Positions 1 to 64,000 of a DNA stretch of 64,000 bases are shown one piece after another (within the stretch, counting starts at the first letter, position 1; every line of letters starts with the position of its first letter). Origin of the DNA: Isurus oxyrinchus (taxonomy: Eukaryota). Below the pieces are notes generated by a model. The model made no database searches. It saw nothing but the letters and a program-made list of their open reading frames with translations, and was not told the DNA's origin. The stretch lies in contig JANJGN010000121.1 of the NCBI GenBank assembly GCA_026770705.1, positions 1,054,001-1,118,000 of the forward strand, read 5' to 3'. Made by a program: the position numbers and the translations under genes.

Positions 1-339
1 CATGACTATGCCAATCATGTCCAGTTTCCTGTCTTCCTGGCCTCCTTTCCACCTTCCCGCTGACATTTAGCATGACTGATGTTGCAAATGTGACGTGAGA
101 AAAAACTTTTTCACACAACTAAGTTTTGGGCCTGGAATGCACGGCCTGGAAGTGTTGTGGAGGCAGGTTCAATCGAGGCATTCAGGAGGGCATTAGATGG
201 TTATTTGGATAGAGAAAAGGTGCAGGGGCATGGGGAAAGGCAGGGCAATGACACTAGGTCATGATGCTCATTTGGAGAGCTGGGAAAGACACGATGGGCT
301 GAATGGCCTCCTGCTGTGCCATTAAGACTCTGTGATCCT

Positions 340-2140
340 GCAGAGGAGACTCTGAAAGGCAAACCGGTTTATTGATACAACCCTTTGTGTGTATTAATTG
401 TGACAAACTTCTGGGAGGCCTTCTCGAACTCCAATTGTTGATAAGCATGGCTCATATCAGCTCCGTGTAGGCCGTTCCAGTCAATTCTTGTCATCTCCAC
501 AAACACTTTGGCCAGGCTCAGGTCCAGGGACTATTGGTGCTGCCCATTCTGAGGACAGCACAGATTGTATCCCTCCCAGTTTCTAGAACCTGCCCAATTC
601 AGCATCTGCCTTTTCCCACATTGCATAAGGTACTGGTCGTGCCTTCATAAATCAGAGGGGTAGAGTCTGGATCCACATGAATTTTTGCTTGCAGCCCCTG
701 GATCTCCCCGAGTTCATCTTGGAAAACTGAGATGTATTTTTGTAGTAGCTCAGGTAGCCCACTGGCTCTCAGTTGGAAGATCTCAGACCAATCCAGTTTA
801 ATATCTTTCAGCCAGTTTCGTCCAAGGAGGCTTGGTCCCTCACCAGCTCCCATCATCAAGGGTCATTTTACTGATTGACTTCCATACTGTATAACAACCC
901 TGCTTATGTCTTTGGCTTGAATGTCTTCTCCCGTGTAAGTTTTCAATTAGTCATCTGTTTCTTCCAAATTTAATTGACTTTCCCCATGATTCCAGTATTT
1001 GAAAGTATGCTCACCAATTAGCGTAGTGTTAGCTCCTGTGTCCACCCCCATTCTGAGAGCTCTATCATTCACCCTCACTGTTACATAGATTGGCTCTGTT
1101 CTTCCTACCTTTAAATTATACAATGAATAACTATCTGAATCTGTTACTTCAGGCTCTTCTATGTTATGGATCTCACAGGGTTTTCTCTCTTGATTGAAAC
1201 TCTGCCTGATTCTATCCTTGCAATCTCTCATGGGCTCTCTGTTTCGATGACAGTAAAAACAATTGATTTTTTTAAAGTTCCATTCTACGATGTTGTCTGC
1301 TTCACCTCTGTTCCCATTATTCCATGTTTTCTCTGCTAAGTCATTCCTTTTTATTTGCTGCTAGTGGTGGAGGTTTCCCGCTTCTCATCAGAGCTGTACA
1401 TTTTCCCACACTTCTTGGCTGAGGCTCCTCACCCAACATGAGGACGGTGACATTTTGTACTCTCCATATGTTTTTCGAGTCCCTCAATGCTCTTTCCATA
1501 GCCAGCACTATTCCCAGCACCTTCTGAATATCCAAATCTGTTTCAGACAGTAATCTCTTCTGAATCGAATCTTCATTTGTACTGCACACCAGTTGATCTC
1601 TCAGCATATCATTTATAGATTTACCAAACTCACAATGTCCTATTAACTGTTTCAGACTTTCCACATAACATGCAGCTGCCTCCCCTGGGACTCTATTTCT
1701 TGAGTTAAATTTGGACCGTTGCATCGTTACCGAGGGCTGGGGCTGGGAAGGAATCTTCACAAGGTTCACTATATCATCTAAACTTTTTGAATCCATGGCA
1801 CCGGGTGACATTAAAGTTCGCATCAATCCCTAAGTCTTACTCCCACACGTGGATAAGAGGGTCGCTCGCCTCTTCTCCTCCCCATCAATGTCATTCACTT
1901 GGAAAAAGAACGCGAGGAGTTCACCATAATGAGACCAATCGCCCACCGTTGGGTCGAAAGGATCAACTCTTCCAAACTGCAGCATTCTTCGAGGGGACTG
2001 CTTCGGTTATTAGGATGGAAATTATATTTATAATCACTGCGTGAGGCACAGCCCGATTTCGGTTCCCTTGCTCTCATTCCTTGATTTTTCTTCCTTGTTT
2101 TTCACCTCATCACCAGTTTATTCAACCCTTGTCACTACTT
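340..2140 (-). mobile_element. Degenerate Ty3/Gypsy LTR retrotransposon (gag, protease and downstream fragments)
   Basis: ORF 1341..1826 is gag-like (RSKFNSRNRVPGE, DMLRDQLVC); 947..1231 has aspartic protease VDTGA; 599..859 has GPSLLGRNWL; many stops and frameshifts. Confidence 0.85.
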
Positions 2141-2144
2141 TAGT

Positions 2145-2460
2145 TTGCACTCCCTCGGTACTGAGCCTGCGACAGTGCAGCATTCCCTGGGTACGGACCC
2201 TCCGACTGTGCAGTGGTCCCTTAGTCATGAGCCCCTGATAGTGCAGCAGCCCCTAGGTACTGATGCTCGAAAAGTGTAGCGCTCCCTCAGCATTGACCAT
2301 CTGACAGTGCAGCACTCCTTCAGCACTGGCACACCCAGAGTGCAACACTCGCAGTACAGACCCTCCGACAGTGCAGCACTAAGTCAGTGCTGACCGTCCA
2401 ACAGTGCAACACTCCCTCAGTACTGACTCTCCGACTGTGCAGGACTCTCAGTCCTGACAC
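2145..2460 (+). repeat. Degenerate 33-bp minisatellite (CAGTGCAGCACTCCCTCAGTACTGACCCTCCGA family)
   Basis: Head-to-tail diverged units; same family recurs throughout the window. Confidence 0.85.
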
Positions 2461-2749
2461 CGAGTGCCGGTCTGGTTTGCCAGCCTGAATTTTGCCAAAT
2501 GAATTTCGAACTGACGACCTTCTCACTCAGAGAGAGAGAGAGGGTTCGAAATCCAGTGACACACAGGAGAAATTCCTGGTCAATGACTTTCCACTTTTGA
2601 GCAGAAATATCATCACAAGTCCAGAACGCAAAGGGTTAACAGCTTCAAAAAACTCTAAACACGAGCTGTTCTGTCACTTTGATGCAACTTCTTCATTTTG
2701 TCTCACAGTGACACATCAACCCTTTCTCATAAATACACAGAGGGAGCAG

Positions 2750-2825
2750 CACAGGAAGAGGTCATTCAGCCCAAGCAGAGCGTGTGGGCAGTTCCTCCCC
2801 AGGCGAGCAGTCGGACAGGTCCTGG
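2750..2825 (+). other. Candidate non-coding first exon/promoter of gene A
   Basis: Consensus donor TGG|GTAAGT at 2826 upstream of the leader exon; ETS-like ACAGGAAG at 2751; start point not determinable. Confidence 0.35.
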
Positions 2826-3233
2826 GTAAGTAACGGAACGATTGGAATTCACTTCCACCACCAACACCGTCCTTTGTTGATGTTGTGACTTTATAAAGAC
2901 AGATTCCAATGATTGATGCCTTTGAAAGATTTCTACTGGTTCTTGAGATCTGGGTGTGAGGCTCAAGTCTGTTGTACAGAACATCTTTCTAGCTCAAGGG
3001 ATGATGGAAGTGCAGGGACATGAGCTTTGGGACATCCTGAGGTGGTGAAAGGTGCTATAGAAATGCAAGTCCTTCATTGATTTATTTTTTTAAAGCTTTT
3101 TAACTCTCTGCAGAGCACCTGTCATCCCACAGAGAACCAAATTAGTCTCAGAGGACATTGTCTAAAAGCAGTTCTGATCTCTCGAGAGCTGTCGGACAAG
3201 AGGTGAGGTCTCATTAACTCCTTTCTCTTTCAG

Positions 3234-3315
3234 AGTTTGAGAGTCAGAAGCTAAAGGAATATCTGGGAGTGGACAATAATTGGGAAATATTACTGCCTCC
3301 TGTCACTTCTCCAAG
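3234..3315 (+). pseudogene. Gene A leader (signal peptide) exon, apparent start codon reads ATA
   Basis: Acceptor ctttctctttcag ending 3233, donor G|GTAAT at 3316; 3276-3315 reads (I)IGKYYCLLSLLQ + phase 1, joining in frame to VGLSQEW; same SLLQ ending as gene C leader; in-frame TAA at 3252. Confidence 0.75.
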
Positions 3316-4180
3316 GTAATATCATCGTCAGCTCAGACAGATTTATGGTTAATAGTCTTCGTAAAAGATCATTCTTATTGAGCTGTGATTCGGAACCAAT
3401 TCAGCAGTGACCCAGTGCACAAACTCACACCAACTCCCATTCACCCATCACCCCTGTGCTCCCTGATATACACTGACTCCCTGTCTGACAGCAGAATTGG
3501 GGGAGTGCAGAGATCACAGAGGGTTGTAGGTTTGAGTAGGTTACAGACACAGGGAGTGGAGCGGAGTGATGGAGGAATTGGAAATCAAGTGTGATAAATA
3601 ATCACATCGAGGTGTTGTTGGACTGGGAGCCAGTGTAGGTCAGCGAGTGACTTGTGGGGTCGGGGTGGGTGTGTGCGGAGGTGAAAGCTTGAGTGGAAAA
3701 TTGGACACAAAATTCAGGGGATGAAGTCTATCTTGTGGCTAGCACTCTGACAGCAATGGCCTGAAATTAGTGTCTTTTGCTGATTTTAGTCAGAATTTCC
3801 CATGAAGACAACACAGCAGCTCCTAGAATAGACAGGCTGTTCAGTGTCACACTTCCTGTCCATTCTCACCATGCTAGATACTTCAATAAGGGAGCAAGAT
3901 AACTGAAAGAGAGAAGGAAGGTAAAGCTGTCCGTGTGTAAAGGTGTCAATATTCAGTTTGTATATTTGTCTTTCTCTCGACACATGCAGAGCTCAGGCTA
4001 GAGGCACTGTGTTAGTGTGTTTCACAGTGTCTGCTGGAGTAGGGTCAGTGCTGAGCTTGGGGACAAGTCAGTCTACAATGCTGCATCGGAATCAACAATA
4101 CAACAATATGGGGTTTGGATCAGAAATAATCCCTTAGACAATGAGGATCCAGGGTTAAATATTGATATTTCTCTCCACAG

Positions 4181-4549
4181 TTGGACTGTCACAAGAGTGG
4201 AAAGGTGAAACTCCACGAGAGGTGACAGCGCAGGAAGGTTCGTGTGTACAGATTCCATGTCATTACAGTTATCCATCGTGTCTGGAAAACCAACAACGAG
4301 GTGGAGTCTGGTTTAATAATGAGGAACAGATTCCCTGGGCTCCCATTGCCTTTCACTCCAAGGATCACAGTCACGAGTTACCACGGTTCCACCATCGGAC
4401 CCGGCTGTCTGGAGACCTGAAAGATGGCGACTGTTCCCTGATTATAAACAACATCAGACGGGAAGATGCAGGACCTTATTATTTCAGAATAGAATTTGAC
4501 AATGGTCCGAGCCATAACTATTACCCTGTAACCCAGCTTCACATTTCTG
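4181..4549 (+). CDS. Gene A exon: Siglec V-set Ig domain with the essential Arg
   Basis: 369-bp phase 1-1 exon (ctctccacag| ... G|GTAAGT); CVQIPC, GDCSL, EDAGPYYFRIE motifs give the Siglec Cys pattern and F-strand Arg. Confidence 0.95.
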
Positions 4550-5863
4550 GTAAGTGCTGTGTTATAATTACTCAACAATTCACATTCAACACTCAATGGG
4601 AAATAACACAAACTGTGACGTTTACATATTAACACAAAATACAGTTTATTATAACAGACTGTCTGATTCTCAATAACCTGGTGATAGCTTCCAGTTCAGT
4701 CCTAAAGCAACCTCTAATACTCACTTTAATATCAATGATTAAATGTATTGACTGTGTCCATCAATGTTATCAGGTTATCCACTCCCATTAGTCTCCCTAA
4801 TGCTTTTTAAATGTCTAACAATATGACAAACGAAGGATGTGCATTCCTATAGCGCCTTACACCACCTCAGCAAACTTCAAATCACTTCACAGACAATGAA
4901 GAAATTCTTGAAGTATAGTCACTGTCTAACGTGGCAGTGAGTTTGTGCACAGGAAGATCCCATAGAGAGCAATGGGATCAGTGACCCAGATCTCTGAGAG
5001 AATGATGAGCCAGGGTTCCATGAGCTGTGGACTGCTCCATCACCCACACCCCAGTGTTGGCAATTCAAGGGTCTGGGAGTGAAAGTGTATTCAGCTCAGT
5101 GACACATTCCCCACCAAGTTTGAAAATAGGAAAGTTGCTGCTGATTGTTGTGACCTCTCAGTTCCCATCTCATCCTTGGAAACCTGCTTTCAAAATACAA
5201 AACCAAGTCTCGCATTTCCATAGCGCCTTTCACCACCTCAGGACGATCCTAAATCGATTCACAGCCAATGAAGTGATTCTTGAAGCACACATTCTCCCCA
5301 CTCTCTGGTTAAAGAAGTTTCTCCTGAATTCCCCATTGGATTTATTAGTGAGGATCTTATATTGTCAGCCTCTGGTTTTGTTCATTGTGAGGAGTGGAAA
5401 CACTCTCTCCATGTCTACTCGATCAAAACCTTTCACTACTTCAAAGGTCAAATGAGGCCACCCCTCAACCTTCTCTGTTCAAGAGAACAGAGACCCAGCC
5501 TGTACATCCTCTCCTGATAGGTAAAGCCTCACATTGCTGAGATCATCTTGTGAAGCTTTTTACCACCCTCTCCAGTGTCTCCATATCCTTTTCCAAATGC
5601 TGAGTCTGTTCTCCCCGAGCTGTGAGCTGTTCCTCCACCCTCACCCAGTCTGGTCAAATCAAGGGTCACTGAGTGAGCGTGTATTAATCTGAGTGACAGA
5701 GATTCAACAAGTGTAAAAATAGACAATTCTTTAATGATCATTGTAACCTCTCAGTTCTGATATCATCCTTGTAAAAGTGCTTTCTCGTGTGGGACTGTGG
5801 TTTCTATTTGAACTGATGCTTCACGTTATATTTCTCTAAAAGGATCCATTCTCTGTGTGTTAG

Positions 5864-6160
5864 ATTTCACAGATAAACCCACGATATTCCCTGCTGAAAT
5901 TATTGCAGGAAAGCGTGTGGATGTAAGCTGCACCTTCAACACAACGTGCAATGGAACAGCAGCACCTGTCTTAACCTGGGACACTCCCACTGACGTACCT
6001 GGATCAGTCTCAAACACTGTAACTCAGCATGGTGTCACTCTGACCTATACTTCTGTTCTGACCCTGATCCCATCACTCAAACACCACGGACACACTCTCA
6101 GCTGCAGAGTGAGATATCCATCTGTTTCATCGGAGCGGACCCTCGTACTGACTGTGCTAT
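5864..6160 (+). CDS. Gene A exon: Siglec domain 2 (C2-set)
   Basis: 297-bp phase 1-1 exon; DFTDKP, CTFNTTC (inter-domain Cys), PVLTW, HHGHTLSCRV. Confidence 0.95.
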
Positions 6161-6329
6161 GTAAGTACAAACACCCTTCAATCTACATTAGTTGGAATAG
6201 TATCAAATGTGCACAGCAAGCTCCCACATACTGCACTTTGTTTATAAACAAACCATTGGTATTTAACTGGTAAAAAGTGACCCCTGACAGGCAGTACATC
6301 CTTACTACTGACTCTCCGACAGTGCATCA

Positions 6330-8060
6330 TGGACTCATAGACTCATAGACACTTACAGGACAGAAGGAGGCCATTTAGCCCATCATGTCCATGCTGGTCA
6401 GCAACTCCCTCCCCAAGTGCATCACCTCACATTTTTCCAGGTTGAATTCCATTTGCATCGTGATCATTTCCCCTTTATATAAGTCCAATTCATTTATATA
6501 CACCACAAACAGCAAGTGCCCCAGCACTTTGCCCTGTGGAACCCCACTGGAAACAGACATCCAGTCACAGAAACATCCCTCCACCATCACCCTCTGCTTC
6601 CTGCCTCAGCCAATATTGGATCCAACGTGCCACTTTGCCTTGGATCCCATGGGCTCTTACTTTCTTGGCCTCTCTGCCAAGAGGCACCTGATCAAAAGCC
6701 TTCCTCAGCCCATGTCGACCACATCAAAGGCATTACTCTCATCAACACTCCTGGTTACCTCCTCAAAAGATTTGATCAGGTTTGTCAAACATGACCTTCC
6801 CTTAACAAATCCATGCTGAATATCCCAGATTAATCCTTGTCTCTCCCAGTGCAGATTCATTCTGTCCTTCAGAATTCTTACTAGTAACTTCCCCACCACC
6901 GAGGTTAGACTGACTGGCCTGTAATTTCCTGATCTATCCCTTCCTCCCTTTTTTAATAATGGGACAACATTAGCCATCCTCCAGTCCTCTGGCACCTCAC
7001 CTGTGGCCAGAGAGGATTTGAAAATTACTGCCAGGGCCCCTGATATCTCTTCCCTTTCCTCCTTCAACAGTTTTGGATTCATCTCATCTGGGCTTGTGGA
7101 TTTATCCACTTTTCAGGCCACTAAACCCACTAGTACCTCCTCTCTCTGTGTTAATTTCCTCTCATATTTCACTGCCCTCCACCCTGATGTTATACCTGCA
7201 TCATCCTTTTCCATTGTGAAGACTGATGCAAAGTATTCATTGAGGACTGTACCCACGTCTTCCAGGTCCACACACACATTACCTCGATGGTCCCTAATCA
7301 GCCCCACTCTTTCCCGAGTTATTCTCCGGCTCTTTACATATTTAAAAAACCCCTCTGGGTTTTGCTTTATTCTACTCACCAGTGCTTTCTCATGCACTCT
7401 CTTATCTTTCCTAATGTCCTTTTTCAGTTCCCCTCTGCACTATTTATACTCCTCTAGGGACTCTGCTGTATTGAGCCCTCAGTATCTGCCATCAGCTTCT
7501 CTTTTTTCTCAATCCTAACCTTTATGTTCCTTGTCTTCCAGGGTTCTCCAGACTTGGTCTCCCTCTTTGTCTTTACAGGAAGATATCTGCTCTGTACTCT
7601 CGCTATTCCCTCCTTGAATGCCTCCCACTGCTCTGACACAGTTTTATCTGCAAAGAGCTTCTCCCAGTCCACTTGGGCCCAATCATATCTCATCTTAGTA
7701 AAATTAGCCTTTCCCCAGTTTAGAATTTTTATTCCCAGCACAAACTTATCCTTCTCCATAACTGTCCTAAATCCAATTGAGTTACAGTCACTATCTCCCC
7801 TACTGATACGCTTTCCAACTTCCCCGGCGCTTTTCCATATATTAGGTCCAGAACTGTCCCCTCCCTTGTTGAGCTTTCTATGCACAGGCTAAAAATCTTC
7901 TCCTGGATGCAACTTCAGAATTTTTCTCCCTCCCTACCTTGCTCACTAAAGCTGTCCCAGTTAATATTTGGGTAGTTAAAATCCCTGAGTATTACTGCTT
8001 TATTATTCTTACACATCTCTGAAATGTGATCACATGTTGGATTGTCCATCTCTCCCTGAC
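6330..8060 (-). mobile_element. CR1-type LINE fragment (ORF2 remnants) in gene A intron
   Basis: ORF 6705..7109 (PEDWRMANVVPL, NYRPVSLTSV, QHGFVKGRSCLTNL) and 6375..6590 (SGVPQG..YINEL). Confidence 0.9.
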
Positions 8061-8148
8061 TGTTTGTTGGTTTTATATCTTGAGTCTATGAGTTCACTGG
8101 TTGAGTAAACTCGAATTGCACTCCTTCATATACACTTGTTAGTTGATA

Positions 8149-8350
8149 AAAACAAAAAAACTGCGGATGCTGGAAATCCAAAACAAAAACAGAGTTACCT
8201 GGAAAAACTCAGCAGGTCTGGCAGCATCGGCGGAGAAGAAAAGTGTTGACGTTTCGAGTCCTCATGACCTCAGTTCTGTCGAAGGGTCATGAGGACTCGA
8301 AACATCAACTCTTTTCTTCTCCCCCGATGCTGCCAGACCTGCTGAGTTCT
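8149..8350. repeat. Palindromic dispersed element (probable Penelope-type terminal sequence)
   Basis: Inverted repeat centred on TTTCGAGTCCTCATGACC...GGTCATGAGGACTCGAAA; partial copies at ~13255-13350, 20281-20430, 27395-27480 and next to the Penelope ORF at ~47120-47187. Confidence 0.6.
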
Positions 8351-8617
8351 TCTTAGCTGATGCTCGCTATCAATAACCAAGAGAGACCGACATTAGAACA
8401 AGCTGATTATTTATTGTAACAGAGGGCAGAGCACTAAATCCTTGCCTGCTCCCACAGCCACCTCCAGCTCTAGACTTACAGTTAACCAGTGGCCCACACT
8501 GTCCAGTGATTGGTCAGTACTGTCACATGGTTTATCCACTTGTATTCTCTTAAAGGTACCTGGCACTCCACATTATCACAGGAGGCCTATAGTACACACA
8601 TAACAGCGTGTTTGCCT

Positions 8618-9120
8618 CCTCAGCACTGACCCTTCTACAGTGCAGCACTCCCTCATTACTGACTCTCTAATAGTGTAATGATCCCTCAGTAGTGCTCCTC
8701 CAACATTGCACTGGTCAATCAGAACTGACGCTCTGACTGTGCAGTTTTACCTCAGCAGTAACCCTCCTACAGTGCAGGGCTCCCACAGTACTGTCCCTCC
8801 TACAGTGCAGCGCTCCCACAGTACTGTCCCTCCTACAGTGCAGCACTCCCTGTCCCTCCTACAGTGCAGCACTCCCTCAGAAGCGAACATTTGACAGTGC
8901 AGCACTCCTTCAGTAATGACCCTCCAACAGTGCAGATCTCCCTCACTACTGACCCTCCGACAGTGCAGCATCCCCTCAGGACTGACCCTCTGACAGTGCA
9001 GCACTCCCTCAGTACTGAACCTCTGGCAGTGCCACACTCCCTCAGTACTGACACACTGACAGTGCAGCACTCCCTCAGTACTGACCCTCTGACAGTGCAG
9101 CACGCCCTCAATACTGAACT
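8618..9120 (+). repeat. 33-bp minisatellite array
   Basis: Tandem units; source of spurious TVQHSLSTDP-type ORFs. Confidence 0.9.
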
Positions 9121-9249
9121 GAAGTGTCTGCCTGGATTACGGGCTATGTGGTGAAAGAACGTACATTGACATCACACCTTTCACATTCTCAGTGTCTTTC
9201 AAAGTGCTTCACAGTCAGTGTAAGTTAACTGATCTGTATTTGTTTTTAG

Positions 9250-9531
9250 ACGCACCACGGAATCTCTCAATTTCTTCTCCAGATATGATTAACGCTTCAT
9301 CGATCAATATAATTGAGGGGAATTCTGCAGTGATAATCTGCTCTGTCGAGAGCTCCCCAGCTTCTAACCTGACGTGGCGACATCTTAATGTCCCAATGAA
9401 CAGAACAAGTTCCAACAATGAGCTGTGGTTGGTGATTCCTCACGTTACATCCAGGGACACTGGAGAATATCAGTGTGTGGCAGAGAATGAACATGGAGCA
9501 GTGGAGGGGTTCATAACCATCACTGTGGAAT
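9250..9531 (+). CDS. Gene A exon: third Ig domain (C2/I-type)
   Basis: 282-bp phase 1-1 exon; YAPRNL, CSVESSPASNLTW, DTGEYQCVAEN. Confidence 0.93.
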
Positions 9532-11237
9532 GTGAGTGTACACAGACTTTAATATTTCTCTCATCTCCAAACACAAATATTCAGATGCTCTCCCACGCAC
9601 ACACACACAAGCACTCACAAATGTACAGACCCAAAGTGCATGCACACACACAATCCCACACTCATGAGCACACAGAAAGACACACTCACACACTAACTCA
9701 GTAGTACACACTCCCCTGTGAGTTACCTGACCTCCCTCAGTACTGCACTGGAGAGTTCTCCTGGATTCTGGGATATGTGTTCCCATTCATATTTATCGAA
9801 GAATATCCAAATTACAAAGTCTATTCCAGAAACTCACATGCACAAAGATTCCAACTGATACTCCCCACCTCTCCGTGTATCTCTCTCCTCCTTTAAGAAG
9901 CTTCCTAATCCCTAACTCTTGCCTGTCCTAACTCCTCCTTATAATGCCCTGTGACAAATTTTTTGTGTATCTGAGAGAAAGGGAGAGATAAGGAAGTTTA
10001 GGAAGGGATTTCCTGTTAGTGAAGAGCTTACTTCATTTTCTCACCTTTCCAGTGTTCAGTTTTGCCATCATGTCCAATGACCCTGTTTATAATGGGGGCA
10101 ACATATGTAAACGTCACACTGTCTTTACATCCTCCCACCAGTGATGGCACTGTGGTGCTTAACCTTGCACCTCCCAGCTTTTCAGCCAACTTCACTTCAC
10201 AATTTGCAACACATGCTGTAAGTTCATCGAAATTAACATATATATCAAATGGTAGATTTGATAATACAGTTTATTGAAAGATTCATCCGCGCTCTGGGAA
10301 GGGTTTACACTCTCCAGGAAGCAGGAATAGGCTGGATGTTGGGGAGTTCATCTTTTCCCAGAGAGTAGGGATCCTCGGGAATGTGCTGTCAGTGGGTGTG
10401 GTGGTTGCTGTCTCTCTGTTGCCTTCAAGAGGGATCTGGAGCGGTTACTAACTGGGGGAGAGATCATAGAAGCGGAGAATGATACAGCACAGGAGGAGGC
10501 CATTCAGCCCATTGTGCCTGTGCCAGGTCTTTCAATGTTCTATCCAATCAGATCCACTAACCACCACTCCACTTTGCCCCCATCTTCCTCCTTCAAGTGT
10601 TAATCCAATTTCCCTTTTGAAAGTTCCTATTGAATCTGCTTCCACCGCCCTTTCAGGCAGCACCTTCCAGATCACAACAACTCGCTCTATCAAAACAAAT
10701 TCTCCTCATCTCCCCCTCCGGTTCGTCAATCTGTGTCCCTCTGGTTACCGACCCTCCTGCCCCTTAAATACATCGATACTGTTCACCTCAACCACTCCCT
10801 GTGGGAGCGAGTTCCACATTCTCCCCTCTCTCTGGGTAAAGATTGGAACTGTTTATTAAGCGGGGTGAGTAAGTCCGTGAGGGAGTCCATCTCGATCCTG
10901 CCCGATTCGCACACGCGTCCGAGATGGATTTCCACGCTGCACTAAACATTTCCAGAATTTTCTACAGCACAATCCTGTACACAGCGATGGAGAGAAACAT
11001 TGGACAGGGAGTCCAACAGCACAATGATCCATTCTCACCAATGTTCCACGCTAAGGGGAAAGTTCCGATTGTCCACTCTTAGAGTGTTTACAATGAAAAC
11101 ATTCATTCCACATTGAATCCCAGTGGATGGGTCAATATTACAGCAAATGTTGCAGTGATATGAAGCTTGATTGTTCAGCCAGAGTGAGAGATTGAAAGCG
11201 GAGAGTCAGTGATGATTTCTTTCTGTGTGTTCTCTAG

Positions 11238-11377
11238 ACAGTGGAGGAGAGATTCTGCACGTGATCCTGATCCTGGGAATACGAGCTGTGATATTCCTTG
11301 TGGCTGTGGTTATCACTATTGCTGGAGTCTGTGTCTGGGAGAGACAAACAGTGAAAGGAAGTCGACAGACTGTTTGA
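11238..11377 (+). CDS. Gene A exon: transmembrane helix with Arg plus short tail (activating-type)
   Basis: Acceptor ttctctag ending 11237; in phase it reads YSGGEILHVILILGIRAVIFLVAVVITIAGVCVWERQTVKGSRQTV*; Arg CGA 11282-11284, TGA 11375-11377; this frame is not in the ORF track. Confidence 0.85.
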
Positions 11378-11499
11378 AGCTTTGTACAGCAACAATCTGG
11401 TCAGTCAGTGCGGACAAATAACGTGTGATGTTGGGTTAAGTTGTAATGAAATTGGTCAGTGTCCTGGTTAGAATCACCTTCGTATCAGAGAGGCATTCC

Positions 11500-12095
11500 A
11501 GCACAGTGGGAGCCCATTCAGCCCATTGAGTCCATGCTGTCTCTCTGTAGAGCAATCCAGTCAGTCCCATTCCCCCGCTCTATCCCCGTATCCCTGTGAG
11601 TTTATTTCCCCTCAAGTGTCCAACCAATTTCCTTTTGAAATCGTTCATCGTCTCCGCTTCCACCATCCTCGTAGGCAGCGAGTTCCAGCTCATTACCACT
11701 CGCTGTGTAAAGAAGTTCCTCCTCACATCCCCCCTCTGCCCACAACCTTCAATCTGTGTCCCCCAGTCCTTGTACCATCAGCTAATGGCTACAGCTTCTC
11801 TTCGTCTACCGTATCTAAACCCATCATCATCTTGTACACCTCGATCAGATCCCCCCTCAATCTCCTTTGTTCCAAGGAGAACAACCCCAGCTTCTCCAAC
11901 CCAACCTTGTAGCTAAAATCCCTCATCCCTGGACCCATTCTGCTCAATCTCCTCCCCACCCTCTCAAGGACCCTCACTTCCTTCCCAAAGTGAGGAGACC
12001 AGAACTGGACACAATACTCTAGTTGTGACCTAACCAGAGCTTTATAAATGTTCAGCATAACCTCCCTGTGTTTGTACTCAATCCCTCAATTTATG
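11500..12095 (-). mobile_element. CR1-type LINE 3' fragment
   Basis: ORF 11789..12058 (YKALVRSQLEYCVQFWSP, RRLRGDLIEVYK). Confidence 0.9.
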
Positions 12096-12314
12096 AAAAG
12101 CTTATTCTTTCCATCAGCACAAACAGCAATTTCCAAGCGGACTCCCATCAGCAGACAGAGTGCAATGAAACATCGGCATGCCTGCTTCTTAATGTACGGA
12201 GAGAAACCTGGAACGAGAGATTCTCCTTCTTCTCCTCAGCAAGCTGAAACTTTTCCTTATACCTGGTGCTCCCCAGTCCTGCTGTGTGGACACATCATAA
12301 CCACGGCATTGTCT

Positions 12315-12460
12315 GGCTGTGTGCAGCCAACATGGTCGAATAGGAATGAACAGAAATGTGACGTTGCTAAACTCTGTTCTCTGATTGGAATGTGCTTTCT
12401 GAATGCTGCACCTTTTTCATGCTGCGATAGATTGTAAGAAGCATTTGGCTTATGAATAAA
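12315..12460 (+). terminator. Gene A 3' UTR segment with AATAAA (12455-12460)
   Basis: Homologous to the sequence just after the distal stop of gene B (38045-38190, minus strand). Confidence 0.7.
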
Positions 12461-12802
12461 ATTACTTTGATTAACTCAAGTGATTAAAATGCTCAGCCTG
12501 TTCTGTAGATATTTAAAGATTAAAATTCTTATTTTGCTGCAAAATTCTTGGCTCAAAGACATTACTTCATGTTGTCACGTTTTCCAATCAGATGAATTCC
12601 TCTGTCCATCTTTATAATAGAAATTTCCAATGTAAACATGTCACATTGTAGCTGCACACACTTGCCAGCGGCTGGTGTGATATCAAAGCTGTCTTGCTGT
12701 CGAGAAACAGCGAGAAATATTCCTGTTGTGTGCATGAACTTCATGTTAGCATGAGACACAGGCATCAGATGCAATTTTGTGCAATTTGTACAATGTTCTT
12801 TA

Positions 12803-13252
12803 GACAGCGCAGCACTCCCTCAGTACTGACCCTCCAACAGCGCAGCACTCCCTCAGTTCAGACCCTCCTACAGTGCAACACTCCTTCAGATCAGACCCTC
12901 CGACAATGCAGCACTCCCTCAGTTCAAACCCTCCGTCAGTGCAGCACTCCCTCAGTTCAGACCCTCCGACTGTGCAACACTCCCTCAGTTCAAACCCTCA
13001 GACAGTGCAGCACTCCCTCAGTTCAGAACCTCCGCCAGTGCAGCACTCTCTCAGTTCAACCCATCCGACAGTGCAGCACTCCCTCAGTTCAAACCCTCCG
13101 ACAGTGCAGCTCTCCCTCAGTTCAAACCCTCCGACAGTGCAGCACTCCCTTAGTTCAGAGCCTCCAACAGTGCAGCACTCCCTCAGCTCAGACCCTCCGA
13201 CAGTGCAGCACTCCCTCAGTACTGAACCTCCGACAGTGCCGCACTACCTCAG
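12803..13252 (+). repeat. 33-bp minisatellite array
   Basis: Regular tandem units. Confidence 0.92.
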
Positions 13253-14749
13253 TTCTTCTCCGCCGATGCTGCCAGACCTGCTGAGTTTTTCCAGGTATTT
13301 CTGTTTCTGTTTCTGTTTTGGATTTCCAGCATCTGCAGTTTTTTTGCTTTTAGTGCTGGGCAGTTCCTCAGCAAGGATTCGGGCCACAAAACATTGCGAG
13401 TGCTGTGGGTCTGCGCCACGATTTAGAGAGCTGTGCTTGGCACGCCTATTCTAGTCCCAGTCCAGTGTGGTGGGGACAGCCTGGCAGTCCTGGGTTGGTC
13501 ATGCCCAGCATGGTATGAGTGACGTGGTCAGTCCCTCACACACGTCGGTCCTGGGGGTGGGGGCTTGATACTAGGCCGCAGGTGGCACAATCCCAGTCAG
13601 GGGAGGCATCTGCAGCCTGTCAGTGGGGAGCAGGTAATATAGAGAGTAGGGGTGGGGGTGGGAATCGAGGGGGGCCGGTGGTCTCTGTAAGTCACAGTAC
13701 AATGGGCCTCTAGTTGGAGAGAGGTCAGATCTACATGGGGCATTGGGATGTCAACATCAGACAGTCTAGGGAGGAGGACTGGGATGTCAACCCCGAACAC
13801 AATAAGATCAAGGATTAGAGAGGAAGGGAAGAGACTGATTGGAAGGAGGGGAATGTGCACATTATGCTCCTCCAGCACGATGGGAGGGACTGTGATGGTT
13901 ACGGGGGTGGGGGGGGTGACGTGTGAGGGGATAGACGCTTACCTGGTGGTATTGCCTCAGCCTCACCCTTTTTCAAGCTGATCCAATGTCGCAGTTGAAG
14001 AATAAGCCACAAAACAAATTGGCAGGGGAGGTCTCCCAGGGCCTGTGGGAGACATCACCCACTGCATCTTCGGCCTGTTTGAAGGGGCACCCGAACAATT
14101 CCGGCTTTTCCAAATGATGAGGAAGACACAGCTGCACCCCGAGTCCCCTACTGGGGATCCAGAAGGTTGCAATAGCGCTGCGAGGGACTCATGGGCTCCA
14201 CAGTGACTCCCTAATTAGCGACTGGAAGGTTTATGTTCATTTATCTTTATTATCCGTTCATATTGAGCAATGGAGCTCCTGATTTGTCACCTTTCTGTAC
14301 CTCGTCCAATGCTTCTGTTATCAGGACTTCCACATCGATGTGAAAGAGACATGATGATAGCAGTCGCACAATGGGAATGGCACTAGGCCAGTGATCCAGA
14401 GGCCCAGGTGAATGCTTTGAAGACACGGGTTCAAATCCCACCACGGCAGCTGGAGGAATTTCAATTCGATTAATCAATAAATTTAATTGATTGATACATT
14501 TTTTTCTTATTCATTTCAGGGATGTTGGTGTCGCTGACTAGGCCAGTATTTGTTGCCCATCCCCAATTGCCTTTGAGAACATCTGGATATCTGAGTTAGG
14601 ATCAGGAGTAGGTCACTCAGTCCCTTGAACCTGCTCTGCCATTCAGTAAGATCATGGCTGATCTGATTGTCACCTCAACCTCACATTCCTGGCGACCCCC
14701 AATGACCTTTCACCCCCTTGTTAATCAAGAATCTATCTAGCTCTGTGGA

Positions 14750-16690
14750 AGGGGAGCCAATCAATCGGGCTGCATTGTCCTGGATGGTGTCAAGCTTCTT
14801 GAGTGTTGTTGGAGCTGCACTCATCCAGGCATGTGGAGAGTATTCCATCACACTCCTGACTTGTGCGTTGTAGATGGTGGACAGGCTTTGGGGAGTCAGG
14901 AGGTGAGTTACTGTCTGCAGGGTTCCCAGCCTCTGACCTGCTCTTGCAGCCACAGTGTTTATATGGCTGGTCCAGTTCAGTTTCTGCTCAATGGTAACTC
15001 CCAGGATGTTGATATTGGGGGATTTATTGATGGTAATGCCATTGAATGCCAAGGGGCGATGGTTATGAATGGTCTGTGGAATATTCTGGTACAAAATTTC
15101 AACACTCGGACTCCAGATGCAATATTCAAGTGGTTCCTTTATTACGCATGTGGGGAGCAAACGCTGGGCAGTCCAGGCGCTTCTCCACCGAGGTTCAAAT
15201 GAGCACAGTTTATATATTTTTACTCTCAGTTACAAGGTAATGGTATTAGTTAGACAAAGGCCACAGCACAATGACCCTCCAGTGGGCTGATAATTGTGTT
15301 CTTGTACAGTAATTACAGGGCAGAGACTGGCTATTGTCCTTTTGAGACAGCAAAGAATCTATGTTTGTTCGCTACAAAAGGTTTCCGGGGGCTGACTGGA
15401 TGTGGTTCAAGGCCATCGGACGGTGTGAAATAACCTTCCCCATTTCTTGATTGAGTCACCCAGTGTCCTTGTGTGTGTGTCTCCCATTTCCTCATTGCAA
15501 ATTTCCAACTGAGCCCTTAGTACAGGTTTTTAAGTTTTCACGTAAGGATGTGTACGCTTTGGCGCCCTAGCTGCTGGTCCTGGCTGGCTCTTGAACATAA
15601 ATCCAAATTTTCTGCACCTTCAATGAGATTCTCTCTTGTTGGAGCTGGTCATTGCCTGGTACTTGTGTGGCATGAATGTTACTTGTCACCTGTCAGCCCA
15701 AGCCTGGATGTTGTCCAGGTCTTGCTGCATTTGGACATAACTTGCTTCACTATCTGAGGAGCCGTGAATGGTGCTGAACATTGTGCAAACATCAGCAAAC
15801 ATCCCCACTTCTGACCTTATGATGGAAGGAAGGTCATTGATGAAGCAGTTGAAGATGTTTGAGCCTAGGACACTACCCTGAGTAACTCCTGGAGTGATGT
15901 CCTGGAACTGAGATGATTGACCCCCAATAATCACAACCATCGTCCTTTGTGCTGGTTATGACTCCAAGCAGGGGAGAGTTTTCCCCCGATTCCCATTGAC
16001 TCCAGTTTTGCTCGGGCTCCTTGATTTGCCACACTCAGTCAAATGCTGCCTTGATGTCAAGGGCAGTCCCTCTCACCTCTGGAGTTCAGCTCATTTGTGC
16101 ATGTTTGAACCAAGGCTGTAATGAGGCCAGGAGCTGAATGATCCTGGTGGAACACAAACTGAGCGTCAGTGAGCAGGTTCTTGCTAAGCAGGTGCTGCTT
16201 GCAAGCACTGTTGATGACCCCTTCCATCACTTTAGTAATGATCAAGAATAGACTGCTGGGGAATTGGCTGGGTTGGATTTGTCCTGCTTTTTGTGTACAG
16301 GATGTACCCCATAGCCGGGTAGTTGCCAGTGTTGCAGCTTTACTAGAAAATTCCAGAAAGCTTGGCTAGGGGCGCAGCAAGTTCTGGAGCACAAGTCTTC
16401 AGTACTATTGCCAGAATATTGTCAGGGCCTGGAGCCTTTGCAATATCCAGTGCCTTCAGCCCTTCCTTGATATCAAGTGGAATTAATCGAATTGGCTAAA
16501 GATTGGCATCTGTGATGCTGGGGACCTCCGGAGGAGGCCGAGATGGATCAGCCACTCAGCACTTCTGGCTGAAGATTGTTGCGCATGCTTCAGTCTTGTC
16601 TTTTGCACCGATGTGCTGGGCTCCTCCATCATTGAGGATGGGGATATTTGTGGAGCCTCCTCCTCCAGTGAGTTGTTTAATTGTCCACGA
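14750..16690 (-). mobile_element. CR1/L2-group LINE remnant interrupted by an insertion
   Basis: RT fragments GVTQGSVLG..FINDLP..FAD (15686..15940) and LNWTSHINTV (14681..15160). Confidence 0.85.
15066..15622 (-). mobile_element. Solo-LTR-like insertion
   Basis: TGAATGGT...ACCTTCA termini; splits LINE sequence GATGGTTA|GATTCTCTC that is contiguous in the copy at ~36620; TATA-like and AATAAA signals on minus strand. Confidence 0.6.
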
Positions 16691-17189
16691 CTGGATGTGA
16701 CATCTGGAATGCGAAGCTAGTCTCAGTAATGGTGACCATGAAACTAAGGCCAACTGTTGCAAAAACCCATCTGGGTCACTAATGCCCTTTGGGGAAGGAA
16801 ACCTGCCGTCCTTACCCATTCTGGCCTACGTGTGACTCCTGACCCACAGCAATGTGGTTGACTCTTAACTGGCCCCTGAAATGGCCGAGCAAGCTACTGA
16901 GTTATATCAAAACCCGCCACAGACCAGTCAAACCAGGTGAACTGCAGCACTTCGAAAAGGCAGCTCAGCACCCCCTTCTCCAGGGCTCAGTCAGGAACAG
17001 GTAACAAACGCTGTCCACATCCCGTGAAAGAATTTTGGTAAAAAGGTAGCCGTGTATCACCACCCACGGCCAGCGCCAACCCCCCCACCCCTACCTGATT
17101 GCACCAGTTTCAGATTACACCAGGTCAATGAACGGATAGAAACCCAAACCAATGAGATGAGCACAGAGAAGGATCAAGCCAGAGAGAGT

Positions 17190-18167
17190 TGGTGGGAAGA
17201 ATTGGGAAAGCTACAAAAAAGACAGAGCGGACACTAACACTATAACAAAGTAAAGACCAGAGGAGGAAGGAAGCAAGTGTGAAGAGGAATTGAGAGCAGA
17301 GCTGGTAGGCTGCTTGTCGAAGCCAAGGAACCTCCATAGGGCACACCCACAGTGCTGTTGGGGAGGGTGATACATGATTTTGACCCAGGATCATCAAGTG
17401 TTGCACTGGCAGAGCCTTTAAAGTAAAGGAACCTTTACTACCCGTGCACCCCCCCCGCCCTACAAAGCTGTTGACCTGCTGAGTCCACCTGTACAGGCAA
17501 CCTCCAGACAGTTGGCTACAGAGGCCATTGCAGCTGCTGAATATGACTTCCAGTTTCAAACCCTTCATGAATGCAAGGATGGAGAATTCAGCAGGAATAT
17601 TCCTGCACATCCTGTGGCAGATCCTGTAAATAAAAGGGACCTTCACTCACTCCCCAAAGCTGCTGACCTGCTGATTCACATCTACAGGCAACCTCCAAAT
17701 AGTAAACTAGAGAAGACAATGCAGCTGCTGAATGTGACTCCTAGTTTTAAACCCTTCACTCTGGAAAGAAGGAATCCAGTGCAATGGCCTCAGTATGATT
17801 CTTCACAGAAACTGATTTTAAATCTCATGTCTAAGTATTATTTTTCCTTTGCTTACATTTTAATCCCTGCACCTGATGGCTTTATCGCTTCAACTTAAAT
17901 AACTTTCAGCAGGAGCCAGGTTCAAATTGAATGGACAAGCTGGCTTGGGAGGCCAAAAGGCCTACTCCTGCTTCTGTTTATTTATGTTGGTGTTGTTATG
18001 TAGTGGAACTAGAGAGGTTATAGCAGTTATGAGAACATTAAGCAAACAGCAGCAAGAATTGAACACCTACGTTGTGGTTTATGAAAAGGTTTTCAACCTG
18101 GTCAACTGGTAAAATCTGTTGAAAGTGGGCTATCATGGCGTGTGCCCTTTGTGAGATATTTGTAACA
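17190..18167 (+). mobile_element. LTR-like element with an internal diverged direct repeat
   Basis: 17464-17570 resembles 17656-17760; element ends TGTAACA; left boundary uncertain. Confidence 0.35.
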
Positions 18168-18539
18168 ACGTTCTCGATGTCGGAACAGTTTGCATTGAAC
18201 AAAGCTGATCTTTACCCAGAACTTCAGAGGAAGGGGGGACAATTGTTCCCTGGTGTGGGGGGCATGGTGGGGGGGGAGGGTGAGGGAGAGACAAGTAGCC
18301 TGAAATACCAAGCCAGACACTTTGTGAAGACACAAGTTGTTTATTCATTTTTTTTCACAAATCATAATCTTTACAATTAAAGTCCCGACAAGATAATGGT
18401 GAATCATGAACACATTGTCAGGGTGAATCTGTGCCCGGGAGCATAAAGCAGCAAAATCAGGAGCCCGCTTTCCATCTCTCTGAATTTTAACTATCATTAA
18501 CCCCAGTAACATCCATTCAAATGACTTAGTCATAAGATT

Positions 18540-18694
18540 CCTCACACATTCACTTGCACACTCACACACCCACACCCACACAGACACACTGACACACTCA
18601 CTCATTCACATTGACACACACTGACACAGTCACACACACCCACACAGACACACTGACACACTCACTCATTCACATTGACACACACTGACACAGT

Positions 18695-18727
<33 letters not shown>

Positions 18728-18885
18728 ACACAATCACACACATTCACATTGACACGCACTGACAGTCACACATACACACACACACGCTGACACAATCACA
18801 CACATTCACATTGACACACACATATTGACAGTCACACACACACACACACACACACGCTCATAAAGACAGACACAAACACAGTCAC
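18540..18885. repeat. CA-rich compound microsatellite
   Basis: (CA)n with repeated CACATTGACACAC sub-units. Confidence 0.9.
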
Positions 18886-19767
18886 GTGAGGTGAATAGTG
18901 TCGATGTATTTAAGGGGAAGCTGGATAATCACATGAGGGAGAAATGAATAGAAGGATATGGTGATGGGGTGAGATGGAGAAGGGGTGGGCGGAGACTCGT
19001 GTGGAGCAGAAACTCCAGCATGGAACAGATGGGCCGAATGGCTCCTTTCCCTGCTGTAAAACGCAGGTAAACTTTCAGTTGGAATTAATGAACAGGGCCT
19101 GTGTGAAATAGATTGCTAAGCAGTAGATAAGGAGGGGAGAGGCTGTGGCATGGTGCAGGATGACCTTGCGTGAATGAGGCCAGGGTCTAATATCTACAGC
19201 AGAGACCACAAGTCTCATTTGGTTCTCTCCAATTACAGCAGTTACAGCAGAATCTGCAGAGCTGCTGTCTGCCCATTCTCTTCTGGCGCTGCAGCAAGGA
19301 GCCCTGGAAAAGCAGGAGCACAATAGGTGAGAACATTCCGGAAAGAAAGAAGGCATCATTTCAATCAGGCGCGTCATTGGAAGGAGGATGGCGCATTTCT
19401 ATAGCGCCTTTCCCCTCCTCAGGATGGCCCAAAGTGTTCCACAGCTGAAGGAAGGACTTTTTCTGAAGTGGGCTCACCGCTGTAATGTAGGAAACGCAGC
19501 AGGCAATTCACGCACAGCAAGATCCCACAAACAGAAATGTGATAATGGCCCCGATTTTCAGTTTTTTACCAATGTCAGTTGAGGGATAAATGTTTGCCCC
19601 AGGAAAGCAGACATAACTGCATCCCATCCACCCCCCATCACCCCCTCCACACATACCCCCAACTCCTGACGCACTTCATTTAAATTGTGGCCATGGAATC
19701 CTCTACATCCATCTGAGAGGGCAGATGTTGTCTCAGTTTAACATCTCATCTGAAAGACAGCGCCTTC

Positions 19768-20000
19768 AACAGTGCAGCACCCCCTCAGTACTGACCCTCC
19801 GACTGTGCAGCACTCCCTCAGTACTGACCGTCTGACAATGCAGCACCCCCTCAGTACTGACCCTCCGACTGTGCAGTCCCCCGCCGGTACTGACCCTCTG
19901 ACAATGCAGCACTCCAAGACTGACTGTCTGACAATGCAGCACCCCCTCAGTACTGACCCTCCGACTGTCCTGCCCCCCCGCTGGTACTGACCCTCCGACA
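19768..20000 (+). repeat. 33-bp minisatellite array
   Basis: Tandem units. Confidence 0.9.
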
Positions 20001-22159
20001 GCTCGGTAATTTCTCAATTATGCCTGGTGGTCCTTTTAACTCAGAGCTGAGAGTTGCAGAGAATCGAGCAGACACCCTGAACTGACACTTGCAGTGCAAG
20101 TACTGGGAGCGCGCTGGTCATTATCATGCTGCTGTCTGTGGGATCTTACTGTGCGCCAATGGCTGATTCTTTTCCCACAGTACATCAGTGACCTCACATG
20201 AAAGAAAAAAAGCACTTGATTGTCTGCGAAACAGTTTGGGACGTCCTGATGTGTTGGAAGGCGCTAGAGAAATGCAAGAGTTGACGTTTCGAGTCCTCAT
20301 GACCCTTCTGAGGACTCGAAACGTCAACTCTTTTCTTCTCCGCCGATGCTGCCAGACCTGCTGAGTTTTTTCAGGTAATTCTGTTTTTGTTTTGGCTTTC
20401 CAGCATCTGCAGTTTTCTTTGTTTTTATAGAGAAATGCAAGTCCTCTTTGTCTTTCACTCGATCCTCTAAGGTGTCTGTTGATTAAACAGCCTCTCGGTG
20501 TTTGATGTAGGCCTGGTTATAAACAGGTAGAAGGATCAAATATCAAAAATGCTTTGGCTGACAGTCAAACCGATTGTGCATTCGGAGAGATTAGATACGG
20601 TCTGCACACAATGACTCCAGTCTCTGGCACTGACTGCCGCCTGGGGTCTCCCTTCCACATAACACTCACAACTTGCATTTACACAGCGCCTCTGACATTG
20701 CAAAATGTCCCAGCCCACATTACCGGAGCGTAAATCAGAGAGAAGTCTAACACTGAGTCACATATGGAGATATTAGGGATAGGTGACCAAAAGCTTGGTC
20801 AAAGATGTCAGTTTTTAAGGAGCGTCTTAAAGGAGAGAGAGAGAGAGAGGCAGAGAGGTTAAGGGAGGGTATTCCGGAGCTCAGGGACCCAGGCAGCTGA
20901 AGGCACGGCCACCAATGGTGGAGCGATGGGAATCAGGGGGACCCGGGAGATGCAGTAATGTCAGAGATTTTGGAGGAACATCGGGACCGGAGGAGGTGTT
21001 CTCCTGCTCCATATCTCTCTCTCTCTTCCTCTCATCCACTCCTCCTCTCCCTGTCTCTCTCTCCAACTCTTCCGCTCAATTGCCCTCTCTCCCAATCTTT
21101 CTCTCCTCTCTCCCTTTTCCTGTCTCTCTCCCTCTCTCTCCCCTGTCTCCTTCTCCCACTCTGTATCTCTCCCTCTCTCTCACACTATTTTTGTACCTTT
21201 GTACTCTGTAACTCTTCCTTCCCTGTTAATTTCTCTCTCTTGGACAATCTCTCTTCCCTTTTCACTTTCCCTCACTCTGCATCTCTTTAATTTCTCCCTC
21301 TGTCACTCTCTCCCACCTATGTTCTTTCCCTTTCACCCCTCCCCGTCCCACTCTCTGTCTCTCTCTTCCAATCCCTCCCTCCCCCATTCCATCCCTCTCT
21401 CCGACTCTCGACTCCCAGCCTCTCTTTAACCCACTCCCAGGCTGGATCAGTCTCCCTCTCACTATTCCCGGCGTGGGTTACATTTAAAATTCCTGTGGGG
21501 ATATGTTCACTTCCTTGGAATTGTCTCTTCCCAGCTTTGCAAAAAAAGGGGGCGGGGGGGGGCTCGATTTCAAACATGCCTCCTGAGTATAACCGAGACA
21601 GACTGCCACTGAAATCAGCTTGAAATCAGAAAACTTTCTGTGGAAGAAACGAGCAGGGAGAAACCTTAAAATAAGGAATGAATTTCCACCTACCGTGTCC
21701 GGGGAATCCACAGATTTCTCAATCGTCGAAGAACCTAAAGCAGTGTCAACCTGCAAAAAGAAAGAATTTATCAGGGAGAAAGTGAGAGGAGGATTGAGGG
21801 AGAGGGAGAGAGAGAGAGAGAGGTACAGGAGAGAGAGGGGGAGGAGGACAGACTTGCATTTCTCTAACGCCTTTCACCACATCCCAAAGCATTTCACAGC
21901 CACTGAAGGATGTTTTTGAAGTGCACTCACACTGTAGGAAATGTGGCAGCTGATTTGTGCACAGCAAGATCCCACAAATAGCAATGTGATCATGGCCTAG
22001 ATCATCTGTTTTTGGTGATGTTGGGTGAGGGATAAATATTGGTCCCAGGACACCGGGGAGAACACCCCCTGCTCTTCCTCCAAATAGTGGCTGTGGGATC
22101 TTTCACACCCGCCCGAGAGGGCAGACGGGGGACTCGGTTTAATGTCTCATTCAACATTG

Positions 22160-22440
22160 TTGTGCTCCCTCAGTACTAACCCTTTGACACTGCAGCACTC
22201 CCTTAGTATTAACCCTTCGATAGTGCTGCGCTCCCTCAGTACTGACCCTCCGACAGTGCAGCGCTCCCTCAGTACTGACCCTCCGACAGTGCAACACTTC
22301 CACAGTACTGACCCTGTAACAATGCAGCACTTCCTCAGTACTGACCTCCGACAGTATAGCACTCACTCAGTACTGTCCCTCCAGTAGTGCAACACTTCCA
22401 CACTACTGACCCTCTGACAGTGCAGCACTCCCTCAGCACG
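22160..22440 (+). repeat. 33-bp minisatellite array
   Basis: Tandem units. Confidence 0.9.
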
Positions 22441-22489
22441 GAGTGTTGACCGACGTTATGGGACTGAATTCCCTGGAGTGAGACTCAGA

Positions 22490-23466
22490 CCAGAGATTTA
22501 GGTAGGGTTGTTCCGGCTGGAGGAGGTTACAGAGATAGGGAGGGTTGTAGAGGCTGTAGGAGATAACAGAGATAGGGAGGGTTCTAGAGGCTGCAGGAGG
22601 TTACAGAGATAGGGAGGGTTGTAGGGGCTGTAGGAGGTTACAGAGATAGGGAGGTGAGTAGGGGCTGTAGGAGGTTAAAGAGATGGGGGATTTGTGGGGG
22701 CTGGAGGAGGTTACAGAGGTAGGGAGGGTTGTAGAGGCTGGAGGAGGTTACCAAAATAGATACTGTTGTAGGGGCCACAGTAGGTTACAGAGATAGGGAG
22801 AGTTATAGTGTGGAGAGGACGTTATAGAGTTCATGAGCATTGTAGGGGCTGGAGGAGGTTACAGTGATTCTGAGGGTCGTGGGGCCTGGAGGAGGTTACA
22901 GAGATAGGGAGGGTTGTAGGGTCTGGAGGAGGTTACAGAGATAGGGAGGGTTGTAGGGTCTGGAGCAGGTTACAGAGATAGGGAGGGTTGTAGGGTCTAG
23001 AGGAGGTTACAGTGATCATGAGGGTTGTGGGGCCTGGGGGAGGTTACAGAGATAGGTAGGGTTGTAGGTGCTGGAGGAGGTTACAGAGATAGGGAGGTTT
23101 ATAGGGGCTGGAGGAGGTTACAGAGATAGGGAGGGTTGTAGGGGCTGGAGGAGGTTACGGAGATAGGGAGTGTTGTAGGGGCTGGAGGAGGTAACAGAGA
23201 TAGGGACAGTTGTAGGGGCTGGAGGAAGTTACAGAGATAGGGAGGGTTGTAGGGGCTGGAGGAGGTTACAGATATAGGGAGGGTTGTAGCGGCTAGAGGA
23301 GGTTACAGAGATAGGGAGGGGTGTAGGGGCTGGAGGAGGTTACAGAGATAGGGAGGGTTGTAAGGCCTGGTGGAGGTTACAGAGATAGGGAGGGTTGTAG
23401 GGGCTGGAGGAGGTTACAGAGATAGGGAGGGTTGTACGGGCTGGAGGAGGTTACAGAGATAGGGAG
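22490..23466 (+). repeat. 37-bp minisatellite (GGGCTGGAGGAGGTTACAGAGATAGGGAGGGTTGTAG)
   Basis: About 1 kb of tandem units; an inverted short array lies at 24210-24395. Confidence 0.95.
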
Positions 23467-24781
23467 TGGCTGAGGAGGGATTGAAAACAAGAATGAGAAT
23501 TTCAGGGGAAACGACAGAAGGAAATGATGTTAAATTCATAGAGGGCGACAATATTAAAGGCACGAACATAATAATATCAAACTGCGGAAGTGACCAGTCT
23601 ATCTGGGTGGTAGATGTAGAGTCATGTGCAAGAAACACCTCACCCAGAGGGACATCTCTTAGCTTACCCTCGACAAGGAGAAGAAGTGACTCAGCTGCAG
23701 GGAGAGCAGCAAAGTCAGAGTGAACAAGACAAGTCGCCATTTCATCTGGGAGCTTCCCATCTCTGCCTGTCTCTTCTGATCTTCTGGCTCTGCTTTGATG
23801 CTTTGGTTTGTAACTAGAGGAGCTTCCTGCTCTTATACCTGAAACACTTGAAGGGGACAGCCGCGGGTGGGTAGCTGTGTGGTATCACACCCATTTCTGG
23901 ATATTGCAGTGTCGATGTTCCCTGTCCCACTGGCCTGGGACCAGCAGTAAGGTCACTGGGACATTGACTGTCTGGCGCCGAGAACTATCAGTCCCTCCGC
24001 AACGCCCTTCACCTTATGCAAATATGTGTTCATATTGACGCAACACAACATAGCAAAAACATAGCGGCTGGTTCTTATGTCGGCAAATCAGGTGAACCAC
24101 ACGCCCCCTAACCCCTTACTCCTCTCATTGCTACACTTACTATTTTACAAATTGTGTGCGTTGCTTTTATTTGGGACAAGGGGCCTCGAGGGGGAACTGA
24201 TTTACAATTTGTAACCTCCTCCAGCCCCTACAACCCTCCCTATCTCTGGAACAGTTTCCAGCACCTACAACCCTCCCTATCTCTGTAACCTCCTCCAGCC
24301 CCTACAACACTCCTTATCTCTGTAACCTCCTCCAGCCCCTACAACCCTCCCTATCTCTGTAACCTCCTCCAGCCCCTGTAACCCTCCCCATCTCTTGAAG
24401 GGTTCTCAAAATTTCCAACTGTCAAGGAACCCTGGGTTGGTGAGCGTGACCCCTGACCTCTCCTAGTGCAATTTAGTTAGGGTTTGGGGGTGGGACAAGG
24501 GTAAGGGCATTAGTAGCGTGATTCTCCCTCGTTATGCCGTGTGTTCCCCATTCTTAACTCAGTGTACTTTGTAAGTCTGTATAATCTCAGTGTCATCCTA
24601 ATGTTAGAAGTTCATTTGTGACTTCAGTAAACTCAGTTTTTGTCTTGCACCAAAACCAGTTGTCTGCTGCACTTTGTGACAAGCCCCGAATAAGTCCAAG
24701 GTCTAGAACCCAGGGATTGGGAGTGATTCAGACGGCTCAGAAGTCGCAGGTGAAGCTGACACACACCACCACACCCTACAA

Positions 24782-25142
24782 GGGGCTGAATGGCCTCCTC
24801 CTGTTCCTGTGTAATGGGCATCAGTGGCTGAATGGCCTCCTCCTGTTCCTGTATAACGGACATAAGTGGCAGAATGGCCTCCTCCTGTTTCTGTGTAACA
24901 GTCTTGAGGGGGCTGAATGGCCTCCTCCTGTTCCTGTGTAACAGTCTCGAGGGGGCTGAATGGCCTCCTCCTGTTCCTGTGTAACAGGCTCGAGGGGGCT
25001 GAATGGGCCTCTTCCTGTTCCTGTGTAACAGGCTCGAGGGGACTGAATGGCCTCCTCCTGTTCCTGTGTAACAGGCTTGAGGGGGCTGAATGGCCTCCTC
25101 CTGTTCCTGTGTAACAGGCTCAAGGGGCTGAATGGCCTCCTT
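24782..25142 (+). repeat. Tandem repeat of a LINE/SINE tail unit (GGCTGAATGGCCTCCTCCTGTTCCTGTGTAAC...)
   Basis: Tandem ~40-bp units matching the CR1-type 3' end motif seen elsewhere in the window. Confidence 0.85.
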
Positions 25143-25389
25143 CTGCACTGTAAACTTGTTGTGATACTGTAACTGCCTCTTTGGTTTCATTCAGCTGAAT
25201 CTTCAGCTCTTCAGTCTCTTCCTTGTATCTCTTGCCTTCCTCCTGGAACATTGGACATGGTTGGGTCTTCCCTGCCAACTGTTTCTTCAGTTTGCTCAGA
25301 GCGGCACAGAATTCGCTTTCTTTCTCTTCAGGATTTTCCAGTGGAACCAACTCTGACCTGAGGGACACTTGCAGCCTGTGAGGATGCTT

Positions 25390-26516
25390 CAATTCTTCAA
25401 ACTCATTCCGAGATACACTCTCATATTCCCCCAGCAACTCAGCAACTCCTCCAGTGAAACATTTCAGAGCAGCTGAGCTTGGTTTTCTGGAACCAGTCTC
25501 GGCCCAGAAGACTAGGGCCCTCACCTGTCGCTATGATCACTGGAAGCTGGGCTGTCTGCTGCCTGTAGGACACAGGTACTGGGATGAGGTCCTTTCCCTG
25601 TATGGATTCTCCAGTGTGTGTCTTCAGCTGATCCATTGTTGGCTCTAAATTCAGCGTCTGGGTTCCTTCATTTAGCTGTTTAAATGTGGGCTCTTCCACC
25701 ACTGTGTCTGAGGCTCCCGTATCTGCCCCATTACTAGTGGCTGCCCATTCACTTGGGTTGTGATGGTTATAGGTTCAGTTTTTACCACTGTGACATTGGA
25801 CAGGGAATAGACATCGGTATCAGCAGCTTCAGGCTCTGTGATATTATTCACTTCCATCATGTTGGTGCACTGTCTGATGGGCTGTCTCGATTTCACCCTG
25901 CATTGCTTTATTACCCGCCCCTTTCTTGTGGCAGTGATGGCATTCTGCTCCCTTGAACCTGCAGGTGTCCGGCACGAGCTCACTCCCCCCCACATCGAGA
26001 ACAGGCCAACTTCGGAGTTGCTGCTGAAATACTCCCACGAAGCCTTTTAGTTTCTGGAGCGGCAGAGACTGTCTCTCGCTTGGCGGCTGTCTCTCTCTCT
26101 CTCTCTCTCTCTCCAGTTTGAGCCTCACGCCCGGTGGTTGGTTCCTGTCCCAGCTGAGGACTGGCGCCATGTTGTACATCCTGTAAATCCCGCCAGTCTC
26201 TCCCAGCACTTTCCACGCCTGGCGCTATTTCCATGGTGCGCTTCAAATCGATGTCGGCTTCTGCGAGTAAACGGCTCTGAATGGCGTTGGAGTGAACGAC
26301 ACAAACCAATCGGCCCCGCAACATGTCATTGAGTGTGTCTCCGAGGTCCCAGTGCTCAGTCACCTGCTTCCACTTCACTGTATAGGTTGCGATTGACTCA
26401 CCCGGGGCCCTTACTCTGGAGTTAAACTTAAACCTTTTCATTATTACCCACGGCTTCAGCTGAAAACACATCTTCATGAGGTCGACTAATTGGTGAAAAG
26501 ATTTAGAATTGGGTGC
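25390..26516 (-). mobile_element. Gypsy retrotransposon fragment (gag, zinc knuckle, protease) interrupting gene C
   Basis: ORF 25980..26552 (KRFKFNSRVRAPGES, LNDMLRGRLVC), CHHCHKKG, GPSLLGRDW; same family as 340-2140. Confidence 0.88.
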
Positions 26517-39923: not shown

Positions 39924-40005
39924 CTGGTGCTTCACAGAGAGTGAACTGGGGGTCAATGCAATGTCACTGGTCCCTGAAACTCTCTCCTCCATCGCTGTCT
40001 TTCTC
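39924..40005 (-). CDS. Gene B distal juxtamembrane cytoplasmic exon
   Basis: 82-bp phase 2-0 exon RKTAMEERVSGTSDIALTPSSLSVKHQ; splice sites intact. Confidence 0.85.
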
Positions 40006-41152
40006 CTGCAATAACAAAATATCACACTGTGGTTATCATATAGCAGAGAGTCAGTGCAGCACAGACACAGAGCCCACTGTAACCTTACACCAATGACTGG
40101 ACTCTCTCTTTAAATCACCTCTGCACAAAGCACAGAATCAAGACGCTCGACACCATCCAGGACAAAGCAGCCCGATTGATCGACACCCCATCCACCACGT
40201 TAAACATTCACTCCCTCCACCACGAACACACAGTGGCAGCAGTGTGTGTACCATCTACAAGATGCACTGCAGCAACTCAGCAAGGCTCCTTCAACAGCAC
40301 CTTCCAAATACGCGACCTCTACCATCTAGAAGGACAAGGACAGCAGACACATGGGAACACCACCACCTGGAAGTTCCCCTCCAAGTCACTCACCATCCTG
40401 ACTTGGAAATATATCTCCATTCCTTCACTGTCGCTGGGTCAAACTCCTGGAACTCCCTCTCTAACAGCACTGTGGGTGTACCTACACCACATGGACTGCA
40501 GCGGGTGAAGAAGGCAGCTCACCACCACCTTCTCAAGGGCAGTTAGAGATTGGCATCAATGCGGACATCACCAGTGACAGCCACATTCGATGTAAGAATT
40601 AAAAATCTCACAGCTCAATGTATTTATTGTGAGACTGCTGCACACACGCCCTGTCGAAGGAACCTCTGTGGTTCCATTGTTAATCGAAGCAGATCAGAGT
40701 TACTGCAACAACTTGCATTTATATAGCACCTTCAATGTAGCAAAATGTCCCAAGGCTCATCCGGGGATTGTTAGTCACATTTCACCTGACTCTGAGGCAC
40801 ATGAGGAGATATTAGGGACAGGAGACCAACAGCTGAGTCAACAAAGTCAGTCATTAACGGGCATCTTAAAGGAGGAGCTGGAGATAGAGAATGAGAGACT
40901 GACACAGAAAGAAAGAGAGAGACAGAGAGGAAGAGAGAGAGAGAGAGAGAGACAGTGAATCTCGCTCCCCAATGGCTCAGCATCCAGTCCTCTCTGGAGA
41001 AGCATTTCATTCCAAACCACACCAACCGCAGCCCAATTCCATCCCTTCCTCCCTCTCTCCCCCTGTCCCCCAGTGGGTTGTTTCCTGTTCCCAGGAATCT
41101 CAATCCCTACCTGCACACCCACATCTCCTCACTCCCACTCCCCATTTCTCAT

Positions 41153-41401
41153 TCAGTTATGCTCAAACCTGATCTGTGCGTATTCCGTCTCCTCTTCCCT
41201 GTGGACAGACCCATCACCACTGGACACCCTCAAAACTTGGGGATTGGCGTAGAGAAACTCTTCAGGTTTGCCAGGGTTCCCATGTCCAACATCGCCTCCC
41301 ACTGGACCTTCAGAGAGACCCCGGGGAGCTGGGGTCTCCCCCTCGCTAGTTGTGTCTCTGGTTGTGTTCCGGGCCTCAGTAATCAGCACGTTCTGTTTAC
41401 C
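41153..41401 (-). CDS. Gene B proximal terminal exon: degenerate ITIM (FLYANP) plus ITSM (TEYAQI)
   Basis: 249 bp, phase 0; GKQNV...EEFLYANPQV...EETEYAQIRFEHN*; AATAAA on minus strand at 40628-40623. Confidence 0.9.
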   Translation of the reverse strand, partial: GKQNVLITEARNTTRDTTSEGETPAPRGLSEGPVGGDVGHGNPGKPEEFLYANPQVLRVSSGDGSVHREEETEYAQIRFEHN

Positions 41402-42518
41402 CTACAGAGAAATGGAAACAGAAGACATCCTCACATTATTTACTGGCACTGATAGGGTAAAATTATTGTGCAGCTTCGTTAATGTCAGTCGTGTCTCAGT
41501 GGGTTTAACTCTCTCTCCCATGTCTTATGAAAGAAACCACCTATGGCAGTGCAGTGCTCCCTCAGGACTGAGCCTCCAACAGTGCAGCACATCCTCAATA
41601 GTGACCCTCTGTCAGTCTCGCACTCCCTCAGTACTGACCCTCTGTCAGTCTCGCACTCCCTCAGTACTGACCCTCCGACAGCACAGCAAAAACCTCAGTA
41701 CTGACCCTCTGACAGTGCAGCGCTCCCTCAGTACTGACCCTCCGACAGTGCAGTGCTCCCTCTGTACTGACCCTCCGATGGTGCAGCGCTCCCTCAGTAC
41801 TGACCCTCCAACAGTGCCGCGCTTCCTCAGTACTGACCCTCCGACAGTGCCGCGCTTCCTCAGTACTGACCCTCCGACAGTGCAGCACTCCCTCAGTACT
41901 GACCCGCTGTCAGTCTCGCACTCCCTCGGTAATGGCTCTGGTGAGTGACGGCTTGGATTCTTCACTCAAGTTTCTGGTGTGAAGCTCATTAACATGAACC
42001 TTGTAATCAGAGAGAGGATGAGAGAGAGAGAAAGAGAGAGAAAGAAAGGGAGGTTGAGATAGAGAGAGAGACTGGAATTTGTGAGGTGAAAATGCCTGGA
42101 ATCTGCTTAAAGACTATGGGTTGTCTTAGAGGAGATTAGTTTGAGAATTTGTTAAAAAGTTATGATAATACTAGTTTGTAGCCATGTGCATATGTTTAAC
42201 TTGTGAAAATTAATAAATGTCTCATTTAGTTTGATATAAACCCATCTCGAGAACTGGTGGTATTATTCCTGAATTTAAAGCTGCATCTCACACATTCCAT
42301 GGGAAATATAGGTTATGACAGTTGTTTAAAGTTTCCCTCTGGGATTTTAAACAACAGCCTTTACCAGTTGCTGTGTCATAACAGAGAGACAGCATGATAC
42401 TGAACCATTGCTGACTCCACGGGTACAAATCAGTGGGTAACTGGGCAGGGAATCTGGGACATGTGTTGTCTACACACTGAGATTGAAGCTTTGGAGTGAG
42501 TGTAAACAGCTCCTGTAC

Positions 42519-42600
42519 CTGGTGTTTCACAGAGAGTGGACTGGGGGTCAATGCAATGTCTCTGGTCCCTGAAACTCTCTCCTCCATCGCTGTCTTTCTC
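42519..42600 (-). CDS. Gene B proximal juxtamembrane cytoplasmic exon
   Basis: 82-bp phase 2-0 exon RKTAMEERVSGTRDIALTPSPLSVKHQ. Confidence 0.9.
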
Positions 42601-43323
42601 CTGAAATAACACAATATCACACTGTGGTTATCACATAGCAGAGAGTCAGTGCAGCACAGACACAGAGCCCACTGAAACCTTACACCGACAACTGGACTGT
42701 CTCTTTAAATCAATTCTGCACAAAGCACAGAATCAAGACGCTCGACACCATCCAGGACAAAGCAGCCCGATTGATCGACACCCCATCCACCACATTAAAC
42801 ATTCACTCCCTCCACCACGAACACACAGTGGCAGCAGTGTGTGTACCATCTACAAGATGCACTGCAGCAACTCAGCAAGGCTCCTTCAACAGCACCTTCC
42901 AAACCCACGACCTGTACCATCTAGAAGGACAAGGGCAGCAGACATATGGGAACACCACCACCTGGAAGTTCCCCTCCAAGTCACTCACCATCCTGACTTG
43001 GAAATATATCACCGTTCCTTCACTGTCGCTGGGTCAAAATCCTGGAACTCCCTCTCTAACAGCACTGTGGGTGTACCTACACCACATGGACTGCAGCGGG
43101 TCAAGAAGGCAGCTCACCACCTCATTCTCAAGGGGCAATTAGGGAATGGGCAATTAGTATTGGCCACGCCAGTGACAGTCACATTTGATGAAAGAATTTA
43201 AAATCTCACAGCTCAGGATGAAGCCACTCAGCCCATCGTGCCTGTGCTGGCCCTTTGTAAAAACTGTCCAATTAATCGTAAACAAATGTTTATATTAAAA
43301 TCAAGTTAAATCTTCAGACTTAC

Positions 43324-43420
43324 TTTCTCACACAGATGAAGATGAAGATTCCAGCCAGGAAAACACTCAACATGATCCCAGCCGTGAACAATCCTACTGT
43401 CCATTTACTGGAGTCTCTAC
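43324..43420 (-). CDS. Gene B transmembrane exon (uncharged helix)
   Basis: 97-bp phase 1-2 exon GRDSSKWTVGLFTAGIMLSVFLAGIFIFICVR(K); tttttacag acceptor, GTAAGT donor; too short for the ORF track. Confidence 0.92.
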
Positions 43421-43849
43421 CTGTAAAAACAGCCATTAATTACTGCACTACAGGTTTACAATGATGCTCCGATGTATCTCGAGAAGCGATACACTCACTC
43501 AGTGTTTAAATACTCATTCTCGGGCAATGCTGACATTTATTGTCCATCCCTAGTTTCCCCTTGAGAAGGTGGTGGGGGATCTTCCTCCTGAACCACTGGT
43601 TTGTCCCAAACTGGGAGACCAGTTCAGAGGGCAGGTAAGAGTTAACCATGTTGGTGTTTGAGACTGGAGTCACATATACACCCAGACCTGTTAAAATGGA
43701 CAGGTTTCCCTCACTAAATGTGTAATTATATCTTTAATTTCTATATTTATGAATCAACTAACATCACTAAAATAATCATTTATCACCTCATTTTCACGCT
43801 GTTGTTTGTGGGATCTTGCTCTGCACAAATCAGCTGTTGCGTTTCTCAA

Positions 43850-43995
43850 CGTAATCTATGTAACATTTATATATAATATTTATCGATGTAATCTATGTAA
43901 CATTTATATATAATTTTTCTCAATATAATCTATGTAACATTTATATATAATGTTTCTCGATGTAATCTATGTAATGTTTATATATAATATTTTAT
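43850..43995. repeat. AT-rich 37-bp tandem repeat, four copies
   Basis: ATCTATGTAA starts at 43854, 43891, 43928, 43965. Confidence 0.9.
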
Positions 43996-44341
43996 CGTTT
44001 GGGAGGAGAACCTGAGTATTGCTGAGAAAGGACATTTTGTCAAAGCTTTCTGTCTTGCACCCAATGAAGCAGCTTATCTGGGGGAGAGGGTTCCAGATTT
44101 CCACTCCCCTTTGTGTGAAGAAGTGCTTCCTGACATCACCCCCTGAACGGCCTGGCTCCAATTTGACCAAGTGTTGCCATTGTCGCATGAGGTCAGGTGA
44201 TTCAAAGCTTGGTCAAAGGGTTAAGTTCTAAAGAGCATCTTAGAGGAGGTAGAGAGAGAGGTGGAGAGGTTGAGGGAGGGAATTCTCGAGTTTAGGGATC
44301 AATCCAGCTGAGTGGAGATCGAACCTGAGCGAGTCTCTCAC

Positions 44342-44635
44342 CTTTGACCCACAGATACTCCTTGAACATGGCTTCCCCGTGTGGGTTTTGAACCGAGCAG
44401 GATGCCATCACTCCCCCCTCATCCTGGGGTCTCATCAGGGTGAGGGAACCAGTCACCAGATGCCCATCTCTGACCTGCCACGACACAAAACCTCCGTGTG
44501 TTTGGTTACCACTGATGTTGGCACTGGGCAGGTGCCAGGTGAGGTCTCCGGGTGGGTTGGAGTTGGCCACACAGATGCAGGTGACCCCCTCTGACCTCCG
44601 AGTGCACTCCGACTGCTGGGAAATCTCCGGCTTAT
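44342..44635 (-). CDS. Gene B membrane-proximal Ig exon (MAG domain-5 / CD33-related type)
   Basis: 294-bp phase 1-1 exon; YKPEISQQSECTRRSEGVTCICVANSNPP..CSVQNPHG, with the C-x8-C-x-C pattern. Confidence 0.92.
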
Positions 44636-45369
44636 CTGAGGAGGGAAGGACAACAATGAGACAACTTCATAGCAAAGTTAGAGCGTAAGATAGAATCTTC
44701 ACACTGAAACACTCATTCCTGCCTTTGTTACCTCCGCACTCAACTATCCCAACACTCTCCTGCCCGACCTCCCATCTTCCATTCTCCATAAACATCAGCT
44801 CATCCCAAACTCTGCTGTCCCCATGTCCTAACTCACACCGAGTCCCGTTCACACATCACTCCCTGTTGGTCACTGAGCTACACTGGCTCCCGGTCCGACA
44901 ATGCCACAATTTTAAAATTAACATCGTTTCAAATCCCTCCTTACCCCCTCCCTATCTCTGTTACCTCCTCCAGACCCTACAACCCTCCCTATCTCTGTAA
45001 CCTCCTCCAGCATCTACATCCCTCCGAGGTCTCTGCGCTCCTCCAATTCTGGCCTCTTGACCATCCCCCGATTCCTATCGCTCCACCATTGGCGGCCGTG
45101 TATTCAGCTGCCTGGGCCCCGAGCTCTGGAATTCCCTCCGTAAACCTCTCCATTTCTATCTCTCTCCTCATTTCAGACACTCCTTAAAATCCGGCCTCTT
45201 TCTCTGAGCTTTCAGTCCCTGTTCTAATATCTCCTTATGTATCTCGGAGAGGCGCAGGGTGAAAAAAGCAGGGACGTGATGCTAGTTATGCTAAACCACA
45301 ACAAGGAAGCTGCCCTCAGACAGAAAGTGTTTGAGTTTTAAGCAGAGACAGGGGGAGTAAAATGCTTAC

Positions 45370-45645
45370 ATTGTACGTTCAGGTGGGTGATGTTGGAGGT
45401 GCTGTTACCCACTGGGTTCCTCGCTGTGCAGTAGAAACCTGCATCATTCTCCCGTGTTACAGGAGTGAAGGAGAGAGTGCGGCTACTTGTGTTTAACTGG
45501 GTGCTGGTGTTCCCCTCGATCCTGAACCAGGTGTAATGAGATATCGGTGGGACACTTTCACTGGAGCAGGTTAATGTGATATTGCTTCCCTCTCTTATCC
45601 CACCTGAGGATCTGCTGATGGACACCATCGTCTCCTGTGGGGGAT
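45370..45645 (-). CDS. Gene B Ig exon (CD22/sialoadhesin-like C2)
   Basis: 276-bp phase 1-1 exon; YPPQET..EGSNITLTCSSESVPP..YTWF..FYCTARNPVG. Confidence 0.93.
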
Positions 45646-45974
45646 CTGGAACAAAGACAGAGAACAATCAGCAGGTAATCCCCACACCCCACAGCTCTCC
45701 GAAATCTCTGCGCTCCTCCAATTCCGACCTCTTGCACATTCTCCCATTCCCATCTCTCCACCATTGGCGGCTGTGCCTTCAGCTGCCTGACCCTAACCTC
45801 TGGAATTCTCTCCATCATTTCTCTCCTCCTTCGGACAAAATCTGACCCCGAGTCACATTAGGAGACATTAGGAGAGGTGAGCAAAAGCTCGCTGAAAGCA
45901 GGAGGTTCTAACGGTGTGTCTTAATGGTTTTAAGGAGCATCTTAATGATTGAGAAAGAGTTGGAGATTGTGTAT

Positions 45975-47187
45975 CTCCCGCGCATCCCCCCTTGCAAATT
46001 CCTCTCCCTCCCAGAGCAATGTAAGGGTCCCTCCTGTCTTCACTTTTCACCCCACCAGCCTCCTCATTCAAAGGATCATTCTCCGCCATTTCCGCCAACT
46101 CCAGCATGATGCCACCACCAAACACATCTTCCCTTCACCACATCCGCCCCCCCCCCCACCCCCTCCCACGTTGGCATTCCACAGGGATCATTCCCTCCAG
46201 GACACCCTGGTCCACTCCTCCATCACCCCTAGCACCTCAACCCTCTCCGATGACATCTTCCCATGCATTTGCAGAAGGTGCAACACCTGCCCCTTTACTT
46301 CCTCCCCCCTCACTGTCCAATGACCCAAACACTCCTTCCAGGTGAAGCAGCGCTTCATGCAGACTTCCTTCAATTTAATCTACTGCATTCACTGCTCCCA
46401 ATGTGGTCTCCTCTACATGGGACAGACCAAACACAGACTGGGTGATCGCTCTGATGAACACCTTCGGTCTGTCCACAAGCATGACCCAGACCTCCCTGTC
46501 GCTTGCCATTTTAACACCCCACCCTGCTCTCATGCCCACATGTCCGTCCTTGGCCTGCTGCATTGTTCCAGTGAAGCCCAACACAAACTGGAGGAACAGC
46601 ACCTCATCTTCCGACCTGGCACTTTACAGCCTTCCGGACTGAATATTGAGTTCAACAATTTCAGATCATGAACTCTCTCCTCGATCTTCACTGCTTTTTG
46701 AACCCTTTTTTATATATTCATTTTAATTGTTTTATTTGTTGACTGTTTTCCACTTATTTTTATTATTATTATTTGAAATTCATTTCCATTTTTAATGATT
46801 GTTTTATCCACAGATTTTAGTCTATTTTCGATCTTTATTCCCTCCACTGTCCCCTCCCCCTGCCACACCCCCACGAGGGACATCTGTCTCTGTCCAGAGT
46901 GCTTACCCTGGTCCGCTCATTATCACACTCTGCTTAATGTCACCATTAGCACCTCCTTTATCCAATACCACCACTGTTAACAACCCTTTGACCTTTTGTT
47001 TATGACATCTTCCACAATCTCTCCATTGCCTCCACCTATCGCTGGTTTTCTATCCAGCTCCACCTGTCCCATCGCCCCCCCTTAGACAGGATATATTTCA
47101 CCACATGTCTACTTCCCTTTAGCTCTGAAGAGGAGTCTTACGGACTCCAAACGCTAACCCTGTCTTTGTCTCCACAGATGCTGCCAG
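45975..47187 (+). mobile_element. Penelope-like element 3' part (GIY-YIG endonuclease remnant)
   Basis: ORF 46342..46671 NLIYCIHCSQCGLLYMGQTKHRL..EH..VACHFN..EQHLIF..PSGLN. Confidence 0.88.
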
Positions 47188-47498
47188 ATGGTCAGAATCA
47201 GCTGGATGGACAGAAAGACCAATGAGTGGCTTAGATCAAGAGGAGATGTTCAGCAATTAAAAGGGTTGTTCAGGACAGTTAGAGAGAGAAAGGTCATCAA
47301 GTACGGAGATTGGAAACGAAGACCTGACAGCCTTGTCCTCACAACCATTGAAGGAGAAACTGAGAGCAAAAACAGAAAGGGAGAGGAAAAATTGGGTGTG
47401 TGGATAACGTGGACTGAGCGAGGATTGAAGAAAACTGGATTAAAAACAACACGATCCCAATGGCTCCACGGAGACCACGGAGACAACAAACAAACAAA
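47188..47498 (+). mobile_element. RTE-type LINE 3' end
   Basis: RISWMDRKTNEW..RK..YG..IEG motif followed by a (CAAA)n-like tail. Confidence 0.6.
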
Positions 47499-47515
47499 TG
47501 TATCTCCACACTCAC

Positions 47516-47797
47516 ATTCCACAGTGATGGTTATGAACCCCTCCACTGCTCCATGTTCATTCTCTGCCACACACTGATAGTCTCCAGTGTCCCTGGATGT
47601 AACGTGAGGAATCACCAACCACAGCTCATTGTTGGAACTTGTTCTGTTCATTGGGACATTAAGATGTCGCCACGTCAGGTTAGAAGCTGGGAAGCTCTCG
47701 ACAGAGCAGATTATCACTGCAGAATTCCCCTCAATTATATTGATCGATGAAGCGTTAATCATATCAAGAGAAGTAATTGATGGGTTCCGTGGTGCAT
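47516..47797 (-). CDS. Gene B Ig exon (second copy of the domain-3 type)
   Basis: 282-bp phase 1-1 exon, near-identical to 9250-9531 and 48702-48983. Confidence 0.93.
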
Positions 47798-48623
47798 CTA
47801 AATACAAATAAAGGTTTCATTGTGAGCAAACACAGTGCACAGCAAGACTCCAGGTATCATCTCTCTCCATCTGGTGTCTATGTGCATGTCAAGGCTTCTT
47901 TCTCCATTATAATTTTCTCTGTCACCATTTGTAACATTCACTGCCAGTGTGTTCCTTTTTGCATATTCATGGGAAGTGGATGTATCTATCTAGAGCAGCA
48001 TTTATTACCCATCCCTAATTGCCCTTGAGGAGGTGGTGGTGAGTTTTTCACCCCCACAGAATTCCCAGCCTCTGACCGGCTCCTGTAGCCACAGTATTTA
48101 TGGCCGGTCCAGTTAGTTGTTTGGTTAACATCCCCCAGGATGTGGATTGTGGGGGATTCAGCGATGTGAAAGTGATTGAATATCAAGGGGAGATGGTTAG
48201 ATTCTCTCTTGTTGGAGATGATCACTGCCTGGTACTTGTGTGGTGTGAACGTTACTTGTCATTTCTCAGCCCAAGCTGAGTGTTGCTCAGCTCTTGCTGC
48301 GTGTGGATATGTAAACTGTCACGCTGTAATTACAGCCTTCCACCAGAGGAGACACTGTCGGGCTAGAAGAAAAGAAAGTGTCTTTCACATGATCAGGATG
48401 TTCACGGAGATTTCACCATGGAGGAATTGCTTTGGAATAGTGGGGTATTGGGTGATAAACCTACAATTCACTGTTCAGGAGGTTGCTCCATCCAATTCAG
48501 TGTCTTAATGATCTGGAGTTTACCTTCCTTCAACACAGAATCAGAGCTGCTACCGAGACTCGAGTGCAGCACTGAGACAGGAGAGGGAGCTGACACGTGT
48601 GTGTGTATGTGTGTTTGTGTGTG

Positions 48624-48679
<56 letters not shown>

Positions 48680-48701
48680 GTTGAAGTTTGCATTAACTCA
48701 C

Positions 48702-48983
48702 ATTCCACAGTGATGGTTATGAATCCCTCCACTGCTCCATGTTCATTCTCTGCCACACACAGATAGTCTCCAGTGTCCCTGGATGTAACGTGAGGAATCA
48801 CCAACCACAGCTCATTGTTGGAACTTGTTCTGTTCATTGGGACATTAAGATGTTGCCACGTCAGGTTAGAAGCTGGGAAGCTCTCGACAGAGCAGATTAT
48901 CACTGCAGAATTCCCCTCAATTATATTGATCGATGAAGCGTTAATCATATCAAGAGAAGTAAATGAGAGATTCTGTGGAGCAT
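48702..48983 (-). CDS. Gene B Ig exon (first copy of the domain-3 type)
   Basis: 282-bp phase 1-1 exon; APQNLSFTS..DTGDYLCVAEN. Confidence 0.93.
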
Positions 48984-49394
48984 CTAAGAACAAATCAAGT
49001 GTTCATTGTGAGCAAGCACTGTGCACAGCAAGACTCCATGCATCATGTCTCTGTATCTGATGCCTGTGTGCATTTCTAGGCACCTTCCCTCAAGATAAGT
49101 TCCTATGTCACATTTACAATGGGCACTGCCTATGTAAACTGTCACACTGCAGGAGCATTCTCCCACCAGAGACCCTGCCCATCCAGATTTAAAGAAACTC
49201 CCTTTCACATCCTCAGGATGTCCCCAAGGGCTTGACAGGCAATGAATTATATTTAATCGATGGAGCACTGAGGGGTAAATCTACAATTCTCTGTTAAGGA
49301 TTTTGCTCATCCAATTCAGGGTCTTGTTGATCTGGAGTTTACCTTCCTTCAGCACAGAATCGGAGCTGACACCGAGACTCCAGTGCAGCACTGA

Positions 49395-49885
49395 NNNNNN
49401 NNNNNNNNNNNNNNNNNNNNNNNNNNNNNNNNNNNNNNNNNNNNNNNNNNNNNNNNNNNNNNNNNNNNNNNNNNNNNNNNNNNNNNNNNNNNNNNNNNNN
49501 NNNNNNNNNNNNNNNNNNNNNNNNNNNNNNNNNNNNNNNNNNNNNNNNNNNNNNNNNNNNNNNNNNNNNNNNNNNNNNNNNNNNNNNNNNNNNNNNNNNN
49601 NNNNNNNNNNNNNNNNNNNNNNNNNNNNNNNNNNNNNNNNNNNNNNNNNNNNNNNNNNNNNNNNNNTGTGTGTTGTCTGTGTGCGCGTGTGCATGTGNNN
49701 NNNNNNNNNNNNNNNNNNNNNNNNNNNNNNNNNNNNNNNNNNNNNNNNNNNNNNNNNNNNNNNNNNNNNNNNNNNNNNNNNNNNNNNNNNNNNNNNNNNN
49801 NNNNNNNNNNNNNNNNNNNNNNNNNNNNNNNNNNNNNNNNNNNNNNNNNNNNNNNNNNNNNNNNNNNNNNNNNNNNNNNNNNNNN
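49395..49885. other. Assembly gaps (49395-49666, 49698-49885)
   Basis: N runs within TG-rich intron sequence. Confidence 1.
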
Positions 49886-49979
49886 CATGTGTGTGTGTGT
49901 CTGTTGGTGCGTGTGTGGTCTGTGTTACCTGTAAACCTAACCCTTCCACACTGATGGTCACGAACACCCCCCACTGCCA

Positions 49980-50990
49980 ACAAATTTATCTCAGTAAGGA
50001 ACATGGCACTGCCAACCTCGTCAATACCATCTTCTAAACAGGGGATTGGGTAGGAGTCTGGTTTTATTGCTGCATTAACCTTTCTGTAATCTATGCAGAA
50101 TCTGGTTGGAAATGAAATACCTGCTCCTTTTTACCTCCCTCCCTACGATGGTATCATTTTAACATATTGATGTGTCACAGCCGATTCTTTATTCTACAAT
50201 CTGGGGTGTCTATCAAATAATTTACTTGACCAACCCTCCTAATTACCTTGTGGGGACCACTGAACCGCGCTTTCAGAGGCTCCCCCTGCCAAGGCAATGA
50301 TACTAACACGTCATCCCCCTGGTTGTGATGGTCGGGTCACAGCTTGCCTGTCTGCCCCATTCCTTCATCTCTGTTTGAGAAACTATAAGATGTTCTTGTG
50401 CCACTTTGGAGGCTCCCATGAGCCATTCCTGAAACATGGACACATCATCTGAAATAGAGGATTCATCCCTCTGTCCGGAATATCTTTCTTTGATGTATTT
50501 CAGACAGCCTCTTATCTCGTGTCCATAAGTTATTCCAAAAAGACTAAAACCTGCCGATTCAGTTGGTGAATCTCGTGTGGGAAATGCAAGAAAATCCAGT
50601 CCTTTGTCCCAGTCATGGGGAGTTCATGACAATAGCTTCAATCATTGTTTTGAGGGTTTGTTGGTCCCTCTCTAAAGATCCCCGTGTCTATGGATGATAT
50701 GTTGTGGACTTTAACTGTTTTATACCCAAATTACTCATTATGTTCGGAAAATTTTAAGACATAGAGATGGAACCTTGATCTGACTGGATCTCCAGCGGTA
50801 ATCCATAATGGATAAAAAATTGGGTTAACTTCCCTATTACTACTTTAGCTGTAATTGTTCCTAAAGGGATGGCCTCTGGAAATCGAGTTGTCATATCCAT
50901 CATAGTGAGGCCATACTGGAGTCCGGCTTTCATTTTCGATAATGGTCTAATACAGTCCACTAATGCTCGTATCCAATGGTAACGGACAAT
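49980..50990 (-). mobile_element. Gypsy integrase remnant
   Basis: ORF 50754..51101 TRFPEAIPL..FFIHYGLPLEIQSDQGS. Confidence 0.85.
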
Positions 50991-51099
50991 TAGCTCACTG
51001 GAGGAGGGGAGTCCACAAATATCCCCATCCTCAATGAAGGGGGAGCCCAGCACATCAGGGCAAAAGATAAGGCTGAAGCATTTGCTACAACAATTATCC

Positions 51100-53155
51100 A
51101 TTTCTGTCTGGCGTAAAAATAAATCAGGAAATGGTGCTCAACCAGGGCTTACAAAAGAAATTAGGGATAGTATTAGATCCAGAGAGGAGACAGAAAATTG
51201 CCAGGGGAAGCAGCAATGCTGAGGATTGGGAGCAGTTTAGAATTCAGCAAAAGTGGACAAAAAGATTGATCAAGAAGGGGAAAATGGCACATGGGAGTAA
51301 ACTTGCAGGGAACGTAAAAACCGACTGTAAAAGCTTCTATAAATATGTGAAGAGAGAAAGATTAGCAGTGACCGATGTAGGTTCCTTGCAGTCAGAAATG
51401 GGGGAAATTCTAATGAGAAACAAAGAAATGGCAGAAGAACTGAACATATATTTTGGTTCTGTCTTCACAAAAGAGGACACAAATAATTTCCCAGGAATGT
51501 TAGGGAACCAAGTGTCTAGTGAGAGGGAGGAATTGAAGATAATCAGGATTAGTTTTAAAAAATGGAGCTGGAGAAATTAATGGGTTAAAGGTTGAACAGA
51601 CCCCAGGGCCTGAAAATCTACATTCCAGAGACTAACGGAAGTGACCCTGGAAATATTGGAAGCACTGGTGGTCATCCTCCAAAATTCTATAGGCTCTGGA
51701 GCAGTTCCTATAGATTGGAGGGTGGCAATTGTAACCCCACTATTTAAAATAGAAGGGAGAGAAAAATCAGAGAATTACAGACCAGTTAGTCTAACATGGG
51801 GAAAACGCTAGAGCCTATTATATAAGGTGTGCTAACGGAACGCTTGGAAAGCATTAATGGGATTAGACAAAGTCAGCATGGGTTAATGAAAGGAAAATCA
51901 TGCTTAACTAATCTACTGGAGATTTTGAGGATGTAACTTGTGGAATAGATAAGGGATAACCAGTGGATATGGTGTTTTTAGATTTCAAGAAGGCTTTTGA
52001 TAAGGTCCCACATAAGAGGCTAGTGGGCAACATTAAAGCCCATGGGATTGGGGGTAATTTACTGGCATGGATTGAGAATTGGTCGACAGACAGGAAACAG
52101 AGGGTCAGAATAAATTAGTCTTTATCTGAGTGGCAGGCGGTGACTAGTGGTGTACCACAGGGATCTGTGCTTGGGACCTAACGATTTACGATATATTTAA
52201 ATGACTTGGGTGAGGGAGCCAAGTGCAATATTTCCAGGTTTTCTGATGACACAACGCTGGGTAAGGGTGTGAGCTGTGAGGAGGATGCAAAGAGGCTTCA
52301 AGGCGATTTAGACATGTTGTGTGTGTGGGCAAACACATGGCAGATGATGTGGATGAATGTGACATTGTAGGCTTTGGTGTGAAAAACAGAAAGGCAGAGT
52401 ATTATTTAAATGGTGATATAATGGGAAATGTGGATGTACAAAGGGATCTGGGTGTCCTTGTGCACTAGCCAATGAAAGTAAACAGGCAGGTGCAGCAAGT
52501 AATTCGGAAGGCAAATGGTATGTTGGCCTTCATTGCAAGAGGATTTGTGTTCAGGAGTAGGGATGTCTTACTGCAGTTATACAAGGTCTTGGTGAGACTG
52601 CACATGGGATACTACGTGCCGATTTGCTCTCCCTCCCTAAAAAAGGATAGACTTGCTGTCGAGAGAGCGCAGAGAAGGTTCTCTAGGCTGATACCAGGGG
52701 CGGCAGGACTGTCGTATGAGGAGAATTGGTACGACTGGGTCTGTATTCACTAGAGTTTAGAAGAATGAGAGGAGACCTGAATAAACGTAAGAAATTCTAA
52801 CAGAGATAGACAGACTGGATGGAGGGAGGATGCATCCCTTGGTTGGGGAGTCTAAAACCAAGGGCGACAATCTCAGGATACAGGGCAGGCCATTTTGGAC
52901 TGAGATAGGGAAACATTTCTTCACTCAGAGGGTGGTCAATCTGTGGAATTCTCCATCACAGAGGCTGTGGAGGCCGGGTCACTGAGTGTATTCAAGAAAG
53001 AAACTGATAAATATTTTGATATTAGGGGCATCAAAGGGTACGGAGAGAAAGCGGGAATAAGGCTTTGAGATAGAGGGTCAGCCTTGATCATATTGAATGG
53101 CGGAGAAGGCTTGAAGGGCTGAATGTCCTAATCCTGCTCCTAGTTTCTATGTACC
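51100..53155 (+). mobile_element. CR1-type LINE, 5'-truncated and degenerate
   Basis: ORFs 51131..51580 and 52472..52753, RT motif remnants and typical 3' tail. Confidence 0.9.
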
Positions 53156-53524
53156 TAGGTATCTATAGAACTATCTCTCTCCGTGTTCTATTCTCATGTG
53201 ACCTTGAGTAACTGATGATAAATACTATCTATTTACATTGTTAATATTAAACTTTTATACTACATCTCCCCCAAAATCTTTGACATCAATGAAGACAATA
53301 TTTATATTATCCTATATTGTCTTTTAAGTTCAACCTTGGCCCCCTCTGCCTTATCAGGTAGGCATAAACAATCCCAAGGCTCAATACAGGAAGAGCTCTC
53401 CCTGGTCAATATCACTAATAAAAAAGGACCTGTTTTGTCTTCAACCCAGTGATGTTTGTGGGATCTTGCTCTGCACATTGTATCCTATTACAGCTAATAT
53501 AGAATCAAGGGTGTCAGTACTTAC

Positions 53525-53821
53525 CTTGTACAGTTAGTACAAGGGTCCGCTCCGATGAAACAGATGGATATCTCACTCTGCAGCAGAGAGTGTGTCCGTG
53601 GTGTTTGAGTGATGGGATCAGGGTCAGAACAGAAGTATAGGTCAGAGTGACACCATGCTGAGTTACAGTGTTTGAGACTGATCCAGGTACGTCAGTGGGA
53701 GTGTCCCAGGTTAAGACAGGTGCTGCTGTTCCATTGCACGTTGTGTTGAAGGTGCAGCTTACATCCACACGCTTTCCTGCAATAATTTCAGCAGGGAATA
53801 TCATGGGTTTATCTGTGAAAT
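53525..53821 (-). CDS. Gene B Siglec domain-2 (C2-set) exon
   Basis: 297-bp phase 1-1 exon; differs from 5864-6160 at three residues (T/M, S/C, terminal L/Q). Confidence 0.95.
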
Positions 53822-54633
53822 CTAACACACAGAGAATGGATCCTTTTAGAGAAATATAACGTGAAGCATCAGTTCAAATAGAAATCACAGTCCCACAAGA
53901 GAAAGCACTTTTACAAGGATGATATCAGAACTGAGAGATTACAATGATCAGGAGAGAATTTCCTATTTTCAGACTTAGTGGAGTTTCTGTCACTCAGATG
54001 AATTCACTTCCACTTTGAGACAATTGAATTGACAATCCCGGGTGAGGGTGGGGGATCAGCTCACAGTTCCTGACACACTGGCTTGTTACTTTCTCCGAAA
54101 TCTGCCAGATTTAAATTCTATCCAGTTCCCAGCAGGAGAGAATCCATTTGAACCAATCACTGAACCGGCATTTAAAGCAGACGATCAGGTTATTGATCAC
54201 ATTGCTGTTTCTGGGAGCTTCCTGTGCACAAATTGGCTGCTGTGTTTCCCAGATTACAACAAGGGCTACATTTCAAGAATTATTTCAATGGTTGTGAATC
54301 CATTTGCGACGTCCAGAGGTGGTGAAAGGTGCTATAGAAATGCAAATCTTTCTTTTGTTGATATGTAAAAGTTTTAAACAGGATTAGGGAGATTGATGTA
54401 AGTGGATAACCTGATAACATTGATGGACACAGTCAATACATTTAATCATTGATATTAAAGTGGTATTAGAGGTTGTTTTAGGACTGAACTGGAAGCTATT
54501 AGCAGGTTATTGAGAATCAGACAGTGTGTTATAATAAGCTGTGTTTTGTGTTAATATGTAAACGTCACAGTTTGTGTTATTTCCCATTGAGTGTTGGATG
54601 TGAATTGTTGAGTAATTATAACACAGCACTTAC

Positions 54634-55002
54634 CAGAAACGTGAAGCTGGGTAACAGGGTAATAGTTATGGCTCGGACCATTGTCAAATTCTATTCTGAA
54701 AAAATAAGGTCCTTCATCTTCCCGTCTGATGTTGTTTATAATCAGGGAACAGTCGCCATCTTTCAGGTCTCCAGACAGCCGGGTCCGATGGTGGAACCGT
54801 GGTAACTCGTGACTGTGATCCTTGGAGTGAAAGGCAATGGGAGCCCAGGGAATCTGTTTCTCATTATTAAACCAGACTCCACCTCGCGGTTGGTTTTCCA
54901 GACACGATGGATAACTGTAATGACATGGAATCTGTACACACGAACCTTCCTGCGCTGTCACCTCTCGTGGACTGTCACCTTTCCACTCTTGTGAGGGTTT
55001 AT
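54634..55002 (-). CDS. Gene B V-set exon, innermost (V1), Arg present
   Basis: 369-bp phase 1-1 exon DKPSQEW..YFFRIEF..LHVS. Confidence 0.95.
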
Positions 55003-56949
55003 CTGGGGAGAGAAATCTCAATATTTAACTCTGGATGGTTTGTGGATCCACTAGACTCAAAATTTACAGATGAGGCTGAATTGGGGGGATGGTCAATACT
55101 GAGGAGAATGGCAACAAATTATTTTGGCAGGAAGAATAGAAAAACAGGATATTATTTAAATGGAGACAGGCTGCAGAATGCAGTACAGAGGGATCTGGGT
55201 GTCCTTGTACATGAATCACAGAAAGTCAGCATTCAGGATCACCACGGAATGAGGAAGGCAAGTGGAATGTTGGCCTTTATTGCAAAGGGATGGAGTCTAA
55301 AAGGAGGGAAGTCTTGCAACAGCTGCACAGGGTGAGATTGTATCAGGAGCAGTGTGTACAGTTCTGGTCTCCTTACTTATGGAGGGATAGAGTTGCATTG
55401 AAGGCAGTTCAGAGAAGCTTCACTGGGCTGATACCTGGGATTAAAGGGTTTGTCCTGTGAGGAAATGTTGAGCAGGTTGGGCCTGTATCCATTGGAGTTT
55501 AGAAGAATGAGGGGTGACCTTATTGAAACATATCCGATTCCGAGGGGGCTTGACAGGGTGGATACTGGGAGGATGTTTCCCCCTCGTGGGGGAATCTAGA
55601 ACCAGGGAGCACAGTTTCGGAATGAGGGCTCTCCCATTTAAGACTGAGATGAGGAGGAATTTCCTCTCTCAGAGGGGCGCTAGCCTGTGGAATTCTCTTC
55701 CCAGTGGAGGCTGGGCCATTGAATAGACTCAAGGCTGAGTGAGGCAGGTTTTTGATCGACAAGGGAGTCAAGGGTTTGGGGGACAGGCAGGAAAATGGAG
55801 TTAAGGCCACAACCAGATCAGTGAGAGCAGGCTCGAGGGGCCGAATGGCCTGCTCCTGTCCCTATTTCTTATGTTCCTACATTCTTACCTTCTTAAAATA
55901 TTAAAGCTGCAGAATAAACATGCAAGTGACTGACCCGCTCGACCCACCTTCCATCAGGGGCTGGAGGAGGTTACACAGATAGGGAGGTTTGTGGGGGCTG
56001 GAGGAGGTAACAGAGATAGGGAGGGCTGTAGATGCTGGAGGAGGTTACGCAGATAGGGAGGGTGGTAGGACCTGGAGGAGGTTGCAGAGATAGGGAGGGC
56101 TGTAGGGATTTGAGGAGTTTATGGAGATGGGGAGCGCGTAGGGACTGGAGGAGGCTGCAAGGGCAGAGAGGGTTTTAGGGGCAGGAGGAGTTTACAGGGA
56201 TAGGAAGAGTTGTAGGGGCTGGACGGATTGCAGAGGTAGGGAGGGTTGGAAAGGCTGGTGGAGGTTTCAGAGGTAGGGAAGGTTGCAGGGACTGGAGGAT
56301 TTACAGAGATGGGGGAGTTTTTGGGGCAGGATGGGGTTACAGAGATAGGGAGGGTTGTAAGGGCAGGACGAGGTTACATAGATATGGAGTGTGGCTGGGG
56401 CTGAGGGAGGCTACAGAGTTAGGGAGGGTTATAATGGCTGGAGGAGGTTACAGAGATAAAGGAAACTCTTAGGGACTGGAGGAGGTTACAGAGATAGGGA
56501 GGGTTGTAGTGGGCTGGAGGAGGTTACAGAAATATGAAGGGTTGTAAGAGATGGACCAGCTTACAGAGATAGGGAGAGGTATTCGGTCTGGAGGAGGTTG
56601 CAGAGATAGGGGAGGTTGTTAGGACTGGAGGAGGCTACATATATCGCGAGGGTTATCGGGGCTTGAGGAGGTTAAAGAGATAGGGAGGGGTGTTGGGTCC
56701 GGAGGAGTTTGCAGTGATAGGAATGGTTTTCGGGATTGGAAGAGAGTACTGAGATAGGAGGGTTGTAGGGACTGGAGGAGTCTCCTGAGATAGGGAGGGT
56801 TGTAGGGACTGGAGGAGGCTCCTGAGATAGGGAGGGTTGTAGGGACTGGAGGAGGCTCCTGAGATAGAGAGGGTTGTAGGGACTGGAGGAGGCTCCTGAG
56901 ATAGGGAATGTTGCCGTGGATGAAGATAAAGGAGGAGATTACTGTAATA

Positions 56950-57950
56950 GGGAGGAAAAATATTCAAAAATTTGGACATTGAGACTTTGCTTGACCAGGA
57001 GCCAGTCTCGGTCATCGAGCAGAGCGGGTGATAAGGGAACGGGACTTGGTGTGAGTAAGGACGTGGTCAGCAGTTTTGGATGGCCTCAAGTTTATGGAGT
57101 GTAGAGCATGTGTTGGAACAGTCGAGTCTGGAGGTAATGAAGGCGTGGATGAGGGTTTCAGCAGCAGATGAGCTGAGACAGGGTGAAGTCGTACGACGTT
57201 ATGGAGGTGGAAATAGACGGTGTTAGTGAGGGCGCAGATATGAGGCCGGAAGCTCATCTCAGGATCAAATGGGACAACAAAGCTGTGAACAGATTGGCTT
57301 CAATCTCAGAGAGCTGCCAGGGAGAGGAATGGAGTTGGTAGCGAGGGAACAGAGTTTGGAGCGGGGAATGAAGACAATGGCTTCAGTCTTTCCAATATTT
57401 AATTGGAGGGAATTTCTGCCCATCCAGTACTGGATGTCGGATAAGCAGCCTGATAATTTAGCAGCAGTGGAGGAGTCGAGAGAGGTGGTGGTGAGGTAGA
57501 GCTGGGGATCCTCAGTGGACAGGTGAAAGCTAACACTGTTCAGATGATGCTGCAAAGCCATTGCAAGTGATTCTCTGGCTACGATGAGATGGATAAGAAT
57601 GGAGCCAGGGGAGAGCAGTCCCACCCAGCTGGACGACAGTGGACAGGTGTTGGAGGAGGATGGTGTGGTCGAGCGTGTCAAAGGCTGCAGACAGATCGAG
57701 AAGGAGGAGGAGGGAAAGTTGACCTTTGTCACAGTCACACAGGATGCCATTTGTGACCTTGATAAGAGCTGTTTCAGCACAGTGGCTGGGGTGGGAACCT
57801 GATTGGAGGGATTCAAACATGGAGTTCCGGGAAAGATGGAACCGGATTCGGGAGATGGAAACACGTTCAAGGACTTTGGAGGGGAAAGAGAGGCTGGAGA
57901 TGGGACGGGGGTTTACACGGACAGTGTGAGGGGTGGAAGGTGTAGTGGGG
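56950..57950 (-). mobile_element. L2-type LINE RT fragment (duplicate at ~60610-61580)
   Basis: ETALIKVTN..LLLLLDLSAAFDTLDH; LQLNIGKTEAI. Confidence 0.9.
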
Positions 57951-58184
57951 AGGAGACACTTCACTCAGGGGGGAGGTGTCATCACCCCTCAGCTCGGTTT
58001 ACGTTACAGCTATGATGTGGATTCAATCACACACAATAAGCTCATGGATCTGGGAGCAGAAATAGACAAATCATTAAAAATAGTGACGCTGGTTAACACG
58101 GCCAAAAAACAAGCAAATCAAACACTATTATTTCCCATTGAGTGTTGAATGTGAATTGTTGAGTAATTATAACACAGCACTTAC

Positions 58185-58553
58185 CAGAAACGTGAAGCTG
58201 GGTTACAGGGTAATAGTTATGTCTCGGACCATTGTCAAATTCTATCCTGAAAAAATAAGGTCCTGCATCTTCCCGTCTGATGTTGTTTATAATCAGGGAA
58301 CAGTCGCCATCTTTCAGGTCTCCAGACAGCCGGGTCCGATGGTGGAACCGTGGTAACTCGTGACTGTGATCCTTGGAGTGAAAGGCAATGGGAGCCCAGG
58401 GAATCTCTTTCTCATTATTAAACCAGACTCCACCTCGCGTTTGGTTTTCCAGACACGATGGATAACTGTAATGACATGGAATCTGTACACACGAACCTTC
58501 CTGCGCTGTCACCTCTCGTGGAGTGTCGCCTTTCCACTCTTGTGAGGGTTCAG
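58185..58553 (-). CDS. Gene B V-set exon, middle (V2), Arg present
   Basis: 369-bp phase 1-1 exon AEPSQEW..YFFRIEF..LHVS. Confidence 0.93.
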
Positions 58554-61500
58554 CTGGGGAGAGAAATATCAATATTTAACTCTGGATGGTTTGTGGATCC
58601 ACTAGACTCAAAATTTACTGATGAGGCTGAATTGGGGGGATGGTCAATACTGAGGAGAATGGCAACAAATTATTTTGGCAGGAAGAATAGAAAAACAGGA
58701 TATTATTTAAATGGAGACAGGATGCAGAATGCAGTACAGAGGGATCTGGGTGTCCTTGTACATGAATCACAGAAAGTCAGCATTCAGGAACACCACGGAA
58801 TGAGGAAGGCAAGTGGAATGTTGGCCTTTATTGCAAAGGGATGGAGTATAAAAGGAGGGAAGTCTTGCAACAGCTGCACAGGGTGAGATTGTATCAGGAG
58901 CAGTGTGTACAGTTCTGGTCTCCTTACTTATGGAGGGATAGAGTTGCATTGAACGCAGTCCAGAGGAGGTTCACTGGGCTGATTCCTGGGATTAAAGGGT
59001 TTGTCCTGTGAGTAAATGTTGAGCAGGTTGGGCCTGTATCCATTGGAGTTTAGAAGAATGAGGGGTGACCTTATTGAAACATATCCGATTCCGAGGGGGC
59101 TTGACAGGGTGGATACTGGGAGGATGTTTCCCCCTCGTGGGGGAATCTAGAACCAGGGAGCACAGTTTCGGAATGAGGGCTCTCCCATTTAAGACTGAGA
59201 TGAGGAGGAATTTCCTCTCTCAGAGGGGCGCTAGCCTGTGGAATTCTCTTCCCCAGAGAGCAGTGGAGGCTGGGCCATTGAATAGACTCAAGGCTGAGTG
59301 AGGCAGGTTTTTGATCGACAAGGGAGTCAAGGGTTTGGGGGACAGGCAGGAAAATGGAGTTAAGGCTACAACCAGATCAGTGAGGGGCCGAATGGCCTGC
59401 TCCTGTCCCTATTTCTTATGTTCCTACATTCTTACCATCTTAAAATATTAAAGCTGCAGAATAAACATGCAAGTGACTGACCCGCTCGACCCACCTTCCA
59501 TCAGGGGCTGGAGGAGGTTACACAGATAGGGAGGTTTGTGGGGGCTGGAGGAGGTAACAGAGATAGGGAGGGCTGTAGATGCTGGAGGAGGTTACGCAGA
59601 TAGGGAGGGTGGTAGGACCTGGAGGAGGTTGCAGAGATAGGGAGGGCTGTAGGGACTTGAGGAGTTTATGGAGATGGGGAGCGTGTAGGGACTGGAGGAG
59701 GCTGCAAGAGCAGAGAGGGTTTTAGGGGCAGGAGGAGTTTACAGGGATAGGAAGAGTTGTAGGGGCTGGACGGATTGCAGAGGTAGGGAGGGTTGGAAAG
59801 GCTGGTGGAGGTTTCAGAGGTAGGGAAGGTTGCAGGGACTGGAGGAGTTTACAGAGATGGGGGAGTTTTTGGGGCAGGATGGGGTTACAGAGATAGGGAG
59901 GGTTGTAGGGGCAGGACGAGGTTACATAGATATGGAGTGTGGCTGGGGCTGAGGGAGGCTACAGATAGGGAGGGTTATAATGGCTGGAGGAGGTTACAGA
60001 GATAATGGAAGCTTTTAAGGACTGGAGGAGGTTACAGAGATAGGGAGGGTTGTAGTGGGCTGGATGAGGTTACAGAAATATGAAGGGTTGTAAGAGATGG
60101 AGCAGCTTACAGAGATAGGGAGAGGTATTCGGTCTGGAGGAGGTTGCAGAGATAGGGGAGGTTGTTAGGACTCAAGGAGGCTACAAATATCGCGAGGGTT
60201 ATCGGGGCTTGAGGAGGTTAAAGAGATAGGGAGGGGTGTTGGGTCCGGAGGAGTTTGCAGTGATAGGAATGGTTTTCGGGATTGGAAGAAGGTACTGAGA
60301 TAGGAGGGTTGTAGAGACTGGAGGAGTCTCCTGAGATAGGGAAGGTTGTAGGGACTGGAGGAGGCTCCTGAGATAGGGAGGGTTGTAGGGACTGGAGGAG
60401 GCTCCTGAGATAGGGAGGGTTGTAGGGACTGGAAGAGGCTCCTGAGATAGGGAGGGTTGTAGGGACAGGAGGAGACTCCTGAGATAGGGAGGGTTGTAGG
60501 GACTGGAGGAGGCTCCTGAGATAGGGAGGGTTGTAGGGACAGGAGGAGACTCCTGAGATAGGGAATGTTGCCGTGGATGAAGGAAGAGGAGGAGATTACT
60601 GTAATAGGGAGGAAAAATATTCAAAAATTGTGACATTGAGACTTTGCTTGACCAGGAACCAGTCTCGGGACTTGGTGTGAGTAAGGACGTGGTCAGCAGT
60701 TTTGGATGGCCTCAAGTTTATGGAGTGTAGAGCGTGTGTTGGAACAGTCGAGTCTGGAGGTAATGAAGGCGTGGATGAGGGTTTCAGCAGCAGATGAGCT
60801 GAGACAGGGTGACGTCGTACAATGTTACGGAGGTGGAAATAGACGGTGTTAGTGAGGGCGCAGATATGAGGCCGGAAGCTCATCTCAGGATCAAATGGGA
60901 CAACAAAGCTGTGAACAGATTGGCTTCAATCTCAGAGAGCTGCCAGGGAGAGGAATGGAGTTGGTAGCGAGGGAACAGAGTTTGGAGCGGGGAATGAAGA
61001 CAATGGCTTCAGTCTTTCCAATATTTAATTGGAGGGAATTTCTGCCCATCCAGTACTGGATGTCGGATAAGCAGCCTGATAATTTAGCAGCAGTGGAGGA
61101 GTCGAGAGAGGTGGTGGTGAGGTAGAGCTGGGCATCCTCAGTGGACAGGTGAAAACTAAAACTGTTCAGATGATGCTGCAAAGCCATTGCAAGTGATTCT
61201 CTGGCTACGATGAGATGGATAAGAATGGAGCCAGGGGAGAGCAGTCCCACCCAGCTGGACGACAGTGGACAGGTGTTGGAGGAGGATGGTGTGGTCGAGC
61301 GTGTCAAAGGCTGCAGACAGATCGAGAAGGACGAGGAGGGAAAGTTGACCTTTGTCACAGTCACACAGGATGCCATTTGTGACCTTGATAGGAGCTGTTT
61401 CAGCACAGTGGCTGGGGTGGGAACCTGATTGGAGGGATTCAAACATGGAGATCCGGGAAAGATGGGAACGGATTCGGGAGATGGAAACACGTTCAAGGAC

Positions 61501-61810
61501 TTTGGAGAGGAAAGAGAGGCTGGAGATGGGACGGGGGTTTACACAGACAGTGTAAGGGGTGGAAGGTGTAGTGGGGAGGAGACACTTCACTCAGGGGGGA
61601 GGTGTCATCACCCCTCAGCTCGGTTTACATTACAGCTATGATGTGGATTCAATCACACACAATAAGCTCATGGATCTGGGAGCAGAAATAGACAAATCAT
61701 TAAAAATAGTGACGCTGGTTAACATGGCCAAAAAACAAGCAAATCAAACACTATTATTTCCCATTGAGTGTTGGATGTGAATTGTTGAGTAATTATAACA
61801 CAGCACTTAC

Positions 61811-62188
61811 CAGAAACCTGAAGCTGGGTTACAGGGTAATAGTTATGGCTCGGACGATTGCCAAATTTTATCGTGAAAAAATAAGGTCCTGCATCTTCCC
61901 GTCTGATGTTGTTTATAATCAGGGAACAGTCGCCATCTTTCAGGTCTCCAGACAGCCGGGTCCGATGGCGGAACCGTGGTAACTCGTGACTGTGATCCTT
62001 GGAGTGAAAGGCTGTAGACCATTTAGACCATTTGTTCCGTATGTAGCTTCTCATTTTCCAGATTCCGACATGTGGTTTCTTTACCAAATCTGATGGATAA
62101 CTGTAATGACATGGAATCTGTACACACGAACCTTTCTGCGCTGTCACCTCTCGTGGAGTGTCACCTTTCCACTCTTGTGACAATCCAA
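61811..62188 (-). CDS. Gene B V-set exon, outermost in window (V3), essential Arg replaced by Thr
   Basis: 378-bp phase 1-1 exon VGLSQEW..YFFTIKF..LQVS; ACG at 61874-61872. Confidence 0.93.
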
Positions 62189-62319
62189 CTGGGGAGAGAA
62201 ATATCAATATTTAACTCTGGATGTTTTGTTGATCCACAAGACTCATTATCCACCCCCTCCATCACTCGGGCACAGTGGCTGCAGTGTGGACCATCTACAG
62301 GACACACAATGAACTCCAC

Positions 62320-63211
62320 AAGGTATCACACCAGATGGAAGAGAATCCTGGACACAAAAGCGGAAAAGTTCATTCTACATTGGTTCATGGTCCTCAGGAC
62401 CCTGTTTGTGCAGAAGCCTGTTCTCCAACAGAACTGAAGTTGGGACAATGCATTTGGAATTCCACTGTCCGGGGCATTGGGTTAACTTGCTGATTTTGTT
62501 TTGCCTAAAGCAAACTAGGCTTGTGAGAAGCCAGAAGATCCTAGGAGACACCACAGGTTGGTGACTCATTACTACGGCCATGTGAAGCCATGGTGTTCCA
62601 TTGACACGGCTGAGCATTGGAGAGACAGGGCGTGGAAGGAAGGCTGAATGCACGTGGCGATCCAGGGGGCAGGAACATGGGAAGGAGAGTTTGAAATAGT
62701 GAAAGTGGACCCTTGTGGAAGGTGTCTGAGTGAAAGTGTCATGTTGGAGAAGATTCCAAAGCGAGTTCTTGGAGAGTCAGTGAGACTGGTTGTCTCACAG
62801 TGTAACAAGCGTCTGGGGTCAGATGAGGAGGGAGACTTGGCATTTGTTTCAAGTGGGTTCTGTCAGTTTCTTTCAGAATGTGGTGTCCCTGACCACAGGT
62901 CGTCTATTGGTTTATATCGACTGTGCACTTAGTGTGAACATGAGAATATAAGATAGTTATTGTAACTTGTGTTCTACTTATGAATCTGCAAAGGTATAGA
63001 TCTGGGTGAAGGTGTAATGTAATATAGTTTGTCTTTCCTAGTTTAATAAATGTTTTATTCTTTTGTTAGAAGATCATCAGATGACTCCTGTGACTCTGTT
63101 CAGTAGCCGCACTCCACATTCCTAAATAAAAAATAAAAGTTAGGACCTATCAAGCTGAGTTCCACCCTGGGATCTGACTTGCCCAGTAGTAACATCAGCT
63201 GGGATGATAAC
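62320..63211 (+). mobile_element. LTR-like element
   Basis: Non-coding, AATAAA motifs near the 3' end, terminates GATAACA; left boundary uncertain. Confidence 0.4.
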
Positions 63212-64000
63212 ACCATCCAGTCCAAGTTTCACTTTGGCCTGTGAGCAGAACACAGCTCACACAGTTTGGCCGCAGGTGTCTCCCAGCTTTCTATCCTTGT
63301 ATATCTGTTCTCATGTCCCTGTTCTAAATAACTCAACCCACAATGTATTTACCCAATTCCGTATCAGTGGCTGGTGCCTTTATATCATTATAAAAACACA
63401 ACATGGTGATCAGCGGTGGCCAAACATTCTGGCAGCAAGATTCAGTACAGGTATGACATGGTGAACAGCCTTAGATCGAACTACATGGCATGAGACGACC
63501 CTCGACGCTTTGGTCAGACCACAACAGAGACACAGCATCAGAGAGGGTTGAAATCGCAGTGTACTGACTGCTCAGGAAACCTTTGAAGACACAGTGACGG
63601 GAAAGAGCTCAAGTAAAGAGCTGGGGAGCAGACGGATCCCTCGTGGTGAGATTACAGCACACGGCCTGTAGGTCAGTGAGTGGGACAGTGTGTATTGCCA
63701 GGACCAGCAGCGGGTTAGCTCAGTCAGGGAAGGCGAGTGACCAGGGTGTGGGCTGGATCGATAGTGAGCGAGGGAGATTCAAACACACAAAAACCATTAT
63801 AAAAATCAGCCCAGAGAAGTTAGTGATTATAACGGGCGGCTTTGAGATTGATGAACAGCAAATTGAATAAAAAACAAAGACTCCATTACTCCGTGGTGTG
63901 TTCCTGCCACAACCCGTCTCCGTGGGCGGAGCTTCAGAAAAGCGCACAAAAGGGGCTAAAGCGACACTCATCCCGGGTCCTGTAGAAGAAGGAACGTCAA

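What the first reader, a model, noticed from the sequence alone, without database searches (positions are those of the whole stretch)
3234..62188. Paired activating/inhibitory Siglec receptors, convergently oriented, in a probable cartilaginous fish
Seen: genes A (+) and B (-) share near-identical V, C2 and third Ig exons (C2 differs at 3 of 99 residues) plus short stretches of flanking intron (4550-4790 vs 54400-54633; 5740-5863 vs 53822-53950). A ends in an Arg-containing TM and a Tyr-free tail; B ends in an uncharged TM with ITIM/ITSM tails. Known: this is the design of primate Siglec-5/14 and Siglec-11/16, where gene conversion keeps ligand-binding domains matched and the charged-TM partner signals through DAP12. 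Inference: an independently evolved paired-Siglec system, possibly countering pathogen sialic-acid mimicry. I cannot check whether it has been described.
Basis: partly seen in the sequence, partly recalled or inferred. Interest (0 to 1): 0.92.

Follow-up and report, generated by a model that had tools for sequence, protein, structure and literature searches.

The report
Shark Siglec pair, activating copy start-less

Summary
Gene A (+) and gene B (-) share V, C2 and third Ig exons at 96-98% nucleotide identity. A ends in an Arg-containing membrane span with a 14-residue Tyr-free tail. B has an uncharged span and ITIM/ITSM tails. A/B identity is mosaic: tracts of 97-99% end abruptly against 72-80% homologous intron, and their ends do not follow exon borders. 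That pattern points to gene conversion, not one uniform duplication.

Three points correct the reading. (1) A's leader exon reads ATA where relatives have the initiator ATG and has an in-frame TAA upstream, so this copy is probably a pseudogene or null allele. (2) B is much larger than described: three V exons, the first lacking the sialic-acid arginine, then C2, two Ig3, Ig4, Ig5 and two ITIM/ITSM tail cassettes. Its leader lies outside the window, and an assembly gap sits in one of its introns. (3) Great white and basking shark annotations hold many such genes, and activating and inhibitory ends are intermingled on the ectodomain tree.

The pairing is therefore family-wide. This scan has already reported the same family elsewhere in this genome. 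I found no paper that describes it.

The parts
3255..3316 (+). Gene A leader-like exon. It reads RNIWEWTIIGKYYCLLSLLQ and ends at a phase-1 GT donor. It has ATA (3276-3278) where relatives have the initiator ATG, and an in-frame TAA at 3252-3254.
   Evidence: It is the only leader-like peptide in six frames of the window. There is no ATG on the + strand between 3064 and 3316. Great white shark proteins read (MRSGW)NIWERTMIGKSYFLLSLLQ.
4181..4549 (+). Gene A V-set exon with the Siglec motifs GSCVQIPC, DCSLII and YYFRIE.
   Evidence: Pfam V-set 2e-11 and Ig_CD22 2e-9. Matches Siglec-5 at 3e-14 with the Arg aligned. AG/GT borders, phase 1.
5864..6160 (+). Gene A C2-set exon.
   Evidence: Pfam C2-set_2 4.5e-9. 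Borders. 97.6% nt identity to B's C2 exon.
9250..9531 (+). Gene A third Ig exon (I-set/Ig_3). Whether A's transcript includes it is not shown.
   Evidence: Pfam hits, borders. Close great white shark activating models skip such an exon and join C2 directly to the Arg-TM exon.
11238..11398 (+). Gene A membrane exon with Arg in the span and a short Tyr-free tail. Stop codon TGA at 11375-11377.
   Evidence: Translation. 91-96% identical to the C-termini of 12 or more great white shark proteins. The same cassette occurs in Scyliorhinus and Chiloscyllium proteins.
12117..12540 (+). Untranslated last exon of gene A. The 3' end is approximate. 12315-12465 is 80% identical to the 3'UTR behind B's tail 2 (38034-38186).
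   Evidence: A GT..AG joint 11398>12117 appears in run X3. Acceptor and AATAAA/ATTAAA signals at 12455, 12483 and 12519. blastn similarity to B's 3'UTR.
4147..4783 (+). High-identity tract 1 between A and B (B partner 55036-54401), 96-97% identical. It runs 234 nt past the V exon into the intron, then identity drops to 72%.
   Evidence: Fisher p = 9e-14.
5748..6143 (+). High-identity tract 2 between A and B, with 4 mismatches in 396 nt. It starts 116 nt before the C2 exon and ends 17 nt before the exon's 3' end.
   Evidence: Mismatch positions and Fisher tests (p = 3e-5 and 9e-11).
61811..62188 (-). Gene B first V exon (V1 type). It has Thr in place of the sialic-acid Arg (YFFTIKF) and lacks the extra Cys.
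   Evidence: Pfam V-set 1e-10. It resembles the first V domains of great white shark P0155 and P0267.
58185..58553 (-). Gene B second V exon (V2 type, Arg kept).
   Evidence: It belongs to a 3.55-kb tandem unit that is 97-100% identical to the next unit along its whole length.
54634..55002 (-). Gene B third V exon (V2 type, Arg kept). This is the exon next to C2 and the partner of A's V exon.
53525..53821 (-). Gene B C2-set exon.
49395..49885 (.). Two N runs (49395-49666 and 49698-49885) in B's C2-to-Ig3a intron. They are the only link between B's 5' and 3' blocks. Not filled.
   Evidence: 49131-49394 is a 75% copy of 48308-48575, so an older Ig3 unit in or near the gap cannot be excluded.
48702..48983 (-). 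Gene B Ig3a exon.
47516..47797 (-). Gene B Ig3b exon, a tandem copy with a 1186-nt period.
   Evidence: The intron just behind it is read in contigs of runs X1-X3 (loose end at 9539).
45370..45645 (-). Gene B Ig4 exon.
   Evidence: Pfam Ig_3 1.5e-12. Borders. Collinear with zebra shark P0016.
44342..44635 (-). Gene B Ig5 exon, next to the membrane.
   Evidence: Borders. 92% identical to great white shark P0155 residues 353-458.
43324..43420 (-). Gene B membrane exon, uncharged: RDSSKWTVGLFTAGIMLSVFLAGIFIFICVR(K).
   Evidence: Its first 28 nt are read joined to an Ig3 exon end in runs X2 and X3 (loose end at 9533).
42519..42600 (-). Gene B cytoplasmic mini-exon, copy 1 (RKTAMEERVSGTRDIALTPSPLSVKHQ).
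41153..41401 (-). Gene B tail exon 1, with FLYANP (degenerate ITIM), TEYAQI (ITSM) and a stop codon.
   Evidence: 74-80% identical to great white and basking shark tails.
39924..40005 (-). Cytoplasmic mini-exon, copy 2.
38212..38460 (-). Tail exon 2, with LLYANI (ITIM), TEYAQI (ITSM) and a stop codon.
   Evidence: 82-88% identical to P0003 and P0167. Great white shark model P0154 strings two such cassettes in one protein.

Best explanation
The window holds two tail-to-tail members, plus one exon remnant, of a large elasmobranch family of Siglec-type receptors.

Gene B is an inhibitory-type receptor. By sequence it runs V1 (Arg lost), V2, V2', C2, Ig3, Ig3, Ig4, Ig5, an uncharged membrane span, and a cytoplasmic part with one or two ITIM/ITSM cassettes. 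By analogy with mammalian Siglecs, those motifs would recruit SH2-domain phosphatases after sialoglycan binding (inferred).

Gene A is an activating-type copy. It runs leader, V2-type V, C2, perhaps Ig3, then a membrane span with a buried Arg and a 14-residue tail. Such a receptor would signal through a separate ITAM adaptor chain whose identity is unknown (inferred). In this assembly A's leader has ATA instead of the initiator ATG, with an in-frame stop upstream. This copy is therefore most likely a pseudogene or a null allele.

The near-identity of A's and B's V and C2 exons comes from recent sequence exchange among family members, by gene conversion or unequal recombination. It does not come from one uniform duplication, and not from selection on exons alone.

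The pairing of matched binding ends with opposite signalling ends is a property of the whole family. It is not a private link between these two genes.
For: - Siglec type: Pfam V-set/Ig_CD22 and C2-set_2. The best solved relatives are Siglec-5, MAG, Siglec-7, Siglec-8 and CD33, with the essential Arg aligned.
- Exon models: canonical AG/GT, phase-compatible and open. B is collinear with zebra shark P0016 and great white shark P0155. A is collinear with great white shark P0260, P0169 and P0180.
- Start loss in A. The leader shows 4 changes in 19 residues, against about 95% identity in the ectodomain exons.
- Mosaic identity with sharp ends that do not follow exon borders. By contrast, B's own V duplication is uniform at 97-100% over 3.55 kb.
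- Family-wide intermingling: the activating/inhibitory label needs at least 9 changes on the V+C2 tree (shuffled mean 11.6). B's nearest rows are activating proteins.
- Transcripts of both types exist in RNA-like contigs: C2 joined to the Arg-TM exon, Ig3 joined to B's membrane exon, and a 3'UTR intron 11398>12117.
- The scan's earlier follow-ups on this genome describe the same family.
Against: - The ATA could be a base error or one individual's allele. I could not lay reads on it.
- All of A's other exons are open, which a long-dead pseudogene would not usually keep. Conversion from live paralogs could explain that.
- A's introns are covered by contigs with 0-1 mismatches in RNA-like runs, so the locus may be transcribed.
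- Nonsynonymous to synonymous changes between A and B are 17:5, close to neutral, so constraint cannot be read from them.
- B's leader is not in the window, and its two halves are joined across an assembly gap.
- The runs used are only guessed to be RNA.
- No ligand, adaptor or phosphatase binding is shown.
Confidence: 0.6

Rival explanations
1. This is a working activating/inhibitory Siglec pair. A is translated, because the ATA is an assembly error, a polymorphism or a tolerated non-AUG start. It signals through an ITAM adaptor and counterbalances B on the same sialylated ligands.
For: - All A exons except the leader are intact with good splice sites.
- The same architecture (leader, V, C2, Arg-TM) is annotated as intact in great white shark (P0260, P0264).
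- The Arg-TM exon type is spliced in contigs.
- The V domains of A and B both keep the Arg.
Against: - No ATG lies in or near the leader, there is an in-frame TAA upstream, and the leader carries further non-conservative changes.
- A's private letters at 9467 and 11320 are never read in the contigs. Only the paralogs' letters are read there.
- A and B are not each other's nearest relatives.
Confidence: 0.25
2. This is a plain recent duplication. The exons are kept similar by purifying selection and the introns decayed, with no gene conversion.
For: Exons are more alike than most intron sequence. Many introns are filled with different transposon pieces.
Against: - The 97% tracts extend 234 nt and 116 nt into introns, and one ends inside the C2 exon.
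- The change to 72-80% is abrupt.
- Synonymous sites are as conserved as the rest, and replacement changes dominate at 17:5. That is not the signature of purifying selection on an old duplicate.
Confidence: 0.07
3. This is an assembly artefact. The repeated V, Ig3 and tail units, or the A/B juxtaposition itself, come from mis-joined or duplicated contigs of a multi-copy family.
For: - N runs lie between A and B and inside B.
- B's two V units are 97-100% identical over 3.55 kb.
- The family is highly repetitive: 466 contigs of one run were laid on 3.5 kb.
Against: - A, and each block of B, lie in gap-free sequence.
- Triple-V, double-Ig3 and double-tail architectures are all annotated independently in other sharks (P0001, P0168, P0154).
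- The copies differ by 1-4%, with indels.
Confidence: 0.08

Closest known systems
Human Siglec-5 / Siglec-14 and Siglec-11 / Siglec-16 paired receptors (PMC4042635; review PMC13358205)
   Same: - Linked genes with near-identical V and C2 domains.
- One gene carries ITIM plus an ITIM-like/ITSM tail. The other has a charged residue in the membrane span and a short tail.
- Identity is kept up by gene conversion.
- Null alleles of the activating partner are known in humans (own knowledge).
   Different: - Here the genes are tail to tail and about 25 kb apart.
- They are two of many similar genes, not an isolated pair.
- The inhibitory gene has three V domains and five further Ig domains.
- The activating copy lacks a start codon.
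- The adaptor is unknown, and no ligand data exist.
RefSeq gene models of great white shark (Carcharodon carcharias): activating XP_041037236.1 (P0260) and XP_041037231.1 (P0169); inhibitory XP_041037226.1 (P0155)
   Same: - 92-97% identity per exon.
- The same exon order, the same leader, and the same Arg-TM cassette (ILGIRAVIFLVAVVITIAGVCVWE) and ITIM/ITSM tails.
   Different: - None is encoded exactly by this window.
- The shark activating models join C2 directly to the Arg-TM exon, without Ig3.
- Their leaders start with ATG.
- These are automatic predictions named by similarity, not studied proteins.
Human Siglec-12 (Siglec-XII), with two V-set domains (own knowledge)
   Same: Tandem V-set domains ahead of C2, with the essential Arg lost in one V domain.
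   Different: B has three V exons, and the Arg-less one is the first. Any relation is by design only. Orthology was not tested.
Teleost Siglec repertoire (PMC7226832)
   Same: Both have Siglec-type V-set lectin domains and ITIM-bearing members.
   Different: That paper reports only Siglec-1, CD22, MAG and Siglec-15 in bony fish and states that fish genomes lack CD33-related Siglecs. The shark family here has the CD33-type tail layout and many members.

Membership tests
Siglec family (I-type lectins) | N-terminal V-set Ig domain most similar to Siglec V-sets | tested here: met
   Pfam V-set and Ig_CD22. The top 17 solved-structure matches are all Siglecs, at 3e-14 to 5e-11.
Siglec family (I-type lectins) | Conserved arginine of the F strand (Y-x-F-R) that binds the sialic acid carboxylate | tested here: met
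   A has YYFRIE. B's second and third V exons have YFFRIE, aligned to the Arg of Siglec-5. The feature is not met in B's first V exon, which has YFFTIKF.
Siglec family (I-type lectins) | Unusual cysteine pattern: C-x5-C in strand B, a Cys in strand E, and an extra Cys in the following C2 domain | tested here: met
   GSCVQIPC, DCSLII and VSCTFNTTCNG are present in both A and B. The disulfides themselves are not shown.
Siglec family (I-type lectins) | Binding of sialylated glycans | not testable with these tools
   This needs a glycan array or a cell-binding assay with the Arg mutated.
CD33-related Siglec subgroup | Grouping with mammalian CD33-related Siglecs rather than with MAG, CD22, Siglec-1 or Siglec-15 | tested here: inconclusive
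   Siglec-5 and MAG score equally (3.2e-14 and 3.3e-14). CD22 and Siglec-15 are far weaker. No tree with mammalian sequences was built.
CD33-related Siglec subgroup | Membrane-proximal ITIM followed by a distal ITIM-like/ITSM motif in the tail | tested here: met
   Tail 2 has LLYANI, then 19 intervening residues, then TEYAQI. In tail 1 the first motif is degenerate (FLYANP).
Paired activating/inhibitory receptors (Siglec-5/14 type) | Two linked genes with near-identical ligand-binding domains and opposite signalling modules | tested here: met
Paired activating/inhibitory receptors (Siglec-5/14 type) | Identity maintained by gene conversion (mosaic tracts) | tested here: met
   Sharp steps from 97% to 72% and from 80% to 98-99%, not at exon borders. 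The donor may be any family member.
Paired activating/inhibitory receptors (Siglec-5/14 type) | Both partners are intact, expressed genes | tested here: not met
   A's leader has ATA instead of ATG and an in-frame TAA upstream. A's own spliced form was not seen. B's leader lies outside the window.
Paired activating/inhibitory receptors (Siglec-5/14 type) | The two genes are each other's closest relatives in the binding domains | tested here: not met
   On the V+C2 tree, A's nearest rows are P0265 and P0263, and B's nearest are P0259 and P0262. All four are great white shark activating proteins. There is no starred clade of A with B.
Paired activating/inhibitory receptors (Siglec-5/14 type) | The charged membrane residue couples to an ITAM adaptor (DAP12, DAP10 or FcR gamma) | not testable with these tools
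   No shark adaptor sequence was on hand. A 2014 survey found no FcR gamma chain in shark data (PMC4016189).

The most novel reading that the evidence does not exclude
Sharks run a family-wide paired Siglec system that arose independently of the primate pairs. Ongoing gene conversion shuttles the same V/C2 binding module between a conserved Arg-TM activating cassette and ITIM/ITSM cassettes. Start-less copies such as A would then be segregating null alleles of the activating partner, like human SIGLEC14-null, or conversion donors, rather than dead relics.
Probability: 0.2. Interest if true: 0.65.

Novelty: new member of a known kind. Interest (0 to 1): 0.42.

Why it matters
The published view is that bony fish lack CD33-related Siglecs (PMC7226832). 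Paired Siglecs are discussed as a mammalian, mainly primate, answer to pathogens that mimic host sialic acids (PMC13358205).

A large shark family with the same design would push this strategy back to the oldest jawed vertebrates, or show that it was invented twice. Its features are matched binding ends, an Arg-TM end or an ITIM/ITSM end, and conversion tracts.

This window adds three things to the family picture:
- clear conversion-tract borders;
- a triple-V inhibitory gene with a double tail cassette;
- an activating copy that has lost its start codon.

As a single locus it is one more instance of something this scan has already reported, and public gene models already hint at it.

Tried and rejected
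- Leader for B: a six-frame scan for the family leader found only A's, and blastn-short found no copy. B's 5' end lies outside the window.
- Remnant ITIM tail in A's untranslated last exon: local alignment of 12100-12320 against both B tail exons scored no better than shuffles. Only 12315-12465 matches B's 3'UTR.
- More Arg-TM proteins: a search with the region of P0006 gave only 2 hits, because the word filter is too strict for 48 residues. The whole-protein search and the cluster look-ups served instead.
- Protein encoded exactly by the window: none was found among 282 fetched proteins, so no public gene model for A or B was recovered.
- Reads: all runs are contigs and only guessed to be RNA. 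A's 9531>11238 junction was not seen. Contigs cannot show absence.
- Papers: searches on Siglec with shark or cartilaginous fish, on paired receptors with DAP12 and shark, and on CD33-related Siglecs with fish found no description of this family.
- Complex prediction was not used, because no shark adaptor sequence was available. Structure prediction was not used, because the sequence match to solved Siglecs was decisive enough.
Exons were searched one by one, by reference.
- No N run was filled.

Full report
**Sequence and gaps.** The window has 46.6% G+C and a CpG observed/expected ratio of 0.31, so it is vertebrate DNA. It has five N runs. Three (32060-32320, 32614-32752, 33491-33989) lie in the roughly 25-kb spacer between the 3' ends of the two genes. 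Two (49395-49666, 49698-49885) lie in gene B's intron between the C2 exon (ends 53525) and the Ig3a exon (starts 48983), 412 nt from the nearest exon and inside TG-rich simple sequence. No reading frame crosses a gap.

Gene A lies wholly in gap-free sequence. B's 5' block (49886-64000) and 3' block (33990-49394) are connected only by the scaffold. The stretch just before the gap, 49131-49394, is a 75% copy of the intron behind Ig3a (48308-48575). An older Ig3 unit in or near the gap therefore cannot be excluded. I did not try to fill it.

**The observation.** Inverted repeats of 574 nt (96%), 545 nt (93%) and 335-380 nt (88-93%) link 4.1-9.6 kb to 47.5-55 kb. I set exon borders from AG/GT sites and reading phase.

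| Exon | A | B | nt differences | aa differences |
|---|---|---|---|---|
| V | 4181-4549 | 54634-55002 | 14/369 | 9/122 |
| C2 | 5864-6160 | 53525-53821 | 7/297 | 3/98 |
| Ig3 | 9250-9531 | 47516-47797 (Ig3b) | 9/282 | 5/93 |
| Ig3 | 9250-9531 | 48702-48983 (Ig3a) | 12/282 | 8/93 |

A's last coding exon (11238-11398) reads SGGEILHVILILGIRAVIFLVAVVITIAGVCVWERQTVKGSRQTV and then stops. It has an arginine in the span and no tyrosine in the tail. B's membrane exon (43324-43420) is uncharged. It is followed by a mini-exon and a tail exon carrying ITIM/ITSM motifs.

**Identity along the genes.** A global alignment of 3900-6500 against B's complement shows steps, not a slope:

- V exon: 96.2%.
- The next 231 nt of intron: 97.0%.
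- 4781-4970: 72.1% (Fisher p = 9e-14 against the previous stretch).
- After an indel-rich middle, 5600-5769: 80.1%.
- 5748-6143: only 4 mismatches in 396 nt.
- The last 17 nt of the C2 exon hold 5 mismatches, and the following intron is 74.7% identical (p = 9e-11).

The high-identity tracts therefore overrun one exon border by 234 nt, start 116 nt before another, and end inside an exon. That is what sequence exchange produces, and it is not what selection on coding sequence produces. Replacement changes outnumber silent ones 17 to 5 across the three exon pairs, so the exons are not old copies held together by purifying selection.

B's own two V units offer a contrast. They are 97-100% identical over the full 3.55 kb, which is a plain recent tandem duplication.

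**What the domains are.**

- The V exons hit Pfam V-set and Ig_CD22, and the second exon hits C2-set_2.
- Among solved structures, the 17 best matches to A's V exon are all Siglecs: Siglec-5 and MAG at 3e-14, then Siglec-7, Siglec-8, CD33, sialoadhesin and Siglec-10.
- In that alignment A's YYFRIE lies on Siglec-5's YFFRVE, so the essential arginine is in place.
- The Siglec cysteine pattern is present.
- B's tail 2 has LLYANI followed by TEYAQI. From my own knowledge, this is the proximal-ITIM, distal-ITSM layout of mammalian CD33-related Siglecs. Tail 1 has FLYANP, which is not a canonical ITIM, followed by TEYAQI.
- Whether the family is orthologous to the CD33-related group or to MAG cannot be decided from these scores.

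**Whose genes they are.** A search of 1.8 billion representative proteins with A's V exon gave 31 hits below 1e-30. All those I looked up by name are shark and ray proteins. NCBI's pipeline names them Siglec-5, -7, -8, -10, -12, -13 or -14, CD33-like or MAG-like. The closest are from great white shark and basking shark, at 93-97% per exon. None is encoded exactly by this window.

**Gene B is bigger than described.** Zebra shark P0016 and great white shark P0155 align collinearly to V, C2, Ig3a, Ig3b, Ig4 (45370-45645), Ig5 (44342-44635), the membrane exon, the mini-exon and the tail.

All have phase-1 borders, so they can be spliced in series. Proteins with two, three or four V domains are annotated in other sharks and rays (P0155, P0001, P0002).

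The first V exon is of the 'first position' type. It lacks the extra cysteine and has threonine where the sialic-acid arginine should be (YFFTIKF).

The mini-exon plus tail exon occurs twice, at 42519-42600 with 41153-41401 and at 39924-40005 with 38212-38460. A great white shark model (P0154) strings two such cassettes into one protein. The duplication is therefore not peculiar to this assembly, and the cassettes may be used alternatively or serially.

No leader exon for B exists in the window, so B is cut off by the window's end.

**Gene A lacks a start.** The only leader-like exon in the window is at 3255-3316. It ends with a phase-1 donor that fits the V exon. It reads RNIWEWT-I-IGKYYCLLSLLQ where great white shark proteins read NIWERT-M-IGKSYFLLSLLQ. 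The codon at 3276-3278 is ATA, an in-frame TAA sits at 3252-3254, and there is no ATG on this strand from 3064 to 3316. The alternative upstream ATG used in some shark models (MKYL...) is CTA here.

The leader has four changes in 19 residues, while the ectodomain exons are about 95% identical to relatives. One explanation that fits is a dead or null copy whose V and C2 exons were refreshed by conversion. All other exons of A are open.

The architecture leader, V (with the extra Cys), C2, Arg-TM is annotated as intact in great white shark (P0260, P0264). There C2 joins the Arg-TM exon directly. Ig3-to-Arg-TM joins are annotated in Scyliorhinus and Chiloscyllium (P0006, P0022).

**Reads.** One call was allowed, and I laid four runs on 9225-12725. 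All four are contigs and only guessed to be RNA. Summed exon depth exceeds the neighbouring intron by about a thousand-fold, and a GT..AG joint 11398>12117 is present, so RNA is likely. The contigs show the following:

- An Arg-TM exon preceded by the end of a C2 exon whose letters match neither A nor B. This is a paralog's C2-to-TM junction.
- An Ig3 exon end joined to 28 letters identical to B's membrane exon.
- Ig3-to-Ig3 and Ig3-to-Ig4 joins.
- Contigs with 0-1 mismatches over A's introns.
- At A's private positions 9467 and 11320, only the paralogs' letters.

Contigs drop rare variants, so this is no proof of absence. Both receptor types are therefore expressed in the family. A's own mature message is not shown.

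The joint also reveals an untranslated last exon for A-type genes (12117 to about 12540, with poly(A) signals at 12455-12519). Its stretch 12315-12465 is 80% identical to the 3'UTR behind B's tail 2. That hints at a common 3' end, but I found no trace of a decayed ITIM tail there.

**Pair or family?** I cut the V+C2 module out of 55 shark proteins, added A and B, and built a tree.

- The lamniform rows form one poorly resolved group at 93-97% identity.
- The label activating/inhibitory needs at least 9 changes, and at least 5 are forced by well-supported branches. Shuffled labels need 11.6 on average.
- B's nearest rows are great white shark activating proteins. A's nearest are other activating proteins.
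- The Arg-TM cassette is almost invariant and always has a 9-17 residue tail. It occurs in Carcharodon, two Scyliorhinus species and Chiloscyllium.

The matched-ends, opposite-tails design is thus a feature of the family, kept up by repeated exchange. A and B are two neighbours in it, not a dedicated couple. Earlier follow-ups of this scan reached the same family picture from windows about 0.7 Mb away and on other pieces of this genome.

**Mechanism (inferred).** B-type receptors would bind sialylated ligands through the Arg-bearing V domains and damp signalling through phosphatases recruited to the phosphorylated ITIM/ITSM. A-type receptors would bind the same ligands and activate through an ITAM adaptor held by the membrane arginine. 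Which adaptor is unknown. A 2014 survey found no FcR gamma chain in shark data (PMC4016189), and I had no shark adaptor sequence to test.

**Literature.** I found no paper describing shark Siglecs. The whale shark genome paper only lists Siglecs among gnathostome gene families (PMC8455134). A study of fish Siglecs states that fish genomes lack CD33-related Siglecs (PMC7226832). A 2025 review treats paired Siglecs through the primate examples (PMC13358205).

**Verdict.** This is one more locus of a shark Siglec-type family already seen by the scan and visible in public gene models. It has clear conversion tracts, an unusually elaborate inhibitory gene, and an activating copy that is probably not functional in this assembly.

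Noticed in passing
window 26518-26811 (-): A lone V-set exon remnant of a different Siglec-like subfamily. It is 89% identical to basking shark P0214 residues 14-111, a subfamily with YYFYVD and no Arg. The match stops where a gag-like retroelement ORF (25980-26552) begins. No other exons of that gene are in the window.
   Followed up: partly
window 49131-49394 and 48308-48575: The sequence abutting the N run at 49395 is a 75% copy of the intron behind the Ig3a exon. A third, older Ig3 unit may lie in or beside the assembly gap. It was not filled.
   Followed up: partly
window 61811-62188 (-): The first V exon of gene B has Thr in place of the sialic-acid-binding Arg and a rewritten C-C' region (PSDLVKKPHVGIWKMRSYIRNKWSKW). 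It is an Arg-less outer V domain, reminiscent of human Siglec-12.
   Followed up: partly
window 54577-61810: A 3.55-kb tandem unit (V exon, intron with reverse-transcriptase fragments, and a 37-bp minisatellite) is present twice at 97-100% identity along its whole length. This is either a very recent duplication or an assembly duplication.
   Followed up: partly
window 41153-41401 (-) tail exon 1: A possible internal donor (ATCAG|GTTTGA) lies just before the stop codon. It would let tail 1 splice on to the second mini-exon, as in great white shark model P0154, and would give a tail with four tyrosine motifs.
   Followed up: no
window 8564-9218, 12731-13359, 22081-22412, 29374-29802, 38540-38805, 41503-42036; also 22457-23606, 55901-57048, 59448-60705: 33-bp and 37-bp minisatellites recur in introns and spacers of the cluster, on both strands. 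One ends 32 nt before A's Ig3 exon.
   Followed up: no
window 599-1826, 6375-7885, 14681-15940, 25439-26552, 36237-36940, 50754-51101, 57265-57964, 60891-61590: Broken retroelement pieces with reverse transcriptase, gag-aspartyl protease and integrase fragments by Pfam.
   Followed up: partly
great white shark proteins P0260, P0264: Single-V activating models carry the extra Cys (PSCLENQ) directly behind the leader. This Cys is therefore not confined to V domains that follow another V domain.
   Followed up: no

Follow-up and report, generated by a model that had tools for sequence, protein, structure and literature searches.

The window, which is the whole 64,000-nt stretch of Isurus oxyrinchus DNA that was analysed, contains on its minus strand a gene for a Siglec-like receptor. 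Its exons were mapped with named white-shark and basking-shark proteins, and 12 of them join at canonical junctions into a reading frame of 1004 codons with one terminal stop (Table 1). The encoded plan consists of a leader, three V-set domains (V3, V2 and V1), five C2-type Ig domains, a transmembrane (TM) segment without charged residues, and a tail with tyrosine motifs. C2 Ig domains followed by a single TM and either tyrosine motifs or a charged TM residue are what defines the body of a Siglec, and the five Ig exons match those of named shark Siglec-like proteins. No V exon occurs in the 4.4 kb between the leader and V3, which makes V3 the outermost domain, as a sequence-only reading of this DNA had proposed.

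Table 1. Exons of the Siglec-like receptor gene and landmarks of its outermost V domain.
Feature	Position	Strand	Remark
Leader exon	66618-66579 (extended coordinates)	-	Outside the window, 4.4 kb upstream of V3
V3 exon, outermost V-set domain (signal-peptide end and domain)	61811..62188	-	Thr at the Siglec essential-Arg site
B-C loop to C' strand	62013..62093	-	Outer-type loop, Trp-rich, net +6
9-bp tandem repeat	62016..62033	-	Exact, in frame (KWS twice)
F-strand/F-G patch	61854..61874	-	Four alternate-residue substitutions R>T, E>K, D>G, G>R
ACG (Thr) codon at the essential-Arg position	61872..61874	-	
V2 exon, inner V	58185..58553	-	Arg kept (AGG)
V1 exon, inner V	54634..55002	-	Arg kept (AGA)
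Ig C2-type exon 1	53525..53821	-	
Ig C2-type exon 2	48702..48983	-	
Ig C2-type exon 3	47516..47797	-	
Ig C2-type exon 4	45370..45645	-	
Ig C2-type exon 5	44342..44635	-	
TM exon	43324..43420	-	No charged residue (inhibitory type)
Cytoplasmic exon 1	42519..42600	-	
Cytoplasmic exon 2	41153..41401	-	Non-canonical FLYANP, TEYAQI, then stop
Cytoplasmic exon 1, second copy	39924..40005	-	
Cytoplasmic exon 2, second copy	38212..38460	-	LLYANI, TEYAQI

In the tail exons, TEYAQI and LLYANI are, by their consensus motifs, what we take to be ITSM-like and ITIM-like sequences, respectively. The ITIM signature is among the motifs quoted in a teleost study (PMC7226832). The tail exons are duplicated (42600-38212, minus strand), and a white-shark protein joins two such tail units in frame; the first terminal tail exon has a possible internal donor ahead of its stop. 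In the first C2 exon, strand F reads Cys-Cys, where paralogues have Ser-Cys. The V3/V2 and V2/V1 units are tandem duplicates (95% and 97% identical), and a G-rich minisatellite was found in both inter-V introns (55950-56910 and 59500-60570).

Two other loci in the window carry V-type sequences. A single-V gene on the plus strand (3234-11380) keeps the Arg and has an activating-type TM with Arg; its leader reads Ile where relatives start with Met, so the gene may lack a start codon. On the minus strand, a distant V-set-like exon (26913-26506), Trp/Tyr-rich and 32% identical to V3, has a frame that stops just past the start of strand F; it could belong to another Ig family or be a broken copy. 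An extra Cys in the B-C loop, which marks inner-type V domains (68 of the 68 in-frame inner exons) and does not occur in outer-type heads, is present in V2, in V1 and in the single-V gene of the window.

The V3 exon is 378 nt long, the V2 and V1 exons 369 nt each; it is bordered by AG and GT and its frame is open, which agrees with the earlier statement that frame and splice sites are intact. The encoded domain passes the Pfam V-set and Ig_CD22 cut-offs. Its predicted model (pLDDT 84) has its best Foldseek matches in sialoadhesin, MAG, CD33, and Siglec-7, with a TM-score of about 0.8. Judging by this model, V3 retains the Siglec-type V-set fold, namely the sialoadhesin/CD33 fold that characterizes the N-terminal domain of a Siglec. 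An A-strand aromatic residue and three conserved cysteines are further features of Siglec V domains, and V3 possesses them: its W7 aligns with W2 of sialoadhesin, and across 60 sequences C27 and C88 are invariant, while C22 and W7 are nearly so. The closest solved structures are sialoadhesin and Siglec-5 for V3, and Siglec-5, Siglec-8 and CD33 for V1; the nearest named proteins are from lamniform sharks. The V-sets that match the shark V domains best in sequence and fold (sialoadhesin, MAG, CD33, and Siglec-5/7/8) are about 30% identical to them, keep the Arg, and lack the longer basic C-C' region of V3.

The essential Arg on strand F of the N-terminal V domain, by which Siglecs are recognized, is absent from V3, as the sequence-only reading had noticed. 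Thr occupies the column of the Arg of sialoadhesin (chain position 97), Siglec-5, and MAG, in which V1 has Arg; within this receptor, Arg at the site is found only in the inner V2 and V1. The codon is ACG in V3, AGG in V2 and AGA in V1, so the change from AGG to ACG that had been suggested is valid for V2 and not for V1. As Thr sits where Siglecs need Arg, V3 likely lacks canonical sialic-acid binding. By the criterion of an N-terminal Arg, the receptor fails strict membership of the Siglecs, yet its build is Siglec-like.

The face of V3 is basic, as had been claimed: the net charge (K+R minus D+E) is +9, against -3 for V2 and -4 for V1. The loop and F-G motifs earlier quoted for V3 are correct, and so is the clustering of changes in these two regions. 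V3 and V1 differ at 40 of 72 nt from B-C to C' and at 5 of 39 nt in F-G, compared with 2/84 in A-B, 2/126 in C'-E and 2/36 in G (6/246 in these three framework blocks together; F-G against the blocks, Fisher p=0.009).

The two regions differ in age. The framework of V3 is near-identical to that of V1, whereas its loop is old: V3-type outer loops also occur with Arg, both in sister heads and in the basking shark. One Arg-bearing sister head has a loop charge of +6, the same as V3, and a basking-shark protein combines the V3 loop and the 9-bp repeat with Arg at the site, which contradicts the earlier idea that the loop was rebuilt jointly with the loss of Arg. Because the loop occurs with Arg elsewhere, it is probably the older feature, the loss of Arg and the recharging of F-G being younger. 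Likewise, the tandem duplication proposed to explain the extra length of V3 is exact, in frame, and equal to the additional 9 nt, but the V1/V2 loop represents a different old lineage that does not align with it; the repeat is therefore better read against short outer-type loops. The novelty of V3 thus lies mainly in the F-G edge, where the local charge goes from -1 in V1 to +2 in V3. Each of the four possible pairings of a B-C motif with a site residue was found, which shows that conversion or recombination took place within the exon; together with a near-identical framework beside an old loop, this bears out the patchy conversion previously suggested.

The recharged edge could be a displaced binding site. 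In that case, V3 would bind sialylated or sulfated glycans via the new Lys (two residues after the site), the new Arg (six residues after it), or the basic C-C' loop, and the change would be a shift in specificity, not a new class of ligand. The new Lys and Arg indeed share the edge from which the old Arg disappeared. Moreover, Siglec-6 is described as binding sialylated glycolipids without the canonical Arg (PMC10122656), and many human Siglecs as binding 6-O-sulfated glycosaminoglycans on arrays (PMC13331776). However, mutation of the Arg is described as abolishing binding by Siglec-1, -5, -9, and -10 (PMC10122656), and the new Arg varies from one Thr head to another, with Gly in its place in many of them; we consider a shifted site improbable.

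To place V3 among its relatives, 150 of the 1048 candidates from a protein search of the genome were scored. Searches with exact patterns counted 55 Thr/Met exons (48 ACG and 7 ATG), 586 Arg exons, and 194 uncharged (inhibitory-type) and 196 activating-type TM exons; these are pattern counts, which uncollapsed haplotypes may inflate, and those for the site codon are not exhaustive, since they missed two classes, ACA and the main Ser codon, which emerged only from fetched exons. The genome total is at least 58 Thr/Met exons. Exons were fetched with their flanks for the Thr/Met heads and for most of the remaining outer-type ones, so the sample is not random and is enriched for Thr/Met heads; one match on C6 and two heads on C1343 were left out of the reading. 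The site was readable in 259 of the 271 fetched V matches, the other 12 being partial.

A V exon was counted as first if the nearest exon upstream was a leader or another non-V exon, or if no V lay within 5 kb. In the fetched sample, the inner V exons had Arg without exception (112/112). Of first V exons followed by another V, 86 of 115 had a non-basic residue (Thr 50, Met 7, Ser 21, Gly 8) and 29 had Arg, whereas first V exons followed by C2 had Arg in 8 cases, Lys in 2, Ser in 1, and Thr in 1. Exons whose upstream region was not seen had Arg (16) or Lys (4), and these four Lys exons have inner-type upstream introns; altogether, Arg is replaced by Lys in 6 V exons that are either inner-type or single. 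Among the single-V genes, the Ser exon is interrupted by a stop, and the TM of one gene with Thr is frame-shifted. In intact tandem-V genes, non-basic site residues are therefore confined to the outermost domain. Thr/Met heads always occupy the first V position, with another V next in 57 of 58 cases, and the Thr heads are intact in 46 of 49. At C52:1871759-1887000 and similar loci, a Ser head is followed by about six inner V exons with a spacing of 2.3 kb.

So constant a position in front of Arg-bearing inner domains is what would be expected if V3 were a cap or spacer that shields these domains or tunes access to them, a shielding cap being the alternative offered by the sequence-only reading. 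Such a role would leave unexplained why the cap itself has a recharged, fast-changing face, and in an end-to-end Ig rod an outer domain is not expected to cover the side face of the next one; we regard this function as very improbable.

The site codons ACG/ACA/ATG, AGC, and GGA were found on different loop backgrounds. Taking codons and backgrounds as the measure of independence, Arg was probably lost at least three times, or four times should the two Gly backgrounds have arisen separately. All three head lineages have Arg-bearing counterparts in white- or basking-shark proteins. In other species, the site was read in 164 domains of 111 proteins, whose annotations may be incomplete: Arg was found in 149, Lys in 11, Tyr in 2, Ser in 1, Gly in 1, and Thr or Met in none. 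Further members of the white- and basking-shark clusters also had neither Thr nor Met, and a search for proteins of similar length returned three relatives, with Arg wherever the site was read. Shark and ray proteins automatically named Siglec-10/12/13, CD33-like, or MAG-like belong to the same family (at most 82% identity to V3), and tandem V domains are common among them; unlike V3, they have no Thr or Met at the site where it was read. In the mako, Ser heads have a mean charge of +0.3 and Gly heads of -2.6; being neutral or acidic, they indicate that loss of the Arg does not need a basic face.

V3 is not a one-off: its type of head is shared with dozens of sister genes of inhibitory and activating type. 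Pairing was judged by reading 16 chosen genes. Heads that differ from V3 by 2-3 nt were found on three short genes with a TM Arg (C52:313752, C71:1820205, and C121:324361), and also on genes with full tyrosine tails (the window gene, C150:463810, and C546:64103). Near-identical heads on inhibitory- and activating-type genes are the signature of paired receptors, and from their motifs the paired genes are predicted to signal in opposite directions. The activating-type TM has Arg in the shark; primate activating Siglecs couple to DAP12 via Lys. When their DNA was read, at least three genes (C52:745726, C52:3446209, and C71:1456011) proved to have been given the wrong TM type by the nearest exact pattern, and the tallies from that method are left out here. 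In three neighbour-type genes with Thr heads, Gln replaces the TM Arg. The upstream neighbour of the window gene (C121:1124307-1134228, minus strand) combines a different outer loop and the same Thr F-G patch with such an Arg>Gln change in an activating-type TM, and the same layout was found at C52:727692 and C52:3210092.

Transcript evidence came from sequencing runs none of which is recorded as RNA, the RNA status of X1 being a guess. In runs X1 and X2, contigs reach the ends of exons and there pass into sequence of a leader, V, or C2 exon, which indicates that the family is spliced in these runs; leader-V, V-V, and V-C2 joints were seen. At 85% likeness, a contig from X1 differs from the V3 loop region at 2 of 124 nt, over a stretch that does not distinguish Thr from Arg. 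At 97% likeness, the Thr codon was found in none of four runs (two samples), where a gap in the contigs proves nothing. These data bear on whether segmental duplication has merely multiplied copies of V3 that are decaying or not transcribed. Two genes, C52:745726 and C546:335434, have an identical or near-identical head and an uncharged TM without detectable tail exons, and together with the three Arg>Gln genes they would fit such decay. As the window gene is open throughout with canonical splice sites, and the contig with a V3-type loop comes from a run with spliced family contigs, decay is scarcely credible as a general account.

Selection was analysed with our own codon-model code on fixed segment trees (149 unique intact sequences; 20 exons skipped). 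Tree-based site tests, which the conversion present in these exons can inflate, favoured M2a over M1a in the 3' half of outer heads (LRT 53.9), with the Arg site in a class of omega 4.9 (posterior 0.99), and also in the Thr/Met heads alone (LRT 30.0). The inner 3' half gave a non-significant LRT of 2.4, and no signal was found in the outer 5' half, which contains the basic loop (LRT 1.5; omega 1.15). For F-G, omega was 2.97 in outer against 0.50 in inner domains (LRT 13.2, p=0.0003), and the outer value exceeded 1 (LRT 9.0 against omega=1). A conversion-robust count of distinct variants gave 18 non-synonymous to 2 synonymous in the F-G of Thr/Met heads, which is not significant (p=0.13), and a ratio of 1.0 across all outer heads. 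A Fisher test on exon copies was not used as evidence, because the copies are not independent. The positive selection proposed in the sequence-only reading thus finds support for F-G under tree-based models, but not for B-C/C-C' and not in the conversion-robust count; diversifying selection on the F-G face is suggestive, not settled.

Arg could have been lost with nothing gained. The distal Arg may have been dispensable, because the inner V domains retain theirs, or its loss may have been a way of evading sialylated pathogens. The variants would then have spread by drift, duplication, and conversion, and V3 would have no new ligand. The losses led to several unrelated residues on heads of any charge, which agrees with this account, as do the non-significant conversion-robust count and the history of human Siglec-XII, called 'forced to retire' after its Arg loss (PMC6288428). 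However, the Thr lineage has three more changes on the same edge, at alternate residues and all raising the charge; the F-G omega of outer heads exceeds 1, nearly all Thr heads are intact, and they are common to activating-type genes, to which a non-binding head would be of little benefit. On balance, loss without gain is possible but rather unlikely.

The reading that we favour, at about even chances, joins the observed anatomy, distribution, and pairing to a putative ligand, signalling mode, and selective agent; three or four losses are a small number, however, and the copies are not independent. V3 would have lost canonical sialic-acid binding and become a basic, diversified head that binds some other anionic ligand and is carried on paired chains, while the inner domains remained canonical. 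First, an old basic outer-type loop, common to the basking and white sharks, where it occurs with Arg, would have provided the background. Second, the F-G edge would have been recharged and the Arg lost. Third, the new head would have spread by conversion and duplication over inhibitory and activating genes. With the canonical site kept by the inner domains, the tip could vary without constraint and adapt to polyanions of microbes or of damaged self, and its activating twins could act as counter-traps, as has been proposed for Siglec-5/14 and Siglec-11/16. An extension of this reading to the whole family of several hundred genes is unlikely, though conceivable: its members would be two-tier sensors, in which the inner V domains would recognize sialic acid as a mark of self and the distal heads, released from the Arg three or more times, would make up a germline-encoded, diversifying set of binders of other ligands, the V3 lineage being a binder of polyanions or microbial surfaces on both types of chain.

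Loss of the Arg is already known from single primate genes, where it is often read as decay. The V3 gene resembles human Siglec-XII (SIGLEC12), described as having tandem V-set domains of which the first lacks the essential Arg (PMC7379906, PMC6288428). Siglec-XII is, by these accounts, one gene that is read as retiring and has frequent null alleles; in contrast, the shark has at least 58 mostly intact Thr/Met heads in addition to the Ser and Gly lineages, and its gene has three V domains and a recharged face. The primate pairs Siglec-5/14 and Siglec-11/16 share with the shark genes the near-identical heads on inhibitory and activating receptors, which in primates are said to be kept alike by gene conversion. 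According to the same two sources, the Arg was lost in great-ape Siglec-5/14 (PMC6288428, PMC7379906), and Siglec-5 is described as being engaged by a bacterial protein without sialic acid. The primate pairs are two, with a single V in each receptor, whereas the shark has roughly 194 inhibitory-type and 196 activating-type TM exons; primate activating-type TM segments are also reported to couple to DAP12.

A lone Arg-less exon is thus ordinary for Siglecs, and what is notable is the recurrent, position-restricted, amplified, and paired pattern. In the shark, the loss recurs, is limited to the outermost domain as regards non-basic residues of intact tandem-V genes, exists in many amplified copies, and is common to paired receptors, so the family is a natural system in which to ask whether Siglec domains without the Arg have retired or been put to new use. 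A literature search, which covered few subscription journals and had the supplements on whale-shark Siglec families outside its scope, returned no paper on the shark family. The teleost study describes fish as lacking inhibitory CD33-related Siglecs (PMC7226832); a shark with about 390 paired Siglec-like TM exons bears on the question of when such families arose.
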